Below, one piece after another: positions 1 to 64,000 of a DNA stretch of 64,000 bases. This stretch comes from Balanoglossus misakiensis (lineage: Eukaryota > Animalia > Hemichordata). The DNA is taken from positions 4,285,125 through 4,349,124 of the forward strand of contig CM082586.2 of assembly GCA_040954595.2 (NCBI GenBank), written 5' to 3'. The notes beneath the pieces are model-generated. The model did no database searches, was not told where the DNA came from, and saw only the letters and a list, made by a program, of their open reading frames with translations. How positions within the stretch are numbered: position 1 is the stretch's first letter; every line of letters starts with the position of its first letter. Both the position numbers and the translations under genes were made by a program.

Positions 1-153
1 AGATCAACGTTTAGTTTGCAATATACCACAGGGGTGAGAGTACATAGAAAGAACTGCCAGAGTGACCATTCCCAGGGAAGACAGCAGCACTCCAAGTATT
101 GCCAATACCCCCTCCCCAATACTTGTGTATCCGAAACTTTTGGGCTACATCTT

Positions 154-3100
154 CTATGATGCCCCACCTGCGAGCACTTTCTTCTGGCGCACTTTTCTCG
201 GAATGGGTACCGACAACTCGTTTATCCGCGGAGTCGGTCTTGCGTTTCTCGCAGCTGGTGTGACTTTATACGGGTCGTAGCTGTCGTTCTTCCCCCGACT
301 CTTCGGACGAGCGAGTTGCTGCAGTCGGATCGTGGCCAGGGCCTTCATGGCCGGCTCGGCCACCGGCCACTGGATGGGCTTCTCCGGCTGGAAGTACGCG
401 TGCGTGGTCTTGGCCTCGGCGAGCGCCTCCAGCCTCGCGCTTCCCCCCGCCTTCTTGGCCGCCTCCGAGATCTCCTGCTGCCACTCGTCCACGTCCCACT
501 CGCGGCTCGGTTTGATCTTCAGGGGCGCGTAGACTTTCGGCAGCGCGAGGTGCGTCACCCGGTCCGAGGCCTCGGCGCTCCTGGCACCGGCACTGACCTG
601 GGTGTGAACTGGACGTTCCACTTGGTATTCCCGGTGCAGCTTTTTGTGTTCACTTAGAGTTTCAACGCGCTCCGAGGCAGAGCCCTTCTGCGCTGATTTA
701 CTCACTGGCCATATTGGTGACGGTCTGCCAAAAATCAATTTGTAGATTTTTAAAATGTTGGTAATAAAATAATTACTTATTGCTCTAAGTGAAAATACAG
801 TATTATATTTAAATATGTTATTTTGTATAATACTCTTACCTATCACCAATATAAAGCTTGGATACATATTTGGAATTGGATAATTCGGCCTGTCTTGGTG
901 TCATTGCTGAAATTAAAATTAAAATACATTAAAAATATTTTATACATTTCTCGACAAAAATGAATGACCTCTACACATGGAGGTCCCACTGTTCAAAGTT
1001 GAAGTGTGTGTGTTCTGCCTGTAGTCTGTCATTAAATTTGATGTGCTTCAGTGAATGACCAAAAGATTTTCTCATAATGGGTGTACATGTACTGGAGTTG
1101 TTGACATTGTTAACGAACAAAAAGACCCTCGCTGAACTTGATGTCCTGTTTCTGGTGGTGGATACCAACACTCCTTCGTACATTATTAACTTTCCCACAA
1201 CAATTCTACAAAGCCTCCCTGGGCCTTTGTGGGCGATTTTAATACTAGTATATTACAACAGGCTGGACATCACAATAGTTCCCATCAACATAATAGACCA
1301 GAGTGTGTGTACAATGGAGTTTTTCGTTTGAGGCACAGCCACACACTGTGTGGAATTTGGTTTAATGGAGTTCAGATTGTTGAGTAGTACTACTCAATAC
1401 CTGGGGGACCAGTCGTGTAACGCACTGCAGAGTTGTGTGTTTTTCTCTTCATGTGACTTGCATGGTTGTGTTTAAAACACAAGATCAAAACCCTTCTTAA
1501 CAGCAAATGGATGAGAAACATCAAAATGTTGATGTTACATACAATACTTGTGTATGTGGATGACCCCAATTGTGTGTTTATCACATGGAAATCAACAGGT
1601 GTCCATATCCGAAAGATCAGCACATATACTAATAGAATTAGGGCGTGCAATTGAAATAAATTTCAGGTACTCTTTGCGTGAGTAACTGTTGTCCATGCCT
1701 ATCTGTCCCAATAGTTTACCTTTAAATATCTTGGAAGTTTGGTTTTATACCTACATTCTGCAACCGCAAATCAATAAATCGTTGGCTGGTTATTTTCAGA
1801 GCAACAACCTAAACACTGAATATTTTTTCCTGCTTGTAATTGTAAACAACAACTGCGCTGTTGTATTCTCTTGCACTATAACCCTATTCAACATGGTGCC
1901 ATAAAACACTTGTTTATACACTGCAGGTACAATTTACAGACTGCGTTTAAACCTTATCATATCGATTTATAACGACCTCTTGAAAAAGGTCAACCCAGGT
2001 TGAAACCCAACCCAGGAATTCACACTAGACCAAAACAAACACTTGGATAAACAATTAACAGACAAATAAAACATCTCAACCTGAATTATTTAGTCTGTAA
2101 GGTCACCTATGACATAGATCAAAGTCTCTTTTAATTGATTTCTCCTATGTAAGTTTTCCACGCTGAATTAATGAGCTGTGTTCAACTATCTTACAAGATA
2201 CAGTATTCTCCTAACTGCTGGTGAACTTGTACTTTGAATCTGAGAAATTCGAAACCAACTCTATTCTATTGATTTACCTTCAGAACTATTGTAAATCGTT
2301 TTACCTCTACTGACACAAATTGACATACCATTAACCCATATAAGTGCACCCCGACTTTGGAATTCTGAACAATACAGTATTGTGACGATGATTCACACAC
2401 AGGATTTTAACTGCTTAGAGAATAAATTGTCAGCGTTTGAAAATTACACATTATTATTGTATTTTTACTCTCAGTAAATGCTTGGGAACAAAAGAAGAAA
2501 TAAATTCTCCTGCGCAGTTTACAAGCACGTACATGTAACTATCCTGTAGGTCATTCTGTTTTACGAGATTCTGTCTGTTTTGTTCACCCGATAGCTTTAA
2601 ATCATTTGGCTTTTGTGAAACACCTGATCGACGGATATGTTTGCGTCACACGCAAGTTGCTTGTCTGTTTATGTGACGACTAAGGATACAACCTTCCATC
2701 GGAAGCCATGTTTAATTCCTGTATGACCTGATGTAGTAGTAGAGAAAGTAGTGACATGCTTGACAATGTTAATCTGTTGGCAACTTAACACCCATGAGTA
2801 ACAGGATTGCAGACACATATGCCTGTAGCAAACATTTTTTTTTGCTTATTTGAAGGGGAAAACACCTGGTGTGTCTTTTTTTTCTTGAAGTGCATTGTCA
2901 GTAACCCTGGTCTGTTGAACAGTGGCCACTAAATAGACATAATGACTCGATTATTCACCTTTCCCACACAATGCCAGATGCCAGAGAATAGCAACTGCAA
3001 CCAACCTATACTGGCTACTTGGCATTCACTCATTCATTCATGCTGATACAAAAAAGCCAAGTGCGTTTTGGAATGCAATTCTTTGATTCCTTCAACCCTC

Positions 3101-4982
3101 ATGGTGTTATTGTCTGCGGGGCTCAATGCACCGGCCAATTGGCTTTTGTTGACCGGTGATGTAACATTTCACACTCGCCTACCCTTTCCATGGCAGCCAT
3201 TAGGGTTTAGCCCTGTTGCTAGGATATATATTGCAGCCATTTTGGATTTGCTGTGTTGCTAGGACCAGACTAGTCTATAGACAAGGAGGGATTATTAAAT
3301 TGATCCACAGAAAATAACAAAAATATGAAAACCACCCCCGAAAACTAGACATGTCTTTGAAAGTAATACTTGAAGAAAATGAGTCGCGTTAGGAAATGTC
3401 TAAATTCCTGCCAATATGTTAAATAATCTGATCTGATACCTCAGTGTCTGTCCACCATACATGCTATGGGTCCCCTTTTTGTAACATACCATGTTTGTTC
3501 AAGACTGTCTCAAGTAAATAATGTCTGAGTGAGACAGTAAACAAATGTACATTTGTCACATCCAGATGAAAATAAAATATGCTTTTACTATAATCCTCAT
3601 TTGGTCATTTTACCTTCAAATTTTACAGCCACTATAACAAAAACTAGATCATAAACATTTAAACATATGCTGAAACCCTATTAAATGAAAACAAAGGATT
3701 CTTCCATTGTATGTTTTTTGTAACCTTATTGGTATTCACTGTGCATAGCATGTGTCTAGCCAATTCACAGTGTATCCAAACTGAAACCTTTTCACAGCCA
3801 AATACACAATCTTTCTTGGTTCATTTATTTTATTTTCATTTTTTTTCTGGCAAAATAGGACAATTTTGCTCAAAATTATAATGAAAGAGATACTGTTTAA
3901 AATGAGAGATATCTTGACTGTAGGCTCAACGTGGTGTACAATGTTACCATAGCAACGATATGAGCAGACAGTTTTTGCACTCACCAAATGATGTTGTTCC
4001 ACCATTGTTTTGCAATGGGGGTCTGTCCAACCAATATACGGATCGTCTAAAATTAACAAAAATAAAAACATATATTTGACAATTTAGAAAAAAATACATT
4101 GTATATTATGAAGACAATGTGGAAAAATACAAATTCTAAAATAAATGAATGAACACTACCACAATAATATATGTAGCAATTTGACTTAATCTAGAAAAAT
4201 ATCATCTCCATATTTACATGTACAAAAAGGCAATTAATGTTGGAAAATGGAGAGTTCAGTACACATCACAAACTCATTAAACAGTGCTAATCATCACAGT
4301 TCATTTGGTTCCAGACAATTATTACTATCTTTTTGTTACAGTATATACCTTGAGCAAAACCATTGCCATAGCAACATTAACAATGTCTCCCCCACAGCAT
4401 GTTGCTATGTCAACCATTTAGTTCATAAAGTTGTGTACACACTGATATTAAATGGAGTACTATGAGTGTACTCAGATATAAATTCAAACATCATTGATGG
4501 ATTAATTCAACAATGTTACATAATCCCACAAGTCCCACACAGATACAGATCAAATTTTATCTTAATGTCACCATAGATCAACAGAAAAATAAGTAGCTGT
4601 GATAGACAGTGCTAATATTAAGTCTTAGATCTTTATTCTGCTATGTTTCAACAACGCACAAGTTGTTTTTCATTCGGACAGTCTCTGAAACAAGTGATGG
4701 ATTTGAAATAACGAAATGTCAGATAGAGGAGGTTATAGTTTGACAAAACTTCACACTGCGAGTCATAAAAGAACTGATGAAATATACACGCTGACTTGCA
4801 CTTTACGTACCTGTCCTCCCGAAAGGTTGGCGGGAGTTGTTTGGGTCTTGCCAGGACGTCGATCCTTCGACCGTTCGCTGCAAGTAAATCATAAACAATG
4901 CAGTGAGAAAAGCGCAAACACGGCGTACATTGAACAGACGAGCAAACGAGGGACGGTACCTACATTCTGTGGCTGTAGCCAT
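154..4982 (-). CDS. THEG: THEG (testicular haploid expressed gene)-family protein, ~261 aa; coding exons 4982-4964, 4877-4811, 4046-3985, 906-840, 724-154
   Basis: Five GT-AG exons join in phase (786 nt): MATATE|SNGRRIDVLARPKQLPPTFREDR|RSVYWLDR...|AMTPRQAELS...GDR|PSPIWPVS...; repeated R-x-x-x-LA-x-PK motifs typical of THEG repeats; probable 5'UTR exon donor at ~5391. Confidence 0.8.
3943..4414. promoter_or_regulatory. Cluster of RFX X-box-like motifs in THEG introns
   Basis: GTTACCATAGCAAC (3943-3956), ATTGCCATAGCAAC (4362-4375), GTTGCTATGTCAAC (4401-4414); GTTGCTAGG half-sites at ~3215 and ~3255. Confidence 0.55.
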
Positions 4983-6664
4983 GTCTGAATACAGTAATTC
5001 ATTACATGCACGAAGCCTTTTGTTTGACTTTGACTGTGTCGTCAGGGAGGTTGCTACGTACGCTCTAGTATTCGCTTCCGCATTCCATTGTCTAAGTTAT
5101 GAATATTCAATGACCTGTTGAATAAAACATGTACCGTTTCCTCGGGTTTGGGTCATCACTGATAATTGTATTCTTCACTGCTTTCCTCGTCAAACAAAAT
5201 ATATATTTCAATATTTGAAGCGTTCGTTCTCGCAATATTTCGAGCGCAAAAGACGCCAGGCCAAGACCAGAGACACGTGAAATAGCTACAGGTGTCTGGT
5301 GTCTTAAGAACTCTGATTGGCTGTTATCGAGCAGTACTTAACTTTTTACCCAATAAGAACATGATTTATTTGAGTAGCAGACGATACTCACCTCAGTTCA
5401 AAGAGGGCGCTCGTAGATGTACATCTTCTTGACCTCAAGGTCACGAAGTTCCAACATAAACGACAGCGAAACTCAACAAGGTTGAACTTTACAGACAGTC
5501 GGCATGCGATTATAAAGCAGGAAGCGATAAGGGCCGGCGCGTGTAAGAACGGTGAGTCTGCTTTCGGAAGTATTGCCTTCTAGTAACCGTGCCTGGCTGA
5601 ACTTTTTCCACAAGGCGTCGGGGGGGGGGGGGGAGGGGGGGGGGGTGTGTGTGCAAAAGAATGTCATGACAACACACACCAACTCTGCCACGTAAGCCCT
5701 TGTCTGTTGATGCAGTTTTGTAGCCCCACAACTCCCCTGGACGATTTTTGTGTTGGACGGGGAAGTGGGGGTAAGCCCAACCCATCCTTATAACCCTTTC
5801 ACCACCATGGTTTGGTCCGTATCCATTTATTTCCTATGGTAAACTTGGACCTCTGCAAATGGAACTGGGGGGGGGGGGGGTTCAAATGTTAAAGTTAGAC
5901 AACACAACTGTGACAATGGTGGACAGTTTTTAATAGGTTATCCCAATATCCAGCAGTTGTCTTTGCAGGGATGTGATCATGTAACAGCTTGGAATTAAGC
6001 TGTTTCCGAAAGCAGAGAATTATAAGTAATACAATGTAAATGAGACAGAAATGAGAATCCACATTTTAAATGCTATCACAGCTGTGAATAATATTTGCTG
6101 AAGTCAATCTGAGAGCACACTCAAATCACTCATTAATGCTAAATTTAAACAATCACATTTACGCAAACTTATTATAGTTTGAAAGTAAATGCAAAACAAT
6201 TATTTTATACAGTGCCATTTTTTTGTTTTGAATTGTGTGGTTTTCCCCTGTCATTTTCATAATCAAATCTTGTTCTGTCTCATTTCAATGTCAAAGGTGG
6301 ATTGTCAAAGGTGGATTGTCGGATACATGAATGACAATGTGAACAAGTGAACTGTGATGCAACAGGCGGGCGCGACTGTTCCATGACCTATGACCTATGC
6401 AGATAACACGAGTATTAGTACTACACGCTGATCACAGGTAATTATGGTAAACAGCTGGAACTGGTGATTGGCACGCAGCTAGCCACATCACACAACTTTC
6501 CCCGACTAGCTCTGGACGACAGTCGCAGTCTGGCTGGATCGCTGTGTGCTGTGGTGTGCAACAGGGGCAGGTGATAAGATTTGCTGAAAAGCACCAGTGA
6601 CATTGACGTCAGAACATGCTGTCACGAAGTTGACAGTTGCCAGATTTGCTTGATAACCGACATT

Positions 6665-9600
6665 ATGGCTGACAGTGCCAGCTATAAAGAGACTCTGGAC
6701 AAGTTCCAGGTGTGGGCCAATAATCAGCATTTGCCACAGTTGAACTTCTCAGACACAACAACCTTGGCTGCGGGCCTACCTGGCCACCACCATGGTTACA
6801 AGACCCCGACTTTGGGACAGTTGACTCTATTTCTACTGTGGCTGACGGCGATAGTCCTGTGGTTACTGCGAGTGCCTTTCCGGAAGAAACTCTGGAATAA
6901 GGCAGACGCCGACCAGGACGTCGAAGCTCAAGCCAACGGTCCGGTTAAACTCAAAAGCGATTCGCAAAACGACGAAACGGTGATTCCGGAGAAAGGGACG
7001 CAGACCGCGCTGAACGGAGACGTTCTGGAGAAGATCGAGAATGGAGATGCCGTGAACGCAAAGACTCCAGACGGAATATTGAAAGAGAAAGAAAAGGACA
7101 AAACTAACGGAAGCAATAATGACAAAAACAATAAAGAAAGGCAAACATTTACTAAATTTAAACCGCCACCATCCCTGGACAATTTTCTCTACTATGTGGT
7201 CATATTTGGAGGAATCATGTTTTATTTTTACCTATGTGACTACCAGCACATATTCCCGGCAGGAGAGCGGATCTATTCCCGGGATTTATTTCTGTTCCTG
7301 CTGCTGATACTCTTCCTGGTGACGACCGGATTTACGATCAAATCCACGGAGGACAAACTGATCAACAGGTAAATGAGAATTGTGGCGCACTGATGCGGAC
7401 ACCGATTTGTCTGCATGGAAACATCCAAGAAATTTTATAACTGGTATCTAACACGTGGCAAGTATTTTTATTCATGTCGTAAAATATTTAAGGGACAGAG
7501 GAAGCTACTTTTAAAAGTTTGTTTGGCATAATAATAATTATTTCAGATATGCTGGTCTAAAAAGAATACTAGGTATTTTAGCATGCTGTAGGAAGAAAAC
7601 TAGAAATTTGATACATACGAAAAGTTACATACAGATAATGTTCTTTAGTGTTTTAAAATATATAAATAAGGTTATTTCAGATTTTTTGTGTGCTTAGTTT
7701 GTGTCTTGATTCAAAATTGAAATTCAATTTAACTTCTATTTATTTTGCATTTTTTTTCATAACTTACAGAGATCAGACAGAAGAATGGCGAGGTTGGATG
7801 CAAGTCATGTTTGTGTGGTATCACTATTTTGCGGCCAAAGAAACCTATAATTACATCCGAATATTCATAGCTTGCTATGTGTGGATGACCGGGTTTGGTA
7901 AGTCCATAAAATTGCCCGATAATGAAATATATCTCTGGTAATATTCAGTAGTAAAAACTGTCAACCGAATTTTCCAATTGGTGCCGCATATTGCCTTACT
8001 GACTTTTGCTTTGCTAGAAATGACTGCAGTATGACAAACCTTTTAACCTTCAGTGTTTTGAGATTTAGTTCAACAACCATTCACATTTGAATGCATTTAA
8101 TATCAATTACACACATGGGAAGAGAATCATTAAACTTCTATCAGAACATTTGAAAACCTTACTAAATCATATTTTATGAAAGGTTTTATCGAAAAAGGTC
8201 GGTCGAAGATTCATTGATCCGTCATCATGAGAATTGTGGGCATCCCCTAAGCCACTTTAGCACAAAATGTTACAAATCATAGAATTTGAAAACATCTGTT
8301 ACACTGTTCACGGGACCATCACCAAAAGAAAGGAAAATGTATATTTGCAGTAATCTGAACTGCCCACTTTCAAACTGCCAACCTCAGGCATTTTTTACAG
8401 ATATAATAAGTCTATTGAAATTGGGGATGTTTTAAATTTGGTACTCGGCCATAGAGCTGAAAAATACCATACAATACAAATGTCTATTTTTAAAAACCTA
8501 AACATACATAATGAATTTTTGCTTTTGTGTTGATTAGTGTGGTGTGCATTGTTATAGTTGAATACAAGTTGTTACATGCCTTAATGTGATGCAGAGTTAA
8601 TACAGGAAGCTGAGATTGGTACTTGATTGCCGTCTTTGCTTTTGTTGACTGTGTGATTACCATGCAGTAAATTTTCCTGTCTGGTCTCTCTAATCATTTT
8701 ATGGCCATTCTCTGTGGATGATAAAATCTAGGAGTTTGTCTATCACAGTAAGCAAATAAATCATTTTTCCCTATCTTCTCTTTTGCATTTAATTTCAGGC
8801 AACTTTTCATTCTTTTGGATTCGCAAAGATTTCAGCATCTGGAGAATGCTGAAGATGTTATGGCGGCTGAATTTCCTGGTGGTCATCGTTGCCGTAGTAA
8901 CCAACAACCAGTACATGATGTACTACATCTGTGCTATGCACACGTACTGGTTCTTCACGGTGTACGCTTTCATGCGAATCCTCAACTCCTGGAACACGGA
9001 CCCCAAGAAGATGGCCGTCAAGTTTGCCGCGTATTTCGTCATTAACTTGATCATTTTCGACGTTCCTGGGGTCGGAAAAGTGGTCTTCTGGCCGTTTATG
9101 TTCGTGCTATCGTACCAGGGGTCGTCGCATGAGTGGCTGTTCAGAGCGGGGCTCGACCATTACGCGACAATAATCGGAATGCTCTGCGCGTACAACTATC
9201 CACGCTACGAGAAGTTCATCAAATGGCTGGAGAAGAAGGACGACCCGAACCACTACAAGCTGGGCCTCGTCATCAAGCTGATCATCGGAGTAGCGTTCGG
9301 CGTGGCGCTGTTCGTCTGGCACTGGTCCGTCATGGGGAAGGAGAAGTACAGCTACAACCGCGTCCACCCCTACACCTCCTTCATCCCCATCCTGGCGTTC
9401 GTCTACTTCCGCAACCTCTTCCCGGCGCTGCGCTCCCGCTACCTCCACCTGCTGGCCTGGCTGGGCAAGATCACGCTGGAGACGTACATCTCGCAGCTGC
9501 ACGTGTACATGCAGAGCGGCGCCAAGGAGCTGATCGTCTACATCCCCGGCTACCCGCTCGTCAACTTCGCGCTGGCCACCGCCGTCTACATCTGCATCGC

Positions 9601-9751
9601 CTACTGGCTCTTCCAGATGACCACCGAGTTCAGCGCCTTTCTGCTGCCGCAAGACATGAAGAAAGTGGGAATCAATTTCATCATCGCGGTCGTCTTATGT
9701 GGTTTCTACGCAGTGCTGGGGCTGTGTCTGCGAGAGTTGAAAATCTTTTGA
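6665..9751 (+). CDS. Cas1p-domain (Cas1_AcylT) multi-pass O-acetyltransferase, RWA/CASD1 family, ~594 aa; exons 6665-7368, 7770-7897, 8799-9751
   Basis: GT-AG exons join in frame (1785 nt); motifs [76 protein letters not shown]; many hydrophobic helices; AATAAA at ~9897. Confidence 0.88.
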
Positions 9752-10086
9752 TGATTTGTCTATTTAGTAATTTCATTCCTTATCTGATACAGAAATTTAA
9801 GATATTTGTTCAATCAGTGATCATGGACAAGTGTGAATTTTAGTTCCCAACTTTTCTTTTCCTAATACTTTACAGGGTTCCTTTATCTGTTATCAGTAAT
9901 AAAATCTAAACCTTATAACAGTATGGATGACGTGTTGTTTTCTGTTTTTAAGACTTGTGGATATGGGAGTGATTGCAATGTTTCAATCTTGTGTTTCACC
10001 AACATGGTATGTTTGTCTTCTGATTTGCTCAAAGTTTTGGGTACTCATTTTTGGTGAAAATGTTCCATAAGAGGTCTGGGGGCAGT

Positions 10087-10186
10087 CTTCATACACAGAT
10101 TGTAGCACAGATAATTCTAACCTAGCTAGGGGGTCTGACTAGCGGCCAGTCCTCCTAGCTAGGTGAGCTACGATCCCTGTATGGAG
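10087..10186. repeat. Imperfect ~100 bp palindrome (foldback/MITE-like)
   Basis: cttcatacacagattgtagc...cctagctagggggtctgac pairs with gccagtcctcctagctaggtgagctacgatccctgtatggag. Confidence 0.65.
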
Positions 10187-12074
10187 AACGGTCTTGGGAT
10201 GGAGCAATCTGATTAAAATCAGATGTAGGGAACGGCGACGTGGTTTTTTCAATGGGCCTTCAAAAAATAAATCTCACCAAAAAAATGTTGTGTAAATTCG
10301 TGTGGTGTTCTATGTTTTTATTCCCCGTCATCACATGTACATGTCAACAACAAAAATTGGCCAATTGCACATCGCTAACAAAATAGCAACAACAAAAAAA
10401 GAAACAGAAATGGGTCCTCCCTCTTTGAGGTGAAATAAGTTACACAGAGCACAGAAGCAAGGTATGTGAACTACAGAGTAGTGGGGCATACAGACCAGCG
10501 TTTGTCACAATGATAAAGTACAATTTTTTTGAAGATTTGTGATAAGATTTTAATGGTACAATCAAGCAAGCGGAGGGGGGGGGGGGGGGTCAGTGTGTTG
10601 TATTGTTACATCACCTGGGTCACTCAGTGTTCACTGTATGTACTGTGCGTGTCCATATGACACTGGCACACAAATACAGTTTTCTGTATACCTGTCTTTT
10701 CTCTTCCATTTCACAAGTACCAAATGGGACTGACTTCCAAATCCCATCCAAGCCCCACATTGCCTTGGGACCACGGGGTGGGAATCACTCTACCGACATC
10801 TACCCTACATGGACCAGTGCTGAGGTACAGCATGTACTCAATTTCAAGTGTTGTAGACGTCAATTTATACATGGAAGAGCCACACAGAGGCCCAAAAATA
10901 CTGTCAAACTCTTGTGATATCTTGGCATAATTTCCAATGTATGACCGGTCGACTTATTGCACCAAAGGTTTCTTATTCACCGTTATCACAAAATTCCAGT
11001 ATCATTCCATGAACTGTTTGTTGTTGACACACACACACTTCACCCCGGAATAAAACAAGGCTGACATGGCCCCAGGAACCAGAACATCTAGTCCTGGTAT
11101 TTTGAGAGAAGAACTACACACACTTTGCCTTTGTTGTAAGTTTTCTGGGCGTTCTCTGTTGTATACTAAATAAAATTTGCCCGTAGGGGCTGATTAAAAA
11201 TAAGCACCTCGAATAAAAAGATTAGGTAGTAAAACAGAGAATTCTTGATGTGGGCATGTGCAATAAATTTTCTTTGCCATGACTGTGTACTCTTCGTGTA
11301 GCATGGTTGGACAGAGTCTATGTACCTAAGCATGCGGAGAGAAGCGTTAAGCATTAAAATATTTTTCAGTCCATCCATGGGACTGTTTTAAGACCAGGTA
11401 TTTTCCCCATAACTGCGATAATGGGGCAGTGTGAATTTTCCATCGAGTGCACCCAAAATGAGCCACAAGCCACTTGTATTAGTCAATCGTGTGCATGTCC
11501 CGTTTCGTGGAGACTTATCAAAACGTGCTTGCTCAAAATTGTACGAGAAGTGAAGGTGTGTGGCTTGGAACTCCGGGCGCTGCATACCAGTTGCCACTGT
11601 GACACCCCCTGTCAACCCGAGTGCATGTGTGTGACGCACACCACCCTGGGACAGTGATACACACACCCCTAACCTCTTGCTGGATGTCCGCTGGTCTGCA
11701 AACAGCAAAAGAAACAAAAAACATAACAGAAAGTGCACAAACTGTACATAACTGTGTCATGCCTTCTGAAGACCTGTATATTTCACATCCATAAAAAAAC
11801 CCAGAAAATCACACAATTTTTCTTAATATCATCCGCTGTCATAATTGGTCAGAGTAACGATAAGTACTTTCTCTTGATTGGTTGTAAAAAACGATCACAT
11901 AATTTTTCAACTTTTCTTTTTCTTGATTCAGTTTATCCTAAGAAAACTCTTGACTTGCGATTATTAAATTTTCAGCGTCGCCGCCTCTTTGAGTTCTTCC
12001 GAGTTGAAATCTCAGAAATCCAAAATGCTTCGGCGTCCCGACATAACTGGCCTCACAATGGTAAAAAAAAGAAA

Positions 12075-15000
12075 TCACACGAATCCAAACGTCTTCGTCT
12101 TAATGGCAGTCGTCAGCTTGGTTTTCAGAATAACCTTGGAGGAGTAGAGCGGGATGTAGAGCCGCGATATGCAGGTGTTGGCCGTGGGCAGGTGGTCATC
12201 GTCGGGGGGTCGCACGGTGATGGTGGGCATGGGTTGGAAGCCCTCCTCGCTGGCTGGCACGTTGGGACTAGAAGTCCAAAAGTACACCTGATGGTCACAC
12301 AAAAAAGAAAGGAATGTGTAATGTTACGTTTTATCAGTAAAATCTCTGTAAACCATTCATTGGGTCTTAATACAGATCAACGCATGCAAATTTTTAGCGT
12401 TCAATATTTTAAAATCAGATTGCAACCTTAGGATCTTTCATGCCTGGAGACGTTTTTCTGACATCCAATGCATTGGTCATATTCCGCCATTTTCCAACCG
12501 CTGCTGATCTACAACAGTAAAAGCTGGTCGAGAAATCAAACAACCTGTGTACTGCACACATCATCAAAACAACAACATACCAAATCCTGTCTCTCGCTGT
12601 TATTCATCTTCTCAACAATGGACCAAAACCATCGTTTGAATTTCTGCAACTTCTCAGAGGTGTCACCTGCGAAAAAATCGCACACAAAATAGAATTATCA
12701 CAGACTTTTCACTCATGACACACAGACACCTGTATAGGTGCAGGACATCTAGCCAATCAGAAATTTTCACTTGGGGGGCCATGCGAAAGTATGCCAACCC
12801 ACACAGTCATGGTAATTTGCAAATTTGATAAAGTTACCTAACCTGATTTGCAGAGGTCAAGGGTTCAACTCAAAGGTCACAGGGAGGTCACCTGACTACT
12901 CACCACTCTCATCATTGAATGACGTGTAACTGATCAGTTGTTGGACGTTGACCTGTCCCACTCCGTTGACGAGCAACCGGAAATCTTCGGCCGTCAGTCC
13001 GTCCAGCGCATTGCGTGGCAGCACATCAAATACCCCGCTACGTAATGACTGCAATGGAAATCACACAAGTTTCATTTCAGAGGGGACACTATATGGTCAT
13101 AGCAAAACATACCCCCAACACACACACAGACACATACATATCCACACACTGATACACAACCCCCTAACACAGACAGAAACACATGCACACACTGGTACTC
13201 TTAACACACAGACAGACAGACACATATCCACACACTGAAACTAACACAACCCCCAACACACAGACAGACACAAATCCCCACACACTAAAACACAAACACT
13301 CACCTGAGTGGCCTTCTCTGCCACCTTCACCATCCGATACTCGGCATATTTCCGGACATAGTCGTAGACATTGCTGGCGCTGACTTGCACGAACGCGCCA
13401 CCCGGAATCAAGTCCACCGTGCTCCCTCCTTCCTCTTTACTCAGTTCCACCGTGAAATTCAGATCCAACGCCGAGAAAATACTGTCTGAGCATTCCCCTT
13501 TGTGGGCGTCCATGATCAGTTGTCGTAGACTCTCGTACATGATCGGGTCAAAGAATGCCAGATCGTGCCAAGCGACCTGAAAAAAAAAATTGATCAGAAT
13601 TCCCATGCTTTTCATCTTATTTCGCGTAAACATACTACACTGCCCGTCATCAGAGCTCTACATACTGTAAATCCACTCACCTTCCGACCCAGAATTTGTT
13701 TGATGACGTGTCTGTTGAGTTGTAACGGACAGAGTTCATTCTGCAGCAGACATAAGCCGATCAACCTATTGCAGAGAAATCAAATAAGTAATACCCGTTA
13801 CAATACAGCTAAAACTTTAAATTAATCTAGACAGCTGATTAGTAAAGACAGGCCCAAAAGAATGTCATTCAAAACTCTCCACATAAAGTACACCCTTACC
13901 TCCCGATATTTCTGAAGACATTCAGTCTCTCTGTCGAATTTTTGCCCGGTCTCGGAGAATAGAAACCTCGCTTGCCCGGTTGGTAGAAGAGACTAGAATT
14001 ATCATCGTTGTCTTCCTCGCTGTCTCCGTCCGTGGGACCTTCCTTCTTTGGTGTCTTCTCCGCCGTGCGCTCCAGAGCGAAGATGTCCACGTCTAAGACG
14101 TCTGCCGCACTCACATCCCTGCAGGCAAACACAGAAAGCCAAAACTGGTGAGACACACCCACAGACAAGCCCAGACACAGAGGCAGCAGGGTTGGCGCTA
14201 GGATTTCTTTCTGGTTTCGCTGAACTTGCCCGGTGAGGCGAAAATGGTCTAATTGTTTTTAGCCACACTCTTACCTGCCATGAGAGAGGATGATATCGAC
14301 AGCTTCATCCACTTTGGCTCGCAGCGATTCCTCGCTGGCCAGCAAGAACAACAACTGCGCTGGGGGCAGCTCCAAAAGCATACCAGTGATTTTACTTGCC
14401 AGGGACTGTTGAAACAAAAAGACAGTGGAAATGTTCATTATTGAGAGTCAGACCCTTCATGTCGTTATTACAGCACGTTTGTCATCTCAGTAGACAAATT
14501 GACATCTTTTCATGACAACCAATACTTTATGATAGTCCATGTGCCTATATCAGTTTTCCAGGACCCCCCCCCCCCCTGACAATAATTAGAAAAATCATAC
14601 CACAGAATACAGATGATACATATTTCCATTTCTACTCACTGGTTGTAATGCCTGTACTCTGGGGAACAGTCTCTCGCCAAACGACTGCTTCTGGGGCGAC
14701 AGTGGTTCGTAGTCCTCATTGGGTCTGTCGGAGCTGTGCATGCTGTAGAACGGCCTGGCATCGTAGGTGAGTTGACGAGATTCTCTGCTGATACGGCGCA
14801 GACGGCGTTCGGTTTGACGTTGTAGGCGCTCGCGTTCTCTCTCGCGGTTTCTCAGCCTTTGAATCAGACCTGAGACGAACAAATCCAAAAAATAAGTCAC
14901 ACTGATGTCTAAAAATGCTTTGCAGTTATTTTGATTACTCCTATCAACAAGATAAGAATGCTAGTGTGAATTGAATGAACTAAACACGACAAAATTATTA

Positions 15001-18000
15001 CAGCATTTTATGCAGGATTCTGCCAGACTTGAGTGCCTGCAACTCATTAATATTCATGCTCATTAGTATTCATATTCATTGATATTCATGAATGTCTATT
15101 GCATGTCATACCCATTCATCAATGCATAAAAACGGATTGAGTACACAATGGTGTCTGCTGGCAGCGTTTGTTTGTTGGCTATTTCACGTAAGTGCCGGTC
15201 TACCCCTGACCACCACAGACCAGCGTGGGGAGATAGAACCCAGTGCGACTTACTGTATTGCACTCCTTTGCCAGTTCCTTGCACGTCGTCCAAGCTGGGC
15301 AGTTTCTCTGGCGACATGAACGCCTCGGCGATGGCCGTGTAGAAACTCCTCGCCACGCCGCTGCCCTCGCCAGGCTCGTCTTTGAAGGTGACCTTGACCC
15401 GGTGAACCGCCATGGGTTGGATGGCGGCACTGCGACGACCGAAGTGCGCATTCAGTTGTCGTAGAGATTGCTGGATCAGGGCACTGCGTTCTCTCTCAAC
15501 CTGACGCACACAAACATAGGAATATTTCCATAAAAATAAAAATACATAGGACCAAACTACGACAAAGCATTATCCATTGTATCACACACTATTACTAGAA
15601 GACTCTGTAAAATCAGTATCAGAATCAGCACAACCGTCTTGATACTGATTGGCTGAGCTGCCTTTCAAACACAGGTGCAATCCTACCCCCTACCTCAATA
15701 GTCAAATCCCTTGTTTGGTTATTTCTCAGTTTCTCCATCTCTCTTCTGAACTTGGCCTCCTTGACCTCGAATCCGCCCAGCTCACTCAGGATTGAGCCCG
15801 GCTCTGCGCCTACGTCGTCCAGAAACACCCGGCCAAACAACTCCAGGCACAAACGCCATCTGCCGAGAAGCGTGTCGGACGATACCAGTGGGCCCATCAG
15901 ACCTTGTCTGTTGATATCAAATGCAGTGAAATTTACATTAGTGCTGGGAGACTAAATCTCATGTTCAAAATATATATCCTTTCTTATAAATTCCTTATGA
16001 TATCTTAGTATATGTCTGGCTACAATACAACATGATATGGAATGAAAGCCAGCTACTAAGTCTGTGCTATTTACTTTATCAAGCCTATATTCAGAATAAG
16101 CAGTGATCAAATATAAAGCTTCAGATATTCATCTATTCATTCACCATACAGTCAGTGCTCTGGAGGTCTGTGTTTCAAACTTACCTTGAAAACAAGAATG
16201 TTGATCCCACAGGTTGGATGTGAGACGAGTCCACTGTCACAGTGGGCCCACCACCACTACCACCACCCACCGTTGCCATGCTACCACCAGCCAATGGCAT
16301 CGGCTCGTTCGAACCCGGTAGCTGCAAGGAGCCAGATTTCCTGGCGTCCTTATCCTCGGATCGCGGCTTCTCCGTCTGCTCCGATACCGGCTTGGCGTCG
16401 GCTGACCCGGTCGATCTGATCACGGAGACGCTCTTACTCGGTGTTGTGTTACCGCCGTCTGTGGCGCCCATTGACAGGTTGGTCGGTTCCTTGCTTGCAT
16501 CCTTCGGTGCTGTTGTTGCATCTGCAGGGGCGTCCACCATGACAATGTCGCCATCAGATGTAGAGGGCGCACTCTCCGTTGTCTGGACGACCTGCGGCAC
16601 CGCGTGGCTGGGATCGCCGCTGGGCACAGCACCAGGCATAGTGGACTGGAACTGGACAGTAGACATGCCTGGCAAGTTCACGGCCACGTCGCTGGCTTCG
16701 GTGCTGGGTTGCGACGACCTTCCGGTCAAGTCTAAACCCGCTGGTGGTTCCACGGGTACCTCGGGCGGTGGCGCCTGGTGGTGGTGGTGGTGGAGAACGA
16801 TCGGTTGTCGCGGGAACAGACTCAACCGGGTCGGGATGATTTCCAGGTACCGCTGCTCAACGGTAACGTCTTGGGGATGCGGATGTGTGGGCCCGGATGA
16901 AGTTTCCGACTTCGGTGGAATTATGGTCTGGCACGGGTTGCCGAACAGCTCCTCCTTTCGCGCGTTCGGCTGCAGCAGATGCGGCTGTTCGGCCAGAGGC
17001 AGGGACTCGGCCAGCGCGAACTCGAACGGATCCGCGGGCGGGCATCCCAGGTGAGTGACAGAATCCGACCGTTGGAAGAACGGGTGCTTGCGCCCGCCGC
17101 TCGTGGAAGGCAGACTACGATCGTCGTCGATGCTGTCGGTATCCATGGCGCCCGACTGGGTGACGTCATCGTCCCCGTGCTCGTCGGTCTCGTTGTCGTC
17201 GTCAGGGTCCCACACCAGCGACTCCTGTATGGTGTCCACGTTATCAGCGACGTCTTGATCGCTGCTGTTGCGCATGTAGTAAATGACCGAGTCCAGGATG
17301 TACGCCACGTGCTTCAGGGCCGAGACGTCGACGATCGGCAGGGAGTCGCAATGTTCGGCGTTGTGCGACCTCATCAACGACAGAGCGTAACTCAGAAAGT
17401 CATGACGGTTGGAGTGAGCCGGATCCGCACCGGCGCTGGGCCGGGTTCGTCTCTCGAACGTGTGCAGGATGTTGAAGTCGTCCGGCAGCACGTCGCGGGA
17501 CCGCTCGCGCAGGTTACGCATGTGCACAGAGTGCAGCGGGTGGCTGGGGTGAGACGGATCGGTGGACGAATTCAACGCCTGTCCGAACCGCAGCTGAGCT
17601 TCGGTGCTGTCCATGATGGCCACCAGCCAGTCCCAAGTCGGTTTCATGTGGTACTCCATAAACATCTGAAACAAGACATGGGCAGATGAGGTAAAAAAGC
17701 CATTTTCCACATGTGATTGCACAATCACTGTTGGTGAATCCAATGCAAGATTAGAAGTTCATGAGCCAATCAGAGTAGGTCTTGTGTACGTACAATGGTT
17801 GATATTGACTAAGATCAAATACTATTGGCTAGGCGAAATCACAAACCTGTAAGTCCATAGTCGTTTGATATGAGATGTCCAGTGCTTGTGGCAACGGTGC
17901 TATGCCTGGGTAGTCCGGCAACAACGCTAGCAAGTCGGATATCTGTCGGATGACGATGGCGTACGCGCGTGCCAGCTGACTGGCGGTGGTCGCCATGGCG

Positions 18001-21000
18001 TTTCCGTGATCCGACCCGTGAGCTGCGGCACTCGCACCGACCGCTGCAGCGCTGCGTCGCAGGGAGGACGGATCGATGTAGATTAAGCCTCCGGAACCTA
18101 GGGTAAAGAGAAAACAATACTGTACTGCCGGCATATAGGAATTGATATAGCAAAAGAGGATTGAAGTGATAGTCAAGACAAGATTGGAAAATCCTGCAAA
18201 GTTTATTACTGAGGCTACAGTGTTTAATTACACACCACACCGAACCTTCCATATACTGTAAAAGCATACATTTTCACTAGGATTTGATTTGCCTGACTGT
18301 TGTCACGCTACAATATTTCACATTTTCTTACTGGTTGGTGCCGAGGTTGTATTGGCAGCAGCTCCACCCCTGGGATTTCTCACCGCCCACTGCAGAGAGT
18401 ACGGCGCCTGAGACGAGCGGTTGGCATGGCTACTGTTGCTGGGACGCTCCAGCTGCTCGTCGATGAACTCCGTCTCGTCGTTCTCCTCCTCCTCCTCGAT
18501 CTCATCCATCTCGCTCTCCTCCTGGTTGGAGGAGGAGTCTTCCTCGGAGAAGAAGGCGGTGACCGAGCCCCCACCTGCAAGGCGCAGACCAGAGACTACA
18601 TGGAAAATTAAATCCACCGGACACAGCATGGGAAGTCATTCCACAACTTGTCAAGGTTTATAATAAATTCAAGTTGCGTGAATTTTTTTTTTGCCCAGAT
18701 TTTCTTATGAGTTCTTCGGGTATTTTGAGGAATGAAAGGTGCAGTAAAACGTAACAAGCCTGTCCTTCTGAACTTGGTATACACTTGGCCAATCTTTTTA
18801 TCCAATACAATTTTAGATGGGGAGATTTCATTTTTCGTGATTTCCTAAGATTTTCTTGACCCTCTCACCACCAGTTCTCTCTTTAGATATTCAACTTTAT
18901 CATAGCAAACAATGGGTTTGGACTGAACCATGGTGGTAAAATGGTAAAGTTAAAATTTCATGATTTTCAAAAGTTCTTTCTGTAAGCATGTGGACTCTGT
19001 CAAGAGTGCAATCAATTTGTCAGGTCCAGATTCTCTGAAAATCTTGCAATAAAATCAATGACAGAGCCCACAGATCATCTGCAATGCAAACAGCAGAACA
19101 CCACTAACCTGCATCAGACCCAGCCGTTGCAGCGGTCACTGCACTGCGCCTTCCACTGGCGTTGTCTTGACTGACAGTGTCGTGGTCGTGATCGTGATCC
19201 TGGTTGCTGTGGTTACTCTCGCTGTCGCTTTCACTCTCAGCCAACAGATCTAGATCCATGTCACTGTCGTTGCCACCTAAAACAGAGCAAAAGGTATCAC
19301 TTAGCATTTTATGTTAGTGTTCCAATTTCGTTTCATCACAGTAGTAGCATATAACTGTCAGTGCCAACTGACTAGAAATTAGATCCCTAACTTTGTGATT
19401 AAAAGTAAGTGAATTGTTCAATGTCAGCTGGGGAGTCTGTACCTTCTTCTTGATCCTGGTCGTCATGGTGACTTTCGTGGTCTTGCTCGTCCACATGACC
19501 GTCGCTGTGCTGATCATGTACGTCCTGGTTGTCATGGTCACCGTCGTCCTGGGCAACCAGGTCACTGACCACACCTTCCACAACTTCAACCTGTAGAATG
19601 AAGTACCGTGTCATAAATGTGAACCTATCTTCTACAAGATACGTCTAATTACTGTCTATGAAACAGATTTGTGCAATTTCTGATGTACAAAGCATAACAT
19701 GGCATTTGCCACTAACATTTCAATTTATATTGCACACAGCCCCCAGCAAATTCCCTGATTTCTGCCCCTCACCTCTTCCACATCAGCAGAGACTATGTCA
19801 TCATCATCCCGTTCCCGGGATCGGACATTCTCATCCCGCCGACTCTGCGGAGCGCTCGTATGCGGAATGTAATGCCTCCCGGAGTGTCCCTGTTGGCCGG
19901 ATCCCGACTGTCTGGCTGGCAATGGCTCCGCTGAGAACAACTCGGCACTCCCCTATCAGAGTAAATACAGAGAAAATCAATTAGCTGTGACTTCAGATTT
20001 TTTTAAACGACGTGCACTAGACCCTAGTTGAGTCACATCTTAGTCAAAATACCATTTTTCCAATTTCTATGGGCAGACACTCTCATGTGACACAAAAGTT
20101 AATATTTTAAATTCTTACTGATTCTAGTTTCATACTAAGTTTCACTTGTATTACTTGGCCAAGATCTCGAAATGAGCTGAAAATCATATATTGTGGGTAA
20201 CGTTGTAGCTCCCGTTGTTTGTCAATACTCATTATGATGTGTGATGTGGAACTGTGCATGAAGACTGGCATCTTGTGAGATACAGACCTGAATGGCATCC
20301 ACGTGGGAGTTGACCAGAGAGAACGGCGCCGTAGGTCTGGCCACACCCAGTCGGACCGGAGCGATGATGGAATCAGCGATCTCACACAGCTCTTCTATGG
20401 CCAGGTTGATCAGTGCCTGGAACACTCTCTTGCATCGAACTATTGGCTGAGATATGCTGGTTCTGGGGAAAAATCAGTGTCAGAAAAACAAACATGGTTG
20501 AATTGATTGGACTTGGTACAAAGTGCAGGCTTGACACAGTCTGGAACAGTTCTATTGCACAGGGACTGGTAACAAAGTAGCCACTACTGACAAGTGTCCT
20601 CTCTACAGAGGCGGCCACTAACACAGGTTTGACCGTCATTTGTTCAAGACTTACGGCTTCTTCCTGCCCGGCGCCATCTCAATACTGAGCACGACAAAGA
20701 CTCTGGCGACCGAGCGAACAAATCTTCGGACCACGTCTGCCGCTTCCGCCTTTCTGCCGGCCACGCTGTTGTTTTGAAGTTCTCGGATCAGCGTTGACAG
20801 CAACGCATCCAACATCTGAAAATTTGTGACATTGCAAGAATTAGAACGTCGCATGGTATCACATTTTCAAAGAACAGGATTTTAAGAAGAGATAGTTTGC
20901 GAATTCTCACCTCCACACTACACTTGACAATCAGGCAGTGAGTGAAGCAGTCCAATCGCGATGTGCCGCTCTGCTGTGATAGATATGTGAACTCTTCAGA

Positions 21001-24000
21001 GGTATATGAATGTCTGCGATATAAACAATAAAAAAGTGTGAGATTGAAAAGTACGTTTAAAAAAATCATATCCTGGAAGAGGCTGCAATAAACGTTGAGT
21101 AGAATAGACAATTTACTTCTAACTTATCTGGGATATTTCTCTCACCTTTGTGTGTCTTTGTAACCACTGTTAATCATTGCTTTGACGGCCTTCCAGTCTT
21201 GGAGAACTCGCTCTAATGCTTTCCTGGTAAATCGGGGTGGTTCAAGGTTGTGTTCCGGCATCTCTTGTTCTGAAATATGAAACGTTGTGATTAATATATC
21301 AAGACACTGACTTGGATAAGTGGTTTGATTAGTTTAGGGGTTGTGATGTAATTTTTCTCAATCTTGCCTTACTGCTCGCGAAAATAACCTGTTTTACGGT
21401 ATTTTTAATGCACACGACATTTGAAGAAGACTTACCTGAGTCGGGTGCCTTTCTCACACCTCTGTTTCTTGTCGGATGATACTGTCTCTGCTCTATCATC
21501 TGTCTGGCCACCGTCTGTACTAGGAACAGGAGTACGTTTTCACCCCTGATAGAGAAAACACACAAACATTTGCACTTCATTTCAATGAATCCTACTTTGC
21601 CAAGGCAATCACAAGAACGATAATATGTTAGTTAGATTTTTCCAAGACAGTCAAATGAACAAGCAAATCATTCAAATTGAATTTTCTCACACACATGCTG
21701 TCATCAATTCATGCTATGAACAACCAGCATCCAGAACTTAGTACAAAAGAACAATGTGTTAGATGCAATTTCGCACACACTGACTGGTTTTAACTCACCT
21801 GCTGTTTGGCAGAGTTACAAGATCAGTCTCTGATATGAGTTTATTGAGTAATTCCAGACGTGTTTTGTGATTGCCAGCGATCAATGCTTTGCAGTCACAC
21901 TTCTCCCAACAATCACAATAGGCAGTGGGTGAGGTTTTCTTCAACCTGCAATCATGACCTTTATGACAGACCCTAGCACACTCTGTACAGCAACACAGAC
22001 TACCAAGAAGACCACATGTACGGCATTCAAAAATGTCCTGTTGAGAAAAAAAAATCGAGTGAATGAGTGAATGAATCACTCAATCAATCAAGGTTTTGAC
22101 CATATATGGCAATTTATTTTAGACCATTGCTTTCTGTCAAAAACACAAATTTCATAGGTCAATTTCTGATATAAAGTTTACAAAGCTCTTCAAACAGATG
22201 TCTACCTGGTTGATATGTTCTGTGCCGGTCCACGTGAAACTACACGTATCGTTACAACACAACACGTGCAACGGCGAATTGTTCAGATTACTGCCCGGCG
22301 GATAGACCATCCTCATTTTGATCTCTCTCTCCGCGCTCTCCCGGTCCTCTTTCCTGTCCGTTTTCACTTTCTCCTTGGACTGTGCCTTGGCCACTTGCTG
22401 GATGGCGTCCAGGACGACCACAGCGGCCGAGTACGCTCGCCCGTTCACTGCTGCCATGAAAGGCGTGTTCCCTTCTGTGTCCCTGTGAAGTTCAAGATAA
22501 TTTCAGTCAGTACGGTACATCATGAGATGCAACTTATAGTCAAACCTGTGTTAGTGGCCACTTCTATATAGCGGACAATTTGTTACGGTCCCAGTGCAAT
22601 TTACATGTACATTATTTGACCTGTCTATAATGGCCACCTGTCTGTATTGGCCAGTTTAGGAAAGTCCTTTGACTGGCCGCTTTAACTGTATTTTTAATCC
22701 TAATGCATTTCAATCTACTTATCCTTAGATGACAGACAGACTTACTTGGCTGACAGTAGATCCCCCAGAAACGGTTGCAGGAGTGGTATTTCACAGATCA
22801 ATTTGAGGATCAGATGAGCATTACTCTTCCTGTCTTCCACAGTCAGATTAATGGGCTGCCCACTGACCACCGACCCCGGAGAAGAGAAGGCACTCGCTGA
22901 GCCGGCAGTGGCCGCTGTTGTCAGACTCACATTGTCCTCTTCATGATCTGAAGAGAGAACACCATGTGAGTAGGTGCAACTCAGATTTTGCAAAAACTGT
23001 GCGTAAATAGCCATGGAAGTACTGGACTGTCTTCCAATACAGTGCTCCATTACATGTAGGCTTCTGGTTTACCAATCATACGAACAGCAAAATAAGACAC
23101 CCCATGAGTAGGTGCAGCTAAGAATTTACGAAACTGTGTGTCGTTGGGATGACCATAGAAATGCTAGACTGTTTTCCAATACAAAGTCCAAATACATCTC
23201 GGCTTCTGGTTACAGTATCACAACTTTTGTTTAGGCAGACTTTACTGATGTTATTGACACAAAACAATGACAGTCTTTAGACTCTAAGTATTGCCTAAAG
23301 GTACCATCTTCCAACACCAGACATGGGCACACAGATGATGAACTCACCAGAGTAAAGTGGTGGATCTGGGGGCCAGTTGAGTGCTGGCAGCAGTGGTGGT
23401 TGCGGCTCTTGGCTCGAAGCATCTCGGCTCTCTTCCTGGCCCAAACCACTGTTGCTGCCGGCGGCTGTTCTGCCGGCCGATATCGAACGCCGCATCATTT
23501 CACGCAGGTTGATACTGAAAGCCAGTCAACACAAACCAGTATTAAAACACAGTTTGCGATCTACACACAGCTTAAGTACATGTACATTTGTTAAGGACAG
23601 TACCCAGGTAAATGTTACTAGGCTTCCCCAGTCATTATTAGTAGGAGTCCCTGTAGTATATCAACACAGTCATCAAATGACTAGCTTTAGTGTTACTGGG
23701 GTTCCAAAATCATTTACCAATGTTCCCCAACCTTAGCAAAAATCACTGCAATTCTAATTCATGGCCATCTTACTTTCTGGAGGAGGCAGCCGTGCTCCCA
23801 CTGGCATTGTTGGCCGCGATGGCATTGGCGATGGCGTCCATGGCATTGGTGACCGCGCTGATATGGCTGCTGACGTGGTCCAGGGCGGAGCTGAGACTAC
23901 TGATGCTGCTGCTGCCACCGGCTGCCATGGGGGCCGGGTTGTTGGTTGCCGAGCTGCTAGAGCCACTATCGCCTGTGGTGGCGGTGGTGGTGGGGGGGGG

Positions 24001-27000
24001 GGGGTGAAACAAAATGGCGGTTAGCATAGTAACTTGTACAGGGAAAGTTGGTGTTCATCATAAACATACATGTACATAGAGATACAAAGAGACATGGACA
24101 CATGCAGAACTGGACACTGAGCCAAAAGCAAACACATACACGCTGACAGGCAGGCAGATAGTCAGCCAGACATACAGACAGACAGACATACATACATACA
24201 CACACACACACACTCAATTTCACTCTGTAGCCACAAAGCAGACTGACAGGGTTCTGTGAAATTTAAACGCACTGCAGACATGCCTATCAAACACTCCCAT
24301 CTTTGCCATGTTGGAGATACACATCTTATCAGTATGCTGACTGCCAGACAAATTCCCAAAATTACTAGTATTCTCCATGGTTGTAACACTCACCACTGTC
24401 AGCATTGGTAGCAGGATAACACATGGCTATACACGTATGGATGATATTCCTGTTGCCATCCGAACACTCCTTTATTATTTGCTGAATCTTGTTTTCCTTT
24501 GATGTGGAATCTGACAAGAAAATATTTAGGAAATAATTGAGTAAGCAAGGGATCATTTTGTTTACATAGTACATGTGCATGTTGCAGTTCATTTGGAAAT
24601 GCAGGTCAAAAATTTATAGTATTAGTAAACTAATCAGACAAATCTGATTTTTTTATAATACAAAAAAATAAGAGAAACTGATTCATACAATATCCCAAAA
24701 TATTTGTACTGCGTGTTTTATCATGACATTGCATCCATTTCTGGAAGGATAGAATTCTTTCGAAATACTTACTGGTCTCTTGTTCCAGATTATGTAAATA
24801 TATCCTGACTGCTTCGTAGTCACATTTCAGAATTGATGGAATCAATGCTTGTATCTGTGAGAAAGCAAAAGTCACGAACGTGAATTGAATTCTTTGGCAT
24901 ATAGACACTTGTAGCTATAGGAAATGAACCCTGAAACTCTGCCACCCACCAGCTGGGGCAAGAGAATGGCATCTGCATACAGAAGTTAAATTTCCAGGGG
25001 GTACCCTGTCCTAGAACCACTGTCACTGACTGTTGAAGAAGGCTTTATTTTGATGAGAGCCAGGATTAAGTGCACACGTCAGATATTTACCTGCAACGCC
25101 ATGACGATGACGGCCGCCCTGTTCTTCAGAATACTGATGGTGTTCGTCATGTGATAGGTCCCGATGCTCATGCACTGTAACGGCGGCATGTCGAGCCAGA
25201 TCGGGTCGCGGATCCCGCCCACCGCATCCTTAGCCAGTGGGTACAGAGCACCATTGCCGTCTTGCAGTAACGTACAAGTGTCCTGCAGATAATACAGTGG
25301 TAGAGAATGAGTACATGTAAAGCAAAGTATGAGAAAAGCATCACATTATCCGGACAACACATTATCAGGATCTGAATGAGAACCGAGTATTTTCCTGACC
25401 TGTCCTGCTGTGTGCAGAGCCACATTTCTTTCATTCTGACCAATAAACCCGGCAATCTCGGTTGGGAAAACACTCTCCGTGTCCATTTTACCAGATCCTA
25501 AATCATGGACAACCACCTTCAGTGTTGAGCTGGTCTTCACCACAGCGTGTACTCCTGTGGACAAAATATGTGTAGTTTGTTTTTATCAGTCAAGGCTCAA
25601 CTATGTTAGAATGTATTGAAGGTATACAGTCATCTCCAATTTACATAAGCCCATATATGGCAGAAATGGCGTATTTGAGTGCTTTGAAGAACTACATACC
25701 CTTTGCATCGACAGCCACTGCTAAGATATGAGCACTCTCCGGGAGCAAGATCTTCTTCGGAGTTCGTTGGAAGCATTCTGGAATCTTGGGTGCTGTGTTG
25801 GCCTTCACAACCTGCGAGGAATTCAACACATCAGGTAAGTATTGACCACTACCACATAGATACATACACACCCATACACACACACACCCACACAAATACT
25901 GACTTGTTTGAAGTAACAGTGCAGTTCAGTATTTACCTGTAACTGGTCTAGTCTCAGCAGTCGACATTCTTGCAATATTGACATGGGATCTTCAGACGAG
26001 TTGGCACTGGTTGGACACTCCCTGGTTGGAAACTTGACGGCCGCGTAATCACCATCAACCTAGGGGGTAGGGAGGGGAAAATCAGTTCAATTGATGAAGC
26101 ATTGAGCACCAAGTATGTTAACCCCATCTACTTCTCAGTATGTGAGTTTAACCACATCAATGAAAACAATAGGTCAACGGTCAAATTGAAAAAAAACACA
26201 TCTAAATTGATCCTGCTATAGAAAATCCGCTAGAGTACTTTGTAATTGTTCACTAACCTTGAGCACTTTCCCAATAGGAGCATTTTTCACGTCTTCGACA
26301 AAGATGACATCTTTGAGAGGCCAGGACTCTTCGTCCGATTTCTCGCTCACTTCTTTCACCGGCGAGGGCGCTGATCTCTTACCACCTCTCCCTGTGTGTG
26401 CGAGAGAGAATACATGATTGGAATTTGAATGTCACTGGTATCTGAAGACAAAAATGATTTCATATGCAGGGTGGAACATTGTACATGATTGTAATTTTTC
26501 GAAATACACTGTAAGAATATGCAGGAAAGAACATTGTACAATTTTTTTTCTTATAAAAAGAAAAAAAAATGAATTTAATTTTTCGAAATCATGAGAAGAT
26601 TCGTGCAGCCCTTACTGAGAGAAGACGCACTTGAGACGATGGACACGTCGCTGCAGGTGGACGCGGGAGACGGCGGCGGTCCCATCTCGGTCTTCACCTC
26701 GTTCTTGTTCTCCGGCTTCAGCTCCGCTCGCCTCTCCTCGGTCTTGTCGACGGAGCGGATCTTGAAGCGACACACCTCGGACAGATTCCACGCCGACTCC
26801 AGAAGTTCTCCGACCTTGGGGGTCCCGCCGACCACGGTGAAACCCAGCGCCCCCGAATGGAACAAGGGCTTACTCACCAGGCAAACCTGACGGTCATCAA
26901 AAAAAATATTGAGGTTATACACGCAGCGGTTTTCAAGTTTTTGATGTGGACGGACATACAGACATACATACATACAGACGCTACCGATCCCATAAGGTCC

Positions 27001-30000
27001 CATGGTATATACCTATACAAATGGGACCTAAAAATTAGGAAGACCTAAATTTTTCATTTGTATTCTCACACAACTTTAAGTCTTGTCTGGGTCAGTCTCA
27101 CATTTGCAGAGGGACTAAGTCATCAACTTCTGACATCGTTTTTGGTTTTCATTACAATAAGCTATTTATATTGTTCTGCTCACTGAAACATGACCTGTTG
27201 TTGTGACTCTAGTAACCACTTATTCATGGACATCTCACATGACTTCCATCATTTAGTTTTCAGTCAGTACAAACAATTATATTGCAGACGTATCCTCATT
27301 TTATACCCATGTATGGGGTGGAGACTGAGATGTAACGAGTGGACATATAGCTTGTTGGGGGGGGGGGGGGAGTTTGTCTCTTGACATCACACGTACATAC
27401 CTGCGTACCCACGGATATGTTCACTTTATTGTTTGCCGTCTTCGGTCTTCTTGTTGATGCCTTGGTTCGGGTCTTCTCCAGTAATTTCTTCCTTTGCGTG
27501 AATGGCAAAACACCCCTGCAAAAAATGGCAAAGTCCATTCACTGAGTTCAGAATACTGTAACAGCATCCAGCTTTCACCGGTTTTTGATTTCGCTTTTTT
27601 AGCTGATTGATAAAATCTGCTCAAATAAATCCCAGTGAAAGTGTAAAATTAAAATAGAACTCACTGTTTCAAATTCAAACTCGTGAATTTACCCCGAATT
27701 CACTTCAGATACAAACACACATTAAGCTTGAATTGCCAGATTTAATATATATAAATAACCTTACATTCTGGTATTATGTACATGTAAATGTTTTTTGTTC
27801 CAAGAAAATGCAAAATTTTGCTAGAAGGTTGCAATGTGGTCAAAAATTCAGTAAATATGGTGGGCTGTTCAATCACTCACCACCAGTACAATGCACCAGA
27901 CTCCAACTTGGCGCACGTATACAACGAACAGTTGTACAGCGCTACGATCTTATCCGTCTGGAACTCGGAAAACAGCTGGGCTGGTTGTTCCAGTTTGCCT
28001 GCAATGGCTGACAGACTGTCATCCATCCACGTAGCAACCTGGAGAACAAAGATGTTCAAACGAAATGGTTTTACTCGTCGTCTGATGAAAAAAATCTCCA
28101 CTGTGCAAAACTGTGCAGAACTAAAACACTTGAACATGGAAACCTAACTGTACTTACCTTGCCTGACTCTGTCAGTACTGTTGCTCGCACGTTACAAGAC
28201 GACAGTATCGTTATCTTCTCATTCAGTAAATTCAACGCCGCCGCCTTTGGGTGATGTAAATTGGGATTCTGTTGACATGAGGAATAAGAAGAAAATGGTT
28301 TATAAAGAACAATTTATACTGAGATCAATTTCTACTTGTCATCAGTACAGGCTTCAACCCCCCCCCCCCCCCCCACGCACACACACACATAGTAAAAGCA
28401 TTTTTCTTACCTCTGCATTTCTGTACGGCTCCGACTCATGCCATTTCCATTGATAGAGTTGACCGGTGACAGTGATGGCCACTAATTCACTGTGTAAGGC
28501 TGCAATGTGACTAAATCGCAGGTTTTCACCCTAGAAATCAGACACACATGTATTAGGAAGCAGACATACCAGAGAGGTATACTTGTATCCCTGATCATTA
28601 CTTCAATACAACTACATCACAAGGTACACTGTTAGTAAATTTGAGGCTGCAGTGAAATCTTTTGTAATAGACATCTCTTTACTGAGTATTTGTCTATTTG
28701 GGACATCAAGCCATACCTTATCATTCCACCATTCCGCATCCTCGGCCAGATGCAACGGATTCGGTGCCGGTTGGCTGGCCTTCTTCCCGTCGCAGCTCGG
28801 CCCGTCCGGGTTGGACGACTTGCTGCTTCCCGGCGCCCCGTCCCGCAATCCGGTGTCCAGCCAGCGCCGGTCGCGGACCCGGAAGACCGGATCCCGGTCC
28901 CGGTCGCCGGACTCCCGGTCCCTCTCTGTGGACAGAAGCAGAATGGGCACTGCTTTACAGCAGTTCCAGAAAAAGACAACTGCGTTCGAATTATAAGTAT
29001 TGAACAATCACTTATAACGTGTGTATATATGGTGGGATTTTTTTTTTGCAAAGCTCTCAGATGCCCAATGTCAAGGTCAGCGCGGAAGCGAGCACACCCC
29101 TCTGAAACAAAAGACCCTTAAGCAACCTGCCACACCAGGAAAACCAATTAGAAAGAAGCAAAAGTCTATGGAAAAAAGTGTTTTATTTATTATAGTTATA
29201 CAATCACCTCTAAGCATCTGTAATGTATGCACACTTGTACATGTGATATCATAATCATGAATATTAGTGACTGAAAATGTTGCAAAGTTTTAATAAAAAT
29301 GTAAGCGCAATTGTATGACCTCCTTATAACCTGTGCGACCTTTACATAAATTTATGTAAAGGTCACACAGGGGTCGTCATGAAAGTGACATATATTAGAA
29401 ACTCAAGGAAACAGATAGCAAAAACAAATGTTGCAAGTGGAAACCAGCAAAGATAGAGAGACAAAGACAGAGACTATCTACATACTAGGCGTAGTCTCAA
29501 GGTAACAATAAGGCTCACCAGATCGTCCCAGCGAGCCGCGACTGCTGGGCCTGTTCCTCGATCCGTACACAAACATGTCCTCGGAGAACATGGCGTCGGC
29601 GTCGATTATGACACTGGGGTGGTCGTTGTGAATACCAGCATCTAATAAGGACATTAAGTCATCTACACAAAACCACAGACAGCCAAGTTATTTTCCTGTG
29701 TTAGTTAAACCCTTCCCCCTTGTCATTCAAATCACCTACATGATCACTATGCAACTTCCTGCGAAGAGACACTGTATGCAACTGTCCAGTGTTTTCCACA
29801 GGAATGACCGATATAGTGGACTAGTTTGCATATGATAATGAGTTGCAATTATTTCTCAATTTTGATTGAAGCACAGTGGTTGATACTCAGTAGCTCTTAG
29901 CTGAACACTAAAGGCAGCCATTAAAAACTAATCATTTGACAAGATAAAGCACAATACAGTTGTGTTCTTGAAATAAACTTACCTCCACCTGACATGTAAC

Positions 30001-33000
30001 TTTCGTTTTCATCATCGTTATCACCATCCTCATCATCTCGATTCAGCAAATTGTTCACTGCCATGTTCACATCCAGATTCTGACAAAAAGATGAAAAAAA
30101 ACACACACTCGAAATGTGTCTTCGAATCTCTCTCAACAAATTATTTCCAAGGGTGGTATGTGTGAATGCATGTCAAATGATTCCAATGAAGCTACCGCCC
30201 AAAAAGTCAACACAATTTTCATCCTGTCATGGCTGAACAGTCAAATTGTTAGGCTGTCCCGGCAAGTGCAAAACAATATGAGACAGGCTTCCATCACCTG
30301 TTCGGATAACAGCAATCTGAGAATGGGTGAAAACAAAAAAAAGCCTGGGTCATTCAACTCACCGTTCTCTGCAATTCTCGGATAATAGCGGCCCGACTCT
30401 TGCCCTGCAACACACTCTGCGCCTGTGCCACCAACTCCTCGGGCACCGCAGCGGTGTGCACCGGGGGTCGGGTGCCCACTATCACACCCCCGCGCCCTCT
30501 GGTCTGCGCTCGTACGCAGCGCCCTCTATTTCTGGCAGGCGCCCGTGAGCTGCTGGCGTTTGTGCGAGACGTACACGAACCGCTGCCTGCACCCCATCGC
30601 CTGACAGCAGAAAAGAAATACGTACAGATTATAGAGTGTTAGAAATGCACGGAGGTTAGCAGACTTCTCATAAATACATGACACAATACTCAAGAAACTT
30701 TACAAAGATAAGCTGTTCGACCTCATTTGAGGAAAGACCCATACATACCCAAGTGTTGATCCGAGACCAGCGCCTTCAGAGCCAAGCATAAGCCACGGAC
30801 TCTCTCCACTACGCGAACTGGACCGCCACAATACACGACTTGCAAGACCACCCTTGCCTTTGGCACTGCTGAAGGAAAAATTGTAATATTTTTACGAATC
30901 TGATGTAACTAGTAGTACATTTGGGAGTTGTTTACCACTACCAACACATTTTACAAGTGAAAATCTTATCAATATGCTGTATTTCCATCATTACCGAATC
31001 GTTCTGTCTGGTATATTTAGCCTGATCAATTTAAACACACTGCTGTCACTACCAGCAAGTCTGATATTCGATGTGCGCAAAATATAAAACAGGGCAGTAA
31101 TTCAAGTAATCATAGTTTTGTCAAATATGAATAAATTCAGACGTTTTGTGTACGTACATACATGGCATTCTCCTGTCTACAGAAACAGCTCCTATTACCA
31201 TACACATATGGCAAGTGAAAAACACAAAAACAGACTAACGCTAAATGCACGTTGGTGAAGTAATTGTGGGTCTGTAGGACTGATGTAATAGGATTACCTT
31301 TTATTGGCATCTCCTTTGCTCAGGTCCAGTTTATCCACACTGATAGCATAGCCAACTCTACAGATACGACCATCCTGTCAGTAATTGAAAATACACAATG
31401 GTCAATTCAAAAGCACATTTGTACAATTGAATATCATCCTATTAGAAATACACAGTCACTTGAAAAACTTAAGAAATCATAAAAAATTACACACAGACAC
31501 ACTAGGACATGTGTCAAGAGTCAAAAGTTTTCTAGGTTAAAACAACCTGACCTATGGAACTACTTATACGTCAGATATCTTTTTTTATCGACCATCTTCA
31601 TCAAATATAGATTAATCAAAGAATTTGACCAACCTCAAGAAGAAATGCAATATGATTTGGACCCACAACAATCTCCCTGATTGCTTGATTCTTCAAAGCA
31701 GGAATGGATGAACTAAAATGAGAAAATGGAAACGGATTATTTCACTAAAAGCACTCAGTGACACAAGCCCACCTCATATCGTTTTACAAGTTCAAATCAG
31801 TATAAAAGTAACAATGGCTATGTTTCTGTCATCAATCATCATTACCTCGAAACTCCCTGTCTGTTGATCTTCTCAGCAACTTCTCGGAGTCTGAAATACA
31901 AATGAAATTATTTTTTACATCATTTTACAATTGATGTATAAATATTATATGGACATTGCAGGTGCAAGTTTGTTTCTCCACGTCATTTGTAAATAACTTT
32001 GAATAAATTATAATTATATATTTAGATTCTAAGATGACATCAAATTTTGCGGCCATGAGTTTACAGATCTCTGACTGCTAAAGAGGGTACAAGGTTGGAA
32101 GCGACACACTACACACACTTAGAAAGATAACATGTTTTATTCAATAGCCCCTATACGTGTCCCCTCATTCCAGACAGAATTATTTTAAATATTTAACATT
32201 TGTGGATCAGTTACACATTTTTGTTGCTGAACACATGACTTGTCAGTATAAACAGGTGAAATTTGCATCTGGGAGAGTAGTATTGGTTAGATTTCCTGAA
32301 TTTCTAATCAATCAACATGTCTCTAAAACAACGAACTGAAATGGGATAGGGTTAACCGGCTTGCTAACCTACTCTGAGGACAATTGAAATCTGAAGGATA
32401 CAGTTCCATTTATAAAGATCATGTAATGAACAAGTGCCTCTGATATGACAATTATACATACATTACATGTTTGTGATCACAAGTGATGTTCATCATTGGG
32501 TCGATCAAAGTATTAGAACTATCATGTACAGACTTAACCCATCGTCAGATTTCAACTGTGACTCCCCACCTATGTACAATGTATGCACAAACCGGTACAT
32601 TTACAATATCCCAACCAGACACACATCTTTATGGATTTGTACAACTTTGCTACTCTTTCGAGTTTCCTGGTTTATTTCGAGCCTGGGTCACCCGTGGCGC
32701 TTTCGGTTTACTTCGTAGCGTATTCGGGACGTCACAAACAGTACCGTGGAAAAATAACACCCGTGTGATGATATCAACACCGGAAACTGATCAGTTTAAC
32801 TGTTACTAGCAATCGACGCCACAACAATGAGGTCGCCATATTGGGAAAATTTTCGAGAATTTTGCAACGAGCGAAATTTGGTTTGAAATCTTCGACACAA
32901 CAACGCACAGTTTGGTTTGAGTGAATGCTACTTGTGTGAACATCACATCGCGGTAGGATAACAAAATCGGATGCTTCGCGACGAGCGACTGGGTCATCTT

Positions 33001-33133
33001 ATAAACGCCTTCCGAATAACAGCTGATGGGTGATGTTCATTTCGTCTGGGGGAGCATGGTTAATAACTCACCTATCGTTTAATTGGTCTTCTGTTCCTGG
33101 TAGCGGGTGTATAACAAAATGGATCGAAGTCAT
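12075..33133 (-). CDS. UBR5: E3 ubiquitin-protein ligase UBR5 (EDD/hyperplastic discs), multi-exon, apparently complete
   Basis: First exon [21 protein letters not shown] (ATG 33133); UBA ([18 protein letters not shown]...[12 protein letters not shown], ~30000-30450); UBR box ([23 protein letters not shown]...CDCWEKC, ~21800-22280); HECT ([19 protein letters not shown]) split by an MLLE/PABC segment; C-terminus [20 protein letters not shown]...KTKTFGFV*. Internal exon boundaries not all mapped. Confidence 0.96.
13117..13300. repeat. Degenerate (CA)/(CAGA)-rich simple repeat in a UBR5 intron
   Basis: Interrupted acacacac/acagacag runs. Confidence 0.7.
18860..18950. mobile_element. Short TIR element remnant (ACCCTTTCACCACCATGG family); related fragments at ~5791-5845, ~36150, ~46917, ~57561
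   Basis: accctctcaccacca...tttggactgaaccatggtggtaaaatggt matches taaccctttcaccaccatggtttggtcc at 5791 in both orientations. Confidence 0.45.
22537..22690. mobile_element. Degenerate Tc1/mariner-like MITE; a second terminus of the same family lies at 20608-20636
   Basis: TA-flanked tagtcaaacctgtgttagtggcca...tttaactg TA; reverse complement ggccactaacacaggtttgaccgt at ~20613-20636. Confidence 0.5.
24160..24213. repeat. (CAGA)/(CATA)/(CA) compound microsatellite
   Basis: Directly visible. Confidence 0.75.
26895..27035 (+). mobile_element. Fragment of a microsatellite-plus-hairpin interspersed element (HINE/DINE-like, non-autonomous rolling-circle type)
   Basis: (ACAT/ACAG)n tract followed by stem-loop AGGTCCCAT...ATGGGACCT and an A-run. 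Confidence 0.45.
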
Positions 33134-34056
33134 GATGTTCCCAATGGGATTTACTAACAGTACGTGCCGTTTGCGAGACTATTTCAGGGTGAAATAACCG
33201 CAAAATCACAGAGATTTCGAGGCCAGCTTTGTCGGCGACGCCATCTTGGATTTAGCTACCTTACATTGGAACATGCCTTCCAATTGGCTGGTCATGAATC
33301 CCTCGGGGACTGTTAGTAAGTCATACCTGATTGGTCAAGAGTTCATATTTTTCTGCTCACTTTCCCACGATGAAATATACAAGACGATAGAAATATACAA
33401 GCCGTATATTTCATCTCAAATGCAAATCTTCAGGTCGAGTCCTTCGACTGAGTCCTCTCCAACGATGGGGAGCAGATCGGTTGCAATATGTAATGTAGTC
33501 TTTTGATGTGGTGTTCATCAAAACACAAAAGTTTTAATGATTTTTATTTATTTGAATCATAGAGAGAATATAAAAATCGGCCTAATTCGTCGATAATTTA
33601 AAGGGTTGAAATGTTTTGAACGTTTTAATAACATGAGCCTTACATCCACGGAAAACAAACGAACGACCAATTTTGCTCGTGCAAGAGTAAACATGTTGCA
33701 TTAAATTTAGGGCATATGCAATTTCATTCAGACATGTAAATTTCACGGTTCCTGCCATTACAACTTTGTTTGTGTATTCAACATGCAAAACATTTTATTA
33801 AATTACTAAATAACAAAGTTATCTACTGTTTTTTTTCACATTTTATTGTGATACATATATCTAAAAAAAACGTGATGATAATTTTGAGCGCCGCGCCTGT
33901 GGTGGGGGAAGTCCCAGTCAGTTTCAAACGGAAGTTACGTAGCTGAGATTAGCAGACGCTCAGTCAAAACAGGAAGACGTGTTCGTGTTGTTCGACCGCC
34001 AGCTGTTTGTACAAGGTGGGAGTGTTTTGCTTTGAACGATCGCGTTTGTTGTGAAG
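33134..34056. promoter_or_regulatory. Divergent (head-to-head) promoter region of UBR5 and ALDH8A1
   Basis: Start codons ~920 bp apart on opposite strands; YY1-like CGCCATCTTGG (~33239), CCAAT/ATTGG boxes (~33281, ~33330), ETS-like CGGAAGT (~33929). Confidence 0.6.
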
Positions 34057-37000
34057 ATGTCGGTAGAGGTTGTCGTCGAGAACTTCATAGATGGGAAATA
34101 CGTGCCCAGCGATGCCCATATCGACAGCTATGACCCGTCCACCGGGGTAGTGTGGGCCAAGATTCCGGACAGTGGCGAAAGGGACATCGAAACGGCCGTA
34201 GCCGCTGCGAACAGGGCATTCGCATCGTGAGTAAATAAGATAAATTCATTTTGTTCAGGTAGGATCAATGGTGCGTTTCGGATGGTTTCCTACATTGTAG
34301 GGCCGTGCGCTGTCACTGATCGGACCGTACCAGTACCACCATAGACAGTACGGTCTATGGTACCACACACAGGCTTGACAGTATACTAGTAACTGTCAGT
34401 GTTACATAATATTTGAGTGCAGCGATTGTATAGATCTTTGCATAGAGTGACCATGATCTGTGTCACACACAGTCTTTGTAAAGGTGTGTTGCCCTGAATG
34501 CTCAATACTTGCGCATACATTTTCTAGCACTATTAAAACCTCATGATCTGCCACTAGCACTATGCTTGTGCAGTCTTACTACAGGAGACTGAATAAGTGG
34601 GTGTGGCACCCATTTATTAGTTACCTTATTCACATTTAAACGTACAGCCACAATCCGAGTTTGATTAAATTTTTGGGAACATGCCCAATGCCATAAGCAA
34701 GCCTATTTAAATGGACCAGTGATAAAGTTGAAATTTTGTATATAAACAACCAAACTACATGTAAATGAAACTTTTATCTTTTCCCCCCCAAGATGGTCGA
34801 CAACTCCAGCTCCGGAACGTTCGCGGATCATGCATAAAATAGCTGATATCCTGGAATCCAGACTGGAAGAGTTTGCCAAGATGGAATCCAGGGACCAGGG
34901 CAAGCCAGTCTCACTGGCCAGGAGTGTGGATATTCCCAGGGCCATCTACAACTTCCGGTTCTTTGCGTCAACTATTCTACATGTTAAAAATCAGTAAGTT
35001 GGTCATTGTCAGTGTTATTCAAATGCTCATGTACATGACAAAAATTTGCTGAATGAAGAGATATATATTCCAATGTATTTTTGCAGATCAACAGTCATGG
35101 AAGACAGGGGCTGTATCAACTACACAACTCGTACGCCCGTCGGTGTGGCTGGTTTGATCAGCCCGTGGAATTTGCCGCTGTACCTGTTAACTTTCAAGAT
35201 AGCTCCTTGCATAGCGACCGGGAATACGTGTGTCTGTAAGCCGAGCGAGATGACCTCGGTGACGGCTTGGATGCTGGGGACGGTGTTGAATGAAGCCGGT
35301 AAGTGTTCTTGAGGGTGGTAAGTGTTAACTCGAATTTGGTAAGTCGACATCTAATCAAGTGCTGTATTACTGGTATGCATTGTAGAGAGACAACATTCAG
35401 TGTAATTAAATGTCAGGGAATGTGTTGAATGAAGCTTGTAAGTGAACATGAAGCTGATGAAACAAAGTGCGATCAGTTTTACTGACAGAGAGCCATACAT
35501 GTACATGTAACACATTTCTTTTATGTCTGTGGTCTGTGAGGACGCAAGAAAGTGATCGTGACTTGAGTCAATGTTTTTCACCTTCAGGTTTACCTGCTGG
35601 AGTAGTGAATATAGTGTTTGGAACGGGACCTCGCGCTGGCAGTGCCCTGGTCAAACATCCTGATGTGCCACTTGTGTCCTTCACTGGAAGTACACCCACT
35701 GCTGAGAAAATCAGACAAGACTGTGCTCCTTTCTGTAAAAAGTTATCACTAGAGGTCAGTCGACCGGTCATTAGGGACTCGGAATAGTGTATTTAGTGAC
35801 TAATGCCTTTGTCAAATCCTTAAATATTGCCGTAATAAGACAATTTTCAGTTTGTATTAAAGCTGTCTGATTGATGCTCAAAATGATCGGCAAACACATT
35901 CTGTTTGACTCTCAGCTCGGTGGAAAGAACCCATGCCTTGTATTCGATGATGTGAATTTAGACGAATGTGTCGCCACCAGTGTGAAGTCGAGCTTCGCCA
36001 ACCAGGGCGAGATCTGTCTCTGCAGTAGTAGGATCTTTGTACAGAAGGGTGTCTATGATGCGTTTCTGGAGAAATTTGTCGAAGAGGCCAGGTCAGTGTG
36101 CCAGGACTACTAGTATTATTTTCAGTGCATCAATTTCGATGAAGAATGCATCACCACCACCATGGTTTGGTCCAAATCCATAATGGCAGACCTGGCATTT
36201 TGTTCTTCTGTTGCAGGAAAATCAAAGTCGGCGTACCGTATGAGGACGCCACGAATATGGGAGCTCTTGTCAGCAAAGAACATCTAGCAAAGGTCAAAGG
36301 TTATGCCAGTCTTGCCAGGGAAGATGGTGGAACGGTCCATTGTGGCGATGGGGTGGATCCTGAACCGGACTTGCCAGCGAAACACAGAGGGGTAAGTTTA
36401 ACACTTTAGTATTCACTGTGATTGTCTGATATGAAACTCTTCCCACTCCTGACCCGAAATCTGATGGAACCATGTAATTAAGTTATTTCTTGGTGATGCA
36501 AAGATTGTTCATCTTCCTGTCTTTTATTTGCACTTTCCTAGTTTGTCCTTTGGACATGTCTTCAAAAACTGTCCCAGATTCTTATAACTTTCTTAGAATT
36601 CGAAATAAGACAATTTACACAAACTAAGAAATGAGAAAAATGTTCCTTAAACTTTTGACTGCAATTGTGAAAAAACAAATCAGTCTTTCTGGGTAAGACA
36701 TACACTTTTTCAAGTACATGTAAATCATTCTAAATGCGTCCTTTTATTTAAAGATGCAAAAGAAACAAACACAGATTTTGGTGATACAAATGTCAAATTC
36801 ATATAATGAGCTTGCCATTGATGTGTTGGTCTTTGGTTGGGGCTAGAATAATTTGGGAGTTTATTATCCAAATACACATTTATAAGTTGGTTAAAATTGA
36901 TGTTTCTTTAGAGACAATGGAACGCATGCACAGATGTCCAGCAATGACCAGCTTTCTCATTTTGGCAATTTCACCCCCCAAAAAATCATTAGATAAAAAT

Positions 37001-40000
37001 TCCGGCTAAAAAAACGGTATCAATCAAGTGTTTATGCATATCGCCTGACTATCGACCTGCTTGAAGTCCTGATCAATCTGATATGCCAGTCCACTGCAAT
37101 AACCTTTACCATCTAGTTGTATACCATGATTGATCGTTAAATAAATAACAGAGTGTCTAATCTGTGTGTCAGGGCACTGGCTATTGGGTGCCTGACAATA
37201 GCCTCGGCCTGAACTTTGTACTCATCGCAGCCATTAACAAAAGCTGTAACCTCTGCGAGCTCGCGTCTGTAAATTTCCAAAATCAATAAGTTTCTCTCAC
37301 GCTGCAGTTACTTTGTATCAACAATGACTACCGCTATTCCGAAACCAAATCTGTTAGATGTTCTGGAGAAATTCGGTGAAGGCTCGCTGTACTGTCTGGC
37401 TTGCTCGAAGTTACTGAAGAATCCAAAATGTCTGCCGTGCCTTCATACATTTTGTGAAGGCTGTCTGTTACCAGCGGACGAGAAACAAGAAAATCTGGTG
37501 TGTAAGGCCTGCGGTAAACAGCACGTAATTCCTGATAATGGCATAAAGGAGTTTAAAGACAACCCCTTTATGAGGTCTCTGCTACAAGAAGTTGCAAAGC
37601 TGGAGAAGCAACTCAGTGATCGTGCCGGTGACTTGGGTAACTGCCGATGTGAGGTGGGCACCCATGCTAAGCATATCTGCATACGATGTCGACAGAAGTG
37701 TTGTGATGTGTGCGCCGGTCAACACCGAGATCACTCGCATCTGGTGGTTACTTTAGCAGAGAGGAAGGTGGACAACAGATCAGCGTTGTCTTGCACCATT
37801 CACAAGGAAGAGGAGGTGAAATTATTTCGTGTCATAGACCAGATGCCAGTGTGTGTCTTCTGTGCTGTCACCAAGCATGACAAGAATTTCCTCAAAGATC
37901 TGACTGATGACCTGGTAAAGGAAAAGGCGAAAGACTTGGTACGTGAGGTACGTAAATTAGAGGGCAAGGCCCACGAAGTTGAGAGGAGGGGAAACGACAT
38001 CGCAGCCAACAGCGAAAAGGTAGAAAATACCAACAGGCGAGAAAAAGAGAAGCTGAAAGAGAAAGGCCGGGAGATTAGAAGAGTAATCGCAAGGGAAGAG
38101 CAGAGACTGGCAGATGTACTTACAGAAGCTAACGACACAAAAGTGAAAGATAATCAAACGAGGATGGCGCAACTGGAGATGACGTACGGGTACATCTCAG
38201 TCCTTTGCACTTATGTAGAGAGTATGCTGCAGCAAGGGAAAGAAGGTGGAATTGAACTGCTGAAAAAAAGAGCCAGCCTGATGACCTGCGTGAAACAGGT
38301 GCGTGACACAGATACTCAGCCAGGAATTGATAAAGTGCCATCCACGTTTCAACCCAATAATAACGTGAGTGTCCCTGGGGTGCTTGGTCGACTGACACAT
38401 ACGAAGAAATCAGCATTCAACAGGTTGAATCTCGCAACACTCATGAACATTGTTGTACAAATACTTCTTGTTGTGGTGGTATGTTGGGTGTGGGATCACG
38501 GTCTGCCATGGCTTGCCGCAACCGGGCCAAACTATGCAATAAACGGTTCTGATGTAGTTGTCACAAACACTGGGGATGTCAAAGTTGCCAGAGGTGACTA
38601 CACCCGTTTGCTGGTGAAAACCAAAGACAACCAGAGCGATCTGGTGGTACCATGTCACAAATTAATTGCCCAACTAAGGAATTACGACCAACATGTTCTG
38701 TCAAAACTCCCAGTGGTTGACAACAACAATGGAACGTGCAGTGTCACTGTACCGGGACAAGTAATTGGTAACTATAAAGTAACAATGGCGATTGGAAACC
38801 AAGCCATACAGGGTTCGCCAGTTGATATTTCTGTTATAATGGATGGATTCATGAAGTACGCAACCAGTGGCTCAGCCATAATTGTCACTAACACTGATGT
38901 TGTCAAAGTTCCCAGAGGTGACTACACCAGTTTGCTGGTGAAAACCAAAGACAACCAGAGCGATCTGGTGGTACCATGTCACAAATTAATTGCCCAACTA
39001 AGGAACTACGACCAGCATGTTCTGTCAAAACTCCCAGTGGTTGACAACAACAATGGAACATGCAGTGTCATCCTGCAGGAAATAATTGTTGGAAACTATA
39101 CAGTAACCATAGCGATTGGAAACCAGGCCATAAAAGGGTCGCCACTTAGTATATCAATCACACAACTCTGGAAAACTATAGAAAGTGATGGGTCTACATA
39201 TGGACAATTCAAATCCCCAGTTGGCTTGGCTGTAACAAAAGACTCAGATTTGGTAATTGCTGATACACACAACAATAGATTACAAGTAGTAAAAATAGAT
39301 GGAAATGTCAAGAAAAGTTTTTCATTTTACAAAGATGACAGTGGGAAAATTTTACAAACTTCTGTCAGGAACAGACAGATTTTTTATTTTTTGTTTGTTT
39401 CTTTTCCTTTCTTTTTGTGTTTGTTTTGTTTCTTTTATTGTTTATTTTCAGTAGTTACCTAAAATTTATTTTTGTTGACCACATAGGTAATTGTATCAAA
39501 CTATTTGTTGTTTAGTGGATACAATTTGTTGCAAAAAAGAGTTATGTAATTTTGAGTAAGATGGGTTTCGATTGGTGGGGCCGTGACTCTAGTATGTCCA
39601 GTACATTATGTTGATTCTAATTTCTTTTTTATACAGATGGAACTCATTACAAATAGATTAATTTTAGTTGGCTATTAATTTAATTTGAACTTTGAAGTCT
39701 AATGTTCACTCTTGAATTACATAGTGAAAGTTTGCGACAATTTCCAGACCTACACCAAAATTTAATGTTATAATTCAGCTTTTGTGTAGTATTTGTATAC
39801 CTACCTGTCCAGTGAAATTGAAACGTTTAATATATAATAAGCATTACTTTGTATTGCGAGATGCATTAAGCTAAAATTTTGTAAGAATTTGACTTTTGTG
39901 TAAAAAAGTATTAATCACCGCTTTTGCATAAACAGTGTCAAGTAAATACTCTAGTGTTAATTAGAATCAGTTGACAACACGGAATTAACAACTTTATGTT

Positions 40001-41689
40001 TGTGACATTTTAAAATTTGAGCTGTGAGCCTCATCCACATATATATCAATGGTTGATGTATAGCAAGTTCATTCTTTTTCAACTTTTATCAGAGTTTTAC
40101 TTTATGAGCGACTTTATCATTCTGCGTAACTATAGCTTTGCTGTAGATACAAAGTTTAATTTGTTGTAGTGACAATAGGTGATATATAACACTTGTCTAA
40201 AATCTGTAGGCTGATTATATCTCAATAAATAAGAATATATTCCAGCAAAATATGTATTTGTAGTGTATGCGGTACAATAGGATGAATGTTGTGACTGTAT
40301 AAAGTGTATTGGTATAACACATACAATCCCACAAACTTTGTGTTACAAGTGTTATTGGATAATTAAAGGTCTTTGATTAATGTGTGAGAAATGTTATCCA
40401 ATGGTGTAATGTGTGAAGACAAAGATTCGCCAACTTAATTATAAGTTCATAATAGTGAAATAGGCATTGGTGACTTTTACACACAGCATGTGAAAGGTGT
40501 TGATGCCAAAAGTCACCAAAACCATCCTCGGAAGAAAACCAACAGAGCTATATACAGACCCACAGCCAACCCCAAAGCAGCAATAACTATCCAGTCTCCC
40601 TCATGTGCAAATTAATGTATTTTACATTTCCTTTTCACAAGCCCCCTTTTCAGTGAAACATCCATCTTGAATCAGATTGCAAGTTGTGTTAATAATGTGT
40701 GTGCTTTGGTTTGTCCACCATTTCTTTCCTACAGGGATATTTCATGAAGCCAACAGTGGTGACAGGCTTGTCCGACAATTCACGCTGTATGCAAGAAGAA
40801 ATCTTTGGTCCAGTGGTCTGCATCACACCATTTGACACTGAGAAAGAGGTCAGTCTGTCTGGGTCATTGACTTTTTATTTAGGGTTAGTGAGTGGGTGGA
40901 CCCCAAACTAGCCTGGACTGCACAACTATCTTGTTTAGTTGGATGATGTATTGTTGCCATTTTAATGATAAAATTTGGAAACTATTTGCCATATCAGAGT
41001 AGTGACTAAAGGTACATGATTTTGCAGGCAGTTCTGTGTTGTACAAACAATTATCATATCTCTTGATACCTGCATGTGTGTGTAGATGGGTGCATTGGTA
41101 TTTGCATGACTAGGCAGATGAGCGCTCATGTAACCTTTGACCCTTTCTACCTGTCAGGTGATCGAGAGGGCCAATGGTGTCAAGTATGGCCTGTCAGCCT
41201 GTGTTTGGACAAGGGACGTCGGAAAGACCCACCGAGTGGCACAGAAACTACATGTGAGTATTACCCACTGGCTGTTTATTTATCACGACTTTGTCAGCAT
41301 TTGACTGCTTCATCAACATAAAAACATGCAAATGGTATTTCAAAATTATAAAGCATATTTCGCAAGGGAGGATTTTGACCGCGGGTTGTCATTTTTAGCC
41401 AAGACTTGTTTCCTCCAGTGAGTGTCAGAATGAGACACTGTGAATAACCACGGTCACTCCACACAGTGGAATAACCAAGGAGTGTGTGAGATTTAAATGC
41501 ATTGTCCCTAACAGAAACTTTGGCATATTTTTTTATATCCAGGCCGGAACTGTATGGGCCAACTGTTGGTTTATCCGGGATCTAAATATGCCATTCGGTG
41601 GAATGAAGTCCTCGGGAATAGGCCGGGAAGGAGACAAAGATTCCGTGGACTTCTACACAGAAGAAAAGGTCATCTGCATCAAGATGTAG
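34057..41689 (+). CDS. ALDH8A1: 2-aminomuconic semialdehyde dehydrogenase ALDH8A1, intact copy; exons 34057-34226, 34793-34993, 35087-35298, 35588-35754, 35916-36091, 36217-36391, 40735-40848, 41158-41253, 41543-41689
   Basis: Nine GT-AG exons in frame; [27 protein letters not shown], catalytic LSLELGGKNP and [31 protein letters not shown]. Confidence 0.93.
37324..39462 (+). pseudogene. Nested intronless TRIM copy 1 (RING-Bbox-CC-TM-2x filamin) with most of the NHL propeller deleted; truncated ORF or pseudogene
   Basis: 712-aa ORF; relative to copy 2, a 99-nt in-frame deletion at ~39335, then ~500 nt replaced by a T-rich tract (~39378-39470); the original end [13 protein letters not shown] survives after the new stop at ~39474-39515. 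Confidence 0.8.
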
Positions 41690-42479
41690 AATCCCGGGAA
41701 GATGATGTGGAAAATTTTAAAATAGTACGAATAACCAATACATTGTACATTGAAGACAGTTATCTCAATGCTAAAATAAAGTATAGATACTTTATAGAAT
41801 TTATGTGATGGGGAAGGGGCTCAAGTTATGTTTGGTGAAATATATGCTTTTAAAAAAATTATGTGAGTACATGCAACATGCATTGTTACCTTAATAAAGT
41901 TTGTTGAACACAGTACCGTAATTGATTCAATTTTTTGTGTAAGTGCAAGGTCAGTGCCCCCATAAATTTCATCCCTGTTAAGTATCAGCTGCCACACACA
42001 TACATCAGCTGTGCAGTATGAATAAAACTGTCCAGATCAGGTTCAAAATAGCATACCATTGTTGAAGAAATGGCAATGGCCACACTTTGAGGTTACTTTG
42101 CTGACCTAATGCATAGATGAGCTACCCAAATAAGTGACCAAGGTTTTTTCTTTTCTAATTTTGGATTTCATAAAGTTGGCAACTACTAGGTCACGTTATA
42201 CATTTTGTGTAAACAGCTGACAGACTATCATGTAGTCCTGACTTTAACAACGAGACATCAAAGCATATTCTGTAATATTTAAACTAATACCAAGTTATTG
42301 TTTGATGGGCGTACAAACTGAGTTTCAAGTTATGTATAGCACGCCACGAACATCTGTGACACAAACCGTAACCTTTTAATGAACGCATGCAGACCTCGCT
42401 GATTGATTATATAGCGCCCTCTATAGCACTGTTTGTCAACCACACTGATGGCAAATTTTATTTTGTTTATAACTTCATT

Positions 42480-42695
42480 GATTTTTCGACCACATCCACA
42501 AAATTTTATGAGTTTTTGTAGTTCCAAAAATAGAACATGTGTACTAAATTCAATATTAACCTGTACACCAGGTTTTGAGATATCATGTAAACAAGTACAA
42601 CCGGCAGACAGACAGGCATGCTCACACTCACAGAGAAATTGATATAACTTTTACCCCCCACGTGATCATATGATCACGTGCGTTGATGATATAGA
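42480..42695 (+). mobile_element. Interspersed element remnant ending in the perfect 22-bp palindrome CACGTGATCATATGATCACGTG (42659-42680; copy at 53902-53923)
   Basis: Short (CAGA)n tract followed by a terminal hairpin; element boundaries approximate. Confidence 0.4.
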
Positions 42696-43158
42696 GAGCG
42701 TGGGGCGCCCTCCGTGCCCATTGTGTGCACATGGGCTCATTCTCCAACGAGTGTTGAAAGACAAATGTTGCCGTGTACACCAGACAATATTCAGGTAGGC
42801 CCTGTACGTTTATTTAAATGTTTTTTGGGGTAGGAGGAAAGAGAGGGAGAGGTTAAGATTGAATGATTAATTGATTCCAAAAATAACACAATGGAAACGA
42901 CATATCTTAAAACAGTTTGAAGTATGTATTATTGATCGCGCGCAGACATGATGAAACAACACAAATTTGAATTATTCCCTAGCCCATTAGTGACGACAAT
43001 CGTCTGTGGTACTTCTTAAATACGTTATAACCATGTGCATTAAGCCTAATTCTCGTTTCTGTCAAACATCTAGCTTCTTGAAAATTACGTAAAACAATTG
43101 GTATCGGCTGTGTTCTTACATAGACGAGTTAAAGGGCAAAAGTCGCCACGGGCGTTTA

Positions 43159-43600
43159 AACCCCGGTGCGAGGTATAAAAGACCCCCCAAATCAGTGGCG
43201 AATCTTAATGCCGTTTGACTGACAACAGACAACACCAACGATCTTGGCTCTATGAAAATCGGCCCAAACAGGTCCAAGCATAAAGAATTACACCACACAA
43301 CGACAGTAGTTGGCTTTATAAACATACACAACATAAAGTTATCGACGAAAAAGTACACGAGCTTTTGAAACAACGATGATTTTGGGAGAAATCTGGTTTC
43401 AGTGCTTTTCAGAAGCGTCCCTGGGAAACAATAACCACGCCATTCAAACAGTTGTCAATCGCGTAGAGGTGTAAAGTGTTCAATTATTTTCTATGTACAT
43501 GAGAGCAATTACACAGTCATTATGCGCGACGACCACTCCCAAATAAACAACTATACAAACACACGTTAATCCGAACCCCGGTACTTTCCGCACCGGGGTT
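43159..43600. mobile_element. ~440 bp non-autonomous element with 12-bp terminal inverted repeats, TA-flanked, present only after unit 1
   Basis: TA|AACCCCGGTGCG...CGCACCGGGGTT|TA; extra hairpin AACCCCGGT/ACCGGGGTT at the right end; absent at the paralogous site 54405-54414. Confidence 0.7.
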
Positions 43601-43650
43601 TACACGCTCATGTGTAGGACTATCCATTGGTTCTGCAAGTGGAGCATTTA

Positions 43651-44763
43651 GGGACCGTTCAGTTTTTACGGCCGGGGGGGGGCGGCAAAATCCAGGGGGG
43701 GTCATCTGGTGTTTTTTTAAACGTTTAGGGGGGTGGGTTACATACTTTTGCCACCGAACTTTTGCTTTTGAGTCCACAAAATTGCAGTTTCGCGCCCTTT
43801 ATTTTACAAAATTTTCTCACACCCACACCCTTCATTCTCCGCCACATTTCGTTTTTGCTGGTTTGTCTAGTGTACCAGGGCAGGTGCTTGCCACCCCAAC
43901 CCCACCGATGATAATATTTAACAAAGTAAATACATAAAGGAGAATAATCGTTTAAACAATTTCGCATAACTGATAGTTTCGCGCTGCATCTTCTATATAC
44001 TAGAAGTTTTATAAATGATGTCATGACGAAGATGACGCCAAATCTTCTAACTTTGAGTGGAGTGGCAAAAAGTAAAATTGGTCCTCCCAAACATTGAGAT
44101 AATTTGCTTTTGAGTTCATTAAAATGGAACTTTGCGCTACATATTTTACAAAATTTTCTTATGTGGGAGGGGGACACCCCCTCCCACACCCACCCGGCAA
44201 CCCCTCCATTCTTCGCCACATTGCATTTATTCGCTGGTTTGTCTAGTGTACCAGGGCAGACTTCTTGCCACCCCACCCCGATACTTTGAGTGGAGTGGCA
44301 AAATTAAAATTTTTCTCCCTAAAATTAATTTGCTTTTGAGTTCATTTAAATGCAACTTTGAGCACCGTATTTTACAACATTTTCTTATGTGGGAGGGGGA
44401 CACCCACCCCCGCCACTTTTCTTGTTTTACCAATTCTAGCAACAATTGTATTGACTTGTCATTTTAATTTGGTCATAGATTTCTTAATTGCAACAATATA
44501 CTATTATATACTTCAATAATACTATAAGAAATTTATAATTGAGGTGTGAGGAGCCTCATTCCCTTTATTGCATACAGTGTACATAGGATCAGGACGGCGA
44601 ATGTTTTCGGCGGGGGGGGGGTGGTTATCATATTTTTGGGTCTGTCAAAGGGGGGGGGTCATCATTTTTTGGTCATGGGTGAAGGGGGGGGGGTCGGCCT
44701 GATTTTGAAAACCGATGATACAAACTTGCCGCCCCCCCCGGGCCGTAAAAACTGAACGGTCCC
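43651..44763. mobile_element. Non-autonomous PIF/Harbinger-like DNA transposon at the unit 1/2 junction
   Basis: TTA|GGGACCGTTCAGTTTTTACGGCC...GGCCGTAAAAACTGAACGGTCCC|TTA: 23-bp perfect TIR, GGG termini, TTA on both sides, internal subrepeats, no transposase ORF. Confidence 0.85.
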
Positions 44764-45559
44764 TTACTACACGAGACTGAATAAGTGGGTGTGGCACCCA
44801 TTTATTAGTGACCTTATTCACATTTAAATGTACAGCCACAATCCGAGTTTGATTAAATTTTTGGGAACATATGCCCAATGCCATAAGTAAGCATATTTAA
44901 ATGGACCAGTGATAAAATTGAAATTTTGTATAAACAACCAAACTACATGTAAATGAAACTTTTATCTTTTCCCCCCAAGATGGTCGACAACTCCAGCTCC
45001 GGAACGTTGATCGCGGATCATGCATAAATTTAAATAGCTGATATCCTGGAATCCAGACTGGAAGAGTTTGCCAAGATGGAATCCAGGGACCAGGGCAAGC
45101 CGGTCTCACTGGCCAGGAGTGTGGACATTCCCAGGGCCGTCTACAACTTCCGGTTCTTTGCGTCAACTATTCTACATGTTAAAATCAGTAAGTTGGTCCT
45201 GGTCAGTGTTATTCAAACGCTCATGTACAAAAACTTGCTGAATGAAGAGATATATATTCCAATGTATTTTTGCAGATCAACAGTCATGGAAGGCAGGGGC
45301 TGTATCAACTACACAACTCGTACGCCCGTCGGTGTGGCTGGTTTGATTAGCCCGTGGAATTTGCCGTTGTACTTGTTAACTTTCAAGATAGCTCCGTGCA
45401 TATAGCAACTGGGAATACGTGTGTTTGCAAGCCGAGCGAGATGACCTCGGTGACGGCTTGGATGCTGGGGAAAGTGTTGAATGAAGCTGGTAAGTGTTCT
45501 TGAGGGTGGTAAGTGTTAACTCGAATTTGGTATACAGTAAGTCAGCATCTGCATGATGC

Positions 45560-46257
45560 TGAAATAGACTTACTGAATGGCTCGCTTTGGTGAACCAACC
45601 ATCGCAGCACGCAACAAAGACGGTCAACAACAGGCACACCACACGTTACATGTATTTCCTTGCTTATGGAAACTTTTTAATTACTACAACTAAACATTGG
45701 TAAATATAAAATGACTGTACACTGAGGAAAAAACACAGTAAAAATAAATGACTACCTTAAATGTGACCAGGTGTGGGAAATGAAAAACTAAAGTCCAAGC
45801 TTCCGTAGCGCACGACGAACGCGACCAGCACCACGGCAGTCCCAACAGCGACGTTCAGTCCGAGTAGCGTTCTGGCACAATTCCCCGGTAGACGGCACGG
45901 CTTTCGGACGAATTCCCCATGAGGTAGCACGACTTCTGGGCGCGGTTTCCAGACCAGGACAGCATGAAACAACACGGCTTCTGGGCGCGGTTTCCAGACC
46001 AGGACAGCATGAAATACAGCACAGCTTCTGGGTGCGGTTTCCTGTGTATCAAGAAATAAGGCTTCCAAGCCGGCGAGGAACAGAACAGCTCACACGGGCA
46101 AGTCCAAATTAGTAGCTACGACGCAACACAACGTGCGGGCTTTTTATATGGGGAAAATAATGAATGCACCACACCTGGTCAAGCAAATATTCAAATTACG
46201 AAATCAAGCGAAAACACACCTGGTCACAAAACAACAGCAAACTTCTCCTACGTAACA
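45560..46257 (-). mobile_element. Probable solo LTR (Gypsy-like) in intron 3 of ALDH8A1 copy 2
   Basis: Absent from unit 1; minus strand reads TGTTACG...TATTTCA; TATAAAAAG (~46140) and ATTAAA (~45677) on minus strand; internal ~46-bp tandem repeats; degenerate 4-bp target duplication (empty site GTGC). Confidence 0.6.
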
Positions 46258-48090
46258 GTTTTGTATTATGTATATTATAATATACCACCATATTCTGTGG
46301 TCTGTGGTGACGCAAGAAAGTGATCGTGACCAGACTCAATGTTTTCGCCATCAGGTTTACCTGCTGGAGTTGTGAATATAGTGTTTGGAACGGGACCTCG
46401 CGCTGGCAGTGCCCTGGTCAAACATCCTGATGTGCCACTTGTGTCCTTCACTGGAAGTACACCCACTGCTGAGAAAATCAGACAAGACTGTGCGCCTTAC
46501 TGTAAAAAGTTATCACTAGAGGTCAGTCGACCGGTCATTAGGGATTCGGAATAGTGTATTTAGGGACTAATGCCTTTGTCAAGTCCATAAATATTGCCGT
46601 AATAAGACAATTTTCAGTTTGTATTAAAGCTGTCAGATTGATGCTCATAATGATCGACGGACACATTCTGTTTGACTCTCAGCTCGGTGGGAAGAACCCA
46701 TGCATTGTCTTCGATGATGTGAATTTAGACGAGTGTGTCGCCACCAGCGTGAAGTCGAGCTTCGCCAACCAGGGCGAGATCTGTCTCTGCAGTAGTAGGA
46801 TCTTTGTACAGAAGGGTGTCTATGATGCTTTTCTGGAGAAATTTGTCGAAGAGGCCAGGTCAGTGTGCCAGGACTACTAGGATTATTTTCAGTGCATCAA
46901 TTTCGATGAGGAATGCATCACCACCACCATGGTTTGGTCCAAATCCATAATGGCAGACCTGGCACTTTGTTCTTCTCTTGCAGGAAAATCAAAGTCGGCG
47001 TACCGTACGAGGACGCCACGAATATGGGAGCTCTTGTCAGCAAGGAACATCTGGCAAAGGTCAAAGGCTATGCCAGTCTTGCAAGGGAAGACGGCGGAAC
47101 GGTCCATTGTGGCGATGGGGTGGATCCTGAACCGGACTTGCCAGCAAAACACAGAGAGATAAGTTCAACACTTTAGTATTCACTGTGATTGTCTGATATG
47201 AAACTCTTCCCACTCCTGACCCGAAATCTGATGGAACCATGTAATTAAGTTATTTCTTGGTGATGCAAAGATTGTTCATCTTCCTGTCTTTTATTAGCAC
47301 TTTCCTAGTTTGTCCTTTGGACATGTCTTCAAAAACTGTCCCAGATTCATATAACTTTCTTAGAATTCGAAATAAGACAATTTATACAAACTAAGAAATG
47401 AGAAAAAATGTTCCTTAAACTTTTGACTGCAATTGTGAAAAAACAAATCAGTCTTTCTGGGTAAGACATACACTTTTTCAAGTACATGTAAATCATTCTA
47501 AATGCGTCCTTTTATTTAAAGATGCAAAAGAAACAAACACAGATCTGGGTGATACAAATGTCAAATTCATATAATGAGCTTTCCATTGATGTGTTGGTCT
47601 TTGGTTGGGGCTAGAATAATTTGGGAGTTTATTATCCAAATACACATTTATAAGTTGGTTAAAATTGATGTTTCTTTAGAGACAATGGAACGCATGCACA
47701 GATGTCCAGCAATGACCAGCTTTCTCATTTTGGCAATTTCACCCCCCAAAAAATCATAAGATAAAAATTCCGGCTAATAAAACGGTATCAATCAAGTGTT
47801 TATGCATATCGCCTGACTATCGACCTGCTTGAAGTCCTGATCAATCTGATATGCCAGTCCACTGCAATAACCTTTACCATCTAGTTGAATACCATGATTG
47901 ATCAATAAATAACGGAGTGTCTAATCAGTGTGTCGGGGCACTGGCTATTGACAGGCGCCTCACAATAGCCTCGGCCTGAACTTTGTACTCATCGCAGCCA
48001 TTAACAAAAGCTGTAACCTCTGCGAGCTCGCGTCTGTAAATTTCCAAAATCAATAAGTTTCTCTCACGCTGCAGTTACTTTGTATCAACA

Positions 48091-50793
48091 ATGACTACCG
48101 CTATTCCGAAACCAAATCTGTTAGATGTTCTGGAGAAATTCGGTGAAGGCTTGCTGTACTGTCTGGCTTGCTCGAAGTTACTGAAGAATCCAAAATGTCT
48201 GCCGTGCCTTCATACATTTTGTGAAGGCTGTCTGTCACCAGCGGAAGAGAAACAAGAAAATCTGGAGTGTAAGGCCTGCCGTAAACAGCACGTAATTCCT
48301 GATAATGGCATAAAGGAGTTTAAAGACAACCTCTTTATGAGGTCTCTGCTACAAGAAGTTGCAAAGCTGGAGAGGCAACTCAGTGATCGTGCCGATGACT
48401 TGGGTAACTGCCGATGTGAGGTGGGCACCCATGCTAAGCATATCTGCATACGATGTCGACAGAAGTGTTGTGATGTGTGCGTCGTTCAACACCGAGATGA
48501 TCACTCGCATCTGGTGGTTACTTTAGCAGAGAGGAAGGTGGACAACAGATCAGCGTTGTCTTGCACCATTCACAAGGAAGAGGAGGTGAAATTATTTCGT
48601 GTCATAGACCAGATGCCAGTGTGTGTCTTCTGTGCTGTCACCAAGCATGACAAGAATTTCCTCAAAGATCTGACTGATTCCCTGGTAAAGGAAAAGGCGG
48701 AAGACTTGGTACGTGAGGTACGTAAATTAGAGGGCAAGGCCCACGAAGCTGAGAGGAGTGGAAACGACATCGCAGCCAACAGCGAAATGGTAGAAAATAC
48801 CAACAGGCGAGAAAAAGAGAAGCTGAAAGAGAAAGTCCGGGAGATTAGAAAAGTAATCGCAAGGGAAGAGCAGAGACTGGCAGATGTACTTACAGAAGCT
48901 AACGACACAAAAGTGAAAGATAATCAAACGAGGATGGCGCAACTGGAGATGACGTACGGGTACATCTCAGTCCTTTGCACTTATGTAGAGAGTATGCTGC
49001 AGCAAGGGAAAGAAGGTGGAATTGAACTGCTGAAAAAAAGAGCCAGCCTGATGACCTGCGTGAAACAGGTGCGTGACACAGATACTCAGCCAGGAATTGA
49101 TAAAGTACCATCCACGTTTCAACCCAATAATAACGTGAGTGTCCCTGGGGTGCTTGGTCAACTGACACATACGAAGAAATCAGCATTCAACAGGTTGAAT
49201 CTCGCAACACTCATGAACATTGTTGTACAAATACTTCTTGTTGTGGTGGTATGTCGGGTGTGGGATCACGGTCTGCCATGGCTTGCCGCAACCGGACCAA
49301 ACTATGCAATACACGGTTCTGATGTAGTTGTCACAAACACTGGGGATGTCAAAGTTCCCAGAGGTGACTACACCAGTTTGCTGGTGAAAACCAAAGACAA
49401 CCAGAGCGATCTGGTGGTACCATGTCACAAATTAATTGCCCAACAAAGGAATTATGACCAGCATGTTCTGTCAAAACTCCCAGTGGTTGACAACAACAAT
49501 GGAACATGCAGTGTCACTGTACCGGGACAAGTAATTGGTAACTATAAAGTAACCATGGCGATTGGAAACCAAGCCATACAGGGTTCGCCAGTTGATATTT
49601 CTGTTATAATGGATGGATTCATGAAGTACGCAACCAGTGGCTCAGCCATAATTGTCACAAACACTGATGTTGTCAAAGTTCCCAGAGGTGACTACACCAG
49701 TTTGCTGGTGAAAACCAAAGACAACCAGAGCGATCTGGTGGTACCATGTCACAAATTAATTGCCCAACAAAGGAATTACGACCAGCATGTTCTGACAAAA
49801 CTCCCAGTGGTTGACAACAACAATGGAACATGCAGTGTCATCCTGCAGGGAATAATTGTTGGAAACTATACAGTAACCATAGCGATTGGAAACCAGGTCA
49901 TAAAAGGGTCGCCACTTAGTATATCAATCACACAACTCTGGAAAACTATAGGAAGTGCTGGGTCTTCATATGGACAATTCAACTTCCCAGTTGGCTTGGC
50001 TGTAACTAAAGATTCAGATTTGGTAATTGCTGATAGAGACAACAATAGATTACAAGTAGTAAAAATAGATGGAAATGTCAAGAAAAGTTTGTCATTTTAC
50101 AAAGAAGGAAAATTAACAGAAATTCGGCCATTTGATTTAGCAATATCAGATGATAATAAATATTTTATAACAGATCGTATTAGTAGAGAAATAGTTGTAA
50201 GTGATGACAGTGGGGAAATTTTACAAACTTTTGGCAAGAGCAGACTCATGTACCCTCGCTGTATTGCCATTAGCCCAATCACTGGCAGTGTTTATGTAAC
50301 AGAATGGGACGGGAAGACTGGTGACACAGGCACAGACACAAGCAGGCATGGTTTATGGAAATACACACAGGATGGCGAGTACATTACATCAATCGGAAGT
50401 TATGGAAAGGGCCATGGCCAGTTTAATTCACCTTACTTTATGGCATTTGACAGATTTGGATACTTGTTCGTATGTGATTTTAATAACGCGCGTGTCCAGG
50501 TGTTTGATTCAAATGATCAGTTTGTACGTGCATTTGGCACCTACGGAGATGGAAACGGACAGTGCAAACGTCCAACCGGAATAGTCGTTAGTGAGGATGA
50601 CTTTGTGTATGTAAGTGATTATCCTGCTGGCATTATTAACAAATTTGACACCAATGGCAACTTTATCAGCCGTATTGACGATGACAGTGATGGGTTAAAA
50701 TTTCCACATGGGCTTGCTCTGACAAAGGATGAACCTAATCGTCTTGCTGTTGTTGACTTCAAAGGTAATTGTATCAAACTATTTGTTGTTTAG
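48091..50793 (+). CDS. Nested intronless TRIM-NHL E3 ligase copy 2, 900 aa (RING, 2 B-boxes, coiled coil, predicted TM helix, 2 filamin/Ig repeats, ~6 NHL repeats)
   Basis: RING CLAC...[10 protein letters not shown]...CKAC; hydrophobic [18 protein letters not shown]; filamin motif [10 protein letters not shown]...GNQAIQGSP twice; NHL repeats GQFNFPVGLAV, GQFNSPYFMAFD, LKFPHGLAL; uninterrupted ORF. Confidence 0.92.
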   Translation: MTTAIPKPNLLDVLEKFGEGLLYCLACSKLLKNPKCLPCLHTFCEGCLSPAEEKQENLECKACRKQHVIPDNGIKEFKDNLFMRSLLQEVAKLERQLSDRADDLGNCRCEVGTHAKHICIRCRQKCCDVCVVQHRDDHSHLVVTLAERKVDNRSALSCTIHKEEEVKLFRVIDQMPVCVFCAVTKHDKNFLKDLTDSLVKEKAEDLVREVRKLEGKAHEAERSGNDIAANSEMVENTNRREKEKLKEKVREIRKVIAREEQRLADVLTEANDTKVKDNQTRMAQLEMTYGYISVLCTYVESMLQQGKEGGIELLKKRASLMTCVKQVRDTDTQPGIDKVPSTFQPNNNVSVPGVLGQLTHTKKSAFNRLNLATLMNIVVQILLVVVVCRVWDHGLPWLAATGPNYAIHGSDVVVTNTGDVKVPRGDYTSLLVKTKDNQSDLVVPCHKLIAQQRNYDQHVLSKLPVVDNNNGTCSVTVPGQVIGNYKVTMAIGNQAIQGSPVDISVIMDGFMKYATSGSAIIVTNTDVVKVPRGDYTSLLVKTKDNQSDLVVPCHKLIAQQRNYDQHVLTKLPVVDNNNGTCSVILQGIIVGNYTVTIAIGNQVIKGSPLSISITQLWKTIGSAGSSYGQFNFPVGLAVTKDSDLVIADRDNNRLQVVKIDGNVKKSLSFYKEGKLTEIRPFDLAISDDNKYFITDRISREIVVSDDSGEILQTFGKSRLMYPRCIAISPITGSVYVTEWDGKTGDTGTDTSRHGLWKYTQDGEYITSIGSYGKGHGQFNSPYFMAFDRFGYLFVCDFNNARVQVFDSNDQFVRAFGTYGDGNGQCKRPTGIVVSEDDFVYVSDYPAGIINKFDTNGNFISRIDDDSDGLKFPHGLALTKDEPNRLAVVDFKGNCIKLFVV

Positions 50794-53700
50794 TGGATAC
50801 AATTTGTTGCAAAAAAGAGTCATGTAGTTTTGAGTAAGATGGGTTTCGATTGGTGGGACCGTGACTCTGGTATGTCCAGTACATTATGTCGATTCTAATT
50901 TCTTTTTTTATACAGATGGAACTCATTACAAATAGATTAATTTTAGTCGGCTATTAATTTAATTTGAACGTTGAAGTCTAATGTTCACTCTTGAATTACA
51001 TAGTGAAAGTTTGCGACAATTTCCAGACCTACACCAAAATTTAATGTTATAATTCAGCTTTTGTGTAGTATTTGTATACCTACCTGTCCAGTGAAATTGA
51101 AACGTTTAATATATAATAAGCATTACTTTGTATTGCGAGATGCATTAAGTTAAAATTTTGTAAGAATTTGACTTTTGTGTAAAAAAGTATTAATCACCGC
51201 TTTTGCATAAACAGTGTCAAGTAAATTCTCTAGTGTTAATTAGAATCAGTTGACAACACGGAATCAACAACTTTATGTTTGTGACATTTTAAAATTTGAG
51301 CTGTGAGCCTCATCCACATATATATCAATGCTTGATGTATAGCAAGTTCATTCTTTTTCAACTTTTATCAGAGTTTTACTTTATGAGCGACTTTATCATT
51401 CTGCGTAACTATATCTTTGCTGTAGATACAAAGTTGAATTTGTTGTAGTGACAATAGGTGATATATAACACTTGTCTTAAATCTGTAGGCTGATTATATC
51501 TCAATAAATAAGAATATATTCCAGCAAAATATGTATTTGTAGTGTATGCGGTACAATAGGATGAATGTTGTGACTGTATAAAGTGTATTGGTAAAACACA
51601 TACAATCCCACAAACTTTGTGTTACAAGTGTTATTGGATAATTAAAGGTCTTTGATTAATGTGTTAGAAATGTTATCCAATGGTGTAATGTGTGAAGACA
51701 AAGATTCGCCAACTTAATTATAAGTTCATAATAGTGAAATAGGCATTGGTGACTTTTACACACAGCATGTGAAAGGTGTTGATGCCAAAACTATCCTCAG
51801 GAGAAAACCAGCAAAGCTATCACGGACCCACAGCCAACCCCCAAAAAAGCAAAAACTATCCAGTCTCCCTCATGTGCAAATTAATGCATTTTACATTTCC
51901 TTTTCACAAGCCCCCTTTTCAGTGAAACATCCATCTTGAATCAGATTGCAAGTTGTGTTAATAATGTGTGTGGTTTGGTTTGTCCACCATTTCTTTCCTA
52001 CAGGGATATTTCATGAAGCCAACAGTGGTGACGGGATTGTCCGACAATTCACGCTGTATGCAAGAAGAGATCTTTGGTCCAGTGGTCTGCATCACACCAT
52101 TTGACAATGAGAAAGAGGTCAGTCTGTCTGGGTCACGGACTTTTTATCTAGGGTTAGTGAGTGGGTGGGCCCCAAACAGACCTGGACTGCACAACTATCT
52201 TGTTTAGTTGGATGATGTATTGTTGCCATTTTAATGATAAAATTTGGAAACTATTTGCCATATCAGAGTAGTGACTAAAGGTACTTGATTTTGTAGGCAG
52301 TTCTGTGTTGTACAAACAATTATCATATCTCTTGATACCTGCATGTGTGTGTAGATGGGTGCATTGGTATTTGCATGACTAGGCAGATGAGCGCTCATGT
52401 AACCTTTGACCCTTTCTACCTGTCAGGTGATCGAGAGGGCCAATGGTGTCAAGTATGGCTTGTCGGCCTGTGTTTGGACAAAAGACGTCGGAAAGACCCA
52501 CCGAGTGGCACAGAAACTACATGCGAGTATTATCCACTGGCTGTTTATTTATCATGACTTTGTCAGCATTTGACTGATTCATCAACATAAAAACGTGCAA
52601 ATGGTATTTCAAAATTATAAAGCATATTTCGCAAGGGAGGATTTTGACCGCGAGTTGTCATTTTTCGCCAAAACTTGTTTCCTCCAGTGAGTGTCAGAAT
52701 GAGACACTGTGAATAACCAAGGAGTGTGTGAGATTTAAATGCATTTATTGTCCCTAACAGAAACTTTGGCATATTTTTTTATATCCAGGCCGGAACTGTA
52801 TGGGCCAACTGTTGGTTTATCCGGGATCTAAATATGCCATTCGGTGGAATGAAGTCCTCGGGAATAGGCCGGGAAGGAGGCAAAGATTCCGTGGACTTCT
52901 ACACAGAAGAAAAGGTCATCTGCATCAAGATGTAGAATCCCGGGAAGATGATGTGGAAAATTTTAAAATAGTACAGATAACCAATACATTGTACATTGAA
53001 GACAGTTACCTCAATGTTAAAATAAAGTATAGATACTGAATTAAAATTATGTGATGGGATAGGGGTTCAAGTTATGTTTGGTGAAATATATGGTTTTTAA
53101 AAAAAAATGTGAGTACATGCAACATGCATTGTTACCTTAATAAAGTTTGTTGAACACAGTACCGTAATTGATTCAATTTTTTGTGTAAGTGCAAGGTCAG
53201 TGCCCCCATAAATTTCATCCCTGTTAAGTATCAGCTGCCACACACATACATCAGCTGTGCAGTATGAATAAAACTGTCCAGATCAGGTTCAAAATAGCAT
53301 ACCATTGTTGAAGAAATGGCAATGGCCACAATTTGAGGTCACTTTGCTGACCTAATGCATAGATGAACTACCCAAATAAGTGACCAAGGTTTTTTCTTTT
53401 TTAATTTTGGATTTCTCAAAGTTGGCAACTACTAGGTCACGTGATACATTTTGTGTAAACAGCTGACAGACTATCATGTAGTCCTGACTTTAACAACGAG
53501 ACATCAAAGCATATTCTGTAATATTTAAACTAATACCAAGTTATTGTTTGATGGGCGTACAAACTGAGTTTCAAGTTATGTATAGCACGCCACGAACATC
53601 TGTGACACAAACCGTAGCATTTTTATGAATGCATGCAGGCCTCGCTGATTGATTATATAGCGCCCTCTATAGCACTGTTTGTCAATTACACTGATGGCAA

Positions 53701-54462
53701 ATTTTATTTTGTTTATAACTTCATTGATTTTTCGACCACAACCATAAAATTTTATGAGATTTTGTCGTTCCAAACATAGAACCTGTGTACGAAATTTAAT
53801 ATTAACCTGTACAGCAGGTCTTGAAATATCATGTAAACAAGTATAACCGACAGACAGACAGGCATGCTCACACTCGGAGAAAATGATATAACTTTTACCC
53901 CCACGTGATCATATGATCACGTGCGTTGATGATATAGAGAGCGTGGGGCGCCCTCCGTGCCCATTGTGTGCACATGGGCTCATTCTCCAACGAGTGTTGA
54001 AAGACAAATGTTGCCGTGTACACCAGACAATATTCAGGTAGGCCCTGTACGTTTCTTTAAATGTTTTTTGGGGTAGGAGGAAAGAGAGGGAGAGGTTAAG
54101 ATTGAATGATTAATTGATTCCCGATCTAAAAATAACAATTGAAACGACATATCTTAAAACAGTTTGAAGTATGTATTATTGATCGCGTGCAGATATGATG
54201 AAACAAGACAATTTTGAATTATTCCCTAGCCCATTAGTGACGACAATCGTCTGTGGTACTTCTTAAATACGTTATAACCATGTGCATTAAGCCTAATTCT
54301 CGTTTCTGTCAAACATCTAGCTTCTTGAAACTTACGTAAGACAAATTGGTATCGGCTGTGTTCTTACATAGACGAGTTAAAGGGCAAAAGTCGCCACGGG
54401 CGTTTAATGAAATACACGCTCATGTGTAGGACTATCCATTGGTTCTGCAAGTGGAGCATTTA

Positions 54463-55416
54463 GGGACCGTTCAGTTTTTACGGCCGGGGGGGGCGGCAAA
54501 ATCCAGGGGGGGTCACTTAAATTTTGAAGTCCAAAAGGGGGGGTCATCTGGTGTTTTTTTAAACGTTTAGGGGGGTGGGTCACATACTTTTGCCACCGAA
54601 CTTTTGCTTTTGAGTCCACAAAATTGCAGTTTCGCGCCCTTTATTTTACAAAATTTTCTAATGTGGGAGGAGGACACCCCCTCCCACACCCACACCCTTC
54701 ATTCTCCGCCACATTTCGTTTTTGCTGGTTTGTCTAGTGTACCAGGGCAGGTGCTTGCCACCCCAACCCCACCGATGATAATATTTAACAAAGTAAATAC
54801 ATAAAGGAGAAGAGAATAATCGTTTAAACAATTTCGCATAACTGATAGTTTCGCGCTGCATCTTCTATATACTAGAAGTTTTAAAAATGATGTCATGACG
54901 AAGATGACGCCAAATCTTCTTACTTTGAGTGGAGTGGCAAAAAGTAAAATTGGTCCTCCCAAACATTGAGATAATTTGCTTTTGAGTTCATTTAAATGCA
55001 ACTTTGAGCACCGTATTGTACAAAATTTTCTTATGTGGGAGGGAGACACCCACCCCCGCCACTTTTCTTGTTTTACCAATTCTAGCAACAATTGTATTGA
55101 CTTGTCATTTTAATTTGGTCATAGATTTCTTAATTGCAACAATATACTATTATATACTTCAATAATACTATAAAAAAAGTTATAATTGAGGTGTGAGGAG
55201 CCTCATTCCCTTTATTGCATACAGTATACATAGGATCAGGACGGCTAATGTTTTCGGCGTGGGGGGGGGGGGTTATCATATTTTTGGGTCTGTCAAAGGG
55301 AGGTCATCATTTTTTGGTCATGGGTGAATGGGGGGGGGGGGGTCGGCCTGATTTTGAAAACCGATGACACAAACTTGCCGCCCCCCCCCCCCGGGCCGTA
55401 AAAACTGAACGGTCCC
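54463..55416. mobile_element. Second copy of the PIF/Harbinger-like element, at the unit 2/3 junction
   Basis: Same TIRs and TTA flanks (54460-54462, 55417-55419); one internal subrepeat fewer than the first copy. Confidence 0.85.
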
Positions 55417-56213
55417 TTACTACAGGAGACTGAATAAGTGGGTGTGGCACCCATTTATTAGTGACCTTATTCACATTTAAATGTACAGCCACAATCCGAG
55501 TTTGATTAAATTTTGGGAACATATGCCCAATGGCATAAGTAAGCATATTTAAATGGACCAGTGATAAGTTTTGTATAAACAACAAAACTACATGTAAATG
55601 AAACTTTTATTTTTCCCCCCAAGATGGTCGACAACTCCAGCTCCGGAACGTTGATCGCGGATCATGCATAAAATAGCTGATATCCTGGAATCCAGACTGG
55701 AAGAGTTTGCCAAGATGGACTCCAGGGACCAGGGCAAGCCGGTCTCACTGGCCAGGAGTGTGGATATTCCCAGGGCCGTCTACAACTTCCGGTTCTTTGC
55801 GTCAACTACTAGTATTCTACATGTTAAAATCAGTAAGTGGGTCCTTGTCAGTAATATTCAAACGCTCATGTACATGACAAAAACTTGCTGAATGAAGATA
55901 TATATTATTCCAATGTATTTTTGCAGATCAACAGTCATGGAAGACAGGGGTTGTATCAACTACACAACTCGTACGCCCGTCGGTGTGGCTGGTTTGATTA
56001 GCCCGTGGAATTTGCCGTTGTACTTGTTAACTTTCAAGATAGCTCCGTGCATATAGCAACCGGGAATACGTGTACGCGTGTGTGTGTAAAGATGAGCGAG
56101 ATGACCTCGGTGACAGCATGGATGCTGGTGTTGAATGAAGCTGGTAAGTGTTCTTGATGGTGGTAAGTGTTAATTCGAATTTGGTATACAGTAAGTCAGC
56201 ATCTGCATGATGC

Positions 56214-56913
56214 TGAAATAGACTTACTGAATGGCTCGCTTTGGTGAACCTACCAGCGCAGCACGCAACAAAGACGGTCAACAACAGGCACACCACACGT
56301 TATTTCCTTGCTTATGGAAACTTTTTAATTACTACAACTAAACATTGGTAAATATAAAATGACTGTACACTGAGGAAAAAACACAGTAAAAATAAATGAC
56401 TACCTTAAATGTGACCAGGTGTGGGAAATGAAAAACTAAAGTCCAAGCTTCCGTAGCGCACGACGAACGCGACCAGCACCACGGCAGTCCCAACAGCGAC
56501 GTTCAGTCCGAGTAGCGTTCTGGCACAATTCCCCGGTAGACGGCACGGCTTTCGGACGAATTCCCCATGAGGTAGCACGACTTCTGGGCGCGGTTTCCAG
56601 ACCAGGACAGCATGAAACAACACGGCTTCTGGGCGCGGTTTCCAGACCAGGACAGCATGAAATACAGCACAGCTTCTGGGGGCGGTTTCCTGCAGACCAG
56701 TGTATCAGGAAATAAGGCTTCCAAGCCGGCGAGGAACAGAACAGCTCACACGGGCAAGTCCAAATTAGTAGCTACGCTGCAACACAACGTGCGGGCTTTT
56801 TATATGGGGAAAATAATGAATGCACCACACCTGGTCAAGCAAATATTCAAATTACGAAATCAAGCGAAAACACACCTGGTCACAAAACAACAGCAAACTT
56901 CTCCTACGTAACA
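56214..56913 (-). mobile_element. Probable solo LTR, duplicated copy in unit 3
   Basis: Same sequence and site as 45560-46257; flanks ATGC / GTGC. Confidence 0.6.
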
Positions 56914-58708
56914 GTGCTGTATTATGTATATTATTATATACCACCATATTCTGTGGGGATGGTGACACAAGAAAGTGTTCGTGACCAGACTCAATGTTTT
57001 CACCATCAGGTTTACCAGCTGGAGTTGTGAATATAGTGTTTGGAACGGGACCTCGCGCTGGCAGTGCCCTGGTCAAACACCCTGATGTGCCACTTGTGTC
57101 CTTCACTGGAAGTACACCCACTGCTGAGAAAATCAGACAAGACTGTGCGCCTTACTGTAAAAAGTTATCATTAGAGGTCAGTCAATCGGTCATTATGAAC
57201 TCGGAATAGTGTATTTAGTGACTAATGCCTTTGTGAAATCCTTAAATATTGCCGTAATAAGACAATTTTCAGTCTGTCAGATTGATGCACATAATGATCG
57301 ACGGACACATTCTGTTTGACTCTCAGCTCGGTGGAAAGAACCCTTGCATCATATTCGATGATGTGAATTTAGACGAGTGTGTCGCCACCAGTGTGAAGTC
57401 GAGCTTCGCCAACCAGGGCGAGATCTGTCTCTGCAGTAGTAGGATCTTTGTACAGAAGGGTGTCTATGATGCTTTTCTGGAGAAATTTGTCGAAGAGGCC
57501 AGGTCAGTGTGCCAGGACTACTAGGATTCTTTTCAGTGCATCGGTTTCGATGTTGAATGCATCACCACCACCATGGTTTGGTCCAAATCCATAATGGCAG
57601 ACCTGGCATTTTGTTCTTCTCTTGCAGGAAAATCAAAGTCGGCGTACCGTACGAGGACGCCACGAATATGGGAGCTCTTGTCAGCAAAGAACATCTAGCA
57701 AAGGTCAAAGGCTATGCCAGTCTTGCAAGGGAAGACGGCGGAACGGTCCATTGTGGCGATGGGGTGGATCCTGAACCGGACTTGCCAGCGAAACACAGAG
57801 GGGTAAGTTTAACACTTTAGTATTCACTGTGATTGTCTGATATGAAACTCTTCCCACTCCTGACCCGAAATCTGATGGAACCATGTAATTAAGTTATTTC
57901 TTGGTGATGCAAAGATTGTTCATCTTCCTGTCTTTTATTAGCATTTTCCTAGTTTGTCCTTTGGACATGTCTTCAAAAACTGTCCCAGATTCATATAACT
58001 TTCTTAGAATTCGAAATAAGACAATTTATACAAACTAAGAAATGAGAAAAATGTTCCTTAAACTTTTGACTGCAATTGTGAAAAAACAAATCAGTCTTTC
58101 TGGGTAAGACATACACTTTTTCAAGTACATGTAAATCATTCTAAATGCGTCCTTTTATTTAAAGATGCAAAAGAAACAAACACAGATTTGGGAGATACAA
58201 ATGTCAAATTCATATAATGAGCTTTCCATTGATGTGTTGGTCTTTGGTTGGGGCTAGAATAATTTGGGAGTTTATTATCCAAATACACATTTATAAGTTG
58301 GTTAAAATTGATGTTTCTTTAGAGACAATGGAACGCATGCACAGATGTCCAGCAATGACCAGCTTTCTCATTTTGGCAATTTCACCCCCCAAAAAATCAT
58401 TAGATAAAAATTCCGGCTAATAAAACGGTATCAATCAAGTGTTTATGCATATCGCCTGACTATCGACCTGCTTGAAGTCCTGATCAATCTGATATGCCAG
58501 TCCACTGCAATAACCTTTACCATCTAGTTGAATACCATGATTGATCAATAAATAACGGAGTGTCTAATCAGTGTGTCGGGGCACTGGCTATTGACAGGCG
58601 CCTCACAATAGCCTCGGCCCGAACTTTGTACTCATCGCAGCCATTAACAAAAGCTGTAACCTCTACGAGCTCGCGTCTGTAAATTTCCAAAATCAATTTG
58701 TATCAACA

Positions 58709-61378
58709 ATGACTACCGCTATTCCGAAACCAAATCTGTTAGATGTTCTGGAGAAAGTTGGTGAAGGCTCACTGTACTGTCTGGCTTGCTCGAAGTTACT
58801 GAAGAATCCAAAATGTCTGCCGTGCCTTCATACATTTTGTGAAGGCTGTCTGATACCAGCGGACGAGAAACAAGAAAATCTGGTGTGTAAGGCCTGCGGT
58901 AAACAGCACGTAATTCCTGATAATGGCATAAAGGAGTTTAAAGATAACCCCTTTATGAAGTCTCTGCTACAAGAAGTTGCAAAGCTGGAGAAGCAACTCA
59001 GTGATCGTGCCGATGACTTGGGTAACTGCCGATGTGAGATGGGCACCCATGCTAAGCATATCTGCATAGGATGTCCACAGAAGTGTTGTGATGTGTGCGT
59101 CGTTCAACACCGAGATGATCACTCGCATCTGGTGGTTACTTTAGCAGAGAGGAAGGTGGACAACAGATCAGCGTTGTCTTGCACCATTCACAAGGAAGAG
59201 GAGGTGAAATTATTTCGTGTCATAGACCAGATGCCAGTGTGTGTCTTCTGTGCTGTCACCAAGCATGACAAGAATTTCCTCAAAGATCTGACTGATTCCC
59301 TGGTAAAGGAAAAGGCGGAAGACTTGGTACGTGAGGTACGTAAATTAGAGGGCAAGGCCCACGAAGCTGAGAGGAGTGGAAACGACATCGCAGCCAACAG
59401 CGAAATGGTAGAAAATACCAACAGGCGAGAAAAAGAGAAGCTGAAAGAGAAAGTCCGGGAGATTAGAAAAGTAATCGCAAGGGAAGAGCAGAGACTGGCA
59501 GATGTACTTACAGAAGCTAACGACACAAAAGTGAAAGATAATCAAACGAGGATGGCGCAACTGGAGATGACGTACGGGTACATCTCAGTCCTTTGCACTT
59601 ATGTAGAGAGTATGCTGCAGCAAGGGAAAGAAGGTGGAATTGAACTGCTGAAAAAAAGAGCCAGCCTGATGACCTGCGTGAAACAGGTGCGTGACACAGA
59701 TACTCAGCCAGGAATTGATAAAGTACCATCCACGTTTCAACCCAATAATAACGTGAGTGTCCCTGGGGTGCTTGGTCAACTGACACATACGAAGAAATCA
59801 GCATTCAACAGGTTGAATCTCGCAACACTCATGAACATTGTTGTACAAATACTTCTTGTTGTGGTGGTATGTCGGGTGTGGGATCACGGTCTGCCATGGC
59901 TTGCCGCAACCGGACCAAACTATGCAATACACGGTTCTGATGTAGTTGTCACAAACACTGGGGATGTCAAAGTTCCCAGAGGTGACTACACCAGTTTGCT
60001 GGTGAAAACCAAAGACAACCAGAGCGATCTGGTGGTACCATGTCACAAATTAATTGCCCAACAAAGGAATTATGACCAGCATGTTCTGTCAAAACTCCCA
60101 GTGGTTGACAACAACAATGGAACATGCAGTGTCACTGTACCGGGACAAGTAATTGGTAACTATAAAGTAACCATGGCGATTGGAAACCAAGCCATACAGG
60201 GTTCGCCAGTTGATATTTCTGTTATAATGGATGGATTCATGAAGTACGCAACCAGTGGCTCAGCCATAATTGTCACAAACACTGATGTTGTCAAAGTTCC
60301 CAGAGGTGACTACACCAGTTTGCTGGTGAAAACCAAAGACAACCAGAGCGATCTGGTGGTACCATGTCACAAATTAATTGCCCAACAAAGGAATTACGAC
60401 CAGCATGTTCTGACAAAACTCCCAGTGGTTGACAACAACGATGGAACATGCAGTGTCATCCTGCAGGGAATAATTGTTGGAAACTATAAAGTAACCATAG
60501 CGATTGGAAACCAGGCCATAAAAGGGTCGCCACTTAGTATATCAATCACACAACTCTGGAAAACTATAGGAAGTGCTGGGTCTTCATATGGACAATTCCA
60601 ATCCCCATATGGCTTGGCTGTAACAAAAGACTCAGATTTGGTAATTGCTGATACACACAACAATAGATTACAAGTAGTAAAAATAGATGGAAATGTCAAG
60701 AAAAGTTTGTCATTTTACAAAGACGAAAAATTAACAGAAATTTGGCCACATGATTTAGCAATATCAGATGATAATAAATATTTTATAACAGATCGTATTA
60801 ATAGAGAAATAGTTGTAAGTGATGACAGTGGGGAAATTTTACAAACTTTTGGCAAGAACAGACTCATGTACCCTCGCTGTATTGTCATTAGCCCAATCAC
60901 TGGCAGTGTTTATGTATCAGACGTCGGCATGCATGTTTTATGGAAATACACACAGGATGGCAAGTACATTAAATCAATCGGAAGTTATGGAAAGGGCCAT
61001 GGCCAGTTTGATTCACCTTTATTCATGGCATTTGACAGATTTGGAAACTTGTTCGTATGTGATATTTATAACGCGCGTGTCCAGGTGTTTGATTCAAATG
61101 ATCAGTTTGTACGTGCATTTGGCACCTACAGAGATGGAAACGGACAGTTAAAATATCCAATTGGAATAGTCGTTAGTGAGGATGACTTTGTGTATGTAAG
61201 TGATTCTTATGCTGTCACTGTTAACAAATTTGACACCAATGGCAACTTTATCAGCCGTATTGACGATGACAGTGATGGGTTAAAATTTCCACGTGGGCTT
61301 GCTCTGATAAAGGATGAACCTAATCGTCTTGCTGTTGTTGACTCCACAGGTAATTGTATCAAAGTATTTGTTGTATAG
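58709..61378 (+). CDS. Nested intronless TRIM-NHL E3 ligase copy 3, 889 aa, same architecture as copy 2
   Basis: Uninterrupted ORF collinear with copy 2; differences cluster in the RING region and the NHL repeats. Confidence 0.92.
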   Translation: MTTAIPKPNLLDVLEKVGEGSLYCLACSKLLKNPKCLPCLHTFCEGCLIPADEKQENLVCKACGKQHVIPDNGIKEFKDNPFMKSLLQEVAKLEKQLSDRADDLGNCRCEMGTHAKHICIGCPQKCCDVCVVQHRDDHSHLVVTLAERKVDNRSALSCTIHKEEEVKLFRVIDQMPVCVFCAVTKHDKNFLKDLTDSLVKEKAEDLVREVRKLEGKAHEAERSGNDIAANSEMVENTNRREKEKLKEKVREIRKVIAREEQRLADVLTEANDTKVKDNQTRMAQLEMTYGYISVLCTYVESMLQQGKEGGIELLKKRASLMTCVKQVRDTDTQPGIDKVPSTFQPNNNVSVPGVLGQLTHTKKSAFNRLNLATLMNIVVQILLVVVVCRVWDHGLPWLAATGPNYAIHGSDVVVTNTGDVKVPRGDYTSLLVKTKDNQSDLVVPCHKLIAQQRNYDQHVLSKLPVVDNNNGTCSVTVPGQVIGNYKVTMAIGNQAIQGSPVDISVIMDGFMKYATSGSAIIVTNTDVVKVPRGDYTSLLVKTKDNQSDLVVPCHKLIAQQRNYDQHVLTKLPVVDNNDGTCSVILQGIIVGNYKVTIAIGNQAIKGSPLSISITQLWKTIGSAGSSYGQFQSPYGLAVTKDSDLVIADTHNNRLQVVKIDGNVKKSLSFYKDEKLTEIWPHDLAISDDNKYFITDRINREIVVSDDSGEILQTFGKNRLMYPRCIVISPITGSVYVSDVGMHVLWKYTQDGKYIKSIGSYGKGHGQFDSPLFMAFDRFGNLFVCDIYNARVQVFDSNDQFVRAFGTYRDGNGQLKYPIGIVVSEDDFVYVSDSYAVTVNKFDTNGNFISRIDDDSDGLKFPRGLALIKDEPNRLAVVDSTGNCIKVFVV

Positions 61379-64000
61379 TGGATACAATTTGTTGCAAAAA
61401 AGAGTCATGTAGTTTTGAGTAAGATGGGTTTCGATTGGTGGGACCGTGACTCTGGTATGTCCAGTACATTATGTCGATTCTAATTTCTTTTTATACAGAT
61501 GGAACTCATTACAAATAGATTAATTTTAGTCAGCTATTAATTTTATTTGAACTTTGAAGTCTAATGTTCACTCTTGAATTACATATTGAATGTTTGTGAC
61601 AATTTCCAGACCTACACCAAAATTTAATGTTCTAATCCAGCTTTTGTGTAGTATTTGTATACCCCCTACCTGTCCAGTGAAATTGAAACGTTTAATATAT
61701 AATAAGCATTACTTTGTATTGCGAGATGCATTGTTGTTAAAAGTTAAAATTTTGTAAGAATTTGACTTTTGTGTAAATAAGTATTAATCACCGCTTTTGC
61801 ATAAACAGTGTCAAGTAAATACTCTAGTGTTAATTAAAATCAGTTGACAACACAGAATTAACAACTTTATGTTCGTGACATTTTAAAATTTGAGCTGTGA
61901 GCCTCATCCACATATATATCAATGCTTGATGTATAGCAAGTTCATTCTTTTTCAACTTTTATCAGAGTTTTACTTTATGAGCGACTTTATCATTCTGCGT
62001 AACTATAGCTTTGCTGTAGATACAAAGTTGAATTTGTTGTAGTGACAATAGGTGATATATAACACTTGTCTTAAATCTGTAGGCTGATTATATCTCAATA
62101 AATAAGAATATATTCCAGCAAAATATGTATTTGTAGTGTATGCGGTACAATAGGATGAATTTTGTGACTGTATAAAGTGTATTGGTATAACACATACAAT
62201 CCCACAAACTTTGTGTTACAAATGTTATTGGATAATTAAAGGTCTTTGATTAATGTGTGAGAAATGTTATCCAATGGTGTAATGTGTGAAGACAAAGATT
62301 CTCCAACTTAATTATAAGTTCATAGTAGTGAAATAGGCATTGGTGACTTTTACACACAGCATGTGAAAGGTGTTGATGCCAAAACTATCCTCAGGAGAAA
62401 ACCAGCAAAGCTATCACGGACCCACAGCCAACCCCCAAAACAGCAATAACTATCCAGTCTCCCTCATGTGCAAATTAGTGCTTTTTACATTTCCTTTTCA
62501 CAAGCCCCCTTTTCAGTGAAACATCCATCTTGAATCAGATTGCAAGTTGTGTTAATAATGTGTGTGGTTTGGTTTGTCCAATATTTCTTTCCTACAGGGA
62601 TATTTCATGAAGCCAACAGTGGTGACGGGATTGTCCGACAATTCACGCTGTATGCAAGAAGAGATCTTTGGTCCAGTGGTCTGCATTACACCGTTTGACA
62701 ATGAGAAAGAGGTCAGTCTGTCTGGGTCATTGACTTTTTATCTAGGGTTAGTGAGTGGGTGGACCCCAAACTGGCCTGGACTGCACAACTATCTTGTTTA
62801 GTTGGATGATGTATTGTTGCCATTTTAATGATAAAATTTGGAAACTATTTGCCATATCAGAGTAGTGACTAAAGGTACTTGATTTTGTAGGCAGTTCTGT
62901 GTTGTACAAACAATTATCATATCTCTTGATACCTGCATGTGTGTGTAGATGGGTGCATTGGTATTTGCATGACTAGGCAGATGAGCGCTCATGTAACCTT
63001 TGACCCTTTCTACCTGTCAGGTGATCGAGAGGGCCAATGGTGTCAAGTATGGCCTGTCGGCCTGTGTTTGGACAAGTGACGTCGGAAAGACTCACCGAGT
63101 GGCACAGAAACTACATGTGAGTATTATTCACTGGCTGTTTATTTATCATGCTTCATCAACATAAAAACGTGCAAATGGTATTTAAATTATAAGCATATTT
63201 CGCAAGAGAGGATTTTGACCGCGAGTTGCCATTTTTCGCCAAGACGTGTTTCCTACATCAAGTGTCGGTATGAGACACTGTGAATAACCAAGGAGTGTGT
63301 GAGATTTAAATGCACTTATTGTCCCTAAAAGTAACTGGCATATTTTTTTATATCCAGGCCGGAACTGTATGGGCCAACTGTTGGTTTATCCGGGATCTGA
63401 ATATGCCATTCGGTGGAATGAAGTCCTCGGGAGTAGGCCGGGAAGGAGGCAAAGATTCCGTGGACTTCTACACAGAAGAAAAGGTCATCTGCATCAAGAT
63501 GTACAATCATGGGAAGATGATGTGGAAAATTTTAAAATAGTACAGATAACCAATTCATTGTACATTGAAGACAGTTACTTCAACGTTAAAATAAAGTATA
63601 GATACTGAATTAAAATTATGTGATGGGATAGGGGTTCAAGTTATGTTTGGTGAAATATATGGTTTTTAAAAAATAATGTGAGTACATGTAACATGCATTG
63701 TTACCTTAATAAAGTTTGTTGAACACACTACCGTTATTAATTCAATTTTTTCATGTAAGTGTAAGGTCAGTGTCCCATAAATTTCATCCCTGTTAACTAC
63801 CAGCTGCCACACATGCACATCAGCTGTGCACTATGAATAAAACTGTCCAGATAAGGTTCAAAATAGCATACCATTGTTAAAGAAATGGCAATGGCCACAC
63901 TTTGAGGTCACTTTGCTGACCTAATGCATAGATGAGCTACCCAAATAAGTGACCTAGGTTGTTTTGGATTTCACAAAGTTGGCAACTACTGGGTCACGTT

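Follow-up and report, generated by a model that had tools for sequence, protein, structure and literature searches.

Why does a tandem array carry an intact host gene in one unit and an intact nested gene in the two others? In the 64-kb window (the whole stretch of DNA analysed), each of three units has a TRIM gene inside the same intron of an ALDH8A1-type gene. The sequence-only reading was that host and nested gene had decayed reciprocally after duplication, leaving one functional gene per unit in an array maintained for its passenger. Such a 'reciprocal resolution' would be a neat exit from gene nesting if true, and the open-access literature (supplements excluded) yielded no study of reciprocal loss in duplicated nested gene pairs. 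The evidence favours a truncated duplicate together with a likely segregating null allele.

A MITE-bounded duplication within the host gene

The array comprises three direct repeats with a period of ~10.7 kb, 91-97% alike, the third being cut off by the end of the window. The host gene, its copies and the repeat boundaries are as follows.

34057..41689, + strand: unit 1 ALDH8A1-type gene, nine exons, 486 aa, intact (open frame; spliced contig in run X3)
34057-34226, 34793-34993, 35087-35298, 35588-35754, 35916-36091, + strand: exons 1-5 of this gene
36217-36391, 40735-40848, 41158-41253, 41543-41689, + strand: exons 6-9 of this gene
34576..34578, + strand: left edge of the duplicated segment, an empty TTA site in ALDH intron 1 (repeat comparison)
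43159..43600, unstranded: TA-flanked element with short inverted ends, after unit 1, high-copy by depth
43651..44763, unstranded: junction 1 MITE, with inverted ends of 39 nt, a TTA at either side and its right end directly against the TTA of intron 1
54463..55416, unstranded: junction 2 MITE, same element and same site as at junction 1, with its own internal indels
44980..52935, + strand: unit 2 ALDH remnant, exons 2-9, with a stop and indels in exons 2-3 and exons 4-9 in frame
55624..63504, + strand: unit 3 ALDH remnant, exons 2-9, with a stop and indels in exons 2-3 and exons 4-9 in frame

Unit 1 holds a complete host gene, as had been claimed: nine GT-AG exons yield an open frame throughout. 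Its product is nearest to the 2-aminomuconate semialdehyde dehydrogenase class in an assignment made exon by exon, without a tree, the best structural matches of exon 3 being 2-aminomuconate 6-semialdehyde dehydrogenases; we take the name ALDH8A1 to stand for that activity. A spliced contig in run X3 links exons 2-7 and continues into exon 8, and the host transcript splices normally across the nested TRIM, with exon 6 joined to exon 7. An in-frame ALDH-TRIM fusion via a candidate acceptor was set aside, the observed transcript running from exon 6 to exon 7.

Exon 1 and the DNA upstream of it (33900-34574) occur once in the window. The same MITE lies at both junctions and ends exactly at the intron-1 TTA, which is empty in unit 1. 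With its terminal inverted repeats, TTA/TAA flanks and high copy number (by depth, at junction 1), it has the features of what we take to be a PIF/Harbinger-type element. The array is a MITE-bounded partial tandem duplication starting in ALDH intron 1, and exon 1 is missing from units 2 and 3 because the duplication begins there, exactly at the MITE end; the extra ALDH8A1 copies were without exon 1 from the start. The first duplicate could have arisen by recombination between two MITE insertions on different homologues, or by alternative transposition. After unit 2, the site corresponding to the TA-flanked element holds only a few extra bases.

Units 2 and 3 might instead be alleles of one two-unit array that the assembly placed one after the other by switching haplotypes. 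Their distance in non-coding intron 6 (0.9-2.2%) is near the allelic distance found in the sample for ALDH exon 1 (10 differences over 611 bases), a count of four copies in the sample, in which the alleles of exon 3 stand at contig depths of 40 and 48, suits 2+2 no less than 3+1, and no contig spans the array. We nevertheless consider a switch quite unlikely, given that the two junctions are unlike in their flanks and MITE interiors and that the window bears no mark of a join; the homologue's ALDH-intact unit would carry a propeller even so.

Host-gene remnants of units 2 and 3

The missing exon 1 of units 2 and 3 had been read, along with their stops and frameshifts, as decay of the host gene. 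The lesions are real, but exon 1 was never copied and the indels are confined to exons 2-3. Three lesions are common to both units, namely an in-frame TGA, the loss of one base in exon 2 and the gain of two bases in exon 3, and each unit has private indels besides. Unit 2 also carries a GT>AT change at the exon-6 donor and a GC donor at exon 8, and unit 3 has lost its stop codon. Seven indel events fall in 413 bp of exons 2-3 and none in 875 bp of exons 4-9, where 6.3 frameshifts would be expected. Exons 4-9 of the two units differ almost only at silent sites, and omega for the three unit pairs is 0.10, 0.11 and 0.13 (all p<1e-4 against 1), so that, despite the inactivating lesions, it is not near 1 as for a neutral pseudogene. 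Of the changes confined to one of units 2 and 3, 21 in all, five are non-silent, as against 70% expected with CpG hypermutability; CpG decay was rejected as the source of the low omega, a single one of these 21 changes being a CpG loss.

Because indels occur in exons 2-3 only, whereas exons 4-9 are frame-intact with silent differences, the units are probably mosaics of recently functional alleles. Later crossovers may have swapped unit bodies for other functional alleles, the damaged 5' cap being inherited. Exons 2-3 are silent-biased too (5 silent, 2 non-silent), which a clean split into old cap and fresh body does not predict.

Structure and divergence of the nested TRIM copies

The features of the nested gene are listed below.

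37324..39462, + strand: unit 1 TRIM, in intron 6 on the same strand as ALDH, with blade 1 only and a filler-encoded tail end
39333..39471, + strand: unit 1 propeller lesion, a 99-bp in-frame deletion followed by replacement of 504 bp by ~95 bp of T-rich filler
48091..50793, + strand: unit 2 TRIM-NHL of 900 aa in one coding exon, open frame, with a six-bladed propeller
48459..49821, + strand: 1363 bp without a difference between units 2 and 3, from coiled coil to filamin, adjoining the propeller, the most divergent part
49195..49257, + strand: predicted membrane helix, residues 369-389 of unit 2 TRIM, after the coiled coil and before the filamin repeats
49936..50790, + strand: unit 2 NHL propeller, with the differences from the unit 3 copy clustered in loops of the top face
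58709..61378, + strand: unit 3 TRIM-NHL, 889 aa, open frame, with an in-frame deletion of 11 aa in the top loop of blade 3

As stated in the sequence-only reading, the TRIM frames of units 2 and 3 are uninterrupted; both combine the filamin repeat with the six-bladed NHL propeller. The RING C3HC4 pattern is complete in all three copies, with eight zinc ligands, and Pfam RING matches fall below the curated cut-off. B-box 1 ligands are largely kept, B-box 2 lacks two of the zinc ligands present in the relative XP_070531764.1 and the Pfam B-box match is weak; the coiled coil appears as a helix at 196-304 in the predicted structure. The model matches the LIN-41 filamin-NHL and TRIM2/3 NHL structures at ~2 A rmsd over the propeller, the whole protein falls in ordinary TRIM-NHL clusters of the protein atlas, and word-based homologue searches returned few close TRIMs (5 and 15 matches).

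The unit 1 copy retains RING, B-boxes, coiled coil, hydrophobic helix, two filamin repeats and blade 1, with no frameshift in its first 670 codons, and five of six propeller blades are gone, which bears out the reported loss of most of its NHL domain. This lesion is not an assembly error, since both joints lie in one contig of DNA run X1 (depth 20.5); neither joint was seen in run X2, and a search of the window gave no source for the T-rich filler. The lesion stands at about single-copy depth, and X1 contains four propeller forms at depth 20-28, the fourth of which keeps propeller sequence; contig depth here is not copy number, and the contigs are collapsed mosaics. The fourth form is likely to sit on the homologous chromosome and, there, in an ALDH-intact unit. 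Given the single-copy depth of the lesion, the fourth form in the sample and the unshifted unit 1 frame, the pattern of 'one gene per unit' probably describes a single haplotype. The propeller loss is probably a loss-of-function allele of recent origin that still segregates and that is tolerated thanks to the other copies.

These observations bear on the idea that duplication released a conflict between the host and its same-strand nested gene, selection then removing one gene from each unit. On the sequenced haplotype each unit does have one intact gene. However, the loss of ALDH was mechanical, following from the intron-1 breakpoint, the TRIM gene is still nested and the host mRNA is spliced normally. 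Unit 1 moreover retains 2 kb of open TRIM frame plus upstream DNA, so that any transcriptional interference would persist, and a propeller-bearing form likely occupies the ALDH-intact unit of the homologue. We therefore regard release from conflict as very unlikely, and reciprocal decay as a resolution of the nested pair is not upheld.

TRIM copies 2 and 3 are separated by 62 non-silent and 9 silent differences, giving an omega of 2.06 (p 0.044), or 2.48 (p 0.009) under a codon model, in tests that are pairwise and cover three copies only. Omega is 2.2 for the propeller alone (p 0.06-0.07) and 1.0 outside the top positions; for non-propeller TRIM, unit 1 against 2 or 3 gives 0.9-1.0, so that no amino-acid constraint is shown there. 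With top loops as defined in an excerpt of PMC4015489 and mapped onto the predicted structure, 24 of 89 top-loop positions differ between copies 2 and 3 compared with 3 of 54 bottom-loop positions (p 0.002), or 20 of 83 top-loop positions when the indel zone is excluded (p 0.005). An initial top-face count of 19/33 was dropped in favour of this definition, its positions having been picked after viewing the alignment. The length differences, a 33-bp indel and contig gaps of 6 and 3 bp, all keep the frame and all lie in top loops, and the blade-3 deletion of unit 3 is seen in both X1 and X2. Differences between the two copies are concentrated on the predicted top face of the propeller; among distant relatives, conservation of the top loops (0.49-0.51) is about the same as that of the bottom loops (0.53). 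By sequence counts, the top face has 16 basic and 10 acidic residues among 104 top positions in a net acidic domain (charge -5 to -6). Diversifying selection on ligand binding at this face, perhaps predating the duplication, may account for the pattern.

Transcript support for TRIM is thin. The sole TRIM contig in X3, a run taken as RNA solely because it contains a spliced contig, is 221 nt long at depth 4 and of the copy-2/3 type, with 0 differences from those copies and 7 from unit 1. Gaps in the X3 coverage of TRIM carry no weight as evidence.

The view that the array is kept for its passenger gene survives in part: TRIM, not ALDH, shows selection in units 2 and 3, in omega above 2 and in top-face clustering, but open frames are not special to TRIM, ALDH exons 4-9 being open too under an omega of 0.10-0.13. 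That last point also suits a neutral copy-number variant, in which the duplication caught alleles already under balancing selection, the extra TRIMs are silent or dispensable and the array drifts; since ALDH exons 4-9 have kept their frame just as well as the TRIMs, open frames can be explained without selection on the array, and TRIM differences that were captured as alleles would not prove such selection. The thin expression, the omega of about 1 outside the top face and a 25-bp deletion just upstream of unit 3 TRIM, which removes its candidate splice acceptor, are in keeping with drift. Against it stand the copy-2/3 type of the one X3 contig, the unit 1 null beside two intact TRIM copies, which fits redundancy, and the well-preserved intron-6 DNA upstream (0.9-1.8% apart between units), and we judge a neutral variant unlikely. 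On balance we lean towards a MITE-bounded duplication whose units became mosaics via unequal crossing-over and which is kept for divergent TRIM-NHL binding faces on one chromosome.

Predicted topology and comparison with known systems

The TRIM protein probably spans a membrane via one helix between the coiled coil and the filamin domains. The predicted segment has a hydropathy of 2.4-2.5 and a basic flank on its N side, contains N and Q, and is present in the structure model at pLDDT under 50; sequons do not tell its two sides apart (4 before, 5 after), and the helix region was without a match at 0.9 or more in the protein atlas. A like hydrophobic segment occurs in 1 of 19 relatives, Ptychodera flava XP_070531764.1, which is also the only one to share the filamin-repeat cysteine pair of the TRIM copies. 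In the predicted topology RING, B-boxes and coiled coil would be cytosolic, and filamin repeats and propeller extracellular or luminal, as in a receptor-like E3 ligase. If this holds, a family known for cytosolic RNA binding would gain a receptor role at the surface or in a lumen, with the ubiquitin ligase part of the same protein, and the site of ligand binding could be read from the variable residues. We suggest tentatively that acorn worms may possess membrane-spanning TRIM recognition receptors, with hypervariable NHL domains outside or in the lumen on filamin stalks and a cytosolic RING, their allele repertoire grown by transposon-seeded, allele-capturing arrays at the expense of host-gene copies. 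The open-access literature (supplements excluded) yielded no work on an internal membrane helix in acorn-worm TRIM-NHL proteins or on their diversification.

According to an excerpt of PMC3503706, TRIM-NHL subfamily C, or class VII, includes TRIM2, TRIM3, TRIM71/LIN-41 and Brat. The array TRIM resembles this class in its RING, filamin and six-bladed NHL, and in its candidate B-boxes and predicted coiled coil, but differs in the likely membrane helix before two filamin repeats and in its single coding exon. Its propeller is acidic with a hypervariable top face, whereas the Brat top face is described in the PMC4015489 excerpt as basic and RNA-binding. The best relative, XP_070531764.1 (38-39%), shares the hydrophobic helix as well as the cysteine pair of the filamin repeat; unlike the array TRIM it has one filamin repeat and an intact B-box 2, and its name is automatic only. 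All nine TRIM relatives looked up come from Ptychodera, Glandiceps or Saccoglossus; this acorn-worm expansion of 'TRIM2/45/71-like' genes differs from the array TRIM in that 18 of 19 relatives are without the helix. TRIM13 and TRIM59 terminate at their membrane helix and are not known to carry a domain beyond it. A reference title in PMC3503706 names TRIM13 as a membrane E3. PknD, whose NHL is called an extracellular sensor in the PMC4015489 excerpt, and teneurins have outward-facing NHL domains but, unlike the array TRIM, no RING-B-box-coiled-coil.

The dead host gene serves as an internal control, its silent-site record indicating that the units were probably drawn from functional alleles, and the locus offers a way to test Haldane-type allele stacking in a wild invertebrate. 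As in maize Ac reversed-ends transposition (excerpt of PMC3744419), a class II element end and a target-site-like triplet lie at the breakpoint; unlike Ac, the array has a MITE with TTA flanks, and recombination between two insertions fits equally well. Heterogeneous duplications such as mosquito ace-1 (excerpt of PMC6121789) likewise place divergent alleles of one locus on one chromosome, but in the present array the capture concerns a nested gene in a truncated host, and the allelic origin is read from silent-site patterns rather than population data.

Layout and origin of the array

Self-comparison revealed three direct repeats from 34575 onward with a period of ~10.7 kb, the third truncated by the window end. 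The aldehyde dehydrogenase of unit 1, which we take to be ALDH8A1, has nine exons (486 aa), whose best matches were 2-aminomuconate/2-hydroxymuconate semialdehyde dehydrogenases. Intron 6 of every unit carries a single-exon TRIM-NHL gene on the same strand; all nine TRIM relatives with names looked up came from acorn worms.

154–900 (−): THEG-repeat gene
6578–9751 (+): Cas1p-type acyltransferase gene with long exons
~13200–33300 (−): UBR5 (HECT ligase), likely head-to-head with ALDH8A1, the starts probably <1 kb apart
34057–41689 (+): intact ALDH gene of unit 1
35341–35522: intron 3 interior of unit 1 (182 bp), unrelated to those of units 2 and 3 (760 bp; 45532–46291, 56186–56947)
48091–50793 (+): TRIM copy 2 (900 aa)
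58709–61378 (+): TRIM copy 3 (889 aa)

One high-copy element (inverted ends of 35–39 nt, TTA on either side) occupies both junctions, and its right end touches the intron-1 TTA, which is empty in unit 1. Units 2 and 3 lack exon 1, as the sequence-only reading had stated; exon 1 with its upstream DNA occurs once in the window, and the extra ALDH copies were thus headless from birth. Recombination between two insertions and alternative transposition, known for maize Ac (excerpts of PMC3744419), would both give this and fit the duplication equally. A TA-flanked element follows unit 1 (43159–43600), while the corresponding site after unit 2 (~54405–54416) carries in its place a small number of additional bases, probably left behind by excision.

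ALDH copies of units 2 and 3

The lesions reported for units 2 and 3 were confirmed; three are common to both, so that one ALDH inactivation predates their split. All seven indel events lie in exons 2–3 and none in exons 4–9 (p 0.0003), which are open (0 frameshifts vs 6.3 expected). The two dead copies differ by 21 silent and 7 non-silent changes, and omega in exons 4–9 is 0.13 between them and 0.10–0.11 against unit 1; judged from these counts, they do not appear neutral. CpG decay was rejected as the cause of the low omega. Heterozygosity in the sample is high, at 10 differences in 611 bases around exon 1. Units 2 and 3 are also identical over 1363 bp immediately beside their most divergent part, a pattern that recent exchange would be expected to leave. 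Most simply, the ALDH differences would have arisen in functional alleles and then entered the array via unequal crossing-over or conversion. Counting against a clean split from exons 4–9, exons 2–3 are silent-biased too (5 silent vs 2 non-silent) and have decayed mostly by small insertions.

In these dead exons (44980–45489, 55624–56143) the insertions lie mostly at TA dinucleotides, resembling excision footprints of TA-targeting DNA transposons, and indels outnumber non-silent substitutions. Intron 6 with its TRIM (36392–40734 in unit 1) shows silent/non-coding divergence of 1–3% among units vs 7–12% at ALDH silent sites; this cassette could have arisen later than the host alleles, or been homogenised.

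A 1339-nt contig of X3, a sequencing run treated as RNA since it holds a spliced contig, joins exons 2 to 7 and runs on into exon 8. At the listed positions that distinguish units 2/3 it has the letters of unit 1; unit-1 type ALDH is therefore transcribed and spliced over the TRIM. One 221-nt TRIM contig (depth 4), identical to copies 2/3 but showing 7 differences from unit 1, is a weak hint that the copy-2/3 type is expressed. A candidate initiator and donor near 36680–36700 read identically across all units, and a candidate acceptor 16 bases upstream of the TRIM ATG is gone in unit 3.

Lesion and divergence of the TRIM propeller

The complete unit-1 ALDH8A1 with an intronic TRIM lacking most of its NHL domain also stood: the TRIM has a 99-bp in-frame loss and 504 bp swapped for T-rich filler, and both joints occur in one contig of the DNA run X1, so that the lesion is not an assembly error. 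The filler (39377–39462) supplies a strongly hydrophobic 28-residue tail (hydropathy 2.45); a protein with this tail, should it be produced, would lack the propeller and would partner the intact copies, possibly with two membrane anchors. The unit-1 TRIM frame is open through 670 codons (0 frameshifts in the three-way alignment vs 8–15 expected).

X1 also contains a fourth form of the propeller, which covers DNA absent from unit 1 and is set apart by 17 differences and a 6-bp gap within 190 bases. Depths, a rough guide only as they come from collapsed contigs, were 20.5 for the lesion contig, 21.7 for the unit-3 deletion and 27.5 for the fourth form, and 40 for the unit-1 type vs 48 for the unit-2/3 type at an exon-3 site. 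The fourth form was present in run X2 too, which shows no unit-1 lesion joint. An X1 contig carries unit-1 letters at seven of seven checked listed coiled-coil sites where units 2 and 3 agree, and the homologue's exon-1 variants contain no stop. With four copies, two of unit-1 type, the fourth form is most simply placed in the homologue's ALDH-intact unit, and the lesion probably belongs to one haplotype; alternatively, the fourth form may come from a fourth unit or from a paralogue at another locus. That duplication resolved the nesting, leaving one gene per unit, is unlikely, exon 1 having been absent at birth and the lesion probably being one haplotype's.

TRIM copies 2 and 3 differ by 62 non-silent and 9 silent changes (46 and 6 in the propeller), with omega at 2.48 for the whole gene (p 0.009), 2.2 for the propeller alone (p 0.06–0.07) and 1.0 outside top positions. 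The NHL top face, defined by loops b-c and d-a (excerpts of PMC4015489), was mapped onto an AlphaFold model (propeller blocks mostly at pLDDT 80–96). Differences occupied 24 of 89 top-loop but 3 of 54 bottom-loop positions, and five of the 11 strand differences fell where strand a ends at the top, on the residue that follows the proline of the blade; no such gap between loops was seen in distant relatives. On this model the pattern is that of a binding surface under diversifying selection, a result that remains pairwise, with three copies; the diversification may be older than the duplication. For the proposal that the array is kept for its passenger TRIM, the open TRIM frames alone are no proof of selection, because ALDH exons 4–9 and the unit-1 TRIM are open too.

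TRIM architecture and comparison with known systems

Residues 369–389 form a hydrophobic stretch (2.4, 19-residue Kyte–Doolittle window) preceded by basic residues and modelled, at low confidence, as a helix. A like stretch at a like place occurs in one of 19 relatives, the best relative, Ptychodera flava XP_070531764.1 (2.5; others ≤1.5), which also has the filamin-repeat cysteine pair, absent from the other rows shown and putatively disulphide-forming. The predicted topology is type II, with the propeller outside. In other respects the fold agrees with those of LIN-41 and TRIM2/3, and B-box 2 is degenerate. In all units an internal 324-bp duplication (38530–39153 in unit 1; 89–91% alike) yields two filamin repeats, whereas the Ptychodera relative has one. 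Hydropathy exceeded 2.0 in one of 18 further proteins, the amphioxus model P0253, whose hydrophobic helix lies between TRIM/Deltex parts (RING, B-box, Deltex C-terminal domain) and collagen plus a C-type lectin; this lead may represent a further TRIM receptor in the membrane, or else a gene model that fuses separate genes.

The open-access literature covered, which included passages of PMC8195603 and PMC5712786, described no TRIM-NHL that has a membrane helix inside the protein or a hypervariable top face. The most probable reading, held with moderate confidence, is that the array captures alleles of a TRIM that is likely receptor-like. Each component is precedented: transposon-bounded duplication, allele stacking (excerpts of PMC6121789) and lineage-specific domain changes, as in subfamily C TRIMs (excerpts of PMC3503706).

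What the first reader, a model, noticed from the sequence alone, without database searches (positions are those of the whole stretch)
48091..50793. TRIM-NHL with an internal transmembrane helix: candidate receptor-type E3 ligase with cytosolic RING and luminal/extracellular Ig-Ig-propeller
Seen: between the coiled coil and the filamin repeats lies an uncharged ~20-aa stretch [20 protein letters not shown](W/R)VW (38431-38493, 49201-49263, 59820-59882). It is preceded by basic residues (TKKSAFNR) and followed by domains carrying N-glycosylation sequons (NGT, NYT, NGS in copy 1) and a Cys pair per filamin repeat. There is no signal peptide. Established: TRIM2/3/71-type filamin+NHL proteins are soluble cytoplasmic proteins with one filamin repeat, and TM-bearing TRIM13/TRIM59 carry the helix at the C-terminus with no ectodomain. 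Inference: type II topology puts the RING/B-box/coiled coil in the cytosol and the NHL propeller outside, so ligand binding could be coupled directly to ubiquitination.
Basis: partly seen in the sequence, partly recalled or inferred. Interest (0 to 1): 0.9.

Follow-up and report, generated by a model that had tools for sequence, protein, structure and literature searches.

The report
Membrane-spanning TRIM-NHL of acorn worms
This gene is a TRIM-NHL family member with an inserted hydrophobic helix, also found in two acorn-worm relatives, that is predicted to cross a membrane and would place a fast-varying binding propeller outside the cell, but its own ubiquitin-ligase part is likely crippled, so it is more likely a variable receptor or decoy than a stand-alone signalling ligase.

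Summary
Observation confirmed. The intact 900-aa open frame reads RING, two B-boxes, coiled coil, a 20-residue hydrophobic helix, two filamin repeats, six-bladed NHL propeller. The three copies are one recent tandem triplication, not independent evidence. Independent support: of 64 RBCC-filamin relatives, 2 carry a strongly hydrophobic helix at the same place, a Ptychodera sister protein (34-39% identity, sharing the filamin Cys pair) and a Saccoglossus protein that gained it separately (single origin rejected, p-AU 0.0003). No in-frame splice-out was found. Copies 2 and 3 differ mainly on the propeller's ligand face (19 of 33 positions against 14 of 235), but soluble paralogs do too. Best reading: a type II membrane TRIM-NHL acting as a variable receptor, ligase-weak in this lineage, probably ligase-competent in the relatives. 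Topology, expression and activity are untested. Not found in print in ten searches; nearest precedent is zebrafish btr31 (RING-TM-B30.2).

The parts
48091..50793 (+). TRIM-NHL copy 2: single open frame, 900 aa, nested in intron 6 of a broken aldehyde dehydrogenase duplicate
48160..48282 (+). RING (C24-R64): all eight zinc ligands kept; E2-contact positions changed to A26, K29, A51, K61, A62; linchpin R64 kept here, G in copies 1 and 3
48409..48510 (+). B-box 1 (C107-H140), first Cys pair one residue shorter than in relatives
48562..48657 (+). B-box 2 (C158-N189), degenerate: R170, D173, N189 where 46 of 47 other rows have C, C, H
48676..49077 (+). Coiled coil and following helices (aa 196-329)
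   Evidence: AlphaFold2 model
49195..49260 (+). Predicted transmembrane helix (aa 369-390), basic residues on its N-side
49321..49605 (+). Filamin repeat 1 with C445/C473
49648..49929 (+). Filamin repeat 2 with C553/C581; 91% identical in DNA to repeat 1 (recent internal duplication)
49930..50790 (+). Six-bladed NHL propeller; ligand face highly variable between copies
37324..39462 (+). Copy 1: helix and filamins intact, propeller mostly deleted, ends in a T-rich non-homologous tail
58709..61378 (+). Copy 3: intact, 889 aa; identical to copy 2 over codons 124-577, divergent on the propeller face
34057..41689 (+). Host gene, nine-exon aldehyde dehydrogenase (ALDH8A1-like label recalled), intact only in unit 1; its duplicates at about 44980-52940 and 55620-63510 lack exon 1 and carry a stop and frameshifts

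Best explanation
The gene encodes a TRIM-NHL protein with an inserted hydrophobic helix that is predicted to span a membrane once, which would leave the RING, B-boxes and coiled coil in the cytosol and the two filamin repeats and the propeller in the lumen or outside the cell, where the fast-varying propeller face likely binds a changing foreign ligand, while its own RING is likely ligase-weak. Shown: domain order, the helix, its recurrence in two relatives from two origins, variation concentrated on the ligand face, loss of E2-contact residues. Inferred: N-in type II topology (no signal peptide, about 370 residues of zinc-finger domains before the helix, basic N-flank; recalled topogenesis rules). 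Inferred mechanism: the coiled coil makes a two-helix membrane dimer; a multivalent ligand clusters dimers and brings RINGs together, which is how TRIM RINGs are switched on (PMC9732051). In the Ptychodera and Saccoglossus proteins this would give ubiquitination; in this lineage it would instead capture or internalise ligand, act as a decoy, or borrow activity from an intact TRIM partner.
For: Best hit among 1.84 billion representatives is Ptychodera flava XP_070531764.1 (E 1.5e-79), with helix 416-434 (KD 2.53) between coiled coil and filamin; Saccoglossus XP_002731878.1 has helix 396-414 (KD 2.72). The other 62 of 64 RBCC-filamin relatives reach at most 1.24 in the linker and 1.57 anywhere. 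Tree without the linker: query and Ptychodera sisters 100/99; Saccoglossus sister to a soluble Saccoglossus paralog 100/100; one clade rejected p-AU 0.000267. AlphaFold2 gives a free-standing helix in both modelled proteins (371-390; 416-434). Both filamin cysteines occur together in only 3 of 49 rows: copies 2, 3 and the Ptychodera protein. Face positions: 19 of 33 differ between copies 2 and 3 against 14 of 235 elsewhere in the propeller; pN 0.31 against pS 0.053 (Fisher p 0.015). TRIM frames stay open in units 2 and 3 while the host gene there is broken. E2 contacts kept: 1 and 0 of 6 in copies 2 and 3, 5 of 6 in both TM relatives, at least 4 of 6 in 41 of 46 RINGs.
Against: The helix of copy 2 holds N and Q and is the weakest of the three on a crude insertion scale (+1.18 against -1.99 and -1.59); AlphaFold confidence there is low (pLDDT about 41-52). 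Sequons are not enriched. Face variability is a family trait, seen in soluble Glandiceps paralogs (18 of 33 against 20 of 231), so it does not show an extracellular ligand. The 33-position face set was drawn up after I had seen the differences. The face of copy 2 is basic (8 K/R, 1 D/E), as in cytosolic RNA-binding NHL domains. The convergent Saccoglossus protein lacks the Cys pair, and closeness of the two cysteines could not be measured. Charge bias around the Ptychodera helix is weak. Outside the propeller, pN/pS among copies is near 1 (1.02, 0.74, 1.54; few changes). All relatives are predicted gene models.
Confidence: 0.5

Rival explanations
1. Autonomous receptor-type E3 ligase: same topology, and this protein itself ubiquitinates on ligand binding.
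For: All eight RING zinc ligands kept and linchpin R64 kept in copy 2; flanking dimerisation region aligns with TRIM2; both TM relatives keep 5 of 6 E2 contacts.
Against: TRIM2 contacts I25, E28, Y50, P61, V62 (PMC9732051) map to A, K, A, K, A; lowest scores of 46 RINGs; R64G in copies 1 and 3, and R64 mutation ablates TRIM2; B-box 2 lost three ligands.
Confidence: 0.2
2. The helix only tethers to a membrane surface or packs on a partner; filamins and propeller stay cytosolic and act like soluble paralogs, possibly binding RNA.
For: No sequon enrichment; basic face and family-wide variability; by eye, copy 2 matches about 6 of 14 LIN41 RNA contacts; polar residues in the helix; 54 of 2000 shuffles as hydrophobic.
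Against: Relatives have 19-residue strongly apolar helices of ordinary spanning length; new clade-specific Cys pair right after the helix; copy 3 keeps only about 2 of those LIN41 contacts.
Confidence: 0.15
3. A decaying retrocopy: the protein is losing function and the helix no longer matters.
For: Single-frame gene nested in an intron; RING and B-box 2 damage; pN/pS near 1 outside the propeller; copy 1 truncated.
Against: Two 2.7-kb frames intact while the host duplicates are broken; changes cluster on one face at about 20 times the flank rate (30 differences in 1863 flank bases); layout kept at 34-39% identity to Ptychodera.
Confidence: 0.1
4. The helix is spliced out and the mature protein is a soluble TRIM-NHL.
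For: Donor-like sites at 49069 and 49135 score as well as real donors.
Against: No acceptor in the ORF (best 1.5) reaches the weakest of 8 real host-gene acceptors (2.6); the only candidate after the helix (49483) is out of phase; two RefSeq models of relatives include the helix. The score rests on only 8 training sites.
Confidence: 0.05

Closest known systems
Class VII TRIM-NHL proteins (TRIM2, TRIM3, TRIM71/LIN-41)
   Same: RBCC, filamin, six-bladed NHL; propeller matches TRIM2 NHL at TM-score 0.93, rmsd 1.9; class definition in PMC9732051 (passages).
   Different: Inserted hydrophobic helix, two filamin repeats with a Cys pair, degenerate RING surface and B-box 2, hypervariable face; belongs to a hemichordate expansion, orthology to any human gene not tested.
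Zebrafish btr31 (RING-TM-B30.2)
   Same: TRIM-derived protein in which a predicted membrane separates RING from the C-terminal recognition domain; function called unknown (PMC3137616, passages).
   Different: btr31 lost B-boxes and coiled coil and ends in B30.2; here the RBCC is kept, the end is filamin-NHL, and the layout arose twice.
TRIM13 and TRIM59
   Same: RING ligases with one TM at the ER membrane (table in PMC9285105).
   Different: Their helix is C-terminal with no folded ectodomain (recalled); here about 510 residues follow.
Receptor-type E3 ligases (RNF43/ZNRF3, MEGF8-MOSMO-MGRN1)
   Same: Concept of extracellular signals controlling cytosolic ubiquitylation (PMC12458338 summary).
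   Different: RNF43/ZNRF3 are type I with signal peptide, PA domain and C-terminal RING-H2 (recalled); MMM is a multi-subunit complex. Here predicted type II, TRIM scaffold, one chain.

Membership tests
Class VII TRIM-NHL | RING with eight zinc ligands | tested here: met
Class VII TRIM-NHL | Intact B-box 2 | tested here: not met
   R170, D173, N189 against C, C, H in 46 of 47 rows; met in the two TM relatives
Class VII TRIM-NHL | Coiled coil | tested here: met
   helix 196-304 in model
Class VII TRIM-NHL | Filamin then six-bladed NHL | tested here: met
   filamin doubled
Class VII TRIM-NHL | E2-binding surface of an active RING | tested here: not met
   1 of 6 contacts in copy 2, 0 of 6 in copy 3; activity itself not testable
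LIN41/TRIM71 RNA-binding subgroup | RNA stem-loop contact residues on the upper face | tested here: inconclusive
   by-eye mapping, about 6 of 14 in copy 2 and 2 of 14 in copy 3
TRIM13/TRIM59 type | RBCC followed by one TM helix | tested here: met
   predicted by hydropathy and model
TRIM13/TRIM59 type | TM at the C-terminus, no ectodomain (recalled) | tested here: not met
   510 residues of filamin and NHL follow
PA-TM-RING receptor-type E3 (RNF43/ZNRF3) | Signal peptide, N-terminal PA ectodomain, C-terminal RING-H2 (recalled) | tested here: not met
   no N-terminal hydrophobic stretch, RING at N-terminus
Receptor-type E3 (as a way of working) | Ligand-binding domain across the membrane from the RING | not testable with these tools
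   inferred only
Receptor-type E3 (as a way of working) | Ligand-controlled ubiquitination | not testable with these tools
   sequence argues against autonomous activity in this lineage

The most novel reading that the evidence does not exclude
Acorn worms have at least twice turned a cytosolic TRIM-NHL sensor into a single-chain type II membrane receptor that shows a hypervariable propeller to the outside or the endosome lumen and fires RINGs by ligand-driven clustering: a TRIM-built class of pattern-recognition receptor, with ligase-competent members (Ptychodera, Saccoglossus) and ligase-dead decoy or partner-dependent members such as this one.
Probability: 0.3. Interest if true: 0.9.

Novelty: new variant of a known kind. 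Interest (0 to 1): 0.7.

Why it matters
TRIM-NHL proteins are treated as soluble cytosolic ligases or RNA binders. A version with the recognition propeller across a membrane from the RING would be a one-chain link between outside ligands and ubiquitin, built from parts whose clustering-based activation is already understood. Its repeated origin gives a natural test of how a cytosolic domain becomes an ectodomain (new Cys pair), and two named public proteins make topology and activity directly testable.

Tried and rejected
No whole genome is held, so other paralogs in this organism were not counted. No RNA holder was listed; this says nothing on expression. Word-index searches were nearly blind: 0 hits for aa 250-620, 5 for the whole protein, 14 for the three-protein profile with no new TM-bearing TRIM-NHL. 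Atlas search gave generic TRIM-NHL clusters and a weak filamin hit. Sequon enrichment: rejected. Three copies as independent support: rejected. One origin of the helix: rejected. Face variability as TM-specific: rejected. Low cysteine count in the propeller (3-6 in TM forms; range 0-14 over 44 rows) is not distinctive. The second hydrophobic stretch of copy 1 comes from a T-rich replacement, not homologous sequence. An in-frame fusion of host exon 6 to the TRIM frame through the acceptor-like site at 48074 is out of phase (by hand). Distance between filamin cysteines could not be read, since models return no coordinates. No complex prediction was run. Earlier-findings look-ups by sequence, long word list and place were empty.

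Full report
Observation. The window holds three related frames, 37324-39462, 48091-50793 and 58709-61378. Copy 2 reads RING, B-boxes, coiled coil, hydrophobic stretch, two filamin repeats and NHL. The stretch starts at 49195, is uncharged from L369 to C388 and has a 19-residue hydropathy mean of 2.41; no N-terminal signal-like stretch is seen. Alone it is modestly unusual, 54 of 2000 shuffles reach it. The copies sit in a tandem triplication of about 10.7 kb at 95-97% identity, so they count once.

Setting. Each TRIM frame lies, on the same strand, in intron 6 of a nine-exon aldehyde dehydrogenase gene whose spliced frame is intact in unit 1 (the ALDH8A1 label is recalled). In units 2 and 3 the host lacks exon 1 and has a stop and frameshifts, while the TRIM frames are whole; in unit 1 the host is whole and the TRIM has lost most of its propeller. 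The duplicates therefore look kept for the TRIM (inference). Scored on the 8 real host introns, no acceptor in the TRIM frame reaches the weakest real one, and the only candidate after the helix is out of phase with the two donor-like sites.

Relatives. HMMER with aa 1-615 gave 3581 hits, of which 150 were listed. Thirty ids were looked up: 28 are hemichordate proteins, one a protist transcript, one unnamed; the window is thus probably from an acorn worm (inference). The best hit, Ptychodera flava XP_070531764.1, has a hydrophobic helix at 416-434, and Saccoglossus XP_002731878.1 has one at 396-414, each between coiled coil and filamin and followed by NHL. Among the 172 proteins then held, 65 had an N-terminal RING/B-box region and a filamin (query included); only these three have a linker window of 2.4 or more, the other 62 at most 1.24. 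On a crude insertion scale (parameter values recalled, my own weighting) the three score +1.18, -1.99 and -1.59, the 62 others at best +3.84. Trees built without the linker (43 rows quick; a 23-row subset careful) make query and Ptychodera sisters (100/99) and pair the Saccoglossus protein with a soluble Saccoglossus paralog (100/100); holding the three together is rejected (p-AU 0.000267). The helix was thus gained at least twice, or gained once and lost repeatedly. AlphaFold2 models show an isolated helix at 371-390 and 416-434, with low to moderate confidence.

Which side is out. Inferred, not shown. For: no signal peptide, large zinc-finger domains before the helix, K/R bias on the N-side in the query and the Saccoglossus protein, weak in Ptychodera; both filamin cysteines together in only 3 of 49 rows, copies 2, 3 and Ptychodera, at loop positions that lie at one end of an Ig fold (recalled; not measured). 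Against or neutral: sequons 4 before and 5 after the helix, 1 and 1 in Ptychodera, and several soluble paralogs have as many; the Saccoglossus protein has no Cys pair.

The propeller face. Copies 2 and 3 are identical over codons 124-577 but differ by 46 non-synonymous and 6 synonymous changes in the propeller. Taking the residues around the blade proline and after the strand-b aspartate, the register of the LIN41 RNA contacts (PMC5908797 passages; TRIM71 sequence), 19 of 33 differ against 14 of 235 elsewhere, the 19-residue indel loop left out; pN 0.31, pS 0.053. I defined this set after seeing the list of differences. Soluble Glandiceps paralogs show the same pattern (18, 15 and 13 of 33), so it marks the family as variable binders and does not prove an outside ligand. 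Gene conversion, or two alleles assembled in tandem, could explain the identical middle; flanks differ by 0.8-2.2%.

The ligase part. TRIM2 contacts its E2 through I25, E28, Y50, P61, V62 and needs R64 (PMC9732051 passages). These map to A26, K29, A51, K61, A62 and R64 here, with G64 in copies 1 and 3. Copies 2 and 3 keep 1 and 0 of 6, the lowest of 46 complete RINGs (3 of 49 rows lacked the region); both TM relatives keep 5. B-box 2 has lost three ligands held by 46 of 47 other rows. The same paper reports that TRIM RINGs need dimerisation or clustering and that an inactive RING can work in a heterodimer, although its inactive RING kept E2 binding, which this one probably does not.

Mechanism. 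Most likely a type II membrane TRIM-NHL: a coiled-coil dimer on the cytosolic face, an Ig-Ig stalk and variable propeller on the far side, clustering by a multivalent ligand. In the relatives this would switch on ubiquitination; in this lineage it would more likely capture ligand, act as decoy or rely on a partner. My odds: spans the membrane about 0.75, variable-ligand receptor given that about 0.7, ligase-weak about 0.65; the joint reading is put at 0.5 because the steps are not independent and weak activity is allowed.

Known systems and novelty. Ten full-text searches listed no paper on a TRIM-NHL with an internal helix; I saw listings and abstract starts for most hits, and the library lacks most subscription papers; no supplements were opened. 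Nearest precedent is zebrafish btr31, RING-TM-B30.2 with unknown function (PMC3137616 passages). TRIM13 and TRIM59 are listed with one TM at the ER (PMC9285105 passages); receptor-type ligases are defined in the summary of PMC12458338. Earlier scan notes on sponge and sea-urchin propellers varying on one face are unchecked leads. Verdict: real feature, new variant of TRIM-NHL with convergent support, first reading partly supported, interest 0.7.

Noticed in passing
window 34057-64000: Reciprocal loss in the triplication: unit 1 keeps the aldehyde dehydrogenase and breaks the TRIM; units 2 and 3 break the dehydrogenase and keep the TRIM.
   Followed up: yes
window 48460-49821 against copy 3: Copies 2 and 3 are identical over 454 codons while flanks differ by 0.8-2.2%: gene conversion, or alleles placed in tandem by the assembly.
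   Followed up: partly
window 48054-48074: Acceptor-like site 17 bases before the ATG, perhaps a 5' UTR intron.
   Followed up: partly
window 39336-39471: Copy 1 propeller replaced by a short T-rich tract that translates as a second hydrophobic stretch.
   Followed up: yes
P0029 (Saccoglossus XP_002731878.1) aa 360-435: The helix sits between two copies of the filamin-start motif, suggesting insertion by a small local duplication.
   Followed up: partly
P0160-P0164 (Branchiostoma): Amphioxus TRIMs ending in an ALK/LTK-type glycine-rich domain with no TM helix.
   Followed up: partly
P0165 (Branchiostoma belcheri): Model reading RBCC, RING, Deltex C-terminal, hydrophobic helix, collagen, C-type lectin; may be two fused genes.
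   Followed up: no
P0078 (Ptychodera XP_070561834.1): RBCC with a moderately hydrophobic C-terminal tail (KD 1.72), a TRIM13/59-like layout.
   Followed up: no
window 154-867 (-), 6665-9751 (+), about 16181-33000 (-): THEG-repeat gene, Cas1p-type acyltransferase in long open frames, and a many-exon UBR5-like gene (label recalled; weak UBR-box hit).
   Followed up: no
window about 45530-46290: Insertion with short internal repeats in unit 2, absent from unit 1.
   Followed up: no

Follow-up and report, generated by a model that had tools for sequence, protein, structure and literature searches.

Probable positive selection on the top face of the NHL propeller in tandem TRIM genes with a predicted membrane helix in the hemichordate Balanoglossus misakiensis

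The 64,000-nucleotide stretch of contig CM082586.2 analysed here (assembly GCA_040954595.2, positions 4,285,125 to 4,349,124), called the window, contains a unit of about 10.5 kb that is present three times in tandem from position 34575 onward, as found by self-BLAST and alignment (Table 1). According to exon frames, each unit has a single-exon TRIM open reading frame inside an intron of an aldehyde dehydrogenase gene, on the same strand; the host gene is presumably ALDH8A1-like, judged by its motifs. The first exon of the dehydrogenase occurs in unit 1 only, and the TRIM copy of that unit is broken in its propeller; the dehydrogenase exons are damaged in units 2 and 3, whose TRIM copies are intact. 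TRIM copies have been gained and lost in the tandem (three copies, one broken), and the units differ at 2.8% of sites outside a tract of identity. The nearest relatives of the TRIM gene are hemichordate proteins with 35-40% identity.

Table 1. Features of the tandem TRIM locus, in positions of the window (residue numbers are those of copy 2)
Feature	Positions	Strand	Evidence
Host aldehyde dehydrogenase gene, apparently complete in unit 1 only	34057..41689	+	exon frames
Tandem unit 1 (~10.2 kb): dehydrogenase exons, TRIM copy 1 in intron	34575..44762	+	self-BLAST, alignment, exon frames
TRIM copy 1, broken in propeller	37324..39462	+	ORF list, self-BLAST, exon frames
Predicted transmembrane helix, copy 1, with Trp replacing Arg389	38425..38493	+	alignment, hydropathy
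Tandem unit 2: dehydrogenase with first exon missing and a frame break; intact TRIM copy 2	44763..55415	+	self-BLAST, alignment, exon frames
TRIM copy 2, intact, 900 aa, one coding exon	48091..50793	+	ORF, domain search, alignment
C3HC4 RING finger, copy 2, residues 24-63, 8/8 ligands present	48160..48279	+	Pfam, alignment
Identical tract of 1,363 nt, copy 2 ("invariant stalk")	48459..49821	+	alignment with copy 3
Predicted transmembrane helix, copy 2, residues 369-391	49195..49263	+	hydropathy; model; matching segments in P0200 and P0236
Two tandem filamin domains, copy 2, DNA ~90% identical to each other	49325..49925	+	self-BLAST, Pfam
Six-bladed NHL propeller, copy 2, residues 617-900	49939..50790	+	model, Foldseek, alignment
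Blade-3 top loop, copy 2	50299..50344	+	alignment, contigs
Tandem unit 3: partial dehydrogenase exons, intact TRIM copy 3; extends past window end	55416..64000	+	self-BLAST, alignment, exon frames
TRIM copy 3, intact, 889 aa, one coding exon	58709..61378	+	ORF, domain search, alignment
Identical tract of 1,363 nt, copy 3 partner	59077..60439	+	alignment with copy 2
Predicted transmembrane helix, copy 3	59813..59881	+	alignment, hydropathy
NHL propeller, copy 3, blade-3 loop 11 residues shorter	60557..61375	+	alignment

Pfam matches to the two filamin domains and the NHL region score above the cut-off. The matches to the RING are weak, and its ligands (C24, C27, C39, H41, C44, C47, C60, and C63) are invariant across the alignment with relatives. 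The ligands of B-box 1 are retained in the same alignment; in B-box 2, C158, H161, C178, C181, and H186 are retained and the CxxC and last His of the relatives are absent. The coiled coil that follows corresponds to a helix at residues 196-304 in the predicted structure model. The propeller is modelled confidently as a six-bladed NHL domain (pLDDT mostly >90), with Foldseek TM scores of 0.90-0.93 (by target) to the TRIM2 NHL domain and LIN41 6fq3 as the best match. Its blade-3 top loop has three lengths: the copy 2 form, one 2 residues shorter in a contig variant, and the copy 3 form, 11 residues shorter, which occurs in contigs of both X1 and X2, sequencing runs of one sample that may be the source of the window. 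The RING and B-box 1 region (residues 1-123) has 13 residue differences between copies 2 and 3; these differences, those of copy 1 in the stalk, and the hydrophobic helix are absent from the initial annotation. Copy 1 has the order RING, B-boxes, coiled coil, hydrophobic helix, two filamins, and about one NHL blade. Its propeller is damaged by a 99-nt deletion followed by the loss of 504 nt, with T-rich DNA in place of the latter that translates as a Phe-rich tail, and one X1 contig contains both joints of this damage.

The initial annotation found no amino acid difference between copies 2 and 3 over about 450 residues, and 454 codons (124-577) are indeed identical. Its reading of this region as an invariant stalk, in biological contrast to the propeller, is not supported, as the DNA is identical at synonymous sites as well and copy 1 has differences of its own. 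The flank rate predicts about 10 synonymous differences in the tract and none is observed (P=4e-5), so stalk identity does not reflect constraint, which is ruled out as its cause; copy 1 has changes relative to copies 2 and 3 in this region (Nd 18, Sd 8, dN/dS 0.7-0.8), which argues that the stalk is under no unusual constraint. The simplest cause, and on the DNA alignment a very probable one, is recent gene conversion. Conversion was evidently active near the tract too, with letters exchanged between filamin 1 and filamin 2: where copy 1 and copy 2 differ in filamin 1, five of the seven listed differences give copy 2 the filamin-2 codon. The initial annotation had also considered that a conversion tract over the stalk might explain the contrast between stalk and propeller completely; such a tract accounts for the stalk but leaves the propeller contrast unexplained.

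In the propeller, the roughly 34 substitutions and 11-amino acid indel first reported fit the alignment, in which 39 of 273 codons (33 of 266 when the blade-3 loop is left aside) encode different amino acids and an 11-codon indel is present. The motifs quoted as evidence of recurrent change are all present, although DHI belongs to the remnant of copy 1. The RNA contacts of zebrafish LIN41 (PMC5908797) are C563, R564, R581, S582, R611, K628, D629, Y658, W660, R676, R707, F722, R752, and R770. Mapped by hand through an alignment with human TRIM71, they correspond to positions P-2, P-1, P+1, D+1, and D+2 of the blade motifs. The resulting mask of 30 contact-class sites, which was set after the initial annotation had been read and so was not blind, comprises P-2, P-1, and P+1 around Pro 633, 680, 722, 781, 828, and 872, and D+1 and D+2 after residues 648, 695, 738, 796, 843, and 889. 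The contact positions are rich in Arg/Lys and aromatic residues.

Between copies 2 and 3, residues have changed at 20 of the 30 contact-class sites versus 19 of the 243 others (Fisher P=9e-13), or at 18 of 28 versus 15 of 238 when the blade-3 loop is excluded, so the proposed recurrence of variation at two places in each blade is clustering beyond chance. A mask displaced by 1-12 residues matches only 0-9 differences, compared with 20 in place. The bottom-face loops differ at 3 of 54 sites, with faces assigned by strand order and alignment. Codons with two or three base changes make up 8 of the 30 contact sites versus 1 of the 243 elsewhere. Nonsynonymous divergence (pN) at contact sites is 0.38-0.41, or 14-15 times the flank rate (flank divergence 0.028), whereas elsewhere in the NHL region it is 1.1-1.3 times the flank rate; pS in the NHL region is 0.028-0.033. 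The dN/dS and codon-model figures for the propeller come from one sequence pair, copy 2 against copy 3: dN/dS over the entire NHL region is 2.2-2.8 (P=0.01-0.05), a pairwise model with fixed sites gives an omega of 24.8 in the mask versus 1.19 in the rest (LRT 50.4 against omega=1 at the mask, P=1e-12), and the mask-free comparison of M2a with M1a (LRT 19.9, P=5e-5) places 12% of sites at an omega of about 27. Outside the face omega is 1.2-1.5, so that purifying selection is hardly apparent at this level of divergence. Reading frames have been kept. Of 25 flank indels, 19 are not multiples of three, and in 1,307 unconverted coding sites (the broken copy 1 excluded) 4.2 frameshifts would be expected but none is seen (P=0.014). 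Positive selection on the top face is therefore very strongly favoured, and the diversifying selection on a ligand-binding face proposed initially gains support from the mask-based and mask-free models and from its repetition in the paralogs and contig variant described below.

Other origins for the variable face were weighed against this. Relaxed selection on redundant duplicates, whose loops would tolerate change, would be in keeping with an omega near 1 outside the face and with the broken copy 1. For the propeller it is already contradicted by the divergence figures, as omega would then cap at 1 but contact sites change at about 14-15 times the neutral rate, and the bottom loops, though equally exposed, are nearly unchanged. 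Assembly collapse belongs with it as an artefactual alternative: no contig spans an entire TRIM copy, so that collapse may have affected the stalk tract, but the NHL forms of copies 1, 2, and 3 are each found in contigs. Taken together, relaxed selection and collapse are very improbable. Alternatively, patchwork micro-conversion from more distant paralogs, rather than selected point mutation, could have supplied the top-face differences, given that conversion was active at the locus (in the stalk tract and between the filamins), that more distant paralogs are present in the X1 and X2 runs, and that multi-base codon changes cluster at the face. Donor patches should also carry synonymous changes, however, and pS in the NHL region equals the flank rate; moreover, patches would have to land repeatedly on targets of 2-3 codons across six blades, which would imply selection anyway. 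This origin is regarded as improbable. Adenine-targeted diversification of the DGR type was ruled out, as the changes, judged by eye, involve all four bases.

The same face varies in other sequences. The X1 and X2 contigs contain the NHL forms of copies 1, 2, and 3 together with pieces of a further version, so that this single sample has four or more versions of the NHL region. The further version, read by hand, has V634L, F681I (X1 only), S780I, Y782F, Y844F, and P845T, a blade-3 loop shortened by 2 residues, and one codon lost near 826; with the loop excluded, 6 of its 11 new changes fall on mask sites, which make up 19 of the 137 codons covered (P=0.001). Its pieces are unphased, and it may be an allele or a paralog. 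At the protein level, each of the six pairs that four Glandiceps paralogs form has differences at 13-17 of 30 contact sites versus 21-33 of 250 others, and nine Saccoglossus paralogs (P0010 and P0013, with rearranged propellers, omitted) differ on average by 0.71 at the mask versus 0.16-0.24 in the bottom loops. Thirteen vertebrate TRIM2 proteins, which are orthologs where the hemichordate sets are paralogs, show the opposite pattern, with 0.005 at the mask versus 0.11-0.13 in the bottom loops; in TRIM2 no other part is as well conserved as this face. The hypervariable face is also found in family members that lack the hydrophobic helix and are presumably cytosolic, so variability alone does not imply an outward-facing receptor.

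The hydrophobic run lies between the coiled coil and filamin 1 in all three copies, with a 19-residue hydropathy of 2.41-2.49. It is about 20-23 residues long without a central Pro, and the 15 residues N-terminal to it in the window copies include three or four K/R and no D/E. The structure model has a helix at 371-392 with pLDDT in the 40s; polar residues inside the run are Asn376, Gln380, and, in copies 2 and 3, Arg389. These residues and the low confidence of the model count against a membrane span. Glycosylation sequons (in copy 2, four before the helix, five after it, and none in the NHL region) and a filamin Cys pair (also found in the helix-less P0010 and P0013 and absent from P0236) were considered as markers of the lumen and rejected, as their counts and distribution show no clear preference for the C-terminal side.

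The 16 relatives that were aligned first all lack the helix. With residues 231-520 as the query, HMMER gave 55 matches, the first being the Ptychodera protein P0200 (XP_070531764.1), which has a hydrophobic run at the matching place and the same type of filamin with 39% overall identity. Among 117 RING-bearing proteins, many of them near-identical vertebrate TRIM2/3, a 19-residue hydropathy of at least 2.2 is reached by two, P0200 (2.53) and Saccoglossus P0236 (2.72), in both at the same place. In a tree built without the insert columns (14 rows, LG+G4), copy 2 and P0200 are sisters (100/100) and P0236 is placed among Saccoglossus proteins without the helix (100/100); a 42-row tree, a quick tree only from a set without TRIM71, gives the same grouping. 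A single origin of the helix is rejected by the AU test (p=3e-79, same 14 rows and model). With the sister grouping, this rejection indicates that the helix is old in the lineage of copy 2 and P0200 and was probably gained separately in Saccoglossus. A search with P0200 residues 300-620 matched only P0200 itself and five distant hits, and Atlas look-ups returned ordinary TRIM-NHL and filamin clusters only. On hydropathy, flanking charge, and recurrence, the helix is probably a true membrane span. A type II signal-anchor topology is predicted, in which a single span after a cytosolic RING would place the filamins and propeller across the membrane, on its lumenal or extracellular side.

The predicted helix gives a structural basis for reading these proteins as immune receptors, a role that is plausible, and selection on the face is rather more probably pathogen-driven than not. 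In the mechanism proposed, the RING, B-boxes, and coiled coil would lie in the cytosol, anchored by the helix at 369-391, and the two filamins would hold the propeller on the lumenal or extracellular side. The propellers of a TRIM dimer would bind a fast-changing foreign ligand. In TRIM5 and TRIM21, a repetitive ligand clusters dimers and the RINGs are thereby activated for ubiquitin signalling. By analogy, a virion, a microbial surface, or another ligand with repeated units might cluster the dimers here, activating the RINGs and leading to ubiquitin signalling or to uptake and degradation. The proposed ligand, clustering, and immune role also draw on the pattern seen in finTRIM genes (PMC3137616). 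Gene conversion would homogenise the scaffold, and selection would hold the binding faces of the copies apart. This membrane-anchored receptor-ligase sensing a foreign ligand is the tentatively favoured explanation, at somewhat below even chances.

A cytosolic restriction factor is the next candidate: the helix would tether the protein to a membrane surface or stay uninserted, and the propeller would bind viral RNA or protein in the cytosol, much as the SPRY domain of TRIM5 does. The selected sites are the RNA-contact positions of LIN41, with their Arg/Lys and aromatic residues, most relatives vary at the same face without any helix, and clear lumenal marks (sequons or a Cys pair) are lacking. 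The run itself, however, with its length, its N-side basic residues, and its retention in P0200 and P0236, looks like a single span, by which the RING and the propeller would come to lie on different sides of the membrane, and a cytosolic factor is considered unlikely, though less so than any other alternative discussed here. An allorecognition or gamete-recognition receptor, whose variants would be self markers or readers of them, would also account for a predicted anchor with an outward variable face and for the four or more NHL versions of the X1 and X2 sample. The variation described here is between paralogs, however, and the extra version may be an allele or a paralog; members without the helix, unable to read a cell surface, vary likewise; and copy turnover, with copy 1 broken, is more in line with an arms race than with a self locus, which would be stable. 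Such a receptor is therefore thought improbable. Against the receptor-ligase stands a Saccoglossus antiviral-challenge study (PMC10210618), in which neither the article nor the readable text of one supplement PDF names a TRIM or NHL gene. Possibly, an RNA-binding TRIM-NHL scaffold was turned in hemichordates into TRIM5-like variable sensors and, with a membrane helix inserted independently at least twice so that the hypervariable propeller left the cytosol, into surface or endosomal immune receptors with a whole TRIM ligase as their signalling tail, although this sequence of events is slightly less favoured than the receptor-ligase itself.

TRIM-NHL proteins are usually seen as conserved developmental regulators and fast antiviral evolution as a matter of the SPRY domain (PMC2533329). 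Here an arms-race signature appears on the NHL face equivalent to the RNA-binding face of LIN41, in an invertebrate deuterostome family large enough for testing. The titles and abstract openings surveyed, which included few subscription papers, contained no report of positive selection in NHL domains, of a hemichordate TRIM-NHL expansion, or of a TRIM whose filamin and NHL domains follow an internal membrane helix. If the predicted topology is true, a TRIM ligase would be linked across a membrane to a variable ectodomain, a layout not found described in that survey, and such a receptor layout would apparently have arisen twice. Copies 2 and 3, with near-identical scaffolds and different binding faces, form a natural matched pair for ligand work.

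In domain content the window genes resemble TRIM2, TRIM3, TRIM71/LIN-41, Thin, Brat, and Mei-P26, all with a RING, coiled coil, filamin, and six-bladed NHL domain; of the two B-boxes of that family, the first keeps its ligands here and the second keeps them in part. Known TRIM-NHL members are generally soluble, with the RING and NHL domain in one compartment. The window genes depart from them: they are tandem, their contact face is hypervariable, each intact copy has two filamins, and a membrane helix is predicted inside the protein. Their variable sites coincide with the RNA-contact positions of LIN41, but unlike in LIN-41/TRIM71 the basic residues at these positions are not conserved, as 20 of 30 differ between copies 2 and 3. 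Known TRIM-NHL genes belong to a conserved "group 1", in which human and mouse genes are 1:1 orthologs (PMC2533329), TRIM2 has two selected sites, both outside its domains (PMC3845644), and non-SPRY TRIMs are regarded as conserved (PMC2533329; PMC3845644). Closer likenesses are the hemichordate RefSeq proteins of Saccoglossus, Ptychodera, and Glandiceps named "TRIM2/45/71-like" by automatic annotation, which share 35-40% identity, the blade architecture, and the variable face; no functional study of them was found. P0200 also shares the helix and filamin type, but has one filamin and a longer linker, and most other hemichordate members are without the helix.

Clustered, expanding TRIMs with selection on ligand-face loops of the C-terminal domain are otherwise represented by TRIM5/TRIM22 and the fish finTRIM/btr genes, where the loops belong to the B30.2/SPRY domain (PMC3137616); the window copies are predicted to recognise through the NHL domain instead and to span a membrane. 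Variable beta-propellers are reported in other invertebrate immune expansions, though not in TRIM-NHL proteins (PMC8195603). TRIM13/RFP2 and TRIM59 likewise have an RBCC followed by a hydrophobic anchor, which in the window copies is predicted, but have no obvious domain beyond the hydrophobic region, whereas here the filamin and NHL domains after the anchor take up about 510 residues. PA-TM-RING ligases such as GRAIL/RNF128 and RNF13 also combine a RING with a membrane anchor, again predicted here, and have a lumenal recognition domain, but they carry a signal peptide and are oriented the other way round; PMC4021871 describes them as the only human transmembrane RING proteins with a lumenal domain. 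In layout only, the window proteins are also like mycobacterial PknD and the teneurins; chains 1rwi and 8r51, which we take to be PknD and teneurin structures, are among the structure matches. Both have a cytosolic N-terminal part, one span, and an outward NHL-type propeller, but they are a kinase and an adhesion protein and not TRIM ligases. The window genes are outside both the SPRY group and the TRIM13/59 group (PMC4021871); they are TRIM-NHL genes by domain content and, judged by their evolution, likely work as variable sensors of the TRIM5 type.

In the tandem array of aldehyde dehydrogenase and TRIM-NHL genes (window 34057-64000), the broken TRIM sits in the apparently complete aldehyde dehydrogenase copy and the intact TRIMs sit in damaged dehydrogenase duplicates, which suggests that the array has been retained for the sake of the TRIM genes. 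The broken gene, copy 1, has lost most of its propeller and its reading frame is still open; the C-terminal end is a new phenylalanine-rich hydrophobic tail encoded by T-rich inserted DNA (39336-39462). This truncated copy may be a pseudogene or a decoy. Repeat units 2 and 3 share a second identical tract of 380 nt (45653-46032 and 56301-56680), located within an insertion that unit 1 lacks and that contains a 45-nt tandem repeat.

In copies 1 and 2 the sequence 16 nt 5' of the ATG (48055-48075 for copy 2), with its CAG and pyrimidine tract, looks like a splice acceptor. In copy 3 a 25-nt deletion has removed it (58690-58700 versus 48055-48075), and loss of this acceptor-like sequence may alter expression of that copy. 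A fragment of a high-copy repeat, with very high contig depth, lies about 115 nt 5' of the TRIM start (47940-47980).

Outside the array, one multi-exon gene resembles the HECT ligase UBR5/hyd, and another, for a membrane protein, resembles CASD1-type O-acetyltransferases.

Other multi-exon genes in the window
Feature	Position	Strand
HECT ligase-like	12900-30600	-
Membrane protein	6578-9748	+

Compared with all aligned relatives, B-box 2 (48560-48660, residues 158-189) has partly lost its second zinc site. In P0236, a Saccoglossus TRIM-NHL protein with a hydrophobic helix, an A-x-x-A|Q-P-like stretch at the helix end (residues 395-420) resembles a signal-peptidase site, so the predicted ectodomain might be shed.
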